Shown here in pieces: positions 1-64,000 of a stretch of DNA of 64,000 nucleotides; position 1 is the first letter of the stretch; each line of letters begins with the position of its first letter. Source of the DNA: a virus; the IMG/VR virus record IMGVR_UViG_3300042564_003823, positions 32,189 through 96,188 of that record; one strand, 5' to 3'. The notes beneath the pieces are model-generated. The model was not told the origin of the DNA. It saw only the letters and a program-made list of their open reading frames with translations, and did not search any database. The translations under genes were made by a program, and so were the position numbers.

Positions 1-3000
1 TATCTACGTACAAATTATCTAATGAACTTTTTTTGAATATAATGTATTCTGTTGCCAAGTTTTTTTGATCAATTTTTGGATTTGTTGTTTGTTTTGTGTT
101 TAAAGCTTCAACTTCCTCAACTGTTTTATATTTAACGTAATTACCGGGTTTACCGTAATCGTTTCTTGTTGTTTGAAATTTTAAATAATATCCATCGGGG
201 TAACTAGGGATATTTGAAACTTCTTTTTTATATGATGTTTCGTTTGAAATGAATTTATTATAAAGTGTTTCATAATCACTTTCACTAAGGGTACTACTTT
301 TTGCCTTATCAGGGTCTAAGGTTGTTCTTTCAAAAGGAACTGATTGATCAAAGAATAAAATTATTTCTTCAAATTTACCTCCCTTTTCTGATTCTTTTTT
401 TATTTCTTCGTTTGCGGTATTAATATCTTGTGATTTATTTTCATTACTTACTGTTTCTATATTAGTTTCAACTTCTTTTTCTTCAGTAACTTTTTCTTTA
501 GGTAATTCATTTGTAACTTGTTGTAGTTCTCTTATTGTTCTAAGAGATGTTGTTGCCTCAAATATGTCACTCAAACTAAATTGTCTATATTTTTTTAACA
601 AGTCTATTGGGTCATATTTTAAACATCCAGCAAAAAATGAATCTATAATTTTAGTGGCATCACTGCTCGTTTCTTTTTCTAACTCTTTTTTTACAATTAT
701 ATTCATTATTGAAGGGTGGTCAACAACAATTTTAAAAGACAAACTACCGGTTCTTTCAGTACTTTTGTAAACATAAAGTGGTTCTGGTCTACCTAAAAAT
801 CTGATTGGTTCCCATTGTGCTTGTGACGTATCGTTAAAAGTTAAGTCATACGGTGGAAACCACATTATTCTTCCTCCATTTGGCCCAATCTCACAAGCAG
901 GTAAATCATCAACAGTAAATCCTTGTCTATTTGAACTTCTCCAAGCTAAGTTTTCTATTGAAAACATGTATTTTTTTGCTCCGATTTTACCTTGATCGTT
1001 TAACCCTATGTTAGTAGAATTAAGTCCGTTTTGTGAACCCATAGGGGCAATATTTAAATTATATGTTTTATCTAAAACAGAGTTATTAAACTTTCTAATA
1101 TTACCGTCTTTTTTCTGAAGTTCATTAAACGTGTAGTATGGTCTATCTTTAGTGAATAGTCTACAATACTCGTACCCTTTTATTGTTGCCGTTTTATCTA
1201 CGGAGTTTGGTGTAGTATAACGAATAACTTTAGAACCTTTGGTCATTTCTAATAACCCGTCTTTGAATACTTTTGAGACTTGGTTTATCGCATTTCCAAC
1301 ATGTTCAGACCTTCTTGATGAATTATTTGCTGCCTGTACTAACTTTTGTGTAACATCAAGTAGAGAACCTTCAGTTAAATCAAAATCTGATGATTTTGTT
1401 TTATTGTATTCAGGACCAAATGACGATCTTTCAAAAACAGTATCTGTACCTGCATTATTAATTTGAAGATTACCTGGACCTACAAATTTACCCGGTTGAT
1501 ATATATTATTATCAGCAACCCAAGTAAATCCACCTTGTATACCGACACTATCATAAAAAGGTTTAGAATAAGTCCCAAAAAGAATATCTGTAACTTTTTG
1601 TCCTTCATATTCTTTAGAGATTTCACTATAACTAAAAACAGGACCTACATTAGCTTTACCGTTTTTCCATTTTGCCAAATCCGTTTTTGGACTAACCGCA
1701 TCTCTTATGAAGTTTTTATTACTACCAATATAATAGTTACCTTGTGGAGCTAACAAATTAGGATTTCTTAGTGATGTTAAAAGGTAATTTGGTCTATAAA
1801 AGTTATAAAATAATTGGTCAAAAAGTAATCCTCTTACCGCATCTGATGTATTTGATAAAAATAATTCTGAAGAAGTATCAATTAGTGGTGAAGCGATTTT
1901 ATTTACTAAATTATTTAATAAATTATTTACCGAACCAATAGGGTTGTCTTGTATTTGACTAATAAAATTTCTATTTGGGTAATCAAAGTATTCTCCTGGA
2001 ATAATTGAATATGGGGAGTACAACCCTGAAAGTCTAGCGGTAAAACTCAATGCACCGGGAGTGTCAATTAATGGTTGAGTTATTTTAAAATCCCTTTGTA
2101 TTATTGGTAAATTATTAGATAAAACACCTAAAGCATCAAATGGGTTAAGATTTGGTTTAACAGAAATACCTCCACTATCCGGTGAAATTGATGAATTACT
2201 TAATGTTGATCTTCCTAATGTTTGTTGTAATAATTCAAATGCAACTCTAGCCTTAAATTCTTTTTGTAATTGTTTAGCTGCAATTTGTGCCAATGTTGAA
2301 TCTTGACTTAATTTACCGTCACTTCCATTTATATTTTCAACATTATCTGTTGTTAAAATACTAACAGGTAAATAATCTGAGGGTATAAATGCAAATGTAC
2401 TATCACTTAATCTATAAGGACTATTAATTGTTTCATTAATGTATGTTACCTCTTCGGGAGTCGTAAACGTACCTTCACCACTATTGTATTTATTTTTTGC
2501 ATAATAAAATGTTTGCGATTCTTCAGTTGTTTTTCCAACAAAAGAACCATATAAATATTCACCTTTATTAGGTTTTTGTTCAACATTATCGTTTGGTGTT
2601 GCTTCTACCGGATTAAATGGTTGGAAGGTATTATTTAATAATATTGTTAGACTTTGTTCGCCAAATATTTCTAAAGGACTATTATCACCTGAACTTTCTG
2701 TTGGAAGGTATTCCCCAAAATTTGTTTGCGTTTGTTGGTCTTTGTTAATATCAACCGTACTCCCATAAGAGCGACCTCCTTTAGTGGCTGGTCCGTATTT
2801 GTTTTTAACATATTGAAAAACTTCTTGTCTTTGTCCAACAGTTTCTAATTCACTTCCTTCAGCATCTTTTTGATTTTTATATTCACCAGTATTAATACCA
2901 AAAGTTTTTATTTCAAAAACAACCGTATCACCATACTGTCCTCCACCTTTTTCAGGTCCATATTTATTTAATACTCTTAAAAATTTTTCTAGTTCGTTTC

Positions 3001-3493
3001 CTTTCTTTTCTAATCCGTTATTAATGGTATCGGAATAACCGTAGTTTCCTTCATTTGCCTTTTTTTGAAAGTTCACATTTGGGGTTACGGTAGTTTTACT
3101 TTGTTGACCTTCAGGTCCGTACTGATTTTGTACAACTAACTCTTTTTCTTTTGTTTTACCAAATATTTCTAAAAATGATTTTTCAGTTTTAGGATACCCA
3201 TAAAATCCTAAGTTTGTTTGTGTCGTTTTATTTAAATTAATATTTACTATTTCGCCAAAACTACCCGATTGTGGTGTATATTTATTTTGACCAATTAAAT
3301 TTGGTTCAATTATTTTTGAAGTTATGTCTAATGGTGTAGAATCAATAACTGAATAATCATTTATAAAAAAATCTTTATTAGTTATTATGTCTGTAGGACT
3401 ATAAAATCCGTCAACTCTGTATGGTTTCAGATTTTTTAATAATAATTTTTTTCTGAAATTTTCAGTAGAATCAAATGATAGTGGACTTTCCAT
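1..3493 (-). CDS. Large baseplate/tail-associated structural protein (partial, runs off the window start; >1160 aa)
   Basis: Not in the ORF track because it has no stop in the window. ATG at 3493 (MESPLSFDSTENFRKKLLLKNL...); frame spot-checked open down to position 2. Contains GPNGGRIMWFPPYDLTF...W...FLGRPEPLYVY..TERTGSLSFKIVVD, a tube-like baseplate/tube-initiator segment. Lies directly downstream of the tape measure gene; TATTTATA upstream. Confidence 0.7.
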   Translation of the reverse strand, partial: MESPLSFDSTENFRKKLLLKNLKPYRVDGFYSPTDIITNKDFFINDYSVIDSTPLDITSKIIEPNLIGQNKYTPQSGSFGEIVNINLNKTTQTNLGFYGYPKTEKSFLEIFGKTKEKELVVQNQYGPEGQQSKTTVTPNVNFQKKANEGNYGYSDTINNGLEKKGNELEKFLRVLNKYGPEKGGGQYGDTVVFEIKTFGINTGEYKNQKDAEGSELETVGQRQEVFQYVKNKYGPATKGGRSYGSTVDINKDQQTQTNFGEYLPTESSGDNSPLEIFGEQSLTILLNNTFQPFNPVEATPNDNVEQKPNKGEYLYGSFVGKTTEESQTFYYAKNKYNSGEGTFTTPEEVTYINETINSPYRLSDSTFAFIPSDYLPVSILTTDNVENINGSDGKLSQDSTLAQIAAKQLQKEFKARVAFELLQQTLGRSTLSNSSISPDSGGISVKPNLNPFDALGVLSNNLPIIQRDFKITQPLIDTPGALSFTARLSGLYSPYSIIPGEYFDYPNRNFISQIQDNPIGSVNNLLNNLVNKIASPLIDTSSELFLSNTSDAVRGLLFDQLFYNFYRPNYLLTSLRNPNLLAPQGNYYIGSNKNFIRDAVSPKTDLAKWKNGKANVGPVFSYSEISKEYEGQKVTDILFGTYSKPFYDSVGIQGGFTWVADNNIYQPGKFVGPGNLQINNAGTDTVFERSSFGPEYNKTKSSDFDLTEGSLLDVTQKLVQAANNSSRRSEHVGNAINQVSKVFKDGLLEMTKGSKVIRYTTPNSVDKTATIKGYEYCRLFTKDRPYYTFNELQKKDGNIRKFNNSVLDKTYNLNIAPMGSQNGLNSTNIGLNDQGKIGAKKYMFSIENLAWRSSNRQGFTVDDLPACEIGPNGGRIMWFPPYDLTFNDTSQAQWEPIRFLGRPEPLYVYKSTERTGSLSFKIVVDHPSIMNIIVKKELEKETSSDATKIIDSFFAGCLKYDPIDLLKKYRQFSLSDIFEATTSLRTIRELQQVTNELPKEKVTEEKEVETNIETVSNENKSQDINTANEEIKKESEKGGKFEEIILFFDQSVPFERTTLDPDKAKSSTLSESDYETLYNKFISNETSYKKEVSNIPSYPDGYYLKFQTTRNDYGKPGNYVKYKTVEEVEALNTKQTTNPKIDQKNLATEYIIFKKSSLDNLYVD

Positions 3494-3506
3494 CTAATGT
3501 TTTATC

Positions 3507-3514
3507 TATAAATA
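3507..3514 (-). promoter_or_regulatory. TATTTATA late-promoter-like motif (representative of ~18 copies, see findings)
   Basis: Recurs on the coding strand just upstream of structural genes in both orientations. Confidence 0.65.
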
Positions 3515-3531
3515 GGTAGTGTAGTATTTTT

Positions 3532-5481
3532 TTACATCATTTGACCTTTTTCAACACTAATATTACTCTTGTTTTGAATAATATTTATAACTCTACTTTT
3601 TAACTCTTCAGTAAAGGATCTATCTTTCATTAAAGCATCGGATAACGTTCCGTTTGAATTAACGTTTATATTAATATTAATATCTCCAGATGCAACAACT
3701 TTTTGTACCACTTCGGAAGACTGTGGTTTTTGATTGGGTATTGACTCTGCCATCATTTTTATAGCATTAGATTCAATACCTGTTTCATTACTGGGTTCTG
3801 ATGACATCATTTCTTTTATTTTGAAATTACTATTGTATGAATTTTTTAATATATCCATATTTTTTAAAAGATCGGGAGCAAACATCGCTTCGTCATCCTT
3901 AATAAAATTAAACATCTGACCTTTACCCATACTTAATACTTTTTTTCCTGTTGAGAAAGTAGCATCTTCTTCTTCCTTCATCTCATCGCCACTTGTTGTT
4001 CCATTTGTCATATCTTCATCTGTGTATGTTTCTCCTCCTTTTCCTTGACCTACTTTTGTCGCATCCTTATCAATTTGGTTTTCAAGATTTTTCCAATCTT
4101 TATCCGCCTTTTTTTCTTGATTTGAGATTCTTTGTTGTGCTTTATCGTTACTTTTACCTATAATATCAATACCTTTTTCTAAATTATTTGCAATTGTATT
4201 TCTTTGGTCTTCGGTTAAGTTTCTTAATAATATATCTCTTATTGCTCTTGCATCGGCATTTAAACTTTCTTGCAGACCCAAACCTTTTGATGCAATATCT
4301 TTTTCTGATAATTCAGCAGTTTTTTGGTATTTTTCTAAAGCCGCTTGAATTTCGTTGGGGCTGTCTTTCATCGCAGCTTCCAAATCATCAATTGGTGCAG
4401 ATAAACCAGGTATATCTAAAGTCATTTTACCACCTTTAAATTCTGTAAGTGACGCTAATAAATCTTTTTGTTCTTGAGGCATACCATCGCCAAATGAAGT
4501 ATCAGAAAGTGCATCCATAACTTCTTTAGCCTTTTTGGCTTCTTTACCCATTTTAACATATTCTTCATATGTAACACCAAGAGCGGTAGCTTGTTCTCTC
4601 AATCTTTGTCTTGATAGGGGGTCAATTTCAATTTTTCCTGTTTCTTTATTTACATTATACGCATTTGCAGATAAATCTATAAGTTGGTTTTGTAGCTCTT
4701 CAACATCATTCATTCCCATATTCATTAATTTGAATGGGCTACCTAAATCACCAATTGCTCCACCTAACATTTGTAAATTAGACGCAACCTCTATTGCCTT
4801 TTCAGGATTTAAAAGATCGTCAGCAAGTTTCATCGCACCTATTTTATCAATATCTGTTCTTAATATTTTTGCTTGTGTTGACATTTTAGCCAAACCTTCT
4901 ATTCCATTTTTAAAACCATACGCATCTAATTTTGAAATATAACCTTGCACCTCATTTAATACGGATTTACTGTCAGCACCTGAAACCCTTGCAATTTTAC
5001 TAATTTTTTGCATGGATTCAATACTTTTAATTTGTGAACCTTCAAACCTCATATACTCAGCAGTCATTTTACCTAATTCTTTAGATTGGATACCTGTGGA
5101 TCTTTCCATTGCAAATAACGCTTCTCCAAATTTTTCACCACTACTTGTGGCTTGATTTGACATAAAAACTACTTTATTCATCCCTTCGGCAAATCCAGCA
5201 ACCGCTTCTGTTATATCTTTAAATGTACCCCCTAACTTAACTACACCTTCATATGATTCAAATAATTGTTCTCTAAATTTGTTAGATTCTAAAACCATCC
5301 CACTATTCATAGTCCTTGATAAAGACCTGGCAGAATCTTCCATTGACGTTATTGATTCTTGTAGATAATTGGGACTACCTAATTTTTCAATAGCGGCATC
5401 TATTTTAGCGGTAATATCATTTAATTTTGTTCCAGTTTGGTCAAACTCATTTAAAGTACCGTCAGAAGTAAATAACATCAT
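3532..5481 (-). CDS. Tape measure-like protein
   Basis: 649 aa, helical and rich in Ala/Gly/Met/Lys; positioned after the tube and chaperone genes in the tail module. Confidence 0.7.
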   Translation of the reverse strand: MMLFTSDGTLNEFDQTGTKLNDITAKIDAAIEKLGSPNYLQESITSMEDSARSLSRTMNSGMVLESNKFREQLFESYEGVVKLGGTFKDITEAVAGFAEGMNKVVFMSNQATSSGEKFGEALFAMERSTGIQSKELGKMTAEYMRFEGSQIKSIESMQKISKIARVSGADSKSVLNEVQGYISKLDAYGFKNGIEGLAKMSTQAKILRTDIDKIGAMKLADDLLNPEKAIEVASNLQMLGGAIGDLGSPFKLMNMGMNDVEELQNQLIDLSANAYNVNKETGKIEIDPLSRQRLREQATALGVTYEEYVKMGKEAKKAKEVMDALSDTSFGDGMPQEQKDLLASLTEFKGGKMTLDIPGLSAPIDDLEAAMKDSPNEIQAALEKYQKTAELSEKDIASKGLGLQESLNADARAIRDILLRNLTEDQRNTIANNLEKGIDIIGKSNDKAQQRISNQEKKADKDWKNLENQIDKDATKVGQGKGGETYTDEDMTNGTTSGDEMKEEEDATFSTGKKVLSMGKGQMFNFIKDDEAMFAPDLLKNMDILKNSYNSNFKIKEMMSSEPSNETGIESNAIKMMAESIPNQKPQSSEVVQKVVASGDINININVNSNGTLSDALMKDRSFTEELKSRVINIIQNKSNISVEKGQMM

Positions 5482-5508
5482 AAACTTTTATATATAAATA
5501 GACATTTA

Positions 5509-5673
5509 TTATTTTTTCTCAAATTCCTTCATTAGTTTGTCTACAAAATATTTTCTTTGGAATGTTGGCATAGTAATTAAATCACCATAGGAAAACCCCG
5601 CATGTTTAATTAAAAAATAAATTTCGTCTAAAAGGTATTTTTGGTAATTAGAAGAAAGGGCGAAAAAATTCAA
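5509..5673 (-). CDS. Small gp51-like / tail-chaperone extension ORF (probably a frameshift product of the upstream gene)
   Basis: +1 frame relative to 5648..6400 reads (L)NFFALSSNYQKYLLDEIYFLIKHAGFSYGDLITMPTFQRKYFVDKLMKEFEKK*. Only a TTG is available as an upstream start. The 'S..D...MP...R' pattern is typical of chaperone extensions and gp51-like proteins. Confidence 0.65.
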   Translation of the reverse strand: MNFFALSSNYQKYLLDEIYFLIKHAGFSYGDLITMPTFQRKYFVDKLMKEFEKK

Positions 5674-6400
5674 CCCCAAAAGAGACATTAACTGTCACTT
5701 CTTCTCCAGACGGGGCTATTACTTTTCTGTTTAGGTCTAATTTTGGTTCACATTCATTAATGAATTTTCTTAGACTTTTGGAATCAACTATTGGCATGTT
5801 AGTTATAAAAGTTGCAATTTTTCCCTTGTCTCTTGTTCCTTCTAGTTCTACAATTTGTGTTTCTAGTCTTTTAGTGATAATAGGTGTTATCATACCTTTT
5901 GGGTAGCTATTCATTATAGAATCAAGCATTTTATCATCACCTATAGTTAATAGCTTAACTTTAATATTTTTTTGTGATTTAGGTAATGTAAATGAAAACA
6001 ATCCTTCAGAATCCGGTTGGTGTTTCATTGGTAAATAATTTACCTCATCAATTAAAAGGGTAACGTCAAAATATTTATCAGTTCTAGGATCTAAAACACT
6101 GATATTGTATTCAGGACCGAAAGAAGTGTTTCTTAAAAATAAAAGAATTGCTTGTGCATCAACATTTAATAATTGTTCTATATTAAACCCAGGCTCATAA
6201 ACCTTACTTCTTAATAATGAATTTACTATGCCATCTTTTCCATAATTTTGGGACATCAATAAATTTTCATCACTTGCGGTAAGATACCCCACTTTTAGTG
6301 ATTCTTTTTTTGATGCGTAAAAGATTCCTTTTGACGGTAATTTTACCACATCATGTGGTAGATTAAAATTCATTTGCCCATATTCTGCTGCTTCATCCAT
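5648..6400 (-). CDS. Baseplate hub / tail assembly chaperone (T4 gp26-like)
   Basis: LPSKG.FY, LTASDENLL, LLFLRNTSFG, C-terminal EFFRP; lies between the tube and tape measure genes. Confidence 0.7.
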   Translation of the reverse strand: MDEAAEYGQMNFNLPHDVVKLPSKGIFYASKKESLKVGYLTASDENLLMSQNYGKDGIVNSLLRSKVYEPGFNIEQLLNVDAQAILLFLRNTSFGPEYNISVLDPRTDKYFDVTLLIDEVNYLPMKHQPDSEGLFSFTLPKSQKNIKVKLLTIGDDKMLDSIMNSYPKGMITPIITKRLETQIVELEGTRDKGKIATFITNMPIVDSKSLRKFINECEPKLDLNRKVIAPSGEEVTVNVSFGVEFFRPFF

Positions 6401-6443
6401 AGTTTTTTATTTAAAAAATAATTAACTATTATTTTATGTAAAT

Positions 6444-6470
6444 AAAAAACCCACCTTATAAAGATGGGTT
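6444..6470 (-). terminator. Rho-independent terminator after the tail tube gene
   Basis: Minus strand AACCCATCTT-TAT-AAGGTGGGTT followed by TTTTATT. Confidence 0.75.
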
Positions 6471-6494
6471 CTTGATTTTTTATGATATTTTTTT

Positions 6495-6983
6495 TTAGTA
6501 AACTAATATACATCTGTCAGGTTGTAATGTCATGTCAACCATAGCCAAATCATCACCACCATAACCAACATCACCAAAAGATGCTTTTGTAATTAGACAC
6601 CCTTGAAGAATCCATTTTTCAACTGCAACTCCTGTTGGGTCTAACATTTCTAAATCAATGTCTTTTTTGTAACCCGCAGCATAACCCATACGACCTGTTA
6701 CAGATTCAGCATGTAAACGAACCCATTCCATTACCGCTTGTGCGGCTGAAGGACCAATAGGGTCTCTTAACTTAACCGTAATTTCGTCCCAGTTAAACTG
6801 ACCTGAAACATATGTTTGTGTGTTAAGGAATTTTATTTCTTTTTTTCCAATAGTTATTGACGGTCTAGATGCACTTTCCACGTACCAAGAGTTGATACCC
6901 AAAGATGAAGGAAACGTCAATATAAACCTGTTCTTTCTTTTTGGTTCATACTGAAAAGGCATTTTCATTAGTAAATCAGCCAT
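6495..6983 (-). CDS. Tail tube protein (T4 gp19-like)
   Basis: 162 aa; YEPKRKNRF, W..ITV.L.DP, YKKDI.LEMLDP.G..VEKWIL.G; downstream of the sheath gene. Confidence 0.88.
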   Translation of the reverse strand: MADLLMKMPFQYEPKRKNRFILTFPSSLGINSWYVESASRPSITIGKKEIKFLNTQTYVSGQFNWDEITVKLRDPIGPSAAQAVMEWVRLHAESVTGRMGYAAGYKKDIDLEMLDPTGVAVEKWILQGCLITKASFGDVGYGGDDLAMVDMTLQPDRCILVY

Positions 6984-7090
6984 GTTTTCTCTTTTTTAAT
7001 TGTTTTATTTATTATATAAATATTGTGTTGTTTATTTTTTTTCTATTTACTTTTTTTCATTTTGAAAATATCTTTATATTAATTCCGGTT

Positions 7091-7969
7091 TTAAAACTCT
7101 TTTTTAATATTTCCTTTAGTTAAATATGTTTTTACTGGACTTTCTTCATATTCACTAGATAAAAATTCTTTCATTTTTTCAATATTTCTTGGGTCGTCAT
7201 CAGAAAACCCAATAGAAGGTATAAGTTCCTGATTATTAACATCATTTTTAAAGAAAGCCTTTTCACCTATTTCTTTTGCCAATTCTTTACAATAAGTAAT
7301 AAAAGTTCTCATCGCTTTGATTTTCCCTTCTTCGGGGTTCGCAGCACTCCCCTCCCCAAAAGTAACGGGGTGAAATTTACACAATTCTAAATATTCATCA
7401 ATTAAATCCTTATCAGTAAAATTTAAATCAATACTCTCCTCAATATTCTTTTCGGATTCTAAATTTCTATATTTTTTTAAGTTCTCCACTAAAGTATTCT
7501 TATTAATACCATTGTGATTAGAAACTATATAATTGTAAGTCGCCTCTTTTAATGTTTCAGGATTATGACCTCTAGCGGTAATTATAGCAAAAATAGAACC
7601 ACCATTTATACACTCAACAAAATCATTCCATGAAGGGCCAGGTGATGCCATCATTGAGTCTATAATAAATCTTTTATCTCCTTCTATTCTAAAATTTCTA
7701 AAAGGGTTTGAAGCGTATCCGACAACAGTTGTTCCTTTATAATTAAAAGGTTCTACACCTAGTTGGTGTCTATGTTCCGCAAAATCCTCAGTAGACATTC
7801 CAACCTCCTCTTCGTTTTCAGTCATCACCATAATTTGTGTTGGCATAAAAACAATGTTGTCGTCCCAATCAAACGCATAGTATTTTGTGTCAGGATTTCC
7901 TTCATCGTCAAATCCCTCATTCAATCTACGTCTGTTTAAAAAATTGTATACGTGTTTTTTAATATTCAT
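7091..7969 (-). CDS. HAD-superfamily phosphatase-like protein with an N-terminal leader
   Basis: HAD motif I FDWDDNI, motif II ITARG, motif IV GFSDDD..N. Confidence 0.6.
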   Translation of the reverse strand: MNIKKHVYNFLNRRRLNEGFDDEGNPDTKYYAFDWDDNIVFMPTQIMVMTENEEEVGMSTEDFAEHRHQLGVEPFNYKGTTVVGYASNPFRNFRIEGDKRFIIDSMMASPGPSWNDFVECINGGSIFAIITARGHNPETLKEATYNYIVSNHNGINKNTLVENLKKYRNLESEKNIEESIDLNFTDKDLIDEYLELCKFHPVTFGEGSAANPEEGKIKAMRTFITYCKELAKEIGEKAFFKNDVNNQELIPSIGFSDDDPRNIEKMKEFLSSEYEESPVKTYLTKGNIKKEF

Positions 7970-8106
7970 TTTTTGTTAATAATTTCTAAAATTTTTTCTA
8001 ATTGACTTTCAGTAATTACAATATTCTGTTTTTTTTGAGAATATGTTTTGTAACTTGGTAAATCGTTACCTACTGATTCTTTGATTAATTTTTTTTTGAT
8101 TTTCAT
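7966..8106 (-). CDS. Small late protein (46 aa) with an 'IVITESQL' motif
   Basis: Read manually: MKIKKKLIKESVGNDLPSYKTYSQKKQNIVITESQLEKILEIINKK*. TGA overlaps the next ATG; TATTTATA upstream at 8119-8126. Confidence 0.65.
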   Translation of the reverse strand: MKIKKKLIKESVGNDLPSYKTYSQKKQNIVITESQLEKILEIINKK

Positions 8107-8131
8107 AATTTTTTATTTTATAAATATATAA

Positions 8132-8153
8132 TGGGGAATATTTCTATCCCCCA
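8132..8153 (-). terminator. Hairpin (GAAA tetraloop) after the sheath gene; terminator or processing/stability element
   Basis: Minus strand TGGGGGATA-GAAA-TATTCCCCA; only a weak U-tract follows. Confidence 0.55.
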
Positions 8154-8169
8154 CTAATTTTATTTTTTA

Positions 8170-11100
8170 TTATACATCATCAAAAGATGCTCCTGTTGGT
8201 GTGATAACAAACTCGATGTCAATGTATTCTAACGCTCTTGTTGGTTTCAAGAAGATTTTACCTGTAAGGGTGTTTGAATCTAAATCTTCAGGTGTGTTAG
8301 AAACCGTAACTCTAAAGTCAATTAGACCTCTATCTCTTCTGATTGAATCTAAAATCGGGTTAACTGAATCTAAGAATTGTTGTCTTACTTTATCATCATT
8401 TTGTTCAAACAATAATCTAACCGCCACAGCTGAAATTAACTTACGAGCTTGTAGTAATAATCTTCTTACGTTGATTCTATCAAGTGCAGACTCTCTAACT
8501 TGTAATGTTTTGTTACCCCAAATTACTGTACCTACATCTGAGAAAGTGGCGATCGGGTTAATTCTACCTTTGTAAAGAGTATCCCTATCTTCTTGAGTTA
8601 ATTTTTTACGAGCTCTAATTGCGTTTACCAAACCTCTTGTATAACCTGCTGACGCAAACCAAGGGAACGCAATGTTATCGGTTAATGCCAAATTTTTAGT
8701 TACTTCTGCGGTTACAGGGATATAGATTTGAGTGTTATTAACAGTATCTCTTGTTAATACCCATGGATAGTATGTTGCGGTATAGTTAGAATCAATTCCT
8801 GTACTTTCTAAATTATCAACAACCTCTTGAGGGTAAATTAAACCTTCTTCAATATCTTGGTAAGAAGGTAAGAATAGGTTAAAGTCTGGTGTTGTACAAA
8901 TATAAATTGAATCCGCTCTATCGGTTTCAACCATATCAATAGCATCCTCAACTAAATTTGAGTTATTAACATAATCAATACCAGGTGTTGTGAATACATT
9001 TATGTTTGTTGATTCAGGATTAGCAAAAGTATCTTGACCCCATTTGTAAGCGTAGTAATCAGTATTTGCCCAAGTCTCTTGATTTGGTCCTGAGATTTGT
9101 TTAAATGCTCCCCATCCTGATGCCGTTGGGAAACTTACTGAAGACGCTGCTCCGTATTTAAATCCAGCCTGACCTAAAGCGAATGTATCACCATTAGTTC
9201 TATATTCTCTATAGATATCCCATCCGTCAAATCCACCGTAAGCTAATACTGTAAATTTACGAGTATTTAATCTGAAATATGGATTATCCGAATCTAAAGG
9301 TTCACTATTAAACGACCCAGCACCAACTTCAAACGCTTGTGTGTATGCTGATGTTAATACATTATACATTGTAACAACAGTCGCCCCACTATCCATGTGG
9401 AAACCTTTTGTTTTATAACCCCAACCAAGACCTACTGTATCGGTAGCTAAGTTTGCTGGAATTTGTTTTCCTTTGTATTCGAAGAAATCGTAATCGATTC
9501 CGGTAATATTTGATATACCTAAATATGCCTTTCTTGGATTTTCGCCGTTAGAAATAACAGGATTGTCTCCACCTGAAGACGACCCAAAAGGAGGGTTATA
9601 TATTACTTCACCTGCCTGTAAGTATTTAGTTTTGTAGATAACAAATGGTGGTGTTGAGTTTGCATATTCTCTAGAGACATAACCTTCAAAACCACAAGCG
9701 ACTGCATCTGTCGGTGCTTCGTCACTCATCTCTAACATTACGTATTTAGACTTAACTTCATACTCACCATTAGATGTACCAATTTTATTAGCAACATAGT
9801 TATTTTGACTAGGATCCATTGAACAATTTGTAAAACTTTCAACTACCCTTACATTTTGGTCGTTATCATAAAAATCTCTAATGAATACATCAAAAGTTCT
9901 ATTTGAGAATGAAATATTACCAATAGACATTTTAACTAATCTATTTGCTGCGTTACCATCAGAAATAAGTTTGAATTTAAATAATTTAAAAACTTTACTA
10001 CCTCTTAATTCTGAAACAATATATGGAGTCTCAGGTGTTTGGTATTGTTCTAAATAAAATGCGATTGAGTCACTATAATCTTGTATATTTGAGTCATCAG
10101 TAACACCTGGAAGTGATATTAATGAATTATATATACCTCTAATTTTCCCGTTTCTATAACCATTAAGTAATAAACTTGAGTAAACTTCCTCAACAAATAA
10201 AGGAACTTCATTTCTATCTTTACCAAAATTACTTCTTCCAAAAACTTTGGAGATGTATTCTGAGTCTGTTGAAGATAAAGAAGTTTCAAAACTAAAGTTT
10301 TGAGAATCATTTGTTATACCTGAAATAACAAAAGTTTCAAATGGATTTAGTGACACTCCCGAATAAGATCCTGTTGTGATGATATTAACGCCAGTAGTTG
10401 CACTTACTTCAAAATTAGGACCATGTTGTGTACTAGAATAATTTGTAATACCTCTTGATCTTAATGTTGCAACAACTAAATCATCATAATCACTATATGG
10501 TGTTCCTGAATAAGTAGTCCCATAAATAGCGACAGATCCTGAATACCCTAAAGCCACGTTTGAAATTGTGTTTAATGATGCCCCAAATCCATATCCATTG
10601 TAACTACCAACACTTTGTGATTTTGTATAATCAAACAATGCGTAGTACCAAGGATCGTTTAAATAAGAGCTTAAATCATTATTTGCAAAAATAACATTGT
10701 CAACACCGAACGTTTCAGTAACTGCGGTAGTGTTAAATGGTGATCCTGTAACTGCTGCATATGTTGTAGAATCAACTGAACCCCAAAAATAAGATGTTTT
10801 TCCTGATAACGGTGATGCTGTTGCAAATAAACCAACTTGTGCTGAAATATAATTTTGAAAATCTAAATATAGACTTGAACTATCACCATTTGCTGTAGTA
10901 TATTGGTTATAAAAATCTGCAGATATTAATGATGGTAACGAAGGTAGTATTGTTATATTAGTACTTGAACCTGTAGTACCTGTAAAATATACATAACCAA
11001 TAGGTGTTGGAGACGACCCTGTTACACCAATAGTTGTACTATCTAAATTACCTATTGTAACAATAGACCAAGATGGCCCTGCGTCATAACCTGATAAACC

Positions 11101-11391
11101 TAATATTCTTGTAACAAATAATTGATTTGATTGTTGTAAATATGATTTTGCAATATACGAAGTTTCATATTTAGGGATTTGTGTGTTTACGAATTTCTCT
11201 GGACTTGTTCCACCGAAATAAACTTGATACTCGTCAAAGTTAGTGATAAATATAGGTTCAAATGCTGGACCCTGTAAGGTCTCACCAACTAAACCTAATG
11301 TTGTTACACCAACACTTTGAGCAACGAAAGTTAAGTCTCTTTCTGAGGTATAAACACCTGGAGAAACGAATACTTTTGTACTAGATGCCAT
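8170..11391 (-). CDS. Tail sheath protein (T4 gp18-like)
   Basis: N-terminal SPGVYTSERDLT; C-terminal PWFASAGYTRG, LYKGRINPI, WGNKTLQ, DRINVRRLL, FEQND, IFLKPTRALEYIDIEF. Confidence 0.95.
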   Translation of the reverse strand: MASSTKVFVSPGVYTSERDLTFVAQSVGVTTLGLVGETLQGPAFEPIFITNFDEYQVYFGGTSPEKFVNTQIPKYETSYIAKSYLQQSNQLFVTRILGLSGYDAGPSWSIVTIGNLDSTTIGVTGSSPTPIGYVYFTGTTGSSTNITILPSLPSLISADFYNQYTTANGDSSSLYLDFQNYISAQVGLFATASPLSGKTSYFWGSVDSTTYAAVTGSPFNTTAVTETFGVDNVIFANNDLSSYLNDPWYYALFDYTKSQSVGSYNGYGFGASLNTISNVALGYSGSVAIYGTTYSGTPYSDYDDLVVATLRSRGITNYSSTQHGPNFEVSATTGVNIITTGSYSGVSLNPFETFVISGITNDSQNFSFETSLSSTDSEYISKVFGRSNFGKDRNEVPLFVEEVYSSLLLNGYRNGKIRGIYNSLISLPGVTDDSNIQDYSDSIAFYLEQYQTPETPYIVSELRGSKVFKLFKFKLISDGNAANRLVKMSIGNISFSNRTFDVFIRDFYDNDQNVRVVESFTNCSMDPSQNNYVANKIGTSNGEYEVKSKYVMLEMSDEAPTDAVACGFEGYVSREYANSTPPFVIYKTKYLQAGEVIYNPPFGSSSGGDNPVISNGENPRKAYLGISNITGIDYDFFEYKGKQIPANLATDTVGLGWGYKTKGFHMDSGATVVTMYNVLTSAYTQAFEVGAGSFNSEPLDSDNPYFRLNTRKFTVLAYGGFDGWDIYREYRTNGDTFALGQAGFKYGAASSVSFPTASGWGAFKQISGPNQETWANTDYYAYKWGQDTFANPESTNINVFTTPGIDYVNNSNLVEDAIDMVETDRADSIYICTTPDFNLFLPSYQDIEEGLIYPQEVVDNLESTGIDSNYTATYYPWVLTRDTVNNTQIYIPVTAEVTKNLALTDNIAFPWFASAGYTRGLVNAIRARKKLTQEDRDTLYKGRINPIATFSDVGTVIWGNKTLQVRESALDRINVRRLLLQARKLISAVAVRLLFEQNDDKVRQQFLDSVNPILDSIRRDRGLIDFRVTVSNTPEDLDSNTLTGKIFLKPTRALEYIDIEFVITPTGASFDDV

Positions 11392-11490
11392 TTTTTTAGT
11401 TAATTAAAGATTTATTTTTATATATAAATACATTAATTCTAAGCAAAAAACAGACCTAAAAAATAATAAATAGATAGTAGTATGAAAAAA

Positions 11491-11509
11491 TTCTACCTTT
11501 TTTCTACCT
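11491..11509. promoter_or_regulatory. Direct repeat TTCTACCT x2 (11 bp period) between the divergent sheath and RHH genes; candidate operator
   Basis: ttctacct at 11491-11498 and 11502-11509, flanked by TATTTAT motifs on both strands. Confidence 0.35.
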
Positions 11510-11527
11510 ATTAAAATATTTATTAAT

Positions 11528-11677
11528 ATGAAAAAAATTAAAAATATAAAGATTTCTGAAGAAACACATTTATTATTAAAAAATTACTGTGAAGAAAATG
11601 GTTTAAAACTTTATAAATTTTTAGAAAATTTAATAATTAAAACTTGTACTAAAGAAAAAGACATTTATGGTGAATAG
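11528..11677 (+). CDS. Small ribbon-helix-helix-like DNA-binding protein (49 aa)
   Basis: Read manually: MKKIKNIKISEETHLLLKNYCEENGLKLYKFLENLIIKTCTKEKDIYGE*. Alternating beta strand followed by helix-G-helix; TATTTAT at 11517-11523. Confidence 0.65.
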   Translation: MKKIKNIKISEETHLLLKNYCEENGLKLYKFLENLIIKTCTKEKDIYGE

Positions 11678-12907
11678 CTAAACTAAAACTGCATTAGTTT
11701 TTATGATTGAATTCTGAGTTATGTCATCTTTATAAACTATAATTTTTAAAGTATCCCCATTGTTAATTTGTATTACTTGCACATTGTCTCCTAAATAATT
11801 ATTATTAATAAAAACAGAATAACTTGAAGCGCAAGATGATCCCTCATTAAATGTACCTCCAGTTGTATTACTAAAAGATGGTAAGGTTGAGGATTTAACG
11901 CAAATATTACCTGAGTCACCAATATTTGTAGATATTGTGGTCGTTGCTCCGCTACAGTTAATATAGGTCAATGTATTATTTGTTATTGACGAATAAGTGG
12001 TTTCATAACAATTGATTAAATTAGTTGTTTCGTTAATTGTTATGTCTGCAGTATATCTAAAAACTTCATTCAATTGAGTAACTCCCGAAACAAATAATAA
12101 ATCTAAATCAAAACTGTCGGGTCTTGCTGGTTCTATTTCAACTCTACGACCTCTTTTTTTATTATCAAACTCAAATAGTGTAACTTGTCTTGTAATTGCT
12201 GGTGACACTTGAAATTCTTCTTCATCTATTAACATACCCTTTAATGTTATTTTATAACTTTGAATGTAATACTTTCTTTTTTCTATTTCTTTGGCTGATT
12301 CATCAGTCGGGTCTTCTAAGGTCATTTGCATAAAGTGACCTTTTATTTGTGTATACGCTTGTTTAGAGGTAAATTTTTGCATCATTATTTTGTTGAACTC
12401 ATTTACCTCTCTCATTCTATTACAAAAAATCTTAACTGTATAGGTAATATCAACAGGAACCGGTTGAGGTATTTTATATACGTCAGCGCCTTTTCTTTGC
12501 CCATCCCAAGTAGGGACCGTATAATAAAAAAATCTTAATCTCTCAGGTATATTATAAGCACCATTATTAATTTTACCGTATTTAACTTCGGGTTGTCTTA
12601 CAGTTATAATAAACGGTAAAGAAACGTTTTTATCTAAATCTTGAAACTCCCAAGTCTCTGTAAATTGAGTCCAACTTTGTGTTGTAATTATTTTATCGAC
12701 AGTAGGGACCGTTTTACCATCGACCACTAATTTTAAATCATTTTTAACAAAATCTAACACACCTTTATCCATGTCGGCATGTAATACTCCTTTTGGTAGA
12801 AAAGTTCCACCATCCGTAATATCATCCAACATTTGTTGTCTTCTTTCTTTTCCAACTTTGGTTGGTATTAAAGGAAGGTGTTTTTTGTTTTGTTTTGGTA
12901 ATGCCAT
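11678..12907 (-). CDS. Tail completion/terminator protein (gp15-like) with a C-terminal extension
   Basis: PFIITVR, PVPVDITYTVKIF..RMREVNEF pattern; adjacent to neck and sheath genes. Confidence 0.6.
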   Translation of the reverse strand: MALPKQNKKHLPLIPTKVGKERRQQMLDDITDGGTFLPKGVLHADMDKGVLDFVKNDLKLVVDGKTVPTVDKIITTQSWTQFTETWEFQDLDKNVSLPFIITVRQPEVKYGKINNGAYNIPERLRFFYYTVPTWDGQRKGADVYKIPQPVPVDITYTVKIFCNRMREVNEFNKIMMQKFTSKQAYTQIKGHFMQMTLEDPTDESAKEIEKRKYYIQSYKITLKGMLIDEEEFQVSPAITRQVTLFEFDNKKRGRRVEIEPARPDSFDLDLLFVSGVTQLNEVFRYTADITINETTNLINCYETTYSSITNNTLTYINCSGATTTISTNIGDSGNICVKSSTLPSFSNTTGGTFNEGSSCASSYSVFINNNYLGDNVQVIQINNGDTLKIIVYKDDITQNSIIKTNAVLV

Positions 12908-12909
12908 TT

Positions 12910-13425
12910 TTATAAACCGTTAAATTCGTCGTTAGTTACAGGAGATGCAATTATTGTTCTATAATATTTTTTATATCCACCGTATGTGTGTTTCATATCT
13001 GATGTGACCCTACCGTCATTTACCACTGAATAATATCTTACCCTATCTTCAGTTTCATAATAAGCCAAATAATCACCTAAAGATATTTCAATAGCCAATT
13101 GATCCAACTGAGATTGATATACACTAAAAGTCATGTTACCCGGTTCAAGTTGAGAAAGTTTAGATGATCCATAATCTGAATTGGTTGGAGCATCAATTTT
13201 AACTAATCCTTTTACCTCGATAGGTGCTAAAAATTGAATCCCCTCACTCATGGCTTCACCATAAACATCATCATTATTTGTTCTTTGTCTATCAACTCTA
13301 TATAAAACAACGGTGAAATTCATATCACCCATTTGCCATTCCATACCCATCTCAATTTCTAAATTGAAATCTTCTTCAGAAAAAAATTTATTTAATCTTG
13401 TTATTGGTACTCTTTTTTGTGTCAT
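12910..13425 (-). CDS. Head closure / neck protein (gp14-like)
   Basis: VVLYRVD...DDVYGEA...F..PIEVKG, GDY. Start reassigned to MTQKR at 13425 because the track's extension crosses a terminator, and TATTTATA lies at 13431-13438. Confidence 0.65.
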   Translation of the reverse strand: MTQKRVPITRLNKFFSEEDFNLEIEMGMEWQMGDMNFTVVLYRVDRQRTNNDDVYGEAMSEGIQFLAPIEVKGLVKIDAPTNSDYGSSKLSQLEPGNMTFSVYQSQLDQLAIEISLGDYLAYYETEDRVRYYSVVNDGRVTSDMKHTYGGYKKYYRTIIASPVTNDEFNGL

Positions 13426-13446
13426 ATATATATAAATACTATTAAA

Positions 13447-13475
13447 ACAAAAAACCCCACTCTTTAGAAATGGGG
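13447..13475 (-). terminator. Rho-independent terminator
   Basis: Minus strand CCCCATTTC-TAAA-GAGTGGGG followed by TTTTTTGTTTT. Confidence 0.7.
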
Positions 13476-13501
13476 ACGAGAATAAAAATACTTTTTTAAA
13501 A

Positions 13502-13894
13502 TTATTCAAATATTTTATAGTTAAAATCAGTGTCTTTAAAATTTACACTTAACCATATGCAATTATTTTCTTTGGTGTCGTCATAATAGCAAATACTTAA
13601 TACTGACTTTTGTTTTGTTTCACATTTTAGTATCTTAATTTTTTCGTCGTTATAAACTTCCTCAATTATTTTATAAATAACATAAGAATTTTTAGGATAA
13701 CTAGTCGAAAAAATTACATCCTTATCATTTATTTCAATAATAAATGAAGTATCTATATTTTTTTTTAATTTAGTGTTTTTGGTTTCGTTATATTCTATAA
13801 CCTCAAGTTCTTTAGGTTGTAAAATTATATTAATTTGTGAGTGTAAATTTAATAAATTAAAAAATAAAAATAAAATTAAAATAAGATTTTTCAT
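13502..13894 (-). CDS. Hypothetical exported protein with a signal peptide
   Basis: MKNLILILFLFFNLLNLHSQ: Sec signal with Q at +1, as is common in Bacteroidota. Confidence 0.55.
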   Translation of the reverse strand: MKNLILILFLFFNLLNLHSQINIILQPKELEVIEYNETKNTKLKKNIDTSFIIEINDKDVIFSTSYPKNSYVIYKIIEEVYNDEKIKILKCETKQKSVLSICYYDDTKENNCIWLSVNFKDTDFNYKIFE

Positions 13895-13933
13895 GTTTTT
13901 GGATTGTATATACGACAAAGATATAAAAAAAAA

Positions 13934-14290
13934 TTAATATTTTTCTTTTTTTGTCTCACAATCCATCTCATAAGTTACAAATTTTTTTCCTTGGTAAGTT
14001 AAGATATTAAAACACCTATCCTTTAATGGAATATCCCCACCTAGGCAAGTTCCTATACTTTTACTATTACCATTATCGTAGTCAATTTTAGGTTCAGAAA
14101 TAAATTTTATAATAACATTATTATTTTCATCAAAACCGTAGTCTTCAAAACTAGATGGGTCAACCAAACCATGTCCCCCCTCACATTTTTCATAATATAC
14201 GGGGGTTTCAATATTAGACTGTTCTGAAATTATAACTCCCCTTTTATAACCAAAAAGGTATTTAATTTTATTAATTTCGGATAAAATCAT
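13934..14290 (-). CDS. Small late protein with an I-x-E leader
   Basis: MILSEINKIKYLFGYKRGVIISEQ; four Cys in the payload region. Confidence 0.55.
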   Translation of the reverse strand: MILSEINKIKYLFGYKRGVIISEQSNIETPVYYEKCEGGHGLVDPSSFEDYGFDENNNVIIKFISEPKIDYDNGNSKSIGTCLGGDIPLKDRCFNILTYQGKKFVTYEMDCETKKEKY

Positions 14291-14292
14291 TT

Positions 14293-14544
14293 TTATGCTA
14301 TTTTATATGTCGTACTTTCACTAAATTTACAATAAGTAGGGCAATTACCTTCATCTTTATACATCATAAAAACGCTATCATCAATTGATATTATTTTACC
14401 ACCTATCGTTTTAGCCTTTTCCACATCCTTACAATCAGGTCTTCCAGATGTTGTTGGTTTTTTACAACCTTCAGTTTCGTCCTCTTTAATAACTCGTCTT
14501 ATTATTCTTGTTAAATCGCTTTCAGTTAATCTTATTGATCTCAT
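14293..14544 (-). CDS. Small late protein with an 'LTESDL..II..VI.E' leader
   Basis: MRSIRLTESDLTRIIRRVIKEDE; TATTTATA at 14574-14581. Confidence 0.6.
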   Translation of the reverse strand: MRSIRLTESDLTRIIRRVIKEDETEGCKKPTTSGRPDCKDVEKAKTIGGKIISIDDSVFMMYKDEGNCPTYCKFSESTTYKIA

Positions 14545-14640
14545 ATTTATATTTTTTTATTTTTATTTTTACATATAAATATATTGTTAAAAAAAAAAAA
14601 TTGATTTTTTTATATTATTTACTATTTTATTTATAATATA

Positions 14641-16404
14641 ATGGAAGAATTAATTTCAAAAACTCCCGAAACAAGGGCCCTTCAGCTATTAGATGATTAT
14701 GTTGGGTCAAATAATTATATCTTGTCGTTAAAACACAAAAAACAAAATAGTAAGACATTTACACCCACAAGACCACAATCAGAATACATAATAAATTTTC
14801 ACGGAAGAGTACCAAAAGTCGCTAAAAAATGGGTTAAATTAGATTCATATTTTGGAAAAAAAATGATGGAAGATAAAATGTACACAAAAGAACCATCAGA
14901 AATTTATGTTGAAAAGTTATTAGTTGAGAAGGATAAATCTTATCATATATGGGGTAAAATATTTAGTGGAGAAACTTTACATGACTTTTGGATTCCAAAA
15001 TCCGCTTTAATAAAAGATAATGAAGTTAAAAATGTTGTTATTGAATATTCTAAATACGATCACAGATCACCGATGGATCACCAAAAAGAGGCTATCGAAA
15101 AACTTGTAAGAAACAAAAAGTTTATTTTGGCCGATGACATGGGACTTGGTAAAACTACTTCAACAATTATATCGGCACTTGAAACAGGTGCTAAAAAAAT
15201 ATTAATAATTTGTCCCGCATCATTAAAAATAAATTGGGAAAGAGAGATTGCAAATTATTCAGATAGAACAGTTTATATTGTAGAAGGTAAAAAATTTTCA
15301 GATGAACATGAATTTGTAATCATTAATTACGATATTTTAAAAAACTTCCACGACCCAAAAAAGAAAGACGAATCAACAATTTTAAATGCAAAATTTGATT
15401 TGGTTATTATGGATGAGGCGCACATGATATCAAACCCACAAGCACAAAGAACAAAAATTGTTAATGATTTATGTGGTAACGTTGAGAGGGTTTGGTTATT
15501 AACGGGAACACCGATGACATCGAGACCAATGAATTATTATAATCTTTTAAGTTTAGTTGAAAGTCCTGTTGCTGCAAATTGGATGGCTTACGCAAGAAGA
15601 TACTGTAACGGATTTCAATTTAGTGTTGGTAAAAGAAAAATATGGAACGTAACAGGGGCATCTAACTTAGATGAATTAAGAGAGCGGACACAATCACATA
15701 TTTTAAGAAGATTAAAAGATGAGGTTTTAGATTTGCCTGATAAAATTATTACTCCTGTTTATTTAAGATTAAAATCTAAAGATTATGAAGAATTAATGGG
15801 TGAATACTTTAATTGGTATGATAATAATTCCGAAGAGTCATCATCTTTAACAATTCAGTTTGGTAAATTAATGAAAGTAAGAAAGGTAATTGCCGAAGAA
15901 AAAGTAAAAAATACTATCGAGTTAGCAGAAAACATTATTGAACAAGGAAAAAAAGTAATCATATTTACAAATTTTACAGACACCTTACGAACAATTTATG
16001 ATCATTTTGGAAAACAAGCGGTTTATTTAGATGGTTCTTGTTCAAAACCTCATCGACAAAAAGCTGTAGACGATTTCCAAGAAAATGATAAAATAAAAGT
16101 ATTTGTTGGTAATTTAAAGGCTGCTGGTGTCGGTATTACTTTAACCTCCGCAGAAGCAGTAATCATGAATGATTTATCTTTTGTTCCTGCAGAACACGCA
16201 CAAGCAGAAGATAGATCACATAGAATAGGTCAAAAAAATTCAACCTCAGTATATTACCCATTATTTGAAAATACAATAGAAGGGGTGATATATGACATCC
16301 TAAATAGAAAGAAAAAAATCATATCAACTGTTATGGGTGATGACATGATGGAAGACGCATCTACTATTGAAGAAATGTTAAATTTAATTTCTCATAAGAG
16401 GTGA
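14641..16404 (+). CDS. SNF2/SWI2-family (SMARCAL1/HARP-like) helicase
   Basis: LADDMGLGKT, DEAH, LTGTP, RRLK, GVGITLT, QAEDRSHRIGQ. Confidence 0.93.
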   Translation: MEELISKTPETRALQLLDDYVGSNNYILSLKHKKQNSKTFTPTRPQSEYIINFHGRVPKVAKKWVKLDSYFGKKMMEDKMYTKEPSEIYVEKLLVEKDKSYHIWGKIFSGETLHDFWIPKSALIKDNEVKNVVIEYSKYDHRSPMDHQKEAIEKLVRNKKFILADDMGLGKTTSTIISALETGAKKILIICPASLKINWEREIANYSDRTVYIVEGKKFSDEHEFVIINYDILKNFHDPKKKDESTILNAKFDLVIMDEAHMISNPQAQRTKIVNDLCGNVERVWLLTGTPMTSRPMNYYNLLSLVESPVAANWMAYARRYCNGFQFSVGKRKIWNVTGASNLDELRERTQSHILRRLKDEVLDLPDKIITPVYLRLKSKDYEELMGEYFNWYDNNSEESSSLTIQFGKLMKVRKVIAEEKVKNTIELAENIIEQGKKVIIFTNFTDTLRTIYDHFGKQAVYLDGSCSKPHRQKAVDDFQENDKIKVFVGNLKAAGVGITLTSAEAVIMNDLSFVPAEHAQAEDRSHRIGQKNSTSVYYPLFENTIEGVIYDILNRKKKIISTVMGDDMMEDASTIEEMLNLISHKR

Positions 16405-16416
16405 TATTTATATTAC

Positions 16417-17133
16417 ATGAGTTTAAACTTTTTTAACAAAAAAATTTATTTACTGGAAAGTAAGATTAATGTTGATCCATTTATTAATAAACAAATAATT
16501 TCAGAGATAAAAAAAATATCTATCGATAAATTACAATATAATTTTGACGATTTAGAAACTTTTATTGATAGTGAAACGATGAAGACTCACTATAACAAAC
16601 ATTACAAAGGATATGTTGATAAATTAAATGTTGAGTTAGAAAAAATAAAAGGTCCTGATTTAGATATTGAAGAAATTATAAAAAAAATATCTAAGTATAA
16701 TACGGTTGTAAAAAATAATGGTGGTGGTGCGTTTAATCATGCACTTTTTTGGAAAATGTTATCACCAAAAAAACAAGAAATTAAAGACCCGATAAAATCA
16801 AAAATTGAAAAGACTTTTGGTTCATATGAAAAGTTTAAAGAAAAATTTGAGGATGAGGCAAAAAGTAGGTTCGGTTCTGGATGGGTTTGGTTGGTGTTAA
16901 CTAAATCTAACACTTTAAAAATTGTAACGACCGCAAATCAAGACAACCCTTTAATGAATACAGAAAAAATACAGGGATACCCACTATTAGGTTTAGATGT
17001 TTGGGAACACGCATATTACTTAAAATATAAAAATCAAAGAGACAAATACGTAAAAAACTTTTGGAGAGTCGTGAATTGGGGATTTGTTAATGATCAATAC
17101 ACAACACAATTAGAAAGAAATAAAGTTAAGTGA
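16417..17133 (+). CDS. sod: Mn/Fe superoxide dismutase with a ~30 aa N-terminal extension
   Basis: HYNKH, NGGGAFNH, FGSGWVWL, NQDNP, DVWEHAYY; GGG and the Q of NQD suggest Mn or cambialistic type. Confidence 0.95.
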   Translation: MSLNFFNKKIYLLESKINVDPFINKQIISEIKKISIDKLQYNFDDLETFIDSETMKTHYNKHYKGYVDKLNVELEKIKGPDLDIEEIIKKISKYNTVVKNNGGGAFNHALFWKMLSPKKQEIKDPIKSKIEKTFGSYEKFKEKFEDEAKSRFGSGWVWLVLTKSNTLKIVTTANQDNPLMNTEKIQGYPLLGLDVWEHAYYLKYKNQRDKYVKNFWRVVNWGFVNDQYTTQLERNKVK

Positions 17134-17160
17134 TAAGATATTTATATAAAAATATATCTT

Positions 17161-18279
17161 ATGAATACTGCAATTATCACCGAACCGGACAGAAGTAAAC
17201 TTTATAAAAGAATTAGAAATCTTTTAGGAGCACCTTTACGTAGTGTAGAGTTAGAAGACGAAATGATGGATTCGTTATTGGAACTATCAATTCAAGATTA
17301 TGCTCAACATGTAAATGATTGGTTGATTGAATCTCAGTGGTCGTCTTTATATGGTTTAAACTTGGATGAACAATCTGTGACAAGGGCGTTCACAACTAGA
17401 AGTTTAGATTGGGAAACACAATACACATATTCGTATTCAAAAATTGTTGGATTACAAGCGGGAGGAGATTATGTTTTGAAAAAAGATTATATAGATTTAA
17501 TTCCAAACCAACAAATATATGAAATACCTGCAGGAAGAGAATTAAATGAATTACTTTGGTTTACAAGATCTGAATTGGATGCAGCATATTTTGATCCGTT
17601 TATGGGAGGATTTGGTGGATTTGGTGGTATTGGTTTAGGTGGTGGAGCCGGATTTTCTCAAATGGGGACGACAGGAAATTATTTTATAACACCAGCATTT
17701 GATATTCTTTTAAGAATGCAAGATATAAGTATGAAAAGAAGAATAATATCAGGGGAACTAACATATAGAGTAACCGCATTACCTGAAGGTAAAAAGGCCA
17801 TACACTTAATGAATGTTCCTGGTGGTAAATTTGATTTTGGAAATATAAAGTATCAGAAATATAAAGTTTGGTATTGGTATTATGAAACAAACGATAGAGA
17901 AGATTGTTTGAAAAAAAATCCAGATATTGTAAAATTACCTTCAGACGTTCCAATTGATGAAATGAGATGGGATGAATTAAATTCACCTGCACAGACATGG
18001 GTTAGAAGATGGTTTACCGCTTATTGTAAAGAAACTTTAGCAAAAGTTAGAGGTAAGTATAGTGGTAACTTAAAAACACCGGATAGTGAAGTAACTTTAG
18101 AGTGGCAAAGTTTAAACACTGAAGCTAAAGACGAAAAAACTATTTTGTGGGAAGAACTTAAAGCTAGATTAGAAAGACTTAGACCTGAAAAACAATGGGA
18201 AATAAAAGGTCAAATGGCCGAAAACATGAATAAAGCACTTAAATTTAGACCATTTACAAGTCCATATAATGTTATATAA
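17161..18279 (+). CDS. Neck / head-tail adaptor protein (T4 gp13-like)
   Basis: LLGAPLRSVELEDE, WVRRWFTAYCKETLAKVRGKYSG; contains a Gly-rich insertion. Confidence 0.75.
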   Translation: MNTAIITEPDRSKLYKRIRNLLGAPLRSVELEDEMMDSLLELSIQDYAQHVNDWLIESQWSSLYGLNLDEQSVTRAFTTRSLDWETQYTYSYSKIVGLQAGGDYVLKKDYIDLIPNQQIYEIPAGRELNELLWFTRSELDAAYFDPFMGGFGGFGGIGLGGGAGFSQMGTTGNYFITPAFDILLRMQDISMKRRIISGELTYRVTALPEGKKAIHLMNVPGGKFDFGNIKYQKYKVWYWYYETNDREDCLKKNPDIVKLPSDVPIDEMRWDELNSPAQTWVRRWFTAYCKETLAKVRGKYSGNLKTPDSEVTLEWQSLNTEAKDEKTILWEELKARLERLRPEKQWEIKGQMAENMNKALKFRPFTSPYNVI

Positions 18280-18285
18280 TTTTTT

Positions 18286-18618
18286 ATGGCAGTTTTTAGA
18301 TCCGTATCATCACAAAGAATAATCAATGGTAATTTAATTGAAACTTCAGATTCTGCAATAGTCTCAAACCCATCATACGAGGTAAATGGCGAGTACGTAA
18401 TAATCACAAAAGGGATTCAAGACTGTGTTGTTATATTAAATGAAAATACAAGTGACCATGTAGTTATAAAGTCATTGACAAATACCATAGTAAAATCAAG
18501 TAAATTAATAGACGATGAATTTAACGAAGTAGAACTAAGTAAGGGTTCCTGCGTTGAATTTAAATACGTTAATGGTGGTTGGTACATACTTTCTTCTGAT
18601 GGACTAAAAGGTTCTTAG
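18286..18618 (+). CDS. Small beta-rich structural protein
   Basis: 110 aa; resembles fibre-tip modules (..L..G..VEF....GWYI). Confidence 0.5.
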   Translation: MAVFRSVSSQRIINGNLIETSDSAIVSNPSYEVNGEYVIITKGIQDCVVILNENTSDHVVIKSLTNTIVKSSKLIDDEFNEVELSKGSCVEFKYVNGGWYILSSDGLKGS

Positions 18619-21515
18619 TCAAAAACTAAAGACATTAAATCTCCGTCTTCATCAAATTCATATAATTCTTCTTCATCAACCTTACTTTTAGAAATTCTGG
18701 TTTTCATTAGTTCCATATTACTATTAACATAATCGGTATTAACTAAATTAATAGTGTCGTCAATATACATGTAGTATGGATCAATACCTACAGATTGCCA
18801 AAAATTAATCTCCATGTCCGATAATGTTAATACCTCATCTAAGTTATCTTGGTCTTTTTCTTTCATTGGGTATCCTCTACCTAATTCTGTTTGTGACTTG
18901 GTAAAAATTGGTTGGTCTTTAGGATCTTCAATTAAAATGTCTTTTCTAATATCAGGACTATATACGACAAGTAATGGTTCAATTCTTTTATTGAATGCCG
19001 CTAAAGCCCTTAATACATTATAATCACCTAACAAATCTGGATTATTCTCAATCTCTTTTTCGTCAATTAAATAACAATTTAAAATAACCTCACTTTTTGA
19101 TAACATTTCAGGGGGGACCGCTCCGTGAATTTTTGTATATTCTTCTATTTGTTTTTTAGTCATTTTAGTTGTTTTTTTCTGAACGTCACCGTGTGATTTT
19201 TTTACACCATTATTAACATAATAAATTGTATCACCTAAACCTGGATTTTTTCCTGCATTTATTAAAAGTTCCATATGTGCTTGACGTGACATTAAACTTC
19301 CTGCCTTTGTTGTTTTTGTAATATGTACTTTATAATCATCTATTGATTGTTTAACACGGGCCTTGTTTGCAATCTTTGCTAACGGTATTTCTTTGTTGTA
19401 AATTTTACTTACATACTCATAATAGAAATCTAAAAACTCGCCACCCTTACCATCAAGTAACATTCTCAATCCCTTATCTAAAAACTCGGCAACATATGTT
19501 TGAAGTTTTTTAGATTTAATTGAATTACCTGTGAGTTTAACTTTACCTTTATCTGTTAGAAGTGCGTAGTTTTTACGAGCCACGTTAATGGTTGCTGGCC
19601 ATACACCATCAATATCAAGACCCATTTCATTTCTCATAAATAAGTCATTGTATTCAGCAACATCAGCTTCAGCTCCGGTATATACTTCACCCTCTTTAAC
19701 TAAACCGTTAAGACCTTTACCCACATAAGTATAGTTTTCTCTATCTATCGGAGTTTCAAAGTTAACCCCATCCGTATCCATAACCAAAGGAACATACCCT
19801 CTACTCATGAAATACATAATCATCTGTCGTAAATACTGCCTACCTGTACACGTAATCTGTTCTCCCATGTCAATGTCTCCCCATGGAAATACATGAGGCG
19901 CCGAGAGAGATCCAAAGAATGCGTTGATGAAGATTTTGATTGGTAATTGTTTTCTGTCATATGAGACTGAAAGTTTCGGATCCGTTTTTTTAAATTCACT
20001 TGCTAAATTTTTATATTTTATACGAGTATCTCTAAAGTACTTTAACATACTTTTCATCGCTCCTGTTACATCACAAGATGGGAATACGTCGTGAACTAAT
20101 TGAATAGATGGATAAAGAGATGAGTAGTCAAGTTTTAATACCTTTCTTGAATACCCAACCTGTACTAAACGAGAAAGACCTCCTGTGAATTTTCTTTTCT
20201 CTTTTTTCTTAGGTAGAGCCAAATTGTTTTTATAAGACCATGCACACATAATCATTTTCCATAATGTTGCTGTACCCATAGTTGATAGCCTTTCATATGT
20301 CGTTGGTACAAGTTTAGAAAGTAAAAAGTTTGCTTGGTTGAACTGTTCGTCAACAACCATAGTCTCATAAAGGTCATCATCAAGGTAGTCCTCAATAATT
20401 TTTGAACCATTAGTTTTAAAATATACATCAGTTCTTCTTGAACAAATTTCATCTATTTTTTCGTTGATCCCTATCTTTTTATAGTTACCATTTTCTTTAT
20501 TCATCCAATAGTCCTCATTGTCAAAATAAATCTTTCCGATTTTATCTCCCTCAACATAAACACGATTTTCTTTTTCTGCTTCAATAAATTTGGTAATATA
20601 CTTCAAACCCCAGCTTTTAATATCTGAGTTGATTGCCTGAGCTCTACGAACTGCGTGAGCAATATCAATAATATTGTAACCCCACATTTGTGTTTGAACG
20701 TAAGGCTCCATTTCGTTTGCTAATTTTAACATCCCGTCTTTTTGTTTTAAAGAGTGATCAGGATTTAAAGTTTTTGCAATTTTTTTAATATTTAATTTTA
20801 AAATTTCTGCACGTTTTAAAATAAACGGGAAGTCAAAGAATGCTGAGTTGTACCCACCAACAAGGGATGGTTTAAGTTGATCTATAGTTTCAAAAAACTC
20901 AATAATCATTCGTCTTTCTTCATCTTCATTTTGTGCCGATAAAGATTTCATAAAACCACGATTGTCTTTCATCCCTATTAAGAACATCTTACTTGTTTTG
21001 GGATCTAAACCTGTGGTTTCAATATCAAATACAAACCTGTGAATTTCATCGTATTCATCAAACCCTTTAAATAGTCTTTTACTTTTTTGGATGAGGTATT
21101 GTTCTACCGGTGTCATAATGGTAATTGCGTCTGAGTTATCCCTATTCCAAGGATCTAAACCACCACCTTTAAAAAAGTTTACAAGGTTTGAGTAAGACTT
21201 TGTTGTTTTAACTAAAAACGTTAATCCGTTTTTTAACCTTTCGTCTCCCCTGTCTTCTAATTTTTCTATGATAATGCCGTTTTCAGACATCGCCTTTTTT
21301 TGAAACTCCTTATTACCTTTATAGAAGTTTTTATCTTTAAGATCACCAACCCAAGCAAATGGAATAAACGTATCCATTCTCAAAAGTTTACCTTTGATTG
21401 GGTCTTGTATTACCTTGAAAATTTTATCTGATCTGTAATCGTATTCTAATGCGACAATATATTTTTCGTCGTCTTCGCCATGTAAAAAGCGTTCAATTTC
21501 TTCTTGAGGAACCAT
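18615..21515 (-). CDS. Family B DNA polymerase
   Basis: ExoI FDIETTG, ExoII GYNSAFFDFP, motif A LDYSSLYPS, motif B KIFINAFFG, motif C MDTDG, KNYA. Confidence 0.95.
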   Translation of the reverse strand: MVPQEEIERFLHGEDDEKYIVALEYDYRSDKIFKVIQDPIKGKLLRMDTFIPFAWVGDLKDKNFYKGNKEFQKKAMSENGIIIEKLEDRGDERLKNGLTFLVKTTKSYSNLVNFFKGGGLDPWNRDNSDAITIMTPVEQYLIQKSKRLFKGFDEYDEIHRFVFDIETTGLDPKTSKMFLIGMKDNRGFMKSLSAQNEDEERRMIIEFFETIDQLKPSLVGGYNSAFFDFPFILKRAEILKLNIKKIAKTLNPDHSLKQKDGMLKLANEMEPYVQTQMWGYNIIDIAHAVRRAQAINSDIKSWGLKYITKFIEAEKENRVYVEGDKIGKIYFDNEDYWMNKENGNYKKIGINEKIDEICSRRTDVYFKTNGSKIIEDYLDDDLYETMVVDEQFNQANFLLSKLVPTTYERLSTMGTATLWKMIMCAWSYKNNLALPKKKEKRKFTGGLSRLVQVGYSRKVLKLDYSSLYPSIQLVHDVFPSCDVTGAMKSMLKYFRDTRIKYKNLASEFKKTDPKLSVSYDRKQLPIKIFINAFFGSLSAPHVFPWGDIDMGEQITCTGRQYLRQMIMYFMSRGYVPLVMDTDGVNFETPIDRENYTYVGKGLNGLVKEGEVYTGAEADVAEYNDLFMRNEMGLDIDGVWPATINVARKNYALLTDKGKVKLTGNSIKSKKLQTYVAEFLDKGLRMLLDGKGGEFLDFYYEYVSKIYNKEIPLAKIANKARVKQSIDDYKVHITKTTKAGSLMSRQAHMELLINAGKNPGLGDTIYYVNNGVKKSHGDVQKKTTKMTKKQIEEYTKIHGAVPPEMLSKSEVILNCYLIDEKEIENNPDLLGDYNVLRALAAFNKRIEPLLVVYSPDIRKDILIEDPKDQPIFTKSQTELGRGYPMKEKDQDNLDEVLTLSDMEINFWQSVGIDPYYMYIDDTINLVNTDYVNSNMELMKTRISKSKVDEEELYEFDEDGDLMSLVFD

Positions 21516-21577
21516 ATTTGTATAATTTAAGTTTGGGTTATTATACTCACAAAAAATATTGTGATTTCCCTTTCTTA

Positions 21578-21607
21578 ATAAATAATGGTTAAATGGTGAA
21601 ATGTCAA
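21578..21607 (-). promoter_or_regulatory. Candidate promoter for the DNA polymerase gene
   Basis: Minus strand TTGACA, 17 nt spacer, then TATTTATT. Confidence 0.4.
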
Positions 21608-21957
21608 ATGATGTTGATATATAAATTTGAAACTATTGGTGCGATCAACTCTCCGTTTTCTAATATAATTGAAAATTCTCCGATGAATCTTCCTTTTTTA
21701 TTTGTGTCTCTTGCCGACCATTTGTAATAGATATAATATTCTCTATCTGAATCAGGATTTGTTCTATTTTTTTCTGTTAAATAAGCCGGTTGCATAAATA
21801 TTTTTTGAATTCCGTTGTCTTCACTTTTCATAGAAAAACGGATATTCGCGTTATCTAAAACAGAATAAAATTCTTTCCATGAGTCGGTTCTTCCGTCTCT
21901 GATAACATCCATTTTTAAAATGGGTAAACTTGTATTTTGTTGAATAAAAAACTCCAT
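21604..21957 (-). CDS. BppU-N-like Ig-fold baseplate/fibre attachment protein
   Basis: IRFSM, YYKW...DT...GRF.GEF.I pattern; last gene of the fibre cluster. Confidence 0.5.
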   Translation of the reverse strand: MEFFIQQNTSLPILKMDVIRDGRTDSWKEFYSVLDNANIRFSMKSEDNGIQKIFMQPAYLTEKNRTNPDSDREYYIYYKWSARDTNKKGRFIGEFSIILENGELIAPIVSNLYINII

Positions 21958-22009
21958 TAGTTATAATAAGTATTTTATTTTTTATCTTAATTGTGAAAAT
22001 TTATTTTTT

Positions 22010-22969
22010 TTAATCATTATAAACTTCAAATGTTAATGTATTATTAGGGGAAAATTGATTTTTTATTCTTTCTGTGGTTGTTAATATGATGCCACCCTCA
22101 TTTTCTAAATCAACCGAAAAAGTACCAAGAGTACTAATGATATTATCATTATTCAAAGCAATAACCAACTCGTCAATACTATTAACTTCATTATAATCAC
22201 CATAAATTGTTTCTACGGAGTTTTCTCCAATGGTACCGGCATAAATCCTAATAGTTATGTTACCATAAGGAAATTTACTAGTGTTTAAACCATATGCAAC
22301 AAAAGGAGTTGTCGGACCTTGATTGATAGTGATCTCAACTGGTGTATAGTATAATGCGTTATCTATATTACTACCATCAAAATACATCTCAACAAAAATT
22401 GCCGAATCCTTTTCAGTATAATTACTAACGCCTGTTATCCCAATCGGAGGAAACCCAGACCAATTAAATGGGTATTTAATTGACATATTTATTTTTGTTT
22501 TAGCTCTCGGAAAAGAATTAAATAAAGGTCCTGTACTATTATTAACCCCTATGTAATAACCATTACCACCAAACGGATTCTGTTCCCAAGATATTTTATA
22601 CCCAAGAGTATTTTCTAATACATCAACAATTAAACCACCACCTGATGTTAATTCTGAATTGTTACCCCAAAAATTAGGAGTTTCTCCTGTTGCAATAAAA
22701 ACACATCCGGTTTCATTAATTGTTCCCGATTCTACATATGCAATGTTACTAAAATCGTCACCCGACTGATATGATGTTATTGTATATGATTCACCAATTA
22801 TTAATCCATAGTTAAATTGACCGATATTGGTTCCTATTATACTTCCTGTTTGAGTTAATAATGCCCTATAAACACCTGTGTTATTAATTGTTGTTGTTCC
22901 TGTGACAATTAAGTTACCGTTTATTGTTTGTGCTGATAAGTTATTTACTATATATTTAGTTGTCTCCAT
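22010..22969 (-). CDS. Tail fibre / decoration protein
   Basis: Rich in Thr/Gly/Asn; VYRALLTQTG motif; located in the fibre cluster. Confidence 0.55.
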   Translation of the reverse strand: METTKYIVNNLSAQTINGNLIVTGTTTINNTGVYRALLTQTGSIIGTNIGQFNYGLIIGESYTITSYQSGDDFSNIAYVESGTINETGCVFIATGETPNFWGNNSELTSGGGLIVDVLENTLGYKISWEQNPFGGNGYYIGVNNSTGPLFNSFPRAKTKINMSIKYPFNWSGFPPIGITGVSNYTEKDSAIFVEMYFDGSNIDNALYYTPVEITINQGPTTPFVAYGLNTSKFPYGNITIRIYAGTIGENSVETIYGDYNEVNSIDELVIALNNDNIISTLGTFSVDLENEGGIILTTTERIKNQFSPNNTLTFEVYND

Positions 22970-22971
22970 TA

Positions 22972-25900
22972 TTATTCATTTATATTTTTTATTGTTAATA
23001 CATCACTTCCATCGTAGTAAGATAACCTATTCGTTAAACTTGAGTTTTTGAAAATTTCACAATTATATAATTCATAAACAGAAGGGTTTGGTGATACCGC
23101 ATCAACTGTTATAGTAAAATTATCAGTTATTATATCAGTTATTGTTATTGTGATGTCATCAACTCCGTCAGTACCGCCAAATAAACTACCTAATATCACT
23201 AGTTGATCTCCATCGGTGTATCCAGCACCTTGATTATCGTTTAAAAGGGAACTTATATTTCCACTACCGTCAACAACTATATCAAAAGTTGCATTTACTC
23301 CGGTCCCTCCTGTCACAGCAAGACTAGGGTACGTACCTGTAGTTCCTGTTTGGATAGAATAATTATCGGTATATGTGTCTATTGCATCATTAAATCCACC
23401 AATAGAAGTTCCTAATATTGTGATGGTATTACCACATAAGTATAATTTACCTGATGTATTTAATGTAACATTAGTTACAGAACCACCTAATACGACAATA
23501 TCAAATGATGCATTTACACCAATACCATCGGTGTCTCCATTTATTCCTGTATATGTGTTGTCAGCAGCACTAGTACCCACAGAATTATGACTAAATCCTG
23601 TTATATTTCCATAATTTGTTGTAAAGTCCTCAAACTCAACATTTGTATTTACATTATTCCATTGAAAATAATCTCCAATCGTGTTGTAAGAGAAGTTATC
23701 AGAAATTGTATTGTCATAAAAATATTCCCTAATATTGTTTCTATAAAAATAATTTCCAATTTTGTTCCCTCGGTATTGACTTCCACCAAAACCAAACCCA
23801 TCAAGTATATCATTACTTTCAAATGACGACCCAATTACATTACTTCTAAAGTCATTTGTAATGTTATTATTTCTAAAATCATTTCTAATTTGATTATCTT
23901 GAAAATTATTACCTATATTATTATTTTGAAAGTCGTTTCCAATTTGATTATATCGGAAATTACTACCGTTATTAGGTGCGGTATAGATTGAGTTCCATTC
24001 GGTATCTTGTGGAGACACGTTATAATCCCAACTATTTTCACTCACAATATTATAAATACCGTTTTGACTTCCTCTAGTTATTTCAACAACTCCTGGAACA
24101 ATAATATCAACTTCATTACCGTAATTTGTTTTTGTAAATGTAATTAAATCCCCTATATTATTACCGTTAGAATCAATTTCTTGTCTTTCATATTGGAATC
24201 CACCACCATTAGGATTTTCATTATTACCTTGTGTCCATTGAGTAAATTTAATTTTAAAGTATTGTGAAGTTGAGATTACCTTCATTACTAATTCTTTACC
24301 TAATAGTCTGTTACCTAATCCGCCACCCCCGACAACTTGATAAAAATTATCATAAGTTCTTGCGGATACCGTTGATAGGTCATTCCACCCAAATAAATTA
24401 GTGTTAGTAGGTTCATTGTTCTCAAAAAACTCCCCGATATTATTAGCTTCAAAATCATGACTAATTAAATTACTATAAAAATAATAACCTATGTCATTTC
24501 TTCTGAAATCATCACCTACCTTGTTTTCATTAAATCCATTACCAATTTGGTTTAGTTCAAATTGCCAACTAGTTTCATTATTATTAAAACCATTTAATAT
24601 TGTATTCCCTTTGAATTCCCCATTAACTATGTTTTGTTGAAAATTATTCCCAATTGAGTTATTTTGGAAATCTTGTCTTATAATATTATTATTAAAATTT
24701 TGTCCAATTCTATTTCTATAAAAGTCAAAAGTACCATCTTCAACATTACCAAAATCACCTATAGTATTATTATTAAAATCATTTAGAATTTGGTTGTCAT
24801 AAAAGTCTGAATATATTGTATTATTATTAAAATCATTACCAATAATATTATATCTAAAACCAGAACTATTTTCAGCTAATAATCTATTATTATTAAAATT
24901 AGCACCAATCTGATTTTCAGTTAGATTAGTATTTATCAGATTATTATTGAAACTATCTTTAAAAACACAATCATCAATATCGTTCGTTGATGCGTTTTCA
25001 TAACAATAGTCACCCCAAATATTATTTGAGTTATCGGTACCCCATGTATTATTAAAACAGTAATCACCAAATTTATTACTTTCGTATTGTCCTTCTAAAA
25101 ATACATTGTTTGCTAATATAAATGTATTAGTTGCTAAATTAGTGTAGTTATTTGCATAATTACCAACATAATTATTTTTAGCATATTCATTTGATATCGC
25201 ATCCCCAAATGTTGTATATTCTTGGTAGTCATTTGTTTTAACATTTGTTCTTTTATAACTAAAATACCCATTTGTGTCGTTTGTTTCTTCTATTGTATTA
25301 TAAATTATAGCCCCTGGACCTGTTTCGGTTATAGTATCTCCTGAAACAGTCATTAAAGTATTACCACTTATTGATACTATTTCAAAATAAGAAGGTGATA
25401 CGCTGTTTGTATATATTACGTCACCAACAGTTAAAGCACTAAAAGTAGTATTTGTACCACTTACAGTTCCACCTGATAAAATCTCTACAGTTCCGTTTAA
25501 TCTTAATTCTTCTCTGTAAGTAAATAATTTATACCTTTTAAATAAAACATTTCTGTGATCATAATCGGTTCTATTATTAAACTCATCTATCCTTTCTGTA
25601 ATTCTACCATAAGAAGTACCGCTAGTGACTTCTGTTTGGTTATAATAAACATCATATTGAATTCTATCATTAGGATATTTAGGTTGATATGCGGTTGTAC
25701 TAATGGTATTCTCCCCTGTTGCTAAAACCATTATAGGGTCAATAGGTCCTTGTTTGTAATTACCCGTGAGTCCTGTATTAATAATAGGATTACCATTATA
25801 ATTAAAATCAGGTTGGTCATAACAAGTTCTAAAGTCTGTTATTAGGTAGTAAGATCCCGTAGTTAATCCACTCCCATCAATCAGGTCATTAATTTCTGAA

Positions 25901-26100
25901 TACGTTGCTTCAGTGGCGCCAGTAAATGACCCACCACCAAAATCTTCAAATGACCCATCAGGATTTTTCTTTTCAAATAACCCTGTATTTAAATCAACAC
26001 CAACGTAATAAGTGTCAGTGGTTCCACTTAAATTATTGAAATCTTCTCCTGTAACGTAAATTGTGGTTTTACCATTATTTTGTTGTATTATTCTTCCCAT
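22972..26100 (-). CDS. Long tail fibre/spike with Asn-rich beta-helix repeats
   Basis: Many 'N.IG..F.NN' ~9-10 aa repeats; two C-terminal 'G.GVNA(S/T)FDIVV..G...G......ILG...GG' repeats. Confidence 0.7.
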   Translation of the reverse strand: MGRIIQQNNGKTTIYVTGEDFNNLSGTTDTYYVGVDLNTGLFEKKNPDGSFEDFGGGSFTGATEATYSEINDLIDGSGLTTGSYYLITDFRTCYDQPDFNYNGNPIINTGLTGNYKQGPIDPIMVLATGENTISTTAYQPKYPNDRIQYDVYYNQTEVTSGTSYGRITERIDEFNNRTDYDHRNVLFKRYKLFTYREELRLNGTVEILSGGTVSGTNTTFSALTVGDVIYTNSVSPSYFEIVSISGNTLMTVSGDTITETGPGAIIYNTIEETNDTNGYFSYKRTNVKTNDYQEYTTFGDAISNEYAKNNYVGNYANNYTNLATNTFILANNVFLEGQYESNKFGDYCFNNTWGTDNSNNIWGDYCYENASTNDIDDCVFKDSFNNNLINTNLTENQIGANFNNNRLLAENSSGFRYNIIGNDFNNNTIYSDFYDNQILNDFNNNTIGDFGNVEDGTFDFYRNRIGQNFNNNIIRQDFQNNSIGNNFQQNIVNGEFKGNTILNGFNNNETSWQFELNQIGNGFNENKVGDDFRRNDIGYYFYSNLISHDFEANNIGEFFENNEPTNTNLFGWNDLSTVSARTYDNFYQVVGGGGLGNRLLGKELVMKVISTSQYFKIKFTQWTQGNNENPNGGGFQYERQEIDSNGNNIGDLITFTKTNYGNEVDIIVPGVVEITRGSQNGIYNIVSENSWDYNVSPQDTEWNSIYTAPNNGSNFRYNQIGNDFQNNNIGNNFQDNQIRNDFRNNNITNDFRSNVIGSSFESNDILDGFGFGGSQYRGNKIGNYFYRNNIREYFYDNTISDNFSYNTIGDYFQWNNVNTNVEFEDFTTNYGNITGFSHNSVGTSAADNTYTGINGDTDGIGVNASFDIVVLGGSVTNVTLNTSGKLYLCGNTITILGTSIGGFNDAIDTYTDNYSIQTGTTGTYPSLAVTGGTGVNATFDIVVDGSGNISSLLNDNQGAGYTDGDQLVILGSLFGGTDGVDDITITITDIITDNFTITVDAVSPNPSVYELYNCEIFKNSSLTNRLSYYDGSDVLTIKNINE

Positions 26101-26168
26101 GTCTTTTTAATTTATAAATATCTTTACTTTTTTATTTATTTTATTAATAAAATTAAATTAATTAATTT

Positions 26169-26894
26169 TTATAGTCCGTACCACCATTTAACGGCATTAA
26201 AATTATATAATATTTCATCATCAGTTAATCTTCTATTATACATATGTACTTCACCTATTGACCCATTTAAAAACTGTTCAGATCCAAAACAACAAGATCC
26301 CCACGCAATTGCTGTCCACCAAACAGAATTATCTAGTACGACTAAAGTTCCGGTTGTGTTAGGCACCCCATTAACATACATAGTAGCGTTATTAGATGGT
26401 GAGCCCGTTGCTCCACTAAATGCCAATGTAACATATCTCCATTGATTGTCTAACAAATTAATTCCAGTTGAAACTATACCTCCACCTGCGCCCCAACTAT
26501 AAAAAAGTAAAACATCATTATTTGTAAATATTCCCCAAGCATCTCGTTTAGTAACTATTCCAGCAAACCCACTTGACGACGAATTAACCTTTACCCAAAC
26601 ACCAACGGTTGCGGTTGTAAGTCTTGTTGAGGGATTGTTTGAAACAACCATTTGTCTACTTGTGGTTTTATTAAAATCAAGAACTCCTTTATTATAAATT
26701 GGAGGTCCACTTGCATTTCCACCACCTGTTGTTTGAGTAGAAGTGGCATTATTGATTTCCGAATTTTTTGATAAATCAAACCAAGTAGTTCCTGTACCGG
26801 GAAATGAATTAATGTTTTTTGCGTCTAAGTTAAAAACTAAACCTGATTGTGTTATTGAATAATTAAATGTGTTTGGATTAACTATAAAACTCAT
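26169..26894 (-). CDS. LamG / concanavalin A-like lectin domain protein
   Basis: GLVFNLDA....S.PGTGTTWFDLS; MYVNG; NGSIGEVHMYNRRLTDDEILYNF. Confidence 0.8.
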   Translation of the reverse strand: MSFIVNPNTFNYSITQSGLVFNLDAKNINSFPGTGTTWFDLSKNSEINNATSTQTTGGGNASGPPIYNKGVLDFNKTTSRQMVVSNNPSTRLTTATVGVWVKVNSSSSGFAGIVTKRDAWGIFTNNDVLLFYSWGAGGGIVSTGINLLDNQWRYVTLAFSGATGSPSNNATMYVNGVPNTTGTLVVLDNSVWWTAIAWGSCCFGSEQFLNGSIGEVHMYNRRLTDDEILYNFNAVKWWYGL

Positions 26895-26897
26895 GTC

Positions 26898-27980
26898 TTA
26901 ACTTGTTATATTCCCTATTATTGTGACTTTTAACCCTCTTGCGGTTCCACTACCTATTTGTGTTATTCTTACACTAATTTCATCGTCATCTATTAAATTT
27001 GGTGTGGATATTACTGGTTGGGTTGTTCCTAACGCTTTTGATGTCTTTTGGTTGTTATCTATGGTTAATAATGTTGATAATATTGTTGTTCCTGTTTTTA
27101 AAATATCAACAGTAAAAGTATTACCACTTGTTTGTGCGGTTGTTAATGAGCCTCTAACTTCAGTAATTAACATGTTATATGGCATTCTAAAAGTTGTTGT
27201 TGTTCCAGTAATTAATGCGGTTATTTCATCAGAACAAGAAACTTGTATAACTGTAGGTAAGTTTTGATATGTTGTTGCACTAAATGTGTTTGCCGATAAT
27301 CCACCTGTGAAATTAGTTGGGTTAGTTACTGTTCCTCCTGAAAAAGACCCGCCCCCTCCACTAATACCGGTTAAATTAGAACCATCACCATAAAACGTAA
27401 CTCCACTAATTGTTGTTGCTGAGATTGAGCCGGCAACTTCTAAATTTGCCGTTGCTGCGGTTGTACCAATACCAATCTTACCGTCACTTTGAATTCTCAT
27501 TCTTTCAAACCCAACGTCGGTTCCAAAAGTCAAAGTACCTCCTGTTGTTTCTGTTGATATATCAAAAGTACCTCCAGTGTAATACCAAGACATTTTTGCT
27601 CCATAAACACTTGAGGGTGTTCCAAAATAAATTTGTGAGGTGTTAGTATCGGTAGTAAAAAGTCCTACATTATTATTATTAAATCCTTGTACTATAAAAT
27701 TAGTAGTGAACGGTAACCCTGATGAAGGTATTTGTGATGTACTATTATTAACTTGTAGTTTTGCCTGAGTACCACCTGAAGTTGTCAAATATTCAATCCT
27801 ACCAATATTAACACTACCCCCTGAATTTATAATAAATGGGGTCGCGTCGGGGTTTGAACTATCCTCAATTAATACCGCATTTCCCGTACCTAATTGACTA
27901 ATATATATGGCGTCTGTTGTTGTGTTCGCACTTATATTTAGTCCACCGTTTATTCCTAAAGAATCGTAAAAATTTGTCAT
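26898..27980 (-). CDS. Tail fibre protein
   Basis: ERMRIQSDGKIGIGT fibre repeat; FYGDGSNLTG module; C-terminal FRMPY...ITQIGSGTARGLKV domain. Confidence 0.7.
   Translation of the reverse strand: MTNFYDSLGINGGLNISANTTTDAIYISQLGTGNAVLIEDSSNPDATPFIINSGGSVNIGRIEYLTTSGGTQAKLQVNNSTSQIPSSGLPFTTNFIVQGFNNNNVGLFTTDTNTSQIYFGTPSSVYGAKMSWYYTGGTFDISTETTGGTLTFGTDVGFERMRIQSDGKIGIGTTAATANLEVAGSISATTISGVTFYGDGSNLTGISGGGGSFSGGTVTNPTNFTGGLSANTFSATTYQNLPTVIQVSCSDEITALITGTTTTFRMPYNMLITEVRGSLTTAQTSGNTFTVDILKTGTTILSTLLTIDNNQKTSKALGTTQPVISTPNLIDDDEISVRITQIGSGTARGLKVTIIGNITS
27251..27419. repeat. 169-bp near-identical repeat, copy 1 (copy 2 at 28891-29059)
   Basis: Direct comparison gives 6 mismatches in 169 nt, and the encoded peptide is identical. 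Confidence 0.9.
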
Positions 27981-27985
27981 AATAA

Positions 27986-28150
27986 TTAATTTTTAATCGT
28001 ATATCCCTCTCTTATAAAACCAAAATAATACTCTTCAAGTTCAATTTCATTTTGATTATTATAATAAATAATTTTTTGTTTATTGATAGTTCCTTCTACA
28101 GGATGATTAATACTATAATTTACTATTTCATATGTACCTAAGTAACCCAT
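27986..28150 (-). CDS. Small protein (54 aa) between fibre genes; possible fibre chaperone/cap
   Basis: Read manually: MGYLGTYEIVNYSINHPVEGTINKQKIIYYNNQNEIELEEYYFGFIREGYTIKN*. Fills the gap between its neighbours exactly. Confidence 0.55.
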   Translation of the reverse strand: MGYLGTYEIVNYSINHPVEGTINKQKIIYYNNQNEIELEEYYFGFIREGYTIKN

Positions 28151-30166
28151 TTAAAAATCTATTAATACGTTTATTTGTTGTCTTACTGTTGTTGGGTTTG
28201 TTGCATATGCAGGAGTATCCCACTCAATTTCTAATTTATCACCAGCAACAACAGGTAATGGTGATGTTAATGTATAGTTAATTAATGAGCTTGACGAATC
28301 AAAAGTCGCGGCGCTTGTTATGATTCTTGTGGTTGCTTGAGTTACGTTATTTATTGAAAGCGTATTTAATTCAGAAGACCCTAAAGTACCTCCAATTGTT
28401 CTTGATATAGAGACTTGTGTGATATTACCTGTTTTTTGTGTTATTAATCTTCTACCATCACTTGTTGATGTAACAGGGGCTAAATTAAATTGACCCCCAA
28501 TAAAATATGAGACACTATCTGAAGGACTGACGCTATCATGACCGAAGAGTAATGTTATCGAACCTCTTGGTGTGGTGGATGTCAAAGAACCTCCAGCAAC
28601 AACAACTTTAATACCATTTAAAGAACTATTTAATGTAACATCAAATGAATTTAACTGATAGTTACTAATATTTCCAAAAATTTGTTGATTAGTATTTGTA
28701 TCTATAATTTGTACTAATACTTCAGTTGTACCAAAATTGTGTGTTATTGAAACAGGAATTCCTGACGTATAATTATTTGTTTGACTATAAGTATATCCAG
28801 TACTGAATCCTGTAATAGAAAACGTACCACCCGTATTATTTGTAAATGTTGTGGTTCCTGCAGAATATGTACCGCCAGTTACTCTAACATCTGTAGGTAA
28901 GTTTTGATATGTTGTTGCACTAAATGTGTTTGCCGATAAACCACCTGTGAAATTAGTTGGGTTAGTTACTGTTCCTCCTGAAAAAGACCCACCACCCCCA
29001 CTAATACCTGTCAAATTAGAACCATCACCATAAAACGTAACTCCACTAATTGTTGTTGCGGAAATTGTATTTGCACTTAAACCATCAGTAAATGAAGTAG
29101 ACCCTGTTACAGTACCACCTGTAAATCCATTACTTAACGAACCATCACCCATAACATATTTTGATGATGTACCGCCTTGTGTAATAAATTTATCTGCATT
29201 TATGTATTGAAAATAATCTATTGAATTAGTACTAGTTCCTGTAAGCGTAGAACCTGGTTTATCATATACGGTGTTAATAATTGTGTAAATACCTGCAACA
29301 CTTATAGGTGCTACATTATTCCCCGCCGTAACAAGCACTTGGCTATTTATCAATGTTAATGTAGTCAAAGATCCCGTTATCGTTATACCATTACCACCTA
29401 AAGCAGTAACAATACAATCAACTATTGCTAAGTTACCTGCACTAGCTGATGGTGTTACTACACTATTACATCCCTTTATAATAACTTGTGCTGAGGCATC
29501 GTTTACTGATACTCCAACATTTTTATTACCGTTGATAATAGTGATGCCAGCACCAGAAATTTGAATACCTAAAGTACATTGCAGTTCTGAGTTAATAATT
29601 TCAACATAACCACTAGATGATTTGGTTACTTGAGTATCAACAGTACAGTTGCTTATATAAGCTTGAGCTGTTCCACTAATGACAAGGCTACTCATCTTCA
29701 AACCTGAAATGCGAGTACCAGAACCTAATGTCCCAATAGTTAATGTACCTGATAATAGAGTATTTGCTCCTGTTAACTCTGATGTTGAAATTGTCGTATT
29801 AGTGTTAGCGACCGTAACATTTTCTGAATAAGTACCAGGGTGGATAATTATTGTTTTACGAGACCCAGTAAGTAAGGTTAATGCCTTAGTAATGGTCGCA
29901 ACAGGATTAAGTAAATCACCATTACCTGTAGTATCATTTCCATCTACGGTGCTAACGTGAATTTCATAATCATATGTTGGTAAATTAATATATGTTGTTG
30001 CTGATATTGTTGTTGCAGATACCCCATTAGTAAATTGGGTTGCTCCTGATACAGTTCCACCTGTAAAAGTTCCTCCACCTGAAATACCTGTTAAATTAGA
30101 CCCGTCACCATAAAAAGTTGTTCCACTTATTGTTGTTGCACTTATTATATCTGTATTAAATCCCAT
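28151..30166 (-). CDS. Tail fibre/spike protein with a pectin-lyase-like beta-helix
   Basis: VS..DGND.TG.G...P.ATI.KA, I.PGTYSE; SATT/TGGT repeats; ITHNFGT..V.VQ module. Confidence 0.7.
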   Translation of the reverse strand: MGFNTDIISATTISGTTFYGDGSNLTGISGGGTFTGGTVSGATQFTNGVSATTISATTYINLPTYDYEIHVSTVDGNDTTGNGDLLNPVATITKALTLLTGSRKTIIIHPGTYSENVTVANTNTTISTSELTGANTLLSGTLTIGTLGSGTRISGLKMSSLVISGTAQAYISNCTVDTQVTKSSSGYVEIINSELQCTLGIQISGAGITIINGNKNVGVSVNDASAQVIIKGCNSVVTPSASAGNLAIVDCIVTALGGNGITITGSLTTLTLINSQVLVTAGNNVAPISVAGIYTIINTVYDKPGSTLTGTSTNSIDYFQYINADKFITQGGTSSKYVMGDGSLSNGFTGGTVTGSTSFTDGLSANTISATTISGVTFYGDGSNLTGISGGGGSFSGGTVTNPTNFTGGLSANTFSATTYQNLPTDVRVTGGTYSAGTTTFTNNTGGTFSITGFSTGYTYSQTNNYTSGIPVSITHNFGTTEVLVQIIDTNTNQQIFGNISNYQLNSFDVTLNSSLNGIKVVVAGGSLTSTTPRGSITLLFGHDSVSPSDSVSYFIGGQFNLAPVTSTSDGRRLITQKTGNITQVSISRTIGGTLGSSELNTLSINNVTQATTRIITSAATFDSSSSLINYTLTSPLPVVAGDKLEIEWDTPAYATNPTTVRQQINVLIDF
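28891..29059. repeat. 169-bp near-identical repeat, copy 2 (a diverged third copy lies at ~29975-30143)
   Basis: Encodes ATTISGVTFYGDGSNLTGISGGGGSFSGGTVTNPTNFTGGLSANTFSATTYQNLPT. Confidence 0.9.
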
Positions 30167-30172
30167 ATCTTT

Positions 30173-31075
30173 TTAATTAAATGTTCCTGAAATTATCCAA
30201 ACACCACCAACTCTTTTTTCAACAATAAAGTTAGATCCTGATATTCTCATTCTCCACGAACCGTTGGTATTATCATCCCCAAAATAAAGGTATCCTGTTG
30301 ATTCTATATATGTGTTTGATGTTTGTAATGTTGTCGCACTTAAACTACCGTTAATTGTTAAACCACTAACCGAATCAATATACGCATTAAAAGTGGTATT
30401 TGTGTTATCTGTTAAAGTTATTGTATTTGTTAAATTATCATAGGTAACTCCTGTTAAAAACGTATTTGAGTCTCCAGTTAATGAACTAATATTAACAGTA
30501 TATGCTGAAGGTGATACGTTAGTATCAAAATAAATAATACCATTATTGTAAGATGCACCTGTTGTAAAAACGTCAGTACTTCCGGTGAAAAAACCATTGA
30601 CCGTTACATCTGTACCGTTACTTGTAGATAATGTTAATGTCCCTCCAGAGTATGTCCCTGAAGTAATTAAATCGCCAAATGTTGGCAAATCAACCAAAAC
30701 GGTTTGTCCTGAACCACTAACAGTGATAGTTCCACCACTTAAAATTAAATTACCATTTAATATTATTAATTGAGAATTGTCATTTAATATCAATTCACCT
30801 AAAACATATAAATCACCATACACAAAACTTTGTGAATATGAACCAATTTCAACAGTACTTCCTGAAGGTACATACCACCTACTGTCAGCATTAATATCAA
30901 TCAAAGCATTTGCAATTGTACCACCGGTAGGGTTTGTGAGTGTAAGAGTATTTGCAGAAAACGTCATTCCAGACACACCTAAAGATTGTAGATAATATAA
31001 ATTATTATCCATATCTAAATTGGTTAATTTTGACCCCTTAGCGTCTGGTCCATATTGTCTTGTAACTAAACTCAT
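30173..31075 (-). CDS. Tail fibre proximal/anchor protein
   Basis: N-terminal R....KGSKLT..DMDNN.. fibre-anchor motif; rich in S/T/G. Confidence 0.65.
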   Translation of the reverse strand: MSLVTRQYGPDAKGSKLTNLDMDNNLYYLQSLGVSGMTFSANTLTLTNPTGGTIANALIDINADSRWYVPSGSTVEIGSYSQSFVYGDLYVLGELILNDNSQLIILNGNLILSGGTITVSGSGQTVLVDLPTFGDLITSGTYSGGTLTLSTSNGTDVTVNGFFTGSTDVFTTGASYNNGIIYFDTNVSPSAYTVNISSLTGDSNTFLTGVTYDNLTNTITLTDNTNTTFNAYIDSVSGLTINGSLSATTLQTSNTYIESTGYLYFGDDNTNGSWRMRISGSNFIVEKRVGGVWIISGTFN

Positions 31076-31100
31076 TTTTTTTATTTAATAAATATATTGT

Positions 31101-33029
31101 TTATTCAAAATACCCACACTCAATGTAATCTCCATCAATATACTCGTTGGTACAAAGACAATTAGGACACCAAAAATTAAGTAAATTAAATTTATCATTT
31201 AGTATTCTAAAGTTATGCTGTATTTGTGGAGAACTTAAAGGTTCAACGTACATCCTAAATTGAGATATTGCACCCATAAAAGTCCCACCAAAATTTTGTT
31301 CTAATAAAATGTTTGTTGAAAGTCCTGATAAAGTTGTTGCAGATAAAATGTTATTTGGGAACAATTCGGGATCTTGCATATAAGGGACGTTTGGTAATGA
31401 GCAACCTGAAAAAATTAAGTGATCGTGTAACCCTTGAGTACCCCCACCGAACGAAATATTAAAAGGAACGCCAACTTGTTTTTCTTTTTCTGTATTTAAT
31501 TCTCTTGGAATTATCTCTTCAAAATCTTCAATCACTAAAAGCAAATACCCATTTACGTAAAGTTTTAATGTTCCTAACCTATAATCTAATTCATCAAACC
31601 ATTTTCTATCAAAACGTATTTTATGTATTTTTCTTTCAGGTGTTGAACCTGGATGTGTTTCAGGTGGTGATATTAAATTTATTGATTTACCGTCTATTGA
31701 TGATTGTGTTGTAATAACCCTTAAATCATTTAACCCACCGAGATTTAATAAATCACAATCTTCAATTGTTGTGTACCGTTCAAATACGGCACTTATCATT
31801 ACCCACCTTTCTTCGGTTGTATCGTTACAATCAAATCCACATATATCATAAATTGGTGGTGTGTAATATTCATTAATTGTATAACCTGTTTGAAAAGTCA
31901 CCCCAGTCGTTTCACAATATCCCGTTGTTACACAATCCCCCGTTATTTTGATGTATCTAACACAAAGACTTGGATTTTCAGGACATCCACTAAACTTTAA
32001 CGACATCGCATTAGATAAAACGTCAAATTTTGGGTCTGTTTCTGGCAGCGGTACGTTTACTGTACTCACACAACCACAATTACAAGAAGTGTCATGTATC
32101 GTTGTAGAACCGGCATCGGGGTAAACTCTTATACAATCGGAATTTGTAACCGCACTATTTGAACAACCACAAGTTTCAATACAAGTTAATTCATTTGTAA
32201 CCCTAGTATACCCACTATCCGATTGCGGGGATCCCGTTGCACTATGATAAAATTTATTTTCAGCTCTTGTACCAAAATAAAAGAACGTACCAGCATTAGA
32301 TGGGTATATATCATTTAAATATTGTTCGGTGATAGGATTTATAGAATACTCTTCAAACGTTCTTGGTTTTAACATCATTTCGACAGACCAACCTTTATTC
32401 ACTCTTTCAGGAAAAACTTCATAATCATACCCATTTAATTTATAAAACCCTTGATAAAATCCACCGTATAGTTCTTGGTAATACCCAACCGTTGACGCAC
32501 TTTTAGAAACAATATTATAAACGGTTTCTTTAGGTCTTCCTGAAAATCTTACATTCGGCAGATTCACTAAACTTCTTACAGGGTGCATTTTAAATCTACT
32601 GTCCCTATAGTGAGGATTAAACTTGTAAGTGTCATCAACACCTTTAATATAATATAACGTTTGTCCCGTTAGTCCAGTAAATAATCCGTTATCTGTACCA
32701 ACCAAACCAACATCACAAATTCCCGTGTATGCCGTATAACAACTAAAATCTAAATTTTTTGGATTATAAAAATTTGAAGATACTAGTGTATTATTTACCA
32801 CATAGTCCCCAAAAACAATATTTGACTGTAAAGTGTTTCCGGTATTGTCAAGCTGTATTGATATTGGTAGTCTGTTTCCATCATTAAATGCTATCACTTC
32901 GGTAGAAAACACAACCTCCTCATCATAGCTGCCTTCATCTGACGCTAAAGTTAAGTCAAAATACTGACCATAATTCAGTTTTGTGGTGTATTTTGGGTAA
33001 TAATAAGAATTAATATTTTGACTTGGCAT
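31101..33029 (-). CDS. Structural protein with a LamG-like fold and Cys-rich inserts
   Basis: GWSVEMMLKP, LKLYVNG, FMGAISQFRMYVEPLS..QIQHNF. Confidence 0.55.
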   Translation of the reverse strand: MPSQNINSYYYPKYTTKLNYGQYFDLTLASDEGSYDEEVVFSTEVIAFNDGNRLPISIQLDNTGNTLQSNIVFGDYVVNNTLVSSNFYNPKNLDFSCYTAYTGICDVGLVGTDNGLFTGLTGQTLYYIKGVDDTYKFNPHYRDSRFKMHPVRSLVNLPNVRFSGRPKETVYNIVSKSASTVGYYQELYGGFYQGFYKLNGYDYEVFPERVNKGWSVEMMLKPRTFEEYSINPITEQYLNDIYPSNAGTFFYFGTRAENKFYHSATGSPQSDSGYTRVTNELTCIETCGCSNSAVTNSDCIRVYPDAGSTTIHDTSCNCGCVSTVNVPLPETDPKFDVLSNAMSLKFSGCPENPSLCVRYIKITGDCVTTGYCETTGVTFQTGYTINEYYTPPIYDICGFDCNDTTEERWVMISAVFERYTTIEDCDLLNLGGLNDLRVITTQSSIDGKSINLISPPETHPGSTPERKIHKIRFDRKWFDELDYRLGTLKLYVNGYLLLVIEDFEEIIPRELNTEKEKQVGVPFNISFGGGTQGLHDHLIFSGCSLPNVPYMQDPELFPNNILSATTLSGLSTNILLEQNFGGTFMGAISQFRMYVEPLSSPQIQHNFRILNDKFNLLNFWCPNCLCTNEYIDGDYIECGYFE

Positions 33030-33040
33030 TCTTTTTTATG

Positions 33041-33067
33041 ATAAATAGTTTAATCGCGGTATTTATA
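33041..33067. promoter_or_regulatory. Back-to-back divergent TATTTAT motifs
   Basis: ATAAATA at 33041-33047 (serves the minus-strand gene starting at 33029) and TATTTATA at 33060-33067 (serves the plus-strand gene starting at 33080). Confidence 0.65.
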
Positions 33068-33079
33068 GGTAAAGCCTAG

Positions 33080-33835
33080 ATGAAAACATATAAATATTCA
33101 ACAAAGGAAAGAGCTGAAAGAGTTGCAAAAACTTTAGGGTGTTCTGGATTTCATTATCATAACGAAGATGGTAATAGAAAATATATGCCATGTAAGGATA
33201 TGAAAACCTTTAAAGAAAAAACAAAAAAACAAACTAAGGGTAAAGAAACTGAAGTTAATGAGTTAATAGACGATGATGGGACTTGGTTAACATCTGCTAT
33301 TCCAATATTAGATCCTGCAAGTGCAGGTATCGGTACTAAAACCACCGACCAAATTGTCCCTGCCGCTAGAATGCCAAGAGACCCACTATTAAGGGGTTGG
33401 TACGGATACTATGGTGAGGGTACAATTGCCGAAGAAGATATGGCAGACGCCTTTGGTTATGAAGACACTATGTTTATGGACTACGATGAAACAGTTAGAT
33501 ACTTTCAAAAAAAATTAGGTTTAGACAAAGACTCGGCAATAGAAAGAACCGTTCAACAAGGTAAAAAACCTAAATTACACAAAAGAACACCAAAAAAAAT
33601 AAGTAAATTAAAAAATTATATTGATAGACTTATTTTAAAAGAAAAGGAGATTGACGAATCAGAAATTGCCGAAGATATTTTAGTTGATAAATCAAAAAGA
33701 GATAGTTTAGAAAAAAAAGAACAAAGTGATGTCAATAACATTATTTTGAAAAATATAAAGTCCTTGAAAAAAATGGCAAATAGTCAAGGTATAACAACAC
33801 AACAATTAGTAAGATTAATAAGTCGTGAACAGTAA
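33080..33835 (+). CDS. Late protein with an N-terminal Cys/His (LGC.G.H.H...YMPC) module
   Basis: AERVAKTLGCSGFHYH....YMPC; TATTTATA at 33060-33067. Confidence 0.55.
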   Translation: MKTYKYSTKERAERVAKTLGCSGFHYHNEDGNRKYMPCKDMKTFKEKTKKQTKGKETEVNELIDDDGTWLTSAIPILDPASAGIGTKTTDQIVPAARMPRDPLLRGWYGYYGEGTIAEEDMADAFGYEDTMFMDYDETVRYFQKKLGLDKDSAIERTVQQGKKPKLHKRTPKKISKLKNYIDRLILKEKEIDESEIAEDILVDKSKRDSLEKKEQSDVNNIILKNIKSLKKMANSQGITTQQLVRLISREQ

Positions 33836-34286
33836 TTTATATGATAGAAAGGCAAAATTGCCAGATGATTTAATTAAACATTTAAAACAATGTTTTTCTT
33901 CTGTTAATGCTGATACTAATACTGAAGGGTATAATAGAAATGAAGAAATAACAAAAAGTGGTGTAGTTACGTACCAACAAATCAAAAGAATAAAAAATTG
34001 GTTTGATGGTTATAGTGGAAAAAAAGAAGATGCTCCATTTATTTTAAATGGTGGTGATAGAATGAAAAGTTGGTGTGATGAGGTTTTACGTGTTTGGAGA
34101 GATAATGACTCATCAAGTAAACAACATAAATCAGATGGTGGAATGCAAAATCAATTTTTAGACTCTCACGAAAAAAATAACTTTAACCTAAATGATAAAC
34201 ATGGTTCTACAGCTGACGAATTAAAAGTGGAATCTATAAATGAAGAAATAAATAGAATAAATAAACTTATAAAAATAACACAATAA
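33825..34286 (+). CDS. Hypothetical late protein
   Basis: GTG start overlapping the upstream stop; C-terminal ESINEEINRINKLI. Confidence 0.55.
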   Translation: MNSNLYDRKAKLPDDLIKHLKQCFSSVNADTNTEGYNRNEEITKSGVVTYQQIKRIKNWFDGYSGKKEDAPFILNGGDRMKSWCDEVLRVWRDNDSSSKQHKSDGGMQNQFLDSHEKNNFNLNDKHGSTADELKVESINEEINRINKLIKITQ

Positions 34287-34579
34287 TGGCAGTTCAATCA
34301 GATAAATTAGATTTCTCTCAACCTGACAATGCGTTGTCAAAAATCGCAGAAGAGCAAAGAAAAAAATTGTTTCCAAGAAATGACTACAAACCAACCGATC
34401 AATATTCATCAGTTCATCCTGATGCAATTGCTAATGGCGATAAATTAGGTAGAGGTACTGGTGTTGAGTTAGACGTTTATAACCAAAAAATAGGTACTGC
34501 GTCCGATATCCAAGACAGAAAAGAAGATTTAAAGGTTAATAAATATTCGTCAAATAACCCATATTACAACGTTAAATGA
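34286..34579 (+). CDS. Hypothetical protein
   Basis: Translationally coupled to both neighbours. Confidence 0.55.
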   Translation: MAVQSDKLDFSQPDNALSKIAEEQRKKLFPRNDYKPTDQYSSVHPDAIANGDKLGRGTGVELDVYNQKIGTASDIQDRKEDLKVNKYSSNNPYYNVK

Positions 34580-34974
34580 AACTATTAAATAGTTTAAAAT
34601 ATGTTATATCAGAGGCCGCATCTTTGGGTGATGTTCAAGATTCTATAAAAAAGAAGTCTGTAACGATTATTTATTATGATGGTGATGACAATGGAGGTAA
34701 AGGTCTTAGAACTATTGAACCTGTATGCTTAGGTTACAGTAAAAAAGGAAATTTAGTTTTAAGAGCTTGGGAACAAGAGGGGTCCTCATGGAGTGCAAAA
34801 AATAAAGGAAATGTTTTACCCGGATGGAGATTATTTAGGTTAGATAAAATCTTTACATATAAACCAACGATGGATAAATTTGTAGAAGTAAGACCAAACT
34901 ATAACCCAACAGGAGACAGGTCTATGGAAAGGGTCATAATAAACGCAAAGTTTAATAACGAAGAAAACATATAA
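34576..34974 (+). CDS. Stand-alone WYL-domain protein
   Basis: I.Y.G......R.IEP..LG......LRAW......GWRLFRLDKI. Confidence 0.75.
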   Translation: MKLLNSLKYVISEAASLGDVQDSIKKKSVTIIYYDGDDNGGKGLRTIEPVCLGYSKKGNLVLRAWEQEGSSWSAKNKGNVLPGWRLFRLDKIFTYKPTMDKFVEVRPNYNPTGDRSMERVIINAKFNNEENI

Positions 34975-34980
34975 ATAATT

Positions 34981-35628
34981 ATGGGAAACGAAATGGATTT
35001 AATGCAAAGACTTGCAGTGTCAAAAAAAATAATGGAAAAGGCCGAACAAATTAAAACAGGTTCAGTTGATAGTAGAAAATTTAATATTCCAGAAGTTCAA
35101 GAATACGAGCCGGTAAACGCAAAATATAATTTACCACAAGAATATTTAGCCGAATCTACACAACAAACATCTTATCACGATCCATCAAAACCGTTAGATA
35201 ATGATAGGGTTATGAGTTCCAAATTACCAGATGAAATAAAAAGACTTATGATAGAAAATCCTATTGTACAACCAACAAACGTAAATGGTTCGGCAACTAT
35301 ATCTGAAGAAGTAATACAAGGAGCACAAAGATTAATGAATATGGGTAAAACTAATATATCAGATTTACCAAATAAAAATGTATCGGAAAAAATTAGTGAG
35401 ACTGAACCAAAAACAAATTACACTACATCTAATATTAATATTAATGAAATTAAAAATATGATTAGAGATGTGGTAAGGGATACTGTAAGAGATGTGGTAA
35501 GGGAAGAACTAAAACAGGCGGGTATGATTGTTGAGTCAACATCCAACTCTAACGAAACAATACAATTTAAAGTAGGTCAACATTTGTTTATTGGTAAGGT
35601 AACAAAAATAAAAAAGTTAGAAAAATAA
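34981..35628 (+). CDS. Hypothetical late protein
   Basis: SKLPDEIKRLMIENPI; RDVVRDTVRDVVREEL (24-nt period duplication at 35464-35504). Confidence 0.55.
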   Translation: MGNEMDLMQRLAVSKKIMEKAEQIKTGSVDSRKFNIPEVQEYEPVNAKYNLPQEYLAESTQQTSYHDPSKPLDNDRVMSSKLPDEIKRLMIENPIVQPTNVNGSATISEEVIQGAQRLMNMGKTNISDLPNKNVSEKISETEPKTNYTTSNININEIKNMIRDVVRDTVRDVVREELKQAGMIVESTSNSNETIQFKVGQHLFIGKVTKIKKLEK

Positions 35629-35646
35629 AGTCGTGTATCATAGACT

Positions 35647-35679
35647 AAATCCACCTCAAAAGGGTGGATTTTTTGTTTT
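35647..35679 (+). terminator. Rho-independent terminator
   Basis: AAATCCACC-TCAAAAG-GGTGGATTT followed by TTTGTTTT. Confidence 0.8.
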
Positions 35680-35713
35680 ATAATTATTATATTTTACTTA
35701 AATAAATTTTTAT

Positions 35714-36925
35714 ATGAGTAAAATTAAAGTATTAGTACTCCCATCAGACAGAACAGGTGTGGGAAAATTCAGAAGTGTTGATCCGCACGTTATGTTACAA
35801 AATAACCATTCGGAAGATTTTCACGTAGATATTGATTACGAACCAAAAATTAATGATATAAACTATTGGAAGCAATATGATATCGTTCATTTTCATAGAA
35901 GTATTGGTCAAGATTATAACCAAGCACCAATATTAATACAACGATTAAATGATATGGGTATTATTACCATTATGGATTTGGATGATTATTGGTTACCAAC
36001 AAAAGAACATCCTGTACATCAATTGGTATTACAAAATAAATTACATGAAAAAATCTTGGCAAATATGAAGGTTGCGGGACATGTTGTTACCACAACTTCT
36101 ATTTTCGCCACAGAAATATCAAAGTACAATAAAAATGTTTATGTGTTACCAAACGCAATTAACCCAAATGAATCTCAATTTAAACAAGAAACATTAAAGT
36201 CAGAAAAGTTACGTTTTGGTTGGTTAGGTGGTTCATCACATTTACATGATTTAAAATTGTTAGACGGAACAATAAATAAATTAAAACCTTATAAAGATCA
36301 GTTTAGTATGTATCTTTGTGGTTTTGATACAAGAGGTACTGTTACAGAAATTAATAAAGAAACTGGTGAACAAAAACAAAGACCTATTAACCCCGAAGAA
36401 ACGGTGTGGGCTCGTTATGAAGAAATATTCACAGACAATTACAGAATGGTGGATCCACAACATAAAGACTTTTTAATGAAATTTAAAGAGGAAGATTATA
36501 ATTCTAATGTTTTACCATTCTATAATCGTGTATGGACAAAACCTGTTACAAGTTATGCGGCAAATTATAGATGGTTTGATGTGTCATTAGCACCAATTAA
36601 AAATCATATCTTTAATAGAGTTAAATCACAACTTAAAGTTATTGAGGCTGGATTCTATAAGAAGGCAATAATAGCATCAAACGTTGGTCCATATACTATA
36701 GACTTGAAACATTCACTTAAAAATGGTGAGTTTGTTGACGGGAACGCATTACTTGTTGATGAAGTGAGGACGGGAGATTGGTCAAAGTACATGAAAAAAT
36801 TAATTGACAATCCTAATTGGGCATATGATTTAGGTCAAAGACTATACGAAACGGTTAAAGACACGTATGACCTAAATAAGGTAACAAAGGACAGAGCAGA
36901 ATTATATAAATCTTTAGTAAAATGA
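35714..36925 (+). CDS. Glycosyltransferase (GT-B, GT4-like)
   Basis: DLDDYW, VLPNAI, GWLGGSSHLHDL, LAPI....FN..KSQLKVIEAG. Confidence 0.8.
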   Translation: MSKIKVLVLPSDRTGVGKFRSVDPHVMLQNNHSEDFHVDIDYEPKINDINYWKQYDIVHFHRSIGQDYNQAPILIQRLNDMGIITIMDLDDYWLPTKEHPVHQLVLQNKLHEKILANMKVAGHVVTTTSIFATEISKYNKNVYVLPNAINPNESQFKQETLKSEKLRFGWLGGSSHLHDLKLLDGTINKLKPYKDQFSMYLCGFDTRGTVTEINKETGEQKQRPINPEETVWARYEEIFTDNYRMVDPQHKDFLMKFKEEDYNSNVLPFYNRVWTKPVTSYAANYRWFDVSLAPIKNHIFNRVKSQLKVIEAGFYKKAIIASNVGPYTIDLKHSLKNGEFVDGNALLVDEVRTGDWSKYMKKLIDNPNWAYDLGQRLYETVKDTYDLNKVTKDRAELYKSLVK

Positions 36926-37650
36926 TAAACATACCCATTACAAAAATATTATTCTTGGATATTGAAACTGTCGGTATCTGTAAAGATTGGTCTACATGCC
37001 AAGAAACAAACCCAAAGGTTGCTGAACAATTTGTTAAATACTTTGATTGGTTTTTGAAAAGGTTTCCTGAAGATAATTACGAAACTGATGGTCTTGAAGA
37101 AGATCTTCAAAAGATGAACGATGTTTATTCTAAACGATCGGCACTTGTTCCTGAGTTTGCAAAGATTGTTTGTGTATCAATGGCATTTGTGATGGAAAAT
37201 GGTGAAATTAAAAAACAAACATTTTCAGGTGATGACGAAAAAGAGTTATTATTACAAGTAAGAAATCTTCTTGACAGATGTCAAAAGTTAGATTTTTATC
37301 TTTGTGGTCATAACTTAAAGAATTTTGATATACCTATGATTGCAAAAAGAATGATTATTAATGGAATAATGCCATCAAAATTATTACCTTCATATGACAC
37401 AAAGCCTTGGGAAGTTAAAGCCATAGACACAAAAGAAATTTGGCAATATGGTGCATACTCATCAATTGGATCTTTAGATTTGGTGTGTGCAACATTAGAT
37501 ATACCCACACCTAAAGATGGTGAAATAAATGGGGGTATGGTTCATGAAGCATATTGGAATCATAATAGATTACAAGAAATTGCAGAGTATTGTGAAAAAG
37601 ATGTAAACGTATTAATAGATTTTATAAAAAAATTAAAAAATTTAAAATGA
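36922..37650 (+). CDS. Stand-alone DEDD 3'-5' exonuclease (PolB exonuclease-like)
   Basis: LDIETV, GHNLKNFDIP, YCEKDV. Confidence 0.85.
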   Translation: MINIPITKILFLDIETVGICKDWSTCQETNPKVAEQFVKYFDWFLKRFPEDNYETDGLEEDLQKMNDVYSKRSALVPEFAKIVCVSMAFVMENGEIKKQTFSGDDEKELLLQVRNLLDRCQKLDFYLCGHNLKNFDIPMIAKRMIINGIMPSKLLPSYDTKPWEVKAIDTKEIWQYGAYSSIGSLDLVCATLDIPTPKDGEINGGMVHEAYWNHNRLQEIAEYCEKDVNVLIDFIKKLKNLK

Positions 37651-38249
37651 GTGAAAAATTAAAAAAGGTAATGGACAACATAAAAAAATTAAGGTCCGTA
37701 CAAAATAAAGTTTCGGGGTTTAACGAATCAAATGGTGAATTTAATATTGAAGACTTAGTATCAAATATGGGAGACTTAGATGACGTTTTGTATGATCAAT
37801 CACAAGGTAAATTAAATTTAGAATATACAAATGATTCTGATAATAAAGAACCGGAATACGCATATAAATCAGACTCAGGGTTTGATTTAAGATCTACAGA
37901 AGAAATGTGGGTCCAAGCAAATGATAGAAAACTTATACCAACAGGACTTAAATTTGATATACCAGATGGGTATGAAATACAAGTTAGAAGTAAAAGTGGT
38001 TTGGCATTAAAACAAGGACTGATGGTTTTAAATTCACCAGGTACTGTTGATAGCGGATATCAAGGAGAAGTTAAAGTTATTATTTTTAATACCACAAATG
38101 AAAGAATTAAAATTGAAAAGGGTCAAAAAATTGCACAAGCAGTTCTTTGTCCTGTAGTAAACGGAAAATGGGTTAATTTAATTAAAGTGGAAGAGATCGG
38201 TGAGAAAGATAGAAATAATCAAGGTTTCGGATCAACTGGATTAAAATAA
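37647..38249 (+). CDS. dut: dUTPase (trimeric)
   Basis: SGFDL, RSKSGLA, GTVDSGYQGE, IAQAV, RNNQGFGSTG. Confidence 0.93.
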   Translation: MSEKLKKVMDNIKKLRSVQNKVSGFNESNGEFNIEDLVSNMGDLDDVLYDQSQGKLNLEYTNDSDNKEPEYAYKSDSGFDLRSTEEMWVQANDRKLIPTGLKFDIPDGYEIQVRSKSGLALKQGLMVLNSPGTVDSGYQGEVKVIIFNTTNERIKIEKGQKIAQAVLCPVVNGKWVNLIKVEEIGEKDRNNQGFGSTGLK

Positions 38250-38254
38250 TTAAG

Positions 38255-39895
38255 ATGATTACAATAGGATTTTCTACAAGAAGTATTGATAATGATTTTA
38301 TTAATATGTTAACTAAAACATCAGGTGTTCCTAATATTCAAATTATTCCTATCGAAAATAATGGTGAATATTCATTAACTGAGGTTTATAATAAAATACT
38401 TTTAAAGTCACATAACGATATTTTAGTATTGTGTCATGATGATATATATTTTGACTCAAAAAATTGGGGTCAAAAAATATTAAACCATTTTAAAAGAAAA
38501 CCTGATTACGGTATTTTAGGTTTGGCTGGAACAACAAATCTGCCAAAATCAGGAAAATGGTGGGACGACTTTTCTAAAATGAAAGGAATAGTTAACCATG
38601 AACATGAAGGAAAAAAATGGGAATCAAAATATTCTGCAAGTTCAGGTAACCAAATAGATGATGTTGTTTTAGTTGATGGTCTTTTTATAGTTATTAATAG
38701 AAAAAAAATAAAAGAAAAATTTAATGAAGAAATTAAAGGTTTTCATTTTTATGATGTTGATTTTTCTTTTAGAAACTTTATTAAAGATGTTAAAATAGGT
38801 GTTATGTATGATGTTAGGGTTACACATAAATCTATTGGTCAGACAAATGATCAGTGGGAAGAGAATAGGAAAATATTTTCAGAAAAATATAAAGATGTTT
38901 TACCTGTAAAAGTCAAAAGAAATTTAACTTTAGAATCACCATTAAAAGTATTATTATCTTGTTTGTTTTTTAAAACATTTACAGGATCGGAAATGTACGT
39001 ATATGAATTAGCAAGAGGGTTAAAAAAATTAAATTGTGATGTAACTGTATTGTCCGACATTAACGGACCCCTATCAAAACTAGCGCAACAACAAGGAATA
39101 AAAGTTTTACCATTTAATGATGCCCCTGGCTATAAGTTAGGTGACGGTAAATGGAGTTTAAATACACCACAAGGACCACAACTATCACAACCAAATATGA
39201 TGTACAAAATATCTGAAGTTAATTTTGACATCATACATACACAACATTTACCTGTAACAAATCAAATGTGCCAAATGTATCCTAATACCGATAAAATTTG
39301 CACAATACACTCAGAAGTTATTGAGTTAGAAAATCCTGTTATTAATGAAAAAATAAAAAAATACATTTGTATTAGACCTGAAATTCAAGACCATATAACA
39401 ACAAAGTTTGAGGTTGATAAAAATAATACTGAAGTCATATATAACCCTATTGATACAAATAGATTTAACACTAAAAACACAAGTGATGATGGTTATGTTT
39501 TATTTGTTGGAACTTTAGATTATTTACGAGAAAATACAATAAAGGATTTAGTTGAATACTCAAAATCAGTTTATAAAATGTTATGGTTGGTTGGTGAAAA
39601 TAAATCAAATTATTTAGATGACTTATTAAAAAATTCACACGTAAAACATTTTGAATCAACAAGTAAGGTTGAAACATTTGTTAAAAATTGTTCAGAGACT
39701 GCAGGAATACTTTTAGGTAGGACGACAATTGAAGGTTGGCTTTGTGGGAAACCAGGATGGATTTACAATGTTGATGAAAATGGTTATATTTTAAATAAAG
39801 AAAAACATAATGTACCTGACGACATTAAAAAATTTGACGGGTTAGGGGTTGCAAAAAAAATAAAAGAAGAATATATTAAAATTTTAAATGATTAA
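38255..39895 (+). CDS. Bifunctional glycosyltransferase (GT-A plus GT-B domains)
   Basis: N-terminal CHDD..., FHFYDVDF; C-terminal TGSEMYVYELA, VIYNPID...F. Confidence 0.75.
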   Translation: MITIGFSTRSIDNDFINMLTKTSGVPNIQIIPIENNGEYSLTEVYNKILLKSHNDILVLCHDDIYFDSKNWGQKILNHFKRKPDYGILGLAGTTNLPKSGKWWDDFSKMKGIVNHEHEGKKWESKYSASSGNQIDDVVLVDGLFIVINRKKIKEKFNEEIKGFHFYDVDFSFRNFIKDVKIGVMYDVRVTHKSIGQTNDQWEENRKIFSEKYKDVLPVKVKRNLTLESPLKVLLSCLFFKTFTGSEMYVYELARGLKKLNCDVTVLSDINGPLSKLAQQQGIKVLPFNDAPGYKLGDGKWSLNTPQGPQLSQPNMMYKISEVNFDIIHTQHLPVTNQMCQMYPNTDKICTIHSEVIELENPVINEKIKKYICIRPEIQDHITTKFEVDKNNTEVIYNPIDTNRFNTKNTSDDGYVLFVGTLDYLRENTIKDLVEYSKSVYKMLWLVGENKSNYLDDLLKNSHVKHFESTSKVETFVKNCSETAGILLGRTTIEGWLCGKPGWIYNVDENGYILNKEKHNVPDDIKKFDGLGVAKKIKEEYIKILND

Positions 39896-40619
39896 GATTG
39901 TTAGTTGTTTTTGGAATGTTGAAAATTACATTGAAAAATGTTTAAAGTCCGTAATGTCTCAAAATTTAAATAATTTTAAAATGTACTTAATTGATGACGT
40001 GTCAACAGATACTACGGTAGATAAAATAAATTCATTAATAGAAGGTGACAATAGATTTATATTAATTCAAAATTCAGAAAAGAAATTTAAATTAAAAAAT
40101 TTAGACGATTTATTAATGAATGAAAATCTTTTTGATGATGAGGATATTATTATTGAGCTGGATGGTGATGATTGGTTAGAAAATGATAATGTTTTATCAT
40201 TAATTAATGGAAAATACAATAATAATAAAAATTTGTGGATAACTAATGGTAGTTTTGTTTATTCCGATGGTAGATTTGGGTTTTCTTCAAAAGTTAATAC
40301 GGATACCGTCAGAACAGACACTTTTTTATTTTCTCATCTACGAACTTGGAAAGTACATTTGTGGAGAAATATAGAACAAAAATCTTTTTTAGATGAAAAT
40401 GGAGAATATTTTAAATCGGCGGGAGACGCAGCATACTCTTTTCCTATGGTAGAAATGGCTGGCGAAAAACATTATGAATATATCCCTAATATTTTGTATG
40501 TTTATAATGAACAAAATCCGTACAATGATCACAAATCCGGATCTTCTTCAGGTTCCGCATACGAACAATTAAGATGTTCAAACATCATAAGAAATTTACC
40601 AAAGTATCAAAAATTATAA
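39888..40619 (+). CDS. Glycosyltransferase family 2
   Basis: YIEKCLKSV..Q, IDDVSTD, LDGDDW. Confidence 0.85.
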   Translation: MIKIVSCFWNVENYIEKCLKSVMSQNLNNFKMYLIDDVSTDTTVDKINSLIEGDNRFILIQNSEKKFKLKNLDDLLMNENLFDDEDIIIELDGDDWLENDNVLSLINGKYNNNKNLWITNGSFVYSDGRFGFSSKVNTDTVRTDTFLFSHLRTWKVHLWRNIEQKSFLDENGEYFKSAGDAAYSFPMVEMAGEKHYEYIPNILYVYNEQNPYNDHKSGSSSGSAYEQLRCSNIIRNLPKYQKL

Positions 40620-40620
40620 C

Positions 40621-41436
40621 ATGTTTATTACTAGTTACTTAATGGGTGGTTTAGGTAATCAAATGTTTCAAATATCTAAAGCGGTTACCGAAGGATTAAA
40701 AAATAATATACCCGTTTTTTTTAGAACAAACGCATTTATCCCTATGGAAGGTAACCAACCAACTAATTACACTGAAAATATTTTTAAAAAATTAAGTTTT
40801 GATAATTCAAAAATACCGACATTTAGACTTAATGAAAAAACTTGGGAGTACTACGAAAATAATTTTTTATACACACAACCAACCGAGTTTTACGGTTATT
40901 TCCAAAGTAGTAAAAACTTTTTACAATACAAAGATGAAATAAGAGATTTATTTTTACCTACAGAAAAATTTAAAAACAAAATTAAATTATTATATCCAAA
41001 AATATTTAATAAGAATTCTGTTTCAATACACGTCAGAAGAGGGGATTATTTAAGTATCTCTGAAGTACTCCCAGTTTTAGATAAAAGCTATTTTGATTAT
41101 TGTATTGAAAACTTCAAAGGATGTGACATATTCATTTTTTCAAATGATAAGGATTGGTGTAAAGAAAATTTAAAATATGATAACGTCACTGTTGTTGAGA
41201 ATTTAGATGACTATGAAGAATTGTGGGCAATCAGTTTATGTAATCATAATATTATGTCTAACTCTTCATTTTCTTGGTGGGGTTCTTATCTTAATATAAA
41301 TTATAATAAAAAAGTTTTTGTCCCATCCGTTTGGTTTGGTCCTAAAGGCGAAAAAGACTACCATTCAATATATGAAAATGATTGGAAAAAAATAAAAGTA
41401 AAATATGAAAATAATAATTTAAAATTATGTTGTTAA
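40621..41436 (+). CDS. Alpha-1,2-fucosyltransferase (GT11)
   Basis: GGLGNQMFQ, GYFQS, SIHVRRGDY, NSSFSWWG. Confidence 0.9.
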   Translation: MFITSYLMGGLGNQMFQISKAVTEGLKNNIPVFFRTNAFIPMEGNQPTNYTENIFKKLSFDNSKIPTFRLNEKTWEYYENNFLYTQPTEFYGYFQSSKNFLQYKDEIRDLFLPTEKFKNKIKLLYPKIFNKNSVSIHVRRGDYLSISEVLPVLDKSYFDYCIENFKGCDIFIFSNDKDWCKENLKYDNVTVVENLDDYEELWAISLCNHNIMSNSSFSWWGSYLNINYNKKVFVPSVWFGPKGEKDYHSIYENDWKKIKVKYENNNLKLCC

Positions 41437-42038
41437 ATTTAGAAAATTTAAACTTAAAGTATGGCCTTAAAATAAAGGGCGTTTTACACATTGGAGCACA
41501 TGTTGGTCAAGAATTAGGCACCTATCAAAAATTAGGAATATCAAATGTTATGTTTTTTGAACCTGTACAAAAAACATTTGACAGACTTAAACAAAATGTT
41601 GGCGAGTCGGCAATTATCATTAATACGGCTCTTGGAAACATTGAAGGTGAAGTTGAGATGTATACTGAAACAATAAATGAAGGACAATCAAGTTCGGTCT
41701 TAGAACCAGAATACCATTTAATTCAACATCCCAACATTAAATTTAACGGTAGAGAAAAAGTTAAAATCACAAAATTAGATAATTTTATAGAAAATAAAGA
41801 AAACTATAACTTTATTAATGTTGATGTACAAGGGTATGAATTAGAAGTTTTTAAAGGTGGGTCTGAATACTTAAAAAGTATTGATTACATAATGACAGAA
41901 GTGAATAGGGCTGAACTTTATAAAGGTTGTGCAAGAATAGAAGATTTAGATATGTTTTTAAGTCAATACGGATTTGAAAGGGTTGAAACAACTTGGGATG
42001 GTGGAACATGGGGAGACGCGTTTTATGTTAAAAGATAG
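41427..42038 (+). CDS. FkbM-family methyltransferase
   Basis: HIGAHVG, FEP, DVQGYELEV.KG, WGDAFY. Confidence 0.88.
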   Translation: MLLNLENLNLKYGLKIKGVLHIGAHVGQELGTYQKLGISNVMFFEPVQKTFDRLKQNVGESAIIINTALGNIEGEVEMYTETINEGQSSSVLEPEYHLIQHPNIKFNGREKVKITKLDNFIENKENYNFINVDVQGYELEVFKGGSEYLKSIDYIMTEVNRAELYKGCARIEDLDMFLSQYGFERVETTWDGGTWGDAFYVKR

Positions 42039-42849
42039 TTTATACATACACGACACAATGTTTTCTCACGCAAAATCAAGTAGTTGGTACAATGAACCAG
42101 AACTTTTTGATTGGGTTAGAAAGTACGATGAAAATCATTTGGTTTTTACGGACTATTCTTTACACAATGTTGATGATTTTTCAAACAATAAAAAATATGC
42201 ATGGTTATTAGAATCGCCAGAAATTACTCCTTTTGCCTACGATTACATTAAAGAAAATCACAAAAAATTTGATTTGATTTTTACATTTAACAAAGAATTA
42301 TTGGAAATATCGGACAAATTTATTTTATTACCATATGGAGGTTGTTGGATAGAAACCAAAGATAGAAAAATACACGATAAATTTAAAGAGACCTCAATCA
42401 TTTTATCAAATAAAAAAATAACTGAGGGTCACAAACTTAGACACAAAATTGTTGACATTTTTGATAAAATAGACATGTATGGATATAAAAACCCAATAGA
42501 CAAAAAAATAAAGGCGCTTAAAGATTATCGTTTTTCAATTGTTATAGAAAATTGTAAAAAAGATTTTTATTTCAGTGAAAAGATTGTAGATTGCTTCATT
42601 ACAGGAACAATTCCAATATATTGGGGGTGCCCGTCAATAGGTGAGTTTTTTGATCAAGAAGGTATACTTACATTTGATACAATAGAAGATTTAAAAATAA
42701 TACTTAATTCCCTAAATAAAGATTTATACGAGTCCAAAAAAACGCATATAAAAAATAATTTTGAGAAATGTAAAAAGTATTTAATAGCGGATAACATTTT
42801 ATATAATAAACTAAAAGAATATGAAAAAACATCTAGTCAATTATTCTAA
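42025..42849 (+). CDS. GT10-like (alpha-1,3/4-fucosyltransferase-like) glycosyltransferase
   Basis: YRFSIVIEN....YFSEKIVD....TIPIYWG; start reassigned to the ATG at 42025. Confidence 0.8.
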   Translation: MLKDSLYIHDTMFSHAKSSSWYNEPELFDWVRKYDENHLVFTDYSLHNVDDFSNNKKYAWLLESPEITPFAYDYIKENHKKFDLIFTFNKELLEISDKFILLPYGGCWIETKDRKIHDKFKETSIILSNKKITEGHKLRHKIVDIFDKIDMYGYKNPIDKKIKALKDYRFSIVIENCKKDFYFSEKIVDCFITGTIPIYWGCPSIGEFFDQEGILTFDTIEDLKIILNSLNKDLYESKKTHIKNNFEKCKKYLIADNILYNKLKEYEKTSSQLF

Positions 42850-43531
42850 CAACACTCACCATAATTCACAAATATTAAACACAAATTCGGCGTTGTCAGA
42901 GGGAGGGTTTGATTATGTTTTTTCTTTTAAGTACTCAGACTTAGAAGAGAATTTTATAAAAGAAAACATAAAAATACTGTCCCAACAAAGGGGTGCAGGT
43001 TATTGGATGTGGAAACCATATGTAATAAAAAAAGCATTAGAATCTATTAATGAAAATGAAATATTAATGTATTCAGATTCTGGAATATCGTTCATAAAAA
43101 AAATAGACGAGATCGTTGAAATCATGGACGCAACCGAAGAAAAGTTGTTGTTGTTTGAACTTGAAGATATACACCCAAATAAAAGGTGGACTAAACGAGA
43201 CTGTTTTGTTTTGATGGATTTGGATAGTGAACTTTATTTATCTAAAAACCAATTATTAGCAAGTTATGTTTTAATGAGAAAAAATGATTTTGTTATTAAT
43301 TTCATAGATGAGTGGTTAAAATATGCAAAAGATTATAGGGTAATAACAGACTCACCAAACGAATGTGGTTTACCAAACTATAAAGAATTTGTTGATCACC
43401 GACACGATCAGAGTATTCTTAGTTTACTAGGGAGAAAACATAACATTAAAAACATACCTGATATTTCTCAGTTTGGTGAGGGTAGAAGGGTTACATCACA
43501 AATTTTAAATCATCATAGAAATAGAAGTTAA
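42821..43531 (+). CDS. Putative glycosyltransferase (GT-A-like, HRHDQS motif)
   Basis: GYWMWKP, YSDSG, DHRHDQSILS; located in the glycan locus. Confidence 0.6.
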   Translation: MKKHLVNYSNNTHHNSQILNTNSALSEGGFDYVFSFKYSDLEENFIKENIKILSQQRGAGYWMWKPYVIKKALESINENEILMYSDSGISFIKKIDEIVEIMDATEEKLLLFELEDIHPNKRWTKRDCFVLMDLDSELYLSKNQLLASYVLMRKNDFVINFIDEWLKYAKDYRVITDSPNECGLPNYKEFVDHRHDQSILSLLGRKHNIKNIPDISQFGEGRRVTSQILNHHRNRS

Positions 43532-43532
43532 T

Positions 43533-44264
43533 ATGAAAATTAAATATGCAGTAATGGGTAGCGATATGAACCCACTTTATTATGAGTTTTGGCCTATAAT
43601 TTCTAAGGTCTGGAAAGAAGTTTTTAATATCATTCCGGTGTTAGGATTAATATGTGACGAAGATTCAGAACTAATAGAAGATAATTATGGTTTAGTAAAA
43701 AAATTCAAATCAATAGACGGTATAGATTACGGATTCCAATCACAAATTGTTAGATTTTACTTACCAACGATATTGGACGGAATTTGTATAACATCAGATA
43801 TTGATATGATGCCCTTATCAAAAGACTATTTTATAAAAAATATAGAAAATTTTGATGATTCTAATTTTTATGTTATGACATCTGACAATCCAGAATGTTT
43901 ACAAAATAAAGAATATCAAATGTGTTACAATATAGCAAAACCAAAAATGTTCAAACATGTTTTAAACATAAACGATTCATGGGTTGAGTTTGTAAATAAA
44001 CTTAAAAATTTAGGTTTTGGTTGGACAACAGATCAAAGATACTTATACGATATGGTCAACTCATATAGTAATAAAGAAAAAATCGTGTTATTGAATAGGG
44101 GGTTTACGGGGTTAGCAAATAATAGGATAGACCGAGCGATATGGAGATACGACCCAAATTTAGTTATTAAAGGACACTATATAGACTCACATTTAGTTAG
44201 ACCATACAATCAATATAAATCAGAGGTTGACGCACTTGCGAAATTACTTTATTTAAACAATTAA
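43533..44264 (+). CDS. Putative glycosyltransferase
   Basis: DxD motif in TSDIDMMP; W.TDQ; located in the glycan locus. Confidence 0.55.
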   Translation: MKIKYAVMGSDMNPLYYEFWPIISKVWKEVFNIIPVLGLICDEDSELIEDNYGLVKKFKSIDGIDYGFQSQIVRFYLPTILDGICITSDIDMMPLSKDYFIKNIENFDDSNFYVMTSDNPECLQNKEYQMCYNIAKPKMFKHVLNINDSWVEFVNKLKNLGFGWTTDQRYLYDMVNSYSNKEKIVLLNRGFTGLANNRIDRAIWRYDPNLVIKGHYIDSHLVRPYNQYKSEVDALAKLLYLNN

Positions 44265-44265
44265 C

Positions 44266-45027
44266 ATGGAATTAATAACTGGAAATAAATTTAAACGAAT
44301 TTGTCATTATTCATATGACGAGTTTGGTTTTGTAATACATTCAGAGCCAACTGTTAATCAAATATTAAAAGTATTTGTTAAAATCGATTATGTTCATAAT
44401 TTTTTTTCAAACCCTCCATTAAGACCATTTATTTTAATAACCCATAATGGTGATTTACCAGTTGACGGTAATTATTTACGTTACATGGATAACCCAAATT
44501 TGATAAAATGGTATGGTCAAAATATAATGACCGTTCATCCAAAATTACAATCAATTCCAATAGGTATTGCAAATGAAAAATGGCCTCATGGTAATGAGTC
44601 TGTTTTTTTTGAAGTTATGCAAAAAGACATAAAAAAAGAACGGCTAATTTATGTTAATTTTGATGTAAACACAAATAGGTTTGAACGTAACGATTGTCTA
44701 TCAGAAATAAATAAAAAAGGTTTAGAAATAGGTGTTAAATTACCATTTAACCAATACTTAGAGGAAGTAGCAAAAAGTTATTTTGTTGTTTCACCAAACG
44801 GTAATGGTGTTGACTGCCATAAAACTTGGGAATCATTATATTTAAAGACTATCCCGATTGTTACTGAATCAATCAACATAAATTTTTATAAAAACTTACC
44901 AATACTTATAATAAAAAGATGGAAAGATTTCAACCCCAATGACCTAACTATTGATAAATATCAAAAAATTTGGGGTGGTTTTAATGTTGAAGCGATTAAC
45001 GTTAAAAAGTTTTTAAATAATGGATAA
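44266..45027 (+). CDS. Exostosin/GT47-like glycosyltransferase
   Basis: FVVSPNGNGVDCHKTWESLYL..IPIV. Confidence 0.7.
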   Translation: MELITGNKFKRICHYSYDEFGFVIHSEPTVNQILKVFVKIDYVHNFFSNPPLRPFILITHNGDLPVDGNYLRYMDNPNLIKWYGQNIMTVHPKLQSIPIGIANEKWPHGNESVFFEVMQKDIKKERLIYVNFDVNTNRFERNDCLSEINKKGLEIGVKLPFNQYLEEVAKSYFVVSPNGNGVDCHKTWESLYLKTIPIVTESININFYKNLPILIIKRWKDFNPNDLTIDKYQKIWGGFNVEAINVKKFLNNG

Positions 45028-45778
45028 AATTTGTTGCGTATATACGTGTAATTCACCTTATTTTAATGATTTTAAAATATCAGCAAATCAACTATTAACA
45101 AACGGTAAGTTTGGTGGCGATATAGTATTAATAATAGGTGATGATTTAGAAACAGAGACGATTAATAATGATGAATTTATTAAATCAAATAATATTATCC
45201 TTAAAAAATTTAAAAACATAACTTTCCCTATTGAAACTAATATTAAATTAGAATCAATTAAAGTTGATGGTAGAAACATAAACAAAAAATTTCAGTGGCA
45301 CAAATTACATGTTTTTGATGTATTTTTTAAAAATTGGGATTATGTTTTTTATTTAGATTGTGGTATGAAAATTCATGGTGATATTGATAAAATACTAAAA
45401 ACAAAAAAAGAAGGTTGTTTAGTGGCCCAGTCCGATAATTACCCTAATAATGGTTGGGACTTATCGATACAGTTTGATAAAACAGACCCAATCTTTAACA
45501 CATTAAATCAAAAATATAGTTTAAATATTGATTACCCCCAAACAGGGATTATGTTATTTGACACTAAAATAATTTCTGATAATCTAATTAACAATTTGAT
45601 TAATTTAACATGTGAATTTCCAATCACTAAAACCAATGAACAAGCAATAATTGCTTTATATTTTACAAACATAGAAAAAAAATGGGTTTTAATACCCATA
45701 GGTGATGAAGAAACATATTATTATTCTTCATTCAGAATACATAACGATAAAAATTACATAATTTCAAGATATAATTAA
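45020..45778 (+). CDS. GT8-like glycosyltransferase
   Basis: KLHVF, YLDCG, QTGIMLFD, NEQAII. Confidence 0.65.
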   Translation: MDKICCVYTCNSPYFNDFKISANQLLTNGKFGGDIVLIIGDDLETETINNDEFIKSNNIILKKFKNITFPIETNIKLESIKVDGRNINKKFQWHKLHVFDVFFKNWDYVFYLDCGMKIHGDIDKILKTKKEGCLVAQSDNYPNNGWDLSIQFDKTDPIFNTLNQKYSLNIDYPQTGIMLFDTKIISDNLINNLINLTCEFPITKTNEQAIIALYFTNIEKKWVLIPIGDEETYYYSSFRIHNDKNYIISRYN

Positions 45779-45779
45779 T

Positions 45780-46373
45780 ATGAGATACGATTTTATAGAA
45801 ATAGGAACATCTGATTTTGATACTGAATTACAAAAATCAGACGATAATACTATGGGTATATCAATAGAACCAATAAAATTTTATTTGGATAGATTACCTA
45901 ATAAAAAAAATGTTTTAAAAATTAATGCTGCTGTTTCGAATTACAACGGGTCAATAGATGTTTTTTACGTTTCAGATGAAACAATACAAAAATTTGGTTT
46001 ACCAGATTATGTAAAAGGTCAAAACTCAATTGGTTCACCGCACCCAGAAGTACTTAAATGGAACCATTTAGGTTTAACAATAGATAACATAGCCTCTGAA
46101 AAAGTAACAGTCATTAACTTTGAAACCATTTTTAAAAATCACAACGTTGATAGTGTTGGATTTTTAAAAATAGACACTGAAGGTCATGATTGTGTTATCA
46201 TGGGTGATTACATTGATTACTGTTCAGCTAATAAAATTTTAGTTGCCGATAAAATAATGTTTGAATCGAATATGTTAACAAATAGTGATGTCATTTCTAA
46301 TACAATAAACAGATGTGTTGAATTAGGTTATAAATTAATTTTTAGAGGTGAAAATACAATATTATCAAAATAA
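45780..46373 (+). CDS. FkbM-family methyltransferase
   Basis: IEIGTSDF, IEP, LKIDTEGHD. Confidence 0.75.
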   Translation: MRYDFIEIGTSDFDTELQKSDDNTMGISIEPIKFYLDRLPNKKNVLKINAAVSNYNGSIDVFYVSDETIQKFGLPDYVKGQNSIGSPHPEVLKWNHLGLTIDNIASEKVTVINFETIFKNHNVDSVGFLKIDTEGHDCVIMGDYIDYCSANKILVADKIMFESNMLTNSDVISNTINRCVELGYKLIFRGENTILSK

Positions 46374-47137
46374 TGGTTTCAATTGTTTATAGTGGTAGAT
46401 TAGGTAACAATTTATTTCAATACGTTGCATCATATATTTTTGCTAAAAAATTTGGTTTTAAAATATCATCAAATATTGTCGAAAACAAATTTAATTTACC
46501 ATCGTTATACGGAAATAGTGAATTTTCTAAAACAATAAATGTGGATGATAACAATTTTATGTCTCTATTGAATTCAGATAAATTAGGTATGGCTCACTAT
46601 CACTTCGTAGGTTATTATCAAATTAAAGATTTTATTTTAGAATATCGTAATGAAATAAAACAAATGTTTAATCTTTCATATTTACCTAACACCAAAGATG
46701 AGGTTTTTGTTGCGTACAGAATTGGTGATATCAACGGAATTAGACAAATGTTACCATATGAATATTATGAAGACGCTTTAACCAAAATAAACCCAATTAG
46801 TGGTTATATAACTTCAGACACGCCAGACCATCCTAATGTTTTACGTTTGATTGAAAAATTCAATTTAAAAAATTATAACGGATCACCTTTAGAAACTATT
46901 GATTTTGCTAAAAATTTTAACAATTTAGTGTTAAGTGAAGGTAGTTTTAGTTGGTGGATAGGATTTTTAAGTAATGCGAAAAACATTTATTTTAATGATA
47001 GGGAAAGGTTTTGGCATGGGGACATGTTTGTAATACCTGAATGGAAACCCCTTAAATACGATTGGGATCCATCATGTGTAGGAGTAAATAATATTTTAAA
47101 ATGTAAAAAAATAAAAAAACATGAAAATAGCCTTTGA
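46373..47137 (+). CDS. Second GT11-like alpha-1,2-fucosyltransferase
   Basis: GRLGNNLFQY, GYYQ, YRIGD, GSFSWW. Confidence 0.75.
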   Translation: MVSIVYSGRLGNNLFQYVASYIFAKKFGFKISSNIVENKFNLPSLYGNSEFSKTINVDDNNFMSLLNSDKLGMAHYHFVGYYQIKDFILEYRNEIKQMFNLSYLPNTKDEVFVAYRIGDINGIRQMLPYEYYEDALTKINPISGYITSDTPDHPNVLRLIEKFNLKNYNGSPLETIDFAKNFNNLVLSEGSFSWWIGFLSNAKNIYFNDRERFWHGDMFVIPEWKPLKYDWDPSCVGVNNILKCKKIKKHENSL

Positions 47138-47747
47138 TATTGGTGCAAACATCGGACAAACGATTGACGCATTATTTAATGATTATGATAAAATAATTGC
47201 CTTTGAAGCAAACCCAAATTTGGCTTTAAATTTAAAATCGCGATATACACAAGATAAAATTATAATTGAATCTTTAGGTGTATCTGATAAAAATGAGGTT
47301 AAAACATTTAATATTTCAAATTCACATGTTGTTTCAACCTTTTCAAATGATTGGATTACAAACTCTAGATTTACTGGTGTTTATAATTGGGATACGACAA
47401 TTCAAGTAAATACAATCACATTAGATGATATAATAAAAAAATATGGTATTCCATACTTTATTAAAGTAGATGTTGAAGGATATGAATACGAAGTCTTTCA
47501 AGGATTAACGTCATTACTTGAAGAAACTTATTTTGCTTTTGAATGGGCTGAGGAACAATATGAAAAAATAAATCAAACTATAGACTATTTAAAAAGTTTA
47601 GGTTATAGTAATTTTGATTATACTTACCAAGATAACCTATTGGTTTTAGAAACCATTAATTGGAAAAAATGGGAAGATTTAACTTTACATTCTGACATAA
47701 ACCCAAGTAGAAAAGAAAAATGGGGTATGATATATTTTAAAAAATAA
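47121..47747 (+). CDS. FkbM-family methyltransferase
   Basis: FDIGANIG, FEANP, IKVDVEGYEYEV. Confidence 0.88.
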   Translation: MKIAFDIGANIGQTIDALFNDYDKIIAFEANPNLALNLKSRYTQDKIIIESLGVSDKNEVKTFNISNSHVVSTFSNDWITNSRFTGVYNWDTTIQVNTITLDDIIKKYGIPYFIKVDVEGYEYEVFQGLTSLLEETYFAFEWAEEQYEKINQTIDYLKSLGYSNFDYTYQDNLLVLETINWKKWEDLTLHSDINPSRKEKWGMIYFKK

Positions 47748-47748
47748 A

Positions 47749-48726
47749 ATGAAAAAAACACTAATAACAGGAATTAACGGACAAGATGGTTCATATCTTG
47801 CGGAATTTTTATTAGATAAAAATTATGAAGTTTGGGGTACCGTAAAAAGAAATTCGGTATCAGAAACGCAATCATCAAGAATTGAGTCATTAAGAAATGA
47901 TGGTAATATTAATTTAGAGTACGCCGATTTAACAGATATGGCGTCTTTAGTAAGAGTATTACAAAAAGTTCAACCAGATGAAATTTACAATTTAGCTGCA
48001 CAATCACATGTAAGGGTTTCATTTGATCAACCCATTTATACCGCAAACGCAACTGGATTAGGTACTTTAAATTTATTAGAAGCGGTTAGAATGGTTTCAC
48101 CACATTCTAAAATTTATCAAGCGTCTTCTTCAGAAATGTTTGGTAATTCAATTGACAAGGATGGATACCAAAGAGAAACAACACCGATGAATCCGGTATC
48201 ACCTTATGGTTGTGCTAAAGTTTTTTCATATAATATTTGTAGAAATTACAGAAACTCATACGGAATGAAAATATGGAATGGTATTCTTTTCAACCACGAA
48301 TCACCAAGAAGAGGAACTAACTTTGTTACTAATAAAGTTGTAAAGGCAGCAGTAAGAATTAGTTTAGGGATACAAGACAAATTACATATTGGTAATTTGT
48401 CCGCAACTAGAGATTGGGGTCATGCTAAAGATTATGTCGAAGCAATGTGGTTAATGTTACAAACAGATAAACCAGATGATTATGTATGTGCAACAGGAGT
48501 ATCTCATTCAGTTAAAGATTTGTGTGAATATACCTTTAGTTCATTAGGTTTAAATTATTTAGATTATATTGTTGTCGATGAAAAACATTTCAGACCTGAA
48601 GAATTAGAAAATTTAAAAGGAGATTCTTCAAAAATAAGAAAAGAAATATTATGGCAACCTACATATACTTTTGAAACAATGATAGATGAAATGATAGAGT
48701 ATTGGTTAAATTATTATGGAAAATAA
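47749..48726 (+). CDS. gmd: GDP-mannose 4,6-dehydratase
   Basis: LITGINGQDGSYLAE, NLAAQSHV, YQASSSEMFG, SPYGCAK, NHESPRRG, RDWGHAKDYV. Confidence 0.96.
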   Translation: MKKTLITGINGQDGSYLAEFLLDKNYEVWGTVKRNSVSETQSSRIESLRNDGNINLEYADLTDMASLVRVLQKVQPDEIYNLAAQSHVRVSFDQPIYTANATGLGTLNLLEAVRMVSPHSKIYQASSSEMFGNSIDKDGYQRETTPMNPVSPYGCAKVFSYNICRNYRNSYGMKIWNGILFNHESPRRGTNFVTNKVVKAAVRISLGIQDKLHIGNLSATRDWGHAKDYVEAMWLMLQTDKPDDYVCATGVSHSVKDLCEYTFSSLGLNYLDYIVVDEKHFRPEELENLKGDSSKIRKEILWQPTYTFETMIDEMIEYWLNYYGK

Positions 48727-49630
48727 AATATTAGTTACCGGTGGTTATGGTTTAGTTGGGACTGAATTTGCACAAAAAAAATATGTAAAGCCAACATCAA
48801 TAGACGTTGATTTTAGAAACACAAGTGAAGTTAATGAATTTTTTAGTTTAAACCATTTTGATGGAATTATTCATTGTGCTGCTAAAGTTGGTGGAGTTGG
48901 TAGTAATATGAATTTCAAGGGAGAGTTTTTTTACGATAACATAATGATGAACACAAATGTCATTGAATCTGCCAGACGTTTTGGTGTTAAAAAATTAGTT
49001 GCGTTTTTATCTACTTGTGTTTTTCCTGATAAAGTAGAATACCCCTTAACTGAATCAAAAATACATTTAGGTCCTCCACATTTTTCAAATGATGCATATG
49101 CGTATGCTAAAAGAATGGCTGACGTACAAATAAGATCTTATAGAGAACAATATGGACTTAATTATACGTCGGTAATACCTACAAACATTTATGGTCCTAA
49201 CGACAATTACAACATAGAAAATGGTCATGTAATACCATCATTAATTCACAAGTGTTATTTGGCAAGAGAAAATAAAACAGATTTTAAAATATGGGGAACA
49301 GGAAAACCATTAAGGGAGTTTATTTTTAGTAAAGATGTTGCAAAATTAACAGAATGGGTTTTAGAAAACTACGAAGAAAGTGAACCAATAATACTTTCAA
49401 CATCTGACGAGATCTCAATAAAAGAAATTGTTGATGTAATAACTGAATTAATGAATTATAAGGGTAATGTAGTTTGGGATAAGGATAAACCTGACGGCCA
49501 ACATAGAAAGCCAAGTGATAACACTAAAATAAAAAAATATTTACCTGATTTTAAATTTACACCTCTTTATGAAGGACTAAAAGAAACTATTGAATATTTT
49601 GAAAACAATTATAATATTATAAGAAAATAA
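48716..49630 (+). CDS. fcl: GDP-L-fucose synthase
   Basis: GGYGLVG, AAKVGG, LSTCVFP, YAYAKR, PTNIYGPNDN, WGTGKPLREF. Confidence 0.95.
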   Translation: MENKILVTGGYGLVGTEFAQKKYVKPTSIDVDFRNTSEVNEFFSLNHFDGIIHCAAKVGGVGSNMNFKGEFFYDNIMMNTNVIESARRFGVKKLVAFLSTCVFPDKVEYPLTESKIHLGPPHFSNDAYAYAKRMADVQIRSYREQYGLNYTSVIPTNIYGPNDNYNIENGHVIPSLIHKCYLARENKTDFKIWGTGKPLREFIFSKDVAKLTEWVLENYEESEPIILSTSDEISIKEIVDVITELMNYKGNVVWDKDKPDGQHRKPSDNTKIKKYLPDFKFTPLYEGLKETIEYFENNYNIIRK

Positions 49631-49631
49631 T

Positions 49632-50366
49632 ATGACAAGAAAAAAACCACAACCCCAAACTGAAGATCACGAATCAAAACCCTTCTCAAAAAAAGACTTT
49701 ATAAATTCAATAGTAAAGAAAAAACAAAAAAATAAGTTTTTAACTGAAAGTCAAGAACATTATTATAACCTCCTAAGAAACAACCAAATCACAATTTGTT
49801 CGGGACCTGCGGGTGTTGGTAAATCGTACATAGCGATGAAAGCGGCGGTTGATTTATTAATGGACCCATCAAACGCATATGAAAAATTAGTTATTGTAAG
49901 ACCGGCAGTAGAAGCAGAAGAAAAACTAGGATCACTCCCCGGTAACTTAGAAGAAAAATTAGATCCCTACATTTTCCCATCTTATTACTTATTAAATAAA
50001 ATTATTGGAAAAGAGGCTCGTGAAAAATTAAAAGATGCTGAAATTATTGAAGTATTCGCTTTAGCATACATGAGAGGTATGAATATAGATAATACAATTT
50101 TAATATTTGAAGAAGCTCAAAACTCAAGTCCAAATCAAATGAAATTACTATTGACAAGAATAGGTTTCAATAGTAAATTCTTTATATCAGGGGATATTGA
50201 ACAAACTGACCGCTATAGAGACAAAAAACAATCAGGTCTTTATGACGCAATTAAAAAGTTTAATGATGTTCACGATATTGGTGTTTTTGAATTTGGTGAT
50301 GGGGATGTTGTTAGAAACCCACTTATAAGTAAGTTATTAAAAAAATATGAAGAGAATAGGGATTGA
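49632..50366 (+). CDS. phoH: PhoH-family ATPase
   Basis: GPAGVGKS, RPAVEAEEKLGSLPG, LAYMRG, EEAQN, GDIEQTD, VRNPLI. Confidence 0.92.
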   Translation: MTRKKPQPQTEDHESKPFSKKDFINSIVKKKQKNKFLTESQEHYYNLLRNNQITICSGPAGVGKSYIAMKAAVDLLMDPSNAYEKLVIVRPAVEAEEKLGSLPGNLEEKLDPYIFPSYYLLNKIIGKEAREKLKDAEIIEVFALAYMRGMNIDNTILIFEEAQNSSPNQMKLLLTRIGFNSKFFISGDIEQTDRYRDKKQSGLYDAIKKFNDVHDIGVFEFGDGDVVRNPLISKLLKKYEENRD

Positions 50367-50991
50367 GATTAATGGTGTTTTAAGGGACACTATAGGTAAA
50401 TTTACACAGTTATATGAAAAACATATGATTGAAGAAAAAGAAGAGGAATCAAAAACCTATGAAATTGATTTGTCGGGTAACACTGAAGAGTTAGTTCCAA
50501 AAGAAGAATTTGAATATAAAATTTTAAGTGATGTCACATCATTAAATTTAATGGATCATTTTAGATTTAATGACGAAGATGATTTATATTCATTTATGTA
50601 CGAAGATTTTGCAATGCAAATATTTGGTCATGCTGGTTCTACTGAAACATTTACATTTAATGACTTGAATGAAATTTATTTAAAATTTAGAGATAAAAAT
50701 GAATTGTTAATTGTTTCCGACGAAATGGGAAAATCAAAACCAGCCTCCCTATTTTTCCTCTCTAAGTTCGGATGCCAATTAGAAAAAATAAAATTTTACT
50801 CAAATGTTACAATAAATTCAATGTGGGATGAAATTGACATTTTACTTACATCCAATCCTAACTTAATATTAAATAAACCAAAAGATAAAATCGTAGTTAA
50901 ATATAACACGAACTATAATAAAAATGTCAATTGTGAATATGAAATAGTTTCATTGAAAGAATTTGACGAAGTTTTAAAAAAAATAATATAA
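50347..50991 (+). CDS. 5'(3')-nucleotidase-like HAD-fold protein with a degenerate catalytic motif
   Basis: IGIEINGVLRD in place of DxDGV. Confidence 0.55.
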   Translation: MKRIGIEINGVLRDTIGKFTQLYEKHMIEEKEEESKTYEIDLSGNTEELVPKEEFEYKILSDVTSLNLMDHFRFNDEDDLYSFMYEDFAMQIFGHAGSTETFTFNDLNEIYLKFRDKNELLIVSDEMGKSKPASLFFLSKFGCQLEKIKFYSNVTINSMWDEIDILLTSNPNLILNKPKDKIVVKYNTNYNKNVNCEYEIVSLKEFDEVLKKII

Positions 50992-51281
50992 TGTTAGAAT
51001 TTTTAGGAGAAAATTATTATTTGGACATAAATGAATTAGAGAAACAGGTTAGTTACGAAAATTCAATGTTGCCATTAACAACATCGGCAGTAACAGAAAA
51101 CCCCGAACAACAAATAAGTGTGACTAGATATGAAACATTTAAAAGTTTACTTGAGGTTATACTTACTGAACGTGAAGAATTAGATGAGGATTTGGGTATA
51201 CATGGTGCAAAAAATTTGACTATACCATTTAAAATATCATTCAATACACTATTAATAAACAAAATACTAAAAAAACTTTAA
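50991..51281 (+). CDS. Hypothetical protein
   Basis: Translationally coupled within the operon. Confidence 0.55.
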   Translation: MLEFLGENYYLDINELEKQVSYENSMLPLTTSAVTENPEQQISVTRYETFKSLLEVILTEREELDEDLGIHGAKNLTIPFKISFNTLLINKILKKL

Positions 51282-51282
51282 A

Positions 51283-52350
51283 ATGGAATTAGAAAAAATT
51301 GAAAAGATTGAAAAGTCTGTTGAAAATCTAAAAAATAAAAATGTAAGAATTTATTTTTTAGTACAAGACACTAAAGGCAACCCTAAAGCATCTGTAAAAT
51401 ACATTTACGATACCGCCTTAATTTTAAAAAACAACGGGTATAACAGCATTATTATTCATGAGTCTAACGATTATAAGGGTGTTAGTGAATGGTTAGATGA
51501 TAGATACAAAGAAATACCACATCAGTCAATTGAAGGTCAGAATCTAGCGATTTCTCCTGAAGATTTTATTGTTATTCCTGAAATTTATGGACATGTAATG
51601 GATCAATTAAAAAATTTCCCTTGTGGTAAAATCGTCCTTTGTCAGTCATACGACTATATGTTAGAAACATTATCACCTGGTATTTCATGGTCACAATATG
51701 GGTTTTTAAAAGTCATAACAACTTCTGAAAAACAAAAAAAATATTTATCTGAAATTATGAGAGGGTGTAGTTTTGATATCATAACTCCAAAAATATCCTC
51801 AGTTTTCACAAAAAAAGAAAAACCATCAAAACCATTAATTTCAATTCACACTAGAGAACCAAGAGACACGGCAAAGATTATTAAAACGTTTTATCTTAAA
51901 TACCCACAATATAGATGGATTACTTTTAGAGATATGAGAGGTATTAAATTAGAAGATTTTTCAAAATTTTTACAAGAATCGTTTGTTTCTGTTTGGGTAG
52001 ATTTAGAATCGGGATTTGGTACATTTCCTTTGGAATCAATGGCTTGTGGAACACCTGTTATTGGTAAAGTACCTTCATTAAAACCTGAATGGATGGACGA
52101 AAATAATGGAGTATGGACTTACGAATTTAATGAGATTGTCGATATAATTGCAAACTTTACTCAAAATTGGTTGGAAGATAACATTTCTGAATCATTATAT
52201 GATAACATGAAAACAACATCTGACATATATTCAACCGATAGTACGTATGAAAATGACGTTTTATCAACATTTGATGGATATATTGAAAAAAGAAAAATGT
52301 CTTTAGAAGAACAATTAGAAAAAATAAAAGAAACAACAACACAAAATTAA
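51283..52350 (+). CDS. Glycosyltransferase (GT-B)
   Basis: SGFGTFPLESMACGTPVIG (E-x7-E-like GT4 signature). Confidence 0.8.
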   Translation: MELEKIEKIEKSVENLKNKNVRIYFLVQDTKGNPKASVKYIYDTALILKNNGYNSIIIHESNDYKGVSEWLDDRYKEIPHQSIEGQNLAISPEDFIVIPEIYGHVMDQLKNFPCGKIVLCQSYDYMLETLSPGISWSQYGFLKVITTSEKQKKYLSEIMRGCSFDIITPKISSVFTKKEKPSKPLISIHTREPRDTAKIIKTFYLKYPQYRWITFRDMRGIKLEDFSKFLQESFVSVWVDLESGFGTFPLESMACGTPVIGKVPSLKPEWMDENNGVWTYEFNEIVDIIANFTQNWLEDNISESLYDNMKTTSDIYSTDSTYENDVLSTFDGYIEKRKMSLEEQLEKIKETTTQN

Positions 52351-52354
52351 AATT

Positions 52355-53167
52355 ATGGAAGAAAAAAATATATTTGATGTTTCAGTGGTATTACCTTTGG
52401 ACTCAGCAAAACACTTAGACTTTGATGAACTTTTTGGTAGAGCGATTAAATCTCTACATAATCAAACCACATCAATTAATGAATTAGTGATTGTTCACAC
52501 TAATGAAGAATCTTTAAAAATAAAATTAAACTCTTTTGATTTTAGTGGGTTAACCGTAAATATGGTTGAAAATACAGGATCTAAAGATTTTGCAACACAA
52601 GTTAACTTGGGAGTTAAAAATTCTAAAAGTAAGTGGGTTTCAATATTAGAGTTTGATGACGAATACTCTTCTATATGGTTTAAAAATGTTGATAGATTTT
52701 CTAAATCGTATGATGATGTTGATGCATTTTTACCTTTAGTTGTGGATACTGATGATAAAGGGGTGTTCGCTGGATTTACAAATGAAGCATCCTTTGCTGT
52801 TAGTTTAAATAGTGAAATTGGTATTCTAACTAATGAGGTTCTTTTAAATTATCAAAATTTTCAATCAAGTGGTATGGTAATTAAAAAATCAGTTTTTGAA
52901 AATAACGGAGGGTTTAAACCATCATTTAAACTTACTTTTGTATATGAGTACCTTTTGAGATTAACATATAACTCAGTTAAATTAATGACTATACCTAGAA
53001 TAGGGTACAAACACACCAATTTACGACAAGGATCTATTTTTTGGAATTATAAATTTGGTGAAGAAAAAATTTCAGATAACGAGGTTACTTTTTGGTTAGA
53101 GTCGGCAAAAAAAGAACATTTTTTTACCACTGACAGAGAAATAAAATACGAGCCTCAAAATGTTTAA
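52355..53167 (+). CDS. Glycosyltransferase family 2-like
   Basis: VSVVLP, RAIKSL.NQ, QVNLGV, ILEFDDEY. Confidence 0.75.
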   Translation: MEEKNIFDVSVVLPLDSAKHLDFDELFGRAIKSLHNQTTSINELVIVHTNEESLKIKLNSFDFSGLTVNMVENTGSKDFATQVNLGVKNSKSKWVSILEFDDEYSSIWFKNVDRFSKSYDDVDAFLPLVVDTDDKGVFAGFTNEASFAVSLNSEIGILTNEVLLNYQNFQSSGMVIKKSVFENNGGFKPSFKLTFVYEYLLRLTYNSVKLMTIPRIGYKHTNLRQGSIFWNYKFGEEKISDNEVTFWLESAKKEHFFTTDREIKYEPQNV

Positions 53168-53910
53168 TGGATTTATCAAATGAAGAAAAAAGCGAATTAA
53201 AGAATAAGACGAGTAAAAAAGTAAAAACTAACAATTATTTTGATACCCGTGAAGAAGAGGCTGTTAGGTTATTTATCACCTCCGAGTCTAAAGAAGAAAA
53301 AGAGGACATATATAATAATTTCCTAAAAGAACCCTTAGATAAGATGATTGAGTCTATCATAAGGAGATACAAACTATATAGAAAAGATATGAATTATGAA
53401 GACGTTCATAATGATACTCATTCTTTTTTGATGACCAAAGTTGACAAATTCAAACCAGATAAGAATAAAAAGGCCTATTCTTATTTTGGTACGATTTGTA
53501 AAAATTATTTGATGGGTCAAATTCAAAAAGAACAAAAAGATTTTAATAGAAAAATTTCATATGAGGATATTTCATCCACATTAGAAAATAGACCTGATAT
53601 GGTTTACTACATGGAATTTGAAAGTATAGATGCTCAAAAAATTATTGAGGTATTTAAACAAGATTTAAAAAAATATGTTTCAGAAAGTAATTTAAATGAC
53701 AACGAATCAAAATTAGGTTATGCGTTAATAGAGTTATTTGAAAACTATGGAAATATTTTTATTGGTAACGATAATAATAAATTTAATAAAAATATTGTAC
53801 TATTATCTTTAAGAGAAATGACAAATATGAACACTAAAGAAATACGAATATATTTGAAAAAATATAAAAGTCTTTACATAGAAACCACAAAGAGAATATT
53901 TAGTGAATAA
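53167..53910 (+). CDS. Late-transcription sigma factor (T4 gp55-like)
   Basis: NYF....E, region 2-like KFKPDK.KKAYSYFGTICKNYL. Confidence 0.7.
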   Translation: MDLSNEEKSELKNKTSKKVKTNNYFDTREEEAVRLFITSESKEEKEDIYNNFLKEPLDKMIESIIRRYKLYRKDMNYEDVHNDTHSFLMTKVDKFKPDKNKKAYSYFGTICKNYLMGQIQKEQKDFNRKISYEDISSTLENRPDMVYYMEFESIDAQKIIEVFKQDLKKYVSESNLNDNESKLGYALIELFENYGNIFIGNDNNKFNKNIVLLSLREMTNMNTKEIRIYLKKYKSLYIETTKRIFSE

Positions 53911-53934
53911 TCTAAATTGTGATATTTATATATT

Positions 53935-54303
53935 ATGAACAGAAATAGAAAAAAAGAAATATCACTTAATAAAGATTCGGTTTTAGGTTTGATGCAAGAA
54001 ATTTATAATGAGCTTGTTGAACAAAGAGCAACCGCAATAAGAATACAAAACAAAATGTTGTCCATGTTAAAAGATGCTGAAGACATGACTCTTATTGGTC
54101 CGATCATTAAAGAACAACAAAAAATTATAAACGACACAATAGAAAAAAAACTTTCCCTTTCTAAATTACAATCAACAATATGGGAAAAAACAAATAACAC
54201 CAAAGAAAGTGATTTTAGTTTATCTGATGTGGATGATGATTTATTACAATCTTTAATTAAAAAAGATGTAGACAATAGTAATAACCAACCTTACAAATTA
54301 TAA
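53935..54303 (+). CDS. Hypothetical coiled-coil late protein
   Basis: TATTTATA 4 nt upstream of the ATG. Confidence 0.55.
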   Translation: MNRNRKKEISLNKDSVLGLMQEIYNELVEQRATAIRIQNKMLSMLKDAEDMTLIGPIIKEQQKIINDTIEKKLSLSKLQSTIWEKTNNTKESDFSLSDVDDDLLQSLIKKDVDNSNNQPYKL

Positions 54304-54306
54304 ATT

Positions 54307-56094
54307 ATGGCTATTGATAATAACGAAAGTTTAAGAAAAATCAAATCTAAGATTAATGCCATTAAAACCGTCAAAAAAGACAAGGATCAGCAACGCAAAA
54401 ATAAGAAAAAAAAATTACTACAAAAATTAGACGCAAATAAAAAAGAATCGGTAAAACAGCTTAAACAATTTGAAAAGGAAGTAAAAAAACAAGCTACCGA
54501 TTTATTTGAAGAATTAATTGAGCTATTTGCTCAAACTAAAGAAGACGTACAAGACGCATACAAAGACACAAAAAAAGAATTCAACAAGAAAAAAGACGAC
54601 TTTAAAAATAGAAGAAAGGAATCAAGAAAAAATTTTATAAAAAAATTAGACCCAACTTCGGGAGACACTCTAAGTACTAAAATTCAAAGTGAATACAATT
54701 ATTTTAAAACAACGGACACCTATAGAGGACTGGCAAATATTTTATTTTTATCAATACAAAACACAAAAGCAAAAATAAAAAACTTTTTAATAGAAGACAT
54801 AATATCAACAATTGGGTGTTCAGAAGAACAATCATATGATAACATGATAAACACTCCTATTTATATAAAAGTAAAAAATATTGATCTTTTTAATATTTTA
54901 AAAACTTCACCTGATGATGAGTACGGTAAATTAAATTACGAAAAAGAAATAACCACTAACGGTACCATACCATACTCAATGAATAGAGAACTATTTAATA
55001 GACTTTCATCTTATCAATCTTTTTCACAACAATATGGTCAATCATTTATTGGTGCTTCCGGACAAGAACTTTTTGATATACAATATGTTGATAATTACAT
55101 TGATCAAAATAACATCCAACAGTTTGGGGACTTTTTTAAAGTAACATTAAAAGGTCAATTAAATAATAAGACTAAAGTAAGTGATTTTCTTAATGATTAT
55201 TTTGAAAGTATAGATGTTTTTAACTTATCATCGGTGATGAACATCTCTTTGTCTCAAATTTTTGGTGGGATTAATATTGGAATTAAAAGTTCAGAGGAGG
55301 AAATTAAGGCCTTAACTAAATTTCAAAAAGTTGTTAAAAGATTAATGGGTGCGTGTACTGACCCAAGACAAAAAATAGATGTTAGTGGAACAGGAAAATT
55401 AAGTGATTTAGATTTATTAGATAATAGTTTTTTTGATGTAACAAATTTAGAAGATGTTAATATTGAACAAACAGTCAATAGAAAAATTAATGGTCTTGTA
55501 ACTTTTGAGGGGTGTGATGAGGTTAACTTACCCGTTAATTCTCAAGCAGCATCCTCTGTTATTAATAATGTCATAAATGAAAATAATGCAGTTTCACAAA
55601 TAAATTTATTTTTTGCAGGTATTGAAGATCTCACTTCAGACCAAAATTGGCAAACCGCTGGTTTTGGTTTAGAATTAAAATTATCTTTAAATTTAGATAT
55701 AATTAAAAACTTACCTATCGCATTATTTAGGGCAATACTATCACCTAAAGTGTTATTAGGATTTTTAGTTATGATAAAATCTTTAATAACAAACACTTTA
55801 GATTTTGACGATTTATCCGATTTTTTAATTAAGTTTAAAAAATTTGTTGCAAAATTTACAAGAAATATTATTGCAATTTTTATTGAGGAACTTGCAACAC
55901 AAATAAAAAAAAATATAAAAAAGTTAGTAACATCTGTTTTAAATGATATAAAAGATGAACTTTTAGATAAACAAACTAAAATGTATGTAACAATACTTGA
56001 AGCACTTTTAATTGCGGGAAAAGGATTCTTAGATTATAGGGAGTGTAAACCGGTTATTGATGACATATTGAAGTTATTAAATTTAATTATTTAG
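54307..56094 (+). CDS. Hypothetical (probably baseplate-associated) protein with a Lys-rich N-terminus; possibly continues into 56097..56387
   Basis: 595 aa ORF upstream of the spike gene. Confidence 0.55.
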   Translation: MAIDNNESLRKIKSKINAIKTVKKDKDQQRKNKKKKLLQKLDANKKESVKQLKQFEKEVKKQATDLFEELIELFAQTKEDVQDAYKDTKKEFNKKKDDFKNRRKESRKNFIKKLDPTSGDTLSTKIQSEYNYFKTTDTYRGLANILFLSIQNTKAKIKNFLIEDIISTIGCSEEQSYDNMINTPIYIKVKNIDLFNILKTSPDDEYGKLNYEKEITTNGTIPYSMNRELFNRLSSYQSFSQQYGQSFIGASGQELFDIQYVDNYIDQNNIQQFGDFFKVTLKGQLNNKTKVSDFLNDYFESIDVFNLSSVMNISLSQIFGGINIGIKSSEEEIKALTKFQKVVKRLMGACTDPRQKIDVSGTGKLSDLDLLDNSFFDVTNLEDVNIEQTVNRKINGLVTFEGCDEVNLPVNSQAASSVINNVINENNAVSQINLFFAGIEDLTSDQNWQTAGFGLELKLSLNLDIIKNLPIALFRAILSPKVLLGFLVMIKSLITNTLDFDDLSDFLIKFKKFVAKFTRNIIAIFIEELATQIKKNIKKLVTSVLNDIKDELLDKQTKMYVTILEALLIAGKGFLDYRECKPVIDDILKLLNLII

Positions 56095-56096
56095 TT

Positions 56097-56387
56097 ATGC
56101 CGACAGGATTACCAGGATTTGCATTAGGGGGTTCAAAACTCCTAAGTGGTGTCTCTAACACAAGAGCATTCGCAAAAGTTATTGAAAGATTACAAGAAGC
56201 GGGGTTACCAACCGATGATAATGCGGATGGGTCAGCAAACCTAATGAACTTAGCATTTTTTAATCTTATTGAGGGATTAAATGAAGAATGGTTTGAAAAT
56301 GGGAAATCTGAAATTCTTATACCACCACTTGTTGTAACACCGGCAGGATTTACCTCACCAACTAAAGGATATGGAAAATCTTATTAA
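56097..56387 (+). CDS. Hypothetical protein, or the -1 frame continuation of the upstream ORF
   Basis: Frame is open from 56064 and overlaps the upstream stop. Confidence 0.5.
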   Translation: MPTGLPGFALGGSKLLSGVSNTRAFAKVIERLQEAGLPTDDNADGSANLMNLAFFNLIEGLNEEWFENGKSEILIPPLVVTPAGFTSPTKGYGKSY

Positions 56388-56592
56388 TATGAAAAATGAA
56401 GAAGTTTTAGAAATTATCAAAAACTATAAAAATAGTAGTAACAAAGATTTGATGGGTGTGTTAGATTTTTTGAAAGAGGATTTTGATAAAACTAAAGAAA
56501 TTATATTAAAACTAACATATCATTTAGATAGTACCGAAGATGCATATAATAAAATATTAGAAGAAGTTAATAACAGAACCAAAAATGTCTAG
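56371..56592 (+). CDS. Small coiled-coil protein
   Basis: Overlaps both neighbours; the true start may be the second Met. Confidence 0.5.
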   Translation: MENLINMKNEEVLEIIKNYKNSSNKDLMGVLDFLKEDFDKTKEIILKLTYHLDSTEDAYNKILEEVNNRTKNV

Positions 56593-58180
56593 AGTTGAAA
56601 AAATGGGTATGAGTGAAGTCCCACAAGAACTATCTCAAAATTTTTATTGGGGGGAATGTATTGATAGTAGTGACCCACTAATGTTAGGAAGAGCAAGAAT
56701 ACGACCACTCGTAAAAAACATTGAACAAATTTTAAAATCTGCAGAAAAAAAAGGTTTTAGTGAAACAAGTAAAACACCTGAAAAAAATGGTCCGTGGTCA
56801 GATAAAGACCCGTTAATACATTTATCATTTCTTCCGTATTTTATTAATCAAGCACCTCAAATTGGTGAGAGGGTTATGATTTTTTATTTTGATAGGAAGA
56901 GAACAACGGGTAGAAATAAGTTTTACATGTTAGCCCCTTACTCATCCCCAATGACAATTAAAAAAGAAGATTATAATTCATCAAGAACTCATTTAGATGA
57001 TGGTTATCAAAATTCTTTAGCAAGTTTACCTAATATTAGAAATAATGACGGATCATACAAAGATCCTGCAAAATATGGTGTATTTGTTGAGCCTGTTGAC
57101 ATTAGTTTAAACGGTAGGGATACCGCCGATGTTATAGTAAAAGATAATGAAGTTTTACTAAGAGCAGGAAAACACTTCCCGTTTCAAAGAGCGGAAGTAC
57201 CAACACCAAACCCAAATAGGGCTTTTTTACAACTAACAAAATTAGGGTTAAAAAAAGAAACAGGTACTACCGAAAAAATTCAAAAGTTTGTAGATAAAAA
57301 TGAACCGGTTAAGTTTTTAGTTGAGTATAGGTGTTCAACACCAAATAGTTCTGTCAATTTATTTTCGGGTGGAATTTATATTTATAGATTACCTGAAGAT
57401 AATAGTTATTTAACACAATCAAACGTTTTGGGGTATGATACCGTATTGTCAGGTAAATCATCATACCCTTTAGTTTATGATTTTACAATAGGTCCTCCTG
57501 TTAGTAACCCACTACCTCTTGATGAATTTGCAAAATTAATTAGTCAAACAATCAGAAATTTTCATGACGCACCTTCCGCTTTTTGTGAGATAGATAGAAA
57601 TCAACAATTTCCGTTTTTTTATAGACCAGACGACTCAATAAGAAACATTCTTTCTAATTTATCAGAAAATGTTGATATAGTTTCCTTAACTAATATGACC
57701 CAACTAGTTAATTTAGTTAAAATATACACAACACAAATAAAGCCAGGTTACGGTTTAATATATAAAGATTTTAAAACACCTTTACCATTTACTGTAACAA
57801 CTGAAGAGGTAACACCGGTAACAACATCTGTTTTGGATAATACTGTTGGTATTATGGGAGCCAATAAATTGTATTTATTAAGTCATGATTCAGAAGTTCA
57901 AGGAAAAAGTAAAATAGATTTAGCAAATACAATATATGGTATAACCGCAGACACAATTTTTGATGTTATTGAACCTAATACAACATCTATGGTTAGAGGT
58001 GAACCTTTATTAGATTTATTACAATTAATTGTTAATTTTTTAATAACTCATGACCATCCATATCCAATGCTTCCACCAACATCGGTATCAAGAGCATCAT
58101 TAATAAGTACAAATGATTTGCTAGTTAAAATGCAAGAAGCATATCAAAAAGTTTTAAATAGTAATATTCGGATTAACTAA
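56585..58180 (+). CDS. Baseplate central spike (gp5/VgrG/gpV-like OB-fold)
   Basis: G..ID..DPLMLGRARIR, P..GERVMI, C-terminal VRGE.L...THDHP (HxH metal-binding tip). Confidence 0.7.
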   Translation: MSRVEKMGMSEVPQELSQNFYWGECIDSSDPLMLGRARIRPLVKNIEQILKSAEKKGFSETSKTPEKNGPWSDKDPLIHLSFLPYFINQAPQIGERVMIFYFDRKRTTGRNKFYMLAPYSSPMTIKKEDYNSSRTHLDDGYQNSLASLPNIRNNDGSYKDPAKYGVFVEPVDISLNGRDTADVIVKDNEVLLRAGKHFPFQRAEVPTPNPNRAFLQLTKLGLKKETGTTEKIQKFVDKNEPVKFLVEYRCSTPNSSVNLFSGGIYIYRLPEDNSYLTQSNVLGYDTVLSGKSSYPLVYDFTIGPPVSNPLPLDEFAKLISQTIRNFHDAPSAFCEIDRNQQFPFFYRPDDSIRNILSNLSENVDIVSLTNMTQLVNLVKIYTTQIKPGYGLIYKDFKTPLPFTVTTEEVTPVTTSVLDNTVGIMGANKLYLLSHDSEVQGKSKIDLANTIYGITADTIFDVIEPNTTSMVRGEPLLDLLQLIVNFLITHDHPYPMLPPTSVSRASLISTNDLLVKMQEAYQKVLNSNIRIN

Positions 58181-58203
58181 GTATTTATTATAAAAATACT
58201 TTA

Positions 58204-59664
58204 ATGTCAATTTACCGTTCTTATTTTGATAAATCAAACACGTTAATATATAATTCGTATACCAATACGGCAAGAAACCCAATTGTTGAATTATTTTACG
58301 GTAGGGTAAATAATTTGGCTCAACCAATAGGATATAGCCGTTATATATTTAACATAGATTTATCTAAACTTACTGAAAAATTTTTAGATTATACAATATC
58401 AACCGGGTGTACTAAATTTAACAACATTAGTCACACTTTAAGAATGAAAAACACATCTTTTTTTGATAAAGAACTAATAAACGATAAAACATCTCAAGGA
58501 AGAAGAAGGGCAACGTCTTTTGATTTAATTTTATTTAGAATCCCTCAGAATCAACCATGGGATAGTGGTGTTGGTTATGATTACTACGATTTTGGTGTGA
58601 CAAATTTAAATGATAGATCTTTTTCACAAAGACCGTCAAATTGGTTTGAGACATTAACTATAAGTGGTTGGACGACCCCAGGCATTTACAGTAACACAAA
58701 TTCTGTCACAGGTACAGGTGTAAATTATACCGGATTAACAATTATTGATACACAACACTTTGAGTTTGGAAATGAAGATATAGAGTTTAATATGTCCAAT
58801 GAAATAAACTCAATTTTAAGTGGTGGAACTACGGGAGTTACCGGTTATGGAATTGCTTTTTTACCTCAAGTTGAAAATATTTCAGGTATGACTGAAAATT
58901 ATTCGGTTGGTTTCTTTTCTCCTTATACTCAAACTTTTTATGAGCCATTTTTAGAGACAACATATGATGATTTTATAAATGATGATAGAAATAATTTTTA
59001 TGCTGGTGTGAATAATAATTTATACTTATATATATATGAAAATGGCAACCCAATTAATTTAGACACATTACCAACGGTTGATATTTTGGATTCAAATGGT
59101 GATCCTGTAGTTGGTTTTACTTCACTTACAACTTGTTTAGTGACAAAGGGTGTTTATAAAGTTACAATATCAGGGTTCACATCAACATCAATACCGTGTT
59201 TATTTTCTGACGTATGGAAGGGGTTATCAATAAACGGTACATCTTTATCTAATGTTGAAAATGAATTCGCGGTACTTGAAACCGCAGGAAATTATCAAAT
59301 TGGAACAACAACGAGTAACCCTAAAATTTTTGGATTTTCAGTAAGTGGTATAAAACAAAATGAAAAAATATTAAATACCGACATTAGGAAAGTAAATTTA
59401 ACAATCAAACAAGCTTATTCGTCTAATTCTGTTTTAAATCCTGTGGAATGTTATTATAGAATATATGTTAGAGAGGGGGCAAATACAGAAGTACAAGTAC
59501 AAGATTGGACAAGGATAAATAAAACTCCAGACGGATACTATTTTGTTTTTGACACAACAGATAAAATACCAAATGAATATTTTGTTGACGTAAAAGTGAT
59601 AAGTGATAAAAACGTAGATACTTATAAAAGAGAACTACAATTTCAAATAGTGAATAAATTATAA
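58204..59664 (+). CDS. Virion structural protein
   Basis: SRYIFNIDL, W.SG.G, FFSPYTQTFYEPFLE; TATTTAT upstream. Confidence 0.55.
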   Translation: MSIYRSYFDKSNTLIYNSYTNTARNPIVELFYGRVNNLAQPIGYSRYIFNIDLSKLTEKFLDYTISTGCTKFNNISHTLRMKNTSFFDKELINDKTSQGRRRATSFDLILFRIPQNQPWDSGVGYDYYDFGVTNLNDRSFSQRPSNWFETLTISGWTTPGIYSNTNSVTGTGVNYTGLTIIDTQHFEFGNEDIEFNMSNEINSILSGGTTGVTGYGIAFLPQVENISGMTENYSVGFFSPYTQTFYEPFLETTYDDFINDDRNNFYAGVNNNLYLYIYENGNPINLDTLPTVDILDSNGDPVVGFTSLTTCLVTKGVYKVTISGFTSTSIPCLFSDVWKGLSINGTSLSNVENEFAVLETAGNYQIGTTTSNPKIFGFSVSGIKQNEKILNTDIRKVNLTIKQAYSSNSVLNPVECYYRIYVREGANTEVQVQDWTRINKTPDGYYFVFDTTDKIPNEYFVDVKVISDKNVDTYKRELQFQIVNKL

Positions 59665-59676
59665 AAATAAAAAATT

Positions 59677-61476
59677 ATGGCAGATAATGCACAATTATGT
59701 TACAATACAGGAAGAACTCTAAACATAAATTACAATGGTCTACCAATATCAATAGGAGATATTGTGTATGCTAATGTATCAGATTTTTCAAAGTATGGTT
59801 GTTTTGAAATTACCGATTCGGACGTAACCGGTTCAACACTAAATGCTCAAACAATATATACTGATTGTTATGATTGTTTAAATAATAACTTTGGTACTGT
59901 TACTTTTAATACTTGTAACAGTGATATAGAAGATGTTGAGGTACCAATATCTGAATTAGGTTATTTACCAACGGCAGGTGATTCTTTTTATGGTACAGTT
60001 GACGTTGTTGGTAAAATAATTTCAAGAATTACAACTTGTTGGGAAGTCCGATCAATACAACAATACCTTAATGAAGATGAATATAATAAAATAACATTAT
60101 CTTCAATAGTTGGTGCAACCACTTCTTACGTGTCGTCGGGGCAGACAACTGCTTGTGAAGAATGTTTTTTAGCAAATGCAACAACTTATTCGGTTAGTCG
60201 TTGTAATGAAGAGACTACTGATTATGTATTATTATTACCTGGGTATGATGGAAATACAATATCATACACTGATGGCACAAATATATATTGTGGTGTTGTT
60301 GGATCACAAGGTACGGGATCACCAGAATGGACATTTGTTTCTGATTATGGTAATCCTGGTGATGGTAATTTTTGTGAAGATTGTTTAGCAACAGAAAATC
60401 AAAAAATATTACTTGAAAGTTGTACGGACCCAACAAATCAACTAGTTGTTTGGTCTTCAACTTTATTTGGTATTGGTGATTATTCACATCTATCAACTGA
60501 TGATGGGTGTTTTAGAATTGTAGGACCAACGGATGAAGAAATTTCAAGTCCATATTTTTTAAATTTTGTTCCATCACCAGGATGTGATCCTTGTATTGAA
60601 TGTAATGGAATTACCTATGAGTATAGTACTTGTAGTGAAGAACCAAACAGAGGAATTGTTTATTTGTATCAATATTTACCATCAGGTACAACTTATTGGG
60701 ATCCATATCAACAATCCTGCACAACTATAGGTAATATTACAACGGGTGGTGGTGATTATACTTTATATAGTGTAAATACTTTTGATGATTGTACTAATTG
60801 TAATGAAACCTCAAATTTTGAATTATGGTATGGAACAATTTGTGAAACAGGTCAAGACATTTATGTAACAACAGTTTCATCTGCCGGATTAACCGCAGGA
60901 AACGTCGTAAAAACAATGTGGGGTTCAAATGAATACGTTTGTGTTGAATTAGATAGTGCCGCTTCAGGTGTGGATTCTGGAACGTGGTATGATACCAAAA
61001 AAGATAGTTTAGGTAATACTGAATTATATAATGGTTGCACAACATGTATTAGTACTTCAAGTATTGTTGTGGGATTAATTAAGTGTGATACGGACGAAGA
61101 AAGTTTTGTAACGATTAGTTTAAGTAATTATCTTTCAATAATTGGAAATGGATTTACTTTACCAAATTACACAATAAGAGACCAAAGACAAAATTGTTAT
61201 ACAATTACAAGTGTATGTCCACTACCTAGTTCAGCATCAACTGAAAGTATGTCTGTGGCATATTTTTTCTACAGTTGTCAGTATTGTCCTGATCAAATTA
61301 TTACAAGCGCTAATACAGAATATAACACATGTGTAATATGTTGTGAGTGTGGATCAACAGGTAGTACAGTTAACTCGGTATCTACGCCTCACCCTATCTA
61401 CACTGATGGTTATAATAACCCTATAATGCAATTAAACATGGTTGTATTAGGTGGACCAAATGGTTTAAATAGTTAA
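59677..61476 (+). CDS. Cys-rich repeat protein (about 8 CxxC-terminated units)
   Basis: CYDC, CEEC, CEDC, CDPC, CTNC, CTTC, CQYC, CVICCEC. Confidence 0.6.
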   Translation: MADNAQLCYNTGRTLNINYNGLPISIGDIVYANVSDFSKYGCFEITDSDVTGSTLNAQTIYTDCYDCLNNNFGTVTFNTCNSDIEDVEVPISELGYLPTAGDSFYGTVDVVGKIISRITTCWEVRSIQQYLNEDEYNKITLSSIVGATTSYVSSGQTTACEECFLANATTYSVSRCNEETTDYVLLLPGYDGNTISYTDGTNIYCGVVGSQGTGSPEWTFVSDYGNPGDGNFCEDCLATENQKILLESCTDPTNQLVVWSSTLFGIGDYSHLSTDDGCFRIVGPTDEEISSPYFLNFVPSPGCDPCIECNGITYEYSTCSEEPNRGIVYLYQYLPSGTTYWDPYQQSCTTIGNITTGGGDYTLYSVNTFDDCTNCNETSNFELWYGTICETGQDIYVTTVSSAGLTAGNVVKTMWGSNEYVCVELDSAASGVDSGTWYDTKKDSLGNTELYNGCTTCISTSSIVVGLIKCDTDEESFVTISLSNYLSIIGNGFTLPNYTIRDQRQNCYTITSVCPLPSSASTESMSVAYFFYSCQYCPDQIITSANTEYNTCVICCECGSTGSTVNSVSTPHPIYTDGYNNPIMQLNMVVLGGPNGLNS

Positions 61477-61480
61477 AAAA

Positions 61481-61930
61481 ATGGATATCAGTAAAATAAT
61501 AAAAAGAGTATTAAGAGAAGAAGAAAAAAAACATTCAAGTAGATACATGTTCTTTTCAAATCTTGAACAAATGAGAAGACAATGTGATATGTTGTTAGAT
61601 ATGGATCAAGATGAAATTGAATCTATTTTAGAAAACGGTCACGATTGGGCTCAAGACCATATCTCTGAAGCTAAAAATAATATGGACCAAGTTTTTGATT
61701 TTTTAAAAAATGAAATGGAAGGCGGTAGTGATTATGAAGAAGACGAAGATATGATTGAAGAAGGTCGTAAAAAAACGGGAACAAAATTATGTGCTAGAGG
61801 TAAGTCCGCAGCTAAGGCTAAATTTGACGTGTACCCAAGTGCATATGCAAATGGTTATGCTGTACAAGTTTGTAAAGGAAAAATAAAAGGATTAGACGGT
61901 AAAAAACATTGTTCAGGAGCCTTTTGTTAA
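61481..61930 (+). CDS. Late protein with an I/L-x-E leader and a C-terminal 'KF.VYPSAYANG' module
   Basis: MDISKIIKRVLREEE; CARGKSAAKAKFDVYPSAYANGYAVQVCKG. Confidence 0.6.
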   Translation: MDISKIIKRVLREEEKKHSSRYMFFSNLEQMRRQCDMLLDMDQDEIESILENGHDWAQDHISEAKNNMDQVFDFLKNEMEGGSDYEEDEDMIEEGRKKTGTKLCARGKSAAKAKFDVYPSAYANGYAVQVCKGKIKGLDGKKHCSGAFC

Positions 61931-62643
61931 AGACTTGATAAAATATTTCTTATTATAATATCTAAAGACTCATTTTGAGTCTTTTTCTTTTTTGGTTTGT
62001 AAGATGTCATTACAGGTTTTTGACCTTTACCTGATTGTGTGTCTTTTTTCTCGGCCCTTCTTTTTTGTTGACATGCGGATCTTTTTTGTGAATCTGACAT
62101 TTTACCTGCAACTCCAGCTGCTCTACATTTAGGGTATGCCCCCTTACTAGTATCACTTCTTCCACAAGGAGGATGTTTACCGTCAACTTTTCTACATATA
62201 TCAACCCATGGACCTTTTGGTTGTGAAGAACCCTTTGGTTTTTTCTTTTTTCCAAACCAAACGGCTAAATCTTCATTTAGAGGGATTTTATCTAATTCAA
62301 CCCATTCATTAACAGGAACAATTCTTTTACCTTTACCAGGTGTTTGATTTATTATTCCTCCGTCTTCATCATTTGCTTGAGGATGTTTTTTATTATATTT
62401 AGAAATTTTACGAGATTTTGATTCTAATTTTTTTCTATTTTTTTTGTGTGAATCTAAACTACCATCATAACTATCATATTCTAAATCTGCATTAAAAAAT
62501 TTTGAAACTTTATTTGTAAAGGGCCCCATAGCACTGTCTTCCCAATCTATTTCACCCATTGTTAATGGTCCATTATAATAACCTGCATATCTGTCAGAAT
62601 TAGCCTCTTTCAATATGTTTTTAACAATTAAATTAATGTTCAT
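61927..62643 (-). CDS. Basic late protein with an I/L-x-E leader and a 'WF...WVDI...CGR...YPKCR' module
   Basis: MNINLIVKNILKEANS; EDLAVWF..GPWVDICR..PCGRS...YPKCR; TATTTAT at 62663-62669. Confidence 0.6.
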   Translation of the reverse strand: MNINLIVKNILKEANSDRYAGYYNGPLTMGEIDWEDSAMGPFTNKVSKFFNADLEYDSYDGSLDSHKKNRKKLESKSRKISKYNKKHPQANDEDGGIINQTPGKGKRIVPVNEWVELDKIPLNEDLAVWFGKKKKPKGSSQPKGPWVDICRKVDGKHPPCGRSDTSKGAYPKCRAAGVAGKMSDSQKRSACQQKRRAEKKDTQSGKGQKPVMTSYKPKKKKTQNESLDIIIRNILSSL

Positions 62644-63104
62644 AGATTCTTCCTATTATCTAATAAATATCTGTATATTGTTAAATGTGTGTGATAAAAT
62701 ACTAATGTTATTATACCCCAAGTTTCCGCCCAAAATAATCCATTAAATAAAAAAAGAGAAGATAACAAAAATATAATTAGATAGTATCTAAACTTTTTTA
62801 TACTCCATAATGAAACACCTGAAAAAATAAAAAATAGTATTGCAAAAATATTATGTAAAACAAAATGGTCGGTTACTGAAAATGAAGTTAAAAGTAAAAG
62901 AAGTGTTGCAGGTACTCTCCATTTTGGTATTTTAAAAAAGAAAAAACTAACAAGGGTGTTTGTGATTATGAAAAGTGGTTGGAGTGGTGTTTCCCATGAT
63001 CTTGATATTGCTTGTTCATCACCATATAGGAAATAAATGATGAAAGGTTGAACCACCGCTAATGCCGATGCAAACAACCTTTCAAACATATCCCATCTAT
63101 TCAT
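62640..63104 (-). CDS. Integral membrane protein (about 5-6 TM segments)
   Basis: Multiple hydrophobic segments; LHNIFAILFF. Confidence 0.65.
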   Translation of the reverse strand: MNRWDMFERLFASALAVVQPFIIYFLYGDEQAISRSWETPLQPLFIITNTLVSFFFFKIPKWRVPATLLLLLTSFSVTDHFVLHNIFAILFFIFSGVSLWSIKKFRYYLIIFLLSSLFLFNGLFWAETWGIITLVFYHTHLTIYRYLLDNRKNL

Positions 63105-64000
63105 TTATCTAATCATTTTTCTCATAGTTCCATCATCATAAATTTCAATTATAATTCCATGTGCATTTTCAGGTTTAACTTCTTGCCCTAATAAATTTAT
63201 ATATTTAACAATTTTTTTGTTTGTACTATCCCTTGTGATAACTATCGGACCATATGTTTCAAATTTACCATCAATATCAAATTGTTGTAACCTATAATAA
63301 ACAATACTATTTAAATTATTATCAATGTAATAATATTTTAATTCTTCTGTTGAATTTCCTGCTGACGGAATTGTTGTTATTTTTCTCCAGTTTTCACCAT
63401 CAATACTTGATTCTAAATCAAAATGACTTGAATTTTGTTCGGAATCGGTAGACCATTTTATTACGTTCCATTGTTGGTATGGTAATCCCTCAAATTGAGT
63501 TAATTCAACAGGTAATGCAACACTTAATAGTACACTATATTCTTCTATTTCACCATAACCATACCCTGTCGAATAATAAGCATCATTTGTTGGAGTTGCA
63601 TTCCAAACAGAAAGTACTCTCATTTTAACTGTACCCCCGATAGCATCATTTGGTACATTAACAGAAGCGGAACCTGTTGCACCTGGTGCTGATAATAACA
63701 CATTTTCTGTTGTTTGAAATACTCCGTCTTGGTCCCAATCAATCCAAGCGACATAACCAGGGTACGAACCAAAAGTTAGTGTACCTGAAACAGATATTGT
63801 ATAAACGCCACCAATATCTAAATTACCGACAATTGAAAGGTAATCAGAATATGCGTCTCCGTCTTCAGTAGATGTGTTATTAATATCACTTAAAGTTACA
63901 TTTGTAATATAATCACCATCACTAACCCCATAAGTATATGGTGGTGCAAGTTCTAATGTGACTAAAATTGGTGATGTAACACCGGCGGGACAAGAACCAT
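63105..64000 (-). CDS. GEVED-domain protein with a Bacteroidota T9SS-type C-terminal region (partial; start lies beyond the window)
   Basis: Frame is open to 64000 (DYITNVTL...AWIDWDQDGVF...MRV...YGEIEEY); LPVELTQF..W.T.SE.N..F..E.S.DG..YYRLQQFDIDG; C-terminal YINLLGQEV...IEIYDDG...K. Confidence 0.8.
   Translation of the reverse strand, partial: GSCPAGVTSPILVTLELAPPYTYGVSDGDYITNVTLSDINNTSTEDGDAYSDYLSIVGNLDIGGVYTISVSGTLTFGSYPGYVAWIDWDQDGVFQTTENVLLSAPGATGSASVNVPNDAIGGTVKMRVLSVWNATPTNDAYYSTGYGYGEIEEYSVLLSVALPVELTQFEGLPYQQWNVIKWSTDSEQNSSHFDLESSIDGENWRKITTIPSAGNSTEELKYYYIDNNLNSIVYYRLQQFDIDGKFETYGPIVITRDSTNKKIVKYINLLGQEVKPENAHGIIIEIYDDGTMRKMIR

What the first reader, a model, noticed from the sequence alone, without database searches (positions are those of the whole stretch)
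8170..61476. Candidate phage-encoded virion glycosylation system: a shared [S/T]-[G/A]-x-[T/S] sequon in structural proteins plus a large glycan locus
Seen: the tetrapeptide [ST][GA]x[TS] (SGGT, TGST, SATT, SANT, SGLT, TGVT, SAYT...) recurs in structurally unrelated virion proteins. Hand counts are ~14 in the 300-aa 30173..31075 protein, ~12 in 31101..33029, ~7 in 58204..59664, and many in 22972..30166 and 59677..61476. It also occurs in the C-terminal extension of the gp15-like protein (SGVT, SGAT, TGGT). The tail sheath has ~10 copies, clustered in the variable insertion region (VTGSS, FTGTTGSS, LSGKT, TTAVT, VSATT, YSGVS, ISGIT, DSGAT, TSAYT) and nearly absent from the conserved C-terminal core. 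By contrast I find about 1 in the 966-aa polymerase and 2 in the 587-aa helicase. The same window encodes ~12 glycosyltransferase genes, GDP-fucose synthesis and three methyltransferases. Known: sheath insertion domains face outward, and virion glycosylation is described for some actinophages and giant viruses. Inference: the motif is a sequon used by phage GTs to coat the particle with a fucosylated, O-methylated glycan.
Basis: partly seen in the sequence, partly recalled or inferred. Interest (0 to 1): 0.9.

Follow-up and report, generated by a model that had tools for sequence, protein, structure and literature searches.

The report
Sequon-like motif on jumbo-phage tail proteins
The tail and fibre proteins of this uncultured aquatic jumbo phage carry a short Ser/Thr-Gly/Ala-x-Thr motif far more often than chance, next to a large phage sugar-building locus, so the phage may sugar-coat its own tail, but nothing yet shows that sugars are attached.

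Summary
In 11 virion-type proteins of the window, [ST][GA]x[ST] occurs 113 times against about 46 expected from local shuffles (z about 11). The other 47 proteins have 16 against 19.5. Five re-ordered versions of the pattern are not enriched. The sharper form is hydrophobic-[S/T]-[G/A]-x-Thr-hydrophobic, 36 against 2.6. The excess is specific to the lineage: eight other phages give ratios of 0.8-1.55, this clade 2.4-2.9. It occurs in unrelated proteins.

The glycan locus is real. Four conserved soluble glycosyltransferases (GTs) flank a cassette with GDP-fucose synthesis, fucosyltransferase-type GTs and three FkbM methyltransferases. Relatives carry different sugar genes at the same site.

The sequon reading is only partly supported. 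In its favour: motif density stays constant while positions change, the motif sits in loops, and it travels with the four GTs down to a 44%-identical relative. Against it: hydrophobic flanks, five-residue periodicity inside shuffled fibre modules, and no identified protein-GT in this genome. Relatives encode a true TibC/Aah-type protein O-glycosyltransferase, but it does not track the motif.

The scan noted the same motif earlier on other DNA (e1-5979999, e1-5633868, e1-5403072).

The parts
8170..11391 (-). Tail sheath (1073 aa) with a large variable insert; 11 motif copies, 8 of them in residues 110-400
   Evidence: phrog_23 tail sheath E=1.8e-54. Pfam sheath C-terminal domains. 56 orthologs carry 11-18 copies, many at fixed positions. 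Motif positions.
11678..12907 (-).
   Evidence: 3 observed against 1.1 expected, z=2. SGVT, SGAT and TGGT seen at residues 274, 319 and 349. No PHROG or Pfam match.
22010..26100 (-). Two fibre-cassette proteins (319 aa and 1042 aa); the larger has 13 motif copies and Asn-rich repeats
   Evidence: 13 against 3.8, z=4.9. The enrichment remains outside paralogous segments, 10 against 3.2.
26169..26894 (-). LamG / ConA-like lectin-domain virion protein; motif not enriched
   Evidence: Pfam Laminin_G_3 E=1.6e-16. phrog_8510 virion structural protein. 2 motifs against 1.6.
26898..30166 (-). Two fibre proteins (360 and 671 aa) sharing three copies of a roughly 60-residue module built of pentads hydrophobic-[ST]-[GA]-x-T (for example ISATT ISGTT FYGDG SNLTG ISGGG)
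   Evidence: 16 against 5.0 and 23 against 10.4. Module seen. Motif starts are spaced 5, 10, 15 and 20 residues apart. Weak phrog_4577 tail protein.
30173..31075 (-). 300-aa modular tail fibre with a conserved N-terminal attachment domain; the densest motif carrier (14 copies)
   Evidence: 14 against 3.1, z=6.6. 116 homologs; whole shaft modules are inserted or deleted between them.
31101..33029 (-). Core 642-aa ConA-like jelly-roll protein with Cys-rich insert loops; 12 motif copies, 9 of them in loop or low-confidence segments
   Evidence: 12 against 1.7-2.4. 1483 homologs. AF2 pLDDT 62, pTM 0.68. Motif mapping. Weak lectin-fold matches. Density 13-15 across all identity bins.
35714..36925 (+). 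Conserved GT-B-like glycosyltransferase (403 aa), a lineage core gene
   Evidence: Weak Pfam Glyco_trans_1_4 match. 82% identical in G001 and 81% in G002, 50% in the complete genome G014. 210 IMG/VR relatives at 55-93% identity among the best 80. No motif copies.
36922..38249 (+). PolB-type 3'-5' exonuclease and a true dUTPase, lying between the conserved GTs
   Evidence: Pfam DNA_pol_B_exo2 and dUTPase. NCBIfam dUTP diphosphatase 151.7 bits, above the cut-off of 103.
38255..39895 (+). Conserved two-domain glycosyltransferase (GT2_5 plus GT4)
   Evidence: Pfam E=1e-31 and 8e-13. 78% identical in G001, 42% in G014.
39888..49630 (+). Variable glycan cassette: GT2, GT11 (fucosyltransferase type), FkbM methyltransferase x3, GT10-like, a second GT11-like, four unassigned ORFs, GDP-mannose 4,6-dehydratase and an epimerase/reductase
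   Evidence: Pfam. No orthologs in G001 and only partial ones in G002. G001 has a different cassette at the same site. No multi-pass membrane protein. Homologs in cyanophage P-SSM2.
49632..50366 (+). PhoH-like ATPase; conserved right border of the variable cassette
   Evidence: Pfam PhoH E=5e-63. 82% identical in G001 and 78% in G002.
51283..53167 (+). Two further conserved glycosyltransferases (GT-B-like 355 aa; GT-A/GT2-like 270 aa)
   Evidence: Weak Pfam GT1 and GT2 matches. PDB 8xsg putative GT, E=1.6e-6. 68-74% identical in G001/G002, 40% and 47% in G014.
58204..61476 (+). Two proteins of unknown function (486 and 599 aa, the second Cys-rich) with motif excess; virion role assumed, not shown
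   Evidence: 7 against 1.4 (z=4.7) and 8 against 3.5 (z=2.7). No Pfam or PHROG match. The G002 ortholog of 58204 has 13 copies.

Best explanation
The element hydrophobic-[S/T]-[G/A]-x-Thr-hydrophobic is a short strand-loop-strand unit. This phage lineage keeps it at high density on the outer parts of its tail: fibre shafts, the sheath insert and loops of a lectin-fold protein.

The most likely reason is that it is read as an acceptor tag by a soluble phage enzyme in the cytoplasm before assembly. The best candidates are one of the four lineage-conserved glycosyltransferases (35714, 38255, 51283, 52355). The neighbouring variable cassette would then extend the sugar. In this phage that would be with fucose (GMD, reductase, GT11/GT10-type GTs) and O-methyl groups (three FkbM enzymes).

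Shown: the motif statistics, its lineage specificity, its conservation of density, the gene content and the variability of the cassette.

Inferred: that any GT acts on protein, which residue is the acceptor, and the glycan composition.

The tag and a structural role need not exclude each other. The heptosylated S-G-G-[T/S] loops of AIDA-I are both.
For: - Enrichment is order- and spacing-specific and confined to virion-type proteins. Window: 95 against 26.3 for [ST][GA]xT. Other proteins: 6 against 8.6. G001: 20 proteins have 320 against 101, the rest 132 against 129.
- It is lineage-specific. Ratios in Ser/Thr-rich proteins are about 1 in T4; phiKZ 1.0, Che8 0.8, P-SSM2 1.46 and HTVC008M 1.27; Flavobacterium phage immuto 1.04 and Mel-JY01 1.55; G016 0.86. 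This clade gives 2.4-2.9 and G014 1.75.
- It is present in non-homologous proteins and outside repeated segments. G000 has 109 against 59 in unique regions.
- The ConA-like family keeps 13-15 copies (2.4-4 expected) at all divergences. These spread over 113 alignment columns, of which only 5 are near-universal. Against the G014 homolog, 12 and 10 copies share only 2 positions.
- Nine of 12 copies in that protein lie in loop or low-confidence inserts around a jelly-roll core.
- The four GTs are conserved with the motif down to 40-50% identity.
- The island has no Wzx/Wzy/ligase/initiating-transferase-like membrane proteins.
- The cassette is swapped between relatives like a serotype locus.
- Protein O-glycosylation is plausible in this group. 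Relatives encode a true BAHT enzyme inside the fibre cassette.
- The canonical BAHT substrate AIDA-I is built on a similar S-G-G-[T/S] loop, SGG 46 against 6.6.
Against: - No GT here resembles a known protein glycosyltransferase.
- This genome has no BAHT, even in the fully covered slot where relatives carry it. BAHT does not track the motif either: the complete genome G016 has BAHT but no excess.
- Hydrophobic flanks, Thr-only last position and 5/10/15/20-residue spacing fit a beta-solenoid or hairpin unit.
- Two thirds of the copies in G001 come from shuffled fibre modules.
- Within 56-95% identity most sites are positionally fixed.
- The TATTTAT(A) element found 5-33 nt before structural genes is absent before the GT genes.
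- Cyanophage P-SSM2 has homologous GMD, reductase, FkbM and GT11 genes with little motif excess.
- Co-occurrence with the GTs is confounded by common descent.
Confidence: 0.42

Rival explanations
1. The motif is purely structural. It is the repeat unit of a lineage-specific fibre shaft fold (pentads hydrophobic-S/T-G/A-x-T, about 15-residue super-period) and a favoured tight turn. Recombination of fibre modules spread it into loops of other tail proteins.
For: - Hydrophobic residues occupy 61% of position -1 and 50% of position +4, against a 34% background. Contexts are shown.
- Motif starts peak at spacings of 5, 10, 15 and 20 residues.
- Whole modules are inserted or deleted between fibre homologs.
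- Two thirds of G001 copies lie in paralogous segments.
- The 31101 protein contains LSATTLSGLS, which resembles the fibre module ISATTISG.
- In the confident part of the sheath model the copies sit at strand/loop borders. SAST at residue 177 of the ConA-like protein is a hairpin turn.
- Peripheral O-antigen GTs also lack membrane segments, so one search does not exclude a lipid-linked acceptor.
- P-SSM2 homologs of the sugar genes exist.
Against: - Seven control phages with Ser/Thr-rich fibres, three of them at a similar GC content (33-36%), show at most 1.55x.
- The motif occurs in non-homologous globular proteins.
- Its number is held constant while positions turn over. A fold requirement would instead fix positions.
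- No Pfam pentapeptide or other repeat family matches, and no solved structure resembles the module.
- Four GTs that are core genes of a lytic jumbo-phage lineage are unexpected for an accessory host-surface function.
Confidence: 0.38
2. The motif is a recognition tag for something other than a glycosyltransferase. Candidates are another modification (for example phosphorylation or acylation of Ser/Thr), a fibre-assembly chaperone, or a binding surface for host glycans or ions.
For: The same statistics apply as for the tag reading. Nothing ties the motif chemically to sugar. No protein-GT is identified.
Against: No kinase, acyltransferase or dedicated chaperone candidate was seen among the conserved neighbours. 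The only conserved enzyme set that travels with the motif is the GT set.
Confidence: 0.1
3. The conserved GTs glycosylate phage DNA (hypermodified bases) and the motif is unrelated to them.
For: Two conserved GTs flank an exonuclease and a dUTPase. Phage GTs that decorate DNA with varied glycans are cited in PMC12619734 (its reference 46, seen). Complete relatives encode a ThyA-family protein.
Against: - That ThyA homolog scores above the equivalog cut-offs for ordinary thymidylate synthase (334 bits against 325; 311 against 108). 37647 is an ordinary dUTPase.
- No ThyA-like gene was found in G000-G003. The Tet/JBP search also returned nothing, but its control rang nowhere, so it is uninformative.
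- Fucosyltransferase-type GTs and O-methyltransferases are not known from DNA glycosylation (my own knowledge).
Confidence: 0.05
4. The excess is a by-product of Ser/Thr/Gly-rich composition or of the reader picking the pattern after the fact.
For: The pattern was chosen by eye. The enriched proteins are 16-30% Ser+Thr.
Against: z is about 10-14 under 8- to 30-residue local shuffles. Five permuted patterns are not enriched.
Confidence: 0.01

Closest known systems
Virion O-glycosylation of mycobacteriophages by phage-encoded glycosyltransferases (Freeman et al. 2023, Cell Host Microbe; known here only through citations in PMC12619734)
   Same: A tailed phage with its own soluble GTs. The proposed target is its own virion proteins, modified in the cytoplasm.
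   Different: In mycobacteriophages, glycans sit at the C-termini of the capsid and tail-tube subunits, and two to four GT genes are involved. Here a defined internal motif lies on sheath insert, fibres and a lectin-fold protein, with nine or more GT-like genes, sugar-nucleotide synthesis and methyltransferases. Che8 shows no excess of this motif (ratio 0.8). No chemistry exists for this phage.
Bacterial autotransporter heptosyltransferases TibC/Aah acting on TibA and AIDA-I (BAHT; PMC4358343)
   Same: A cytoplasmic enzyme glycosylates Ser in a short strand-loop-strand element that recurs periodically in a beta-helical protein. AIDA-I is built on S-G-G-[T/S] (SGG 46 against 6.6), close in form to [ST]-[GA]-x-T. 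Relatives of this phage encode a true family member: TIGR04414 at 270.8 bits against a cut-off of 200, with catalytic Asp and four iron-finger Cys conserved.
   Different: The window's genome has no BAHT gene, even at the syntenic fibre-cassette slot. BAHT-positive G016 lacks the motif excess. In relatives BAHT sits beside a giant (G-T-N/S-G-T)n protein, which is more likely its substrate. The phage motif ends in Thr and has hydrophobic flanks, unlike NSGG.
Chlorovirus PBCV-1 capsid glycosylation (virus-encoded GMD/GMER, fucose-containing and O-methylated glycans, multidomain GT-methyltransferase A064R; my own knowledge, not checked here)
   Same: A virus-encoded GDP-fucose pathway plus GTs plus methyltransferase, used to decorate the virion independently of host machinery at non-canonical sites.
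   Different: PBCV-1 is a eukaryotic virus with N-linked glycans on the major capsid protein. No sequence relationship was tested.
Cyanophage 'LPS/cell-surface' gene clusters, e.g. Prochlorococcus phage P-SSM2
   Same: Homologous genes: GMD 50%, reductase 38%, FkbM 47% and GT11 26% identity. They form a cluster in a large aquatic myovirus.
   Different: The function of the cyanophage cluster is unproven and usually ascribed to host-surface change. P-SSM2 shows only a weak motif excess (1.46, partly from a collagen-like protein). It lacks the four conserved GTs of this lineage (one search shows no hits).
'Moraphages', large aquatic phages predicted to infect Bacteroidota (PMC12619734)
   Same: An aquatic jumbo-phage lineage with family-B polymerase, four putative GT orthologous groups among its core genes, and glutamine synthetase. 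This clade has four conserved GTs and a GlnII gene in relative G011.
   Different: Identity of the two lineages was not tested, because no moraphage sequence was held. The paper does not report any motif or propose a sequon.

Membership tests
BAHT (TibC/Aah autotransporter strand-loop-strand O-heptosyltransferase, TIGR04414) | Protein scoring above the TIGR04414 cut-off (200 bits) encoded in this genome | tested here: not met
   Pfam GT9 search and phmmer/tblastn with the relative's domain find nothing in G000. The syntenic slot (window 22-31 kb) is fully covered and holds no such gene. G000 is only 31% complete.
BAHT (TibC/Aah autotransporter strand-loop-strand O-heptosyltransferase, TIGR04414) | Catalytic Asp110 and the four iron-finger cysteines (C339, C342, C358, C370 of TibC) | tested here: met
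   Met in relative G002 only: 978-aa fusion of GT4 + BAHT + FkbM, 270.8 bits. Alignment to TibC 4rap has E=1e-66 with Asp and all four Cys aligned (residues as in PMC4358343).
BAHT (TibC/Aah autotransporter strand-loop-strand O-heptosyltransferase, TIGR04414) | Substrate with periodic S-G-G-type acceptor loops in a beta-helix | tested here: inconclusive
   AIDA-I has SGG 7x and SGG[TS] 7.2x. The phage motif is similar in form and periodic, but it does not co-vary with BAHT.
Mycobacteriophage-type virion glycosylation | Phage GT genes beside structural genes | tested here: met
   The GT island starts 2.7 kb from the fibre/ConA-like gene block and ends 5 kb before further motif-rich genes.
Mycobacteriophage-type virion glycosylation | Glycans on C-termini of capsid and tail-tube subunits, shown by mass spectrometry | not testable with these tools
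   No proteomic data exist. The capsid gene is not in the held 96 kb. Motif copies are internal, not C-terminal.
GDP-L-fucose de novo pathway (GMD + GMER/Fcl) | GDP-mannose 4,6-dehydratase | tested here: met
   47749-48726: Pfam GDP_Man_Dehyd 412 bits, full length.
GDP-L-fucose de novo pathway (GMD + GMER/Fcl) | GDP-4-keto-6-deoxymannose 3,5-epimerase/4-reductase | tested here: inconclusive
   48716-49630: generic NAD epimerase/dehydratase match at 171 bits, adjacent to and overlapping GMD, 38% identical to the P-SSM2 neighbour of GMD. No equivalog-level model was run.
Wzx/Wzy- or ABC-dependent surface-polysaccharide loci | Initiating polyprenyl-phosphate transferase, flippase, polymerase or ligase (multi-pass membrane proteins) | tested here: not met
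   A hydropathy scan finds no multi-segment protein between 33 and 54 kb. No such Pfam family was matched.
Pentapeptide-repeat proteins (Pfam PF00805 and relatives) | Match to a pentapeptide-repeat profile | tested here: not met
   No Pfam family at E<=0.1 for the fibre proteins, although motif starts are spaced in fives.
DNA base glycosylation systems (T4-type) | dNMP hydroxymethylase or base dioxygenase supplying the acceptor | tested here: not met
   No ThyA-family match in G000-G003. The Tet/JBP search found nothing, but its control rang nowhere, so it is uninformative. The ThyA homolog of complete relatives scores as true thymidylate synthase.
General O-glycosylation of Bacteroidota (acceptor D-[ST]-[AILVMT]) | Excess of the D-[ST]-[AILVMT] sequon in the candidate substrates | tested here: not met
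   22 observed against 25.2 expected in the 11 virion-type proteins.

The most novel reading that the evidence does not exclude
A whole lineage of aquatic jumbo phages tags the exposed parts of its tail with a dedicated acceptor motif (hydrophobic-S/T-G/A-x-T-hydrophobic). Four conserved cytoplasmic GTs glycosylate it. A swappable gene cassette sets the outer sugars (here fucose and O-methyl sugars), giving related phages different 'virion serotypes'.
Probability: 0.33. Interest if true: 0.85.

Novelty: new variant of a known kind. Interest (0 to 1): 0.62.

Why it matters
Virion glycosylation of tailed phages has been shown only for a few actinophages and without a defined acceptor motif. If confirmed, a defined motif with a conserved enzyme set and a hypervariable sugar cassette would have three consequences:
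- Glycosylated phage particles could be predicted from sequence.
- It would explain why large aquatic phages carry so many sugar genes.
- It would point to selection on the particle surface (adsorption, grazing, stickiness, decay) in abundant uncultured phages.

It is directly testable by co-expressing a small fibre or sheath fragment with four genes. If the motif turns out to be purely structural, it still defines a new, widespread fibre repeat, and the target of the sugar island stays open.

Tried and rejected
- **Composition artefact:** rejected by local shuffles and permuted patterns.
- **DNA-level motif:** rejected. Codons are mixed, including both serine codon families.
- **Low-GC effect:** rejected. 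Controls at 33-36% GC show no comparable excess.
- **General property of tail fibres:** rejected with T4, phiKZ and immuto. The one strong control hit (P-SSM2 25115-26794) is a collagen-like G-P-T repeat.
- **Hidden homology between sheath insert and ConA-like protein:** none.
- **BAHT as the enzyme that reads the motif:** rejected for this genome and as a general correlate.
- **DNA glycosylation:** no hydroxymethylase; the ThyA homolog and the dUTPase are ordinary.
- **Bacteroidota sequon:** not enriched.
- **Pentapeptide-repeat family:** no profile match.
- **No result:** megablast and tblastn of the island and fibre against cultured phages; PDB sequence searches for 35714, 38255 and the fibre; NCBIfam on the GTs.
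- **AlphaFold of the sheath:** poor, mean pLDDT 38.6. Only residues 117-298 were usable.
- **Search for the 35714 GT outside the lineage:** the best 80 loci are all members of the lineage, so an independent co-occurrence test was not possible.

Full report
**What the DNA is.** The window is the last 64 kb of a 96,188-bp IMG/VR virus record. CheckV rates the record 31% complete. GC content is 30%. No cultured phage is close: the family-B polymerase reaches only 24-26% identity to Salinibacter and Nostoc phages, and megablast finds nothing. The tail sheath has 467 relatives in IMG/VR, the best 80 at 75-98% identity, on contigs of up to 229 kb. Near-complete relatives are 274-292 kb. I pulled several relatives whole: G001 (229 kb), G002 (166 kb), G003 (112 kb), and later the complete genomes G014 (288 kb) and G016 (373 kb). 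A 2025 paper describes 'moraphages', aquatic jumbo phages with four core glycosyltransferase (GT) groups, glutamine synthetase and predicted Bacteroidota hosts (PMC12619734). This clade also has four conserved GTs and a GlnII gene. Identity of the two lineages was not tested.

**The observation.**
- In 11 virion-type proteins the pattern [ST][GA]x[ST] occurs 113 times. Whole-protein shuffles give 38.6, and shuffles within 30-, 15- or 8-residue blocks give 44-49 (z about 10).
- The five other orderings of the same residue classes give ratios of 0.73-1.55.
- The remaining 47 proteins of the window have 16 against 19.5.
- In G001, 20 proteins hold 320 copies against 101 expected, and all other proteins hold 132 against 129.

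**Sharper form of the motif.** The last residue is Thr: SGxT 5.0x, SAxT 8.7x, TGxT 3.8x and TAxT 2.2x, while Ser-ending forms give 0.4-2x. The spacing is fixed, and hydrophobic residues flank both sides. In the window [ILVFY][ST][GA].T[ILVFY] occurs 36 times against 2.6. Codons at motif sites are mixed, including both serine codon families, so selection acts on the protein.

**Controls.** For proteins with at least 18% Ser+Thr, the observed/expected ratios are:
- about 1 in T4;
- 1.0 in phiKZ, 0.8 in mycobacteriophage Che8 (a cluster F1 phage; its close relative Maravista is reported as presumably capsid-glycosylated, abstract of PMC11256854), 1.46 in P-SSM2 and 1.27 in Pelagibacter phage HTVC008M;
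- 1.04 in Flavobacterium phage immuto and 1.55 in Microcystis phage Mel-JY01;
- 0.86 in the unrelated complete jumbo phage G016.

The clade itself gives 2.4-2.9, and the distant member G014 gives 1.75 with six strongly enriched proteins. The one strong control hit is a collagen-like G-P-T repeat. The excess is therefore real and lineage-specific. It is not a general property of fibres or of low GC content.

**Anatomy of the carriers.** The sheath is confirmed, and 8 of its 11 copies lie in the variable insert.

The fibre block 22010-31075 contains modular proteins. 26898-27980 and 28151-30166 share three copies of a roughly 60-residue module. Homologs of the 300-aa fibre differ by insertion or deletion of whole modules. 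Within these modules the motif is the unit of a five-residue register, for example ISATT ISGTT FYGDG SNLTG. Distances between motif starts peak at 5, 10, 15 and 20 residues. About two thirds of the G001 copies lie in such paralogous segments.

The excess is not only in repeats. Unique regions of G000 have 109 against 59. Some non-repeat proteins are very rich. The 642-aa protein 31101-33029 has 12 against about 2. Its family (1483 homologs) has a median of 14 against 2.5. Its AlphaFold model (pLDDT 62, pTM 0.68) shows a jelly-roll core with weak lectin-fold matches, and 9 of 12 copies lie in loop or low-confidence inserts. The sheath and this family share no detectable homology.

**Conservation pattern.** Among close relatives most sites are positionally fixed. 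Over larger distances the number is conserved while positions change.
- 55 distinct homologs of the ConA-like protein keep 13-15 copies (2.4-4 expected) from above 80% to below 50% identity.
- The neighbouring GTs and exonuclease have 0-1 copies.
- The copies occupy 113 alignment columns, of which only 5 are near-universal.
- The window protein and its G014 homolog (33% identity) have 12 and 10 copies with only 2 shared positions.

This is the behaviour expected of a selected tag density. It is less expected of a fold requirement. One caveat applies: alignments of loops at this distance are uncertain.

**The glycan locus.** Pfam supports the following:
- 38255 (GT2_5 + GT4), 39888 (GT2), 40621 (GT11), 46373 (GT11-like) and 52355 (GT2, at the cut-off);
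- weaker GT matches for 35714, 41974 (GT10-like), 44266 and 51283;
- three FkbM methyltransferases;
- GDP-mannose 4,6-dehydratase (412 bits) and an adjacent epimerase/reductase.

No protein of the island has multiple membrane segments, so no flippase, polymerase, ligase or initiating transferase is encoded. 35714-38255 and 49632-53167 are conserved in G001 and G002, but 39888-49630 is not. At the same site G001 has a different set: RmlD-like reductase, dehydratase, two methyltransferases, GT4 x2, GT2 x2, a GT32-type enzyme and UDP-GlcNAc 2-epimerase. All four conserved GTs persist in syntenic order in G014 at 40-50% identity. The best 80 IMG/VR relatives of 35714 are all within the lineage. 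None of the GTs matches a known protein glycosyltransferase.

Relative G002 encodes a 978-aa fusion of a GT4 domain, a BAHT domain and an FkbM domain. The BAHT domain scores 270.8 bits against the TIGR04414 cut-off of 200. Its alignment to TibC has E=1e-66, with the catalytic Asp and all four iron-finger cysteines conserved (features from PMC4358343). In IMG/VR, 360 stretches encode relatives. Five large ones, three of them near-complete, carry sheath orthologs at 64-77% identity. The canonical substrate AIDA-I is built on S-G-G-[T/S] loops.

BAHT is nevertheless not the reader of this motif.
- It is absent from G000, G001 and G003 and from five further fragments.
- In relatives it sits in the fibre cassette between the polymerase side and the 31101 gene. 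The window covers that slot fully and holds no BAHT there.
- Its usual neighbour is a giant (G-T-N/S-G-T)n protein in which [ST][GA]xT is depleted.
- The complete genome G016 has BAHT but neither the four GTs nor the motif excess.

The result shows that protein O-glycosylation enzymes are part of the fibre cassettes of this phage group. It does not link them to the motif.

**Other readings of the island.** DNA glycosylation lacks its prerequisite. G000-G003 hold no ThyA-like gene. A Tet/JBP search also found nothing, but its control rang nowhere, so it is uninformative. The ThyA homolog of complete relatives scores as an ordinary thymidylate synthase, and 37647 is an ordinary dUTPase. Modification of host surface glycans cannot be excluded, because peripheral O-antigen GTs also lack membrane segments and P-SSM2 carries homologous sugar genes. 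The TATTTAT(A) element lies 5-33 nt before the starts of several tail and fibre genes (tape-measure candidate, sheath, 22972, 30173, 31101, 58204) and of a few others such as the helicase 14641, and precedes none of the GT genes. So co-expression with virion genes is not shown.

**Verdict.** I put about 0.42 on a modification tag, most plausibly O-glycosylation by the conserved soluble GTs with the cassette setting the outer sugars. I put about 0.38 on a purely structural fibre or turn element with the island acting elsewhere. The remainder goes to another kind of tag or to DNA modification. The two leading readings can both be true, as in AIDA-I. No chemistry exists. A co-expression and mass-spectrometry test with four GT genes and one small substrate would decide.

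Noticed in passing
L097:5945-8881 (relative G002, minus strand): 978-aa three-domain enzyme: a GT4-like domain, a true TibC/Aah-type protein O-heptosyltransferase domain (all catalytic and iron-finger residues kept) and an FkbM methyltransferase. It lies beside fibre genes. 360 IMG/VR stretches encode relatives.
   Followed up: yes
L180:12414-20825, L203:14231-19621, L187:13505-16723: Directly beside the BAHT gene, relatives encode giant proteins (1072-2803 aa) made almost wholly of G-T-N / S-G-T / G-T-S tripeptide repeats (37-39% Ser+Thr, about 25% Gly). Smaller T-P-T repeat proteins lie nearby. These are likely the real BAHT substrates, a phage analogue of hyperglycosylated adhesins.
   Followed up: partly
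L097:1209-5945 (relative G002): A G002-specific block next to BAHT: a TuaG/PglI-like GT2, a weak SunS-like (peptide S-glycosyltransferase) match, an FAD oxidoreductase and an Fe(II) dioxygenase. None has a homolog in G000, G001 or G003.
   Followed up: partly
window 3507, 5493, 7015, 11423, 14628, 16405, 17139, 26113, 31088, 33041, 33060, 53923, 58182: TATTTAT(A), oriented with the gene, lies 5-33 nt before the start codons of tail, fibre, neck-side and a few other genes. It precedes none of the GT island genes. It is too close to the start for a usual leader.
   Followed up: partly
window 22972-26100 (-): The 1042-aa fibre-cassette protein has two long Asn-rich stretches (residues about 300-560 and 700-830) of degenerate repeats such as IGNDFNNNTI / IGNNFQDNQI. 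This repeat differs from the Ser/Thr motif.
   Followed up: no
window 59677-61476 (+) and 31101-33029 (-): Both proteins are unusually Cys-rich, with C-x-C and C-x2-C clusters. This suggests disulfide or metal knots in exposed inserts. The Cys-rich segments of 31101 are the parts AlphaFold could not model.
   Followed up: partly
window 13502-13918 (-): A 138-aa ORF (TTG start) contains no Gly and no Ala at all. It begins with a hydrophobic, signal-like stretch and has no homolog in G001-G003.
   Followed up: no
L374:4093-6666 (relative G011): A GlnII-type glutamine synthetase lies next to a thymidylate synthase that carries an insert (372 aa), and a UvrC-like nuclease is nearby. Glutamine synthetase is a feature the 'moraphage' paper (PMC12619734) lists for its lineage.
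   Followed up: partly
window 40621-49630 versus P-SSM2 193-205 kb: Prochlorococcus phage P-SSM2 carries homologs of the window's GMD (50%), reductase (38%), FkbM (47%) and GT11 (26%) in one cluster. This points to exchange of sugar cassettes among unrelated aquatic myoviruses.
   Followed up: partly
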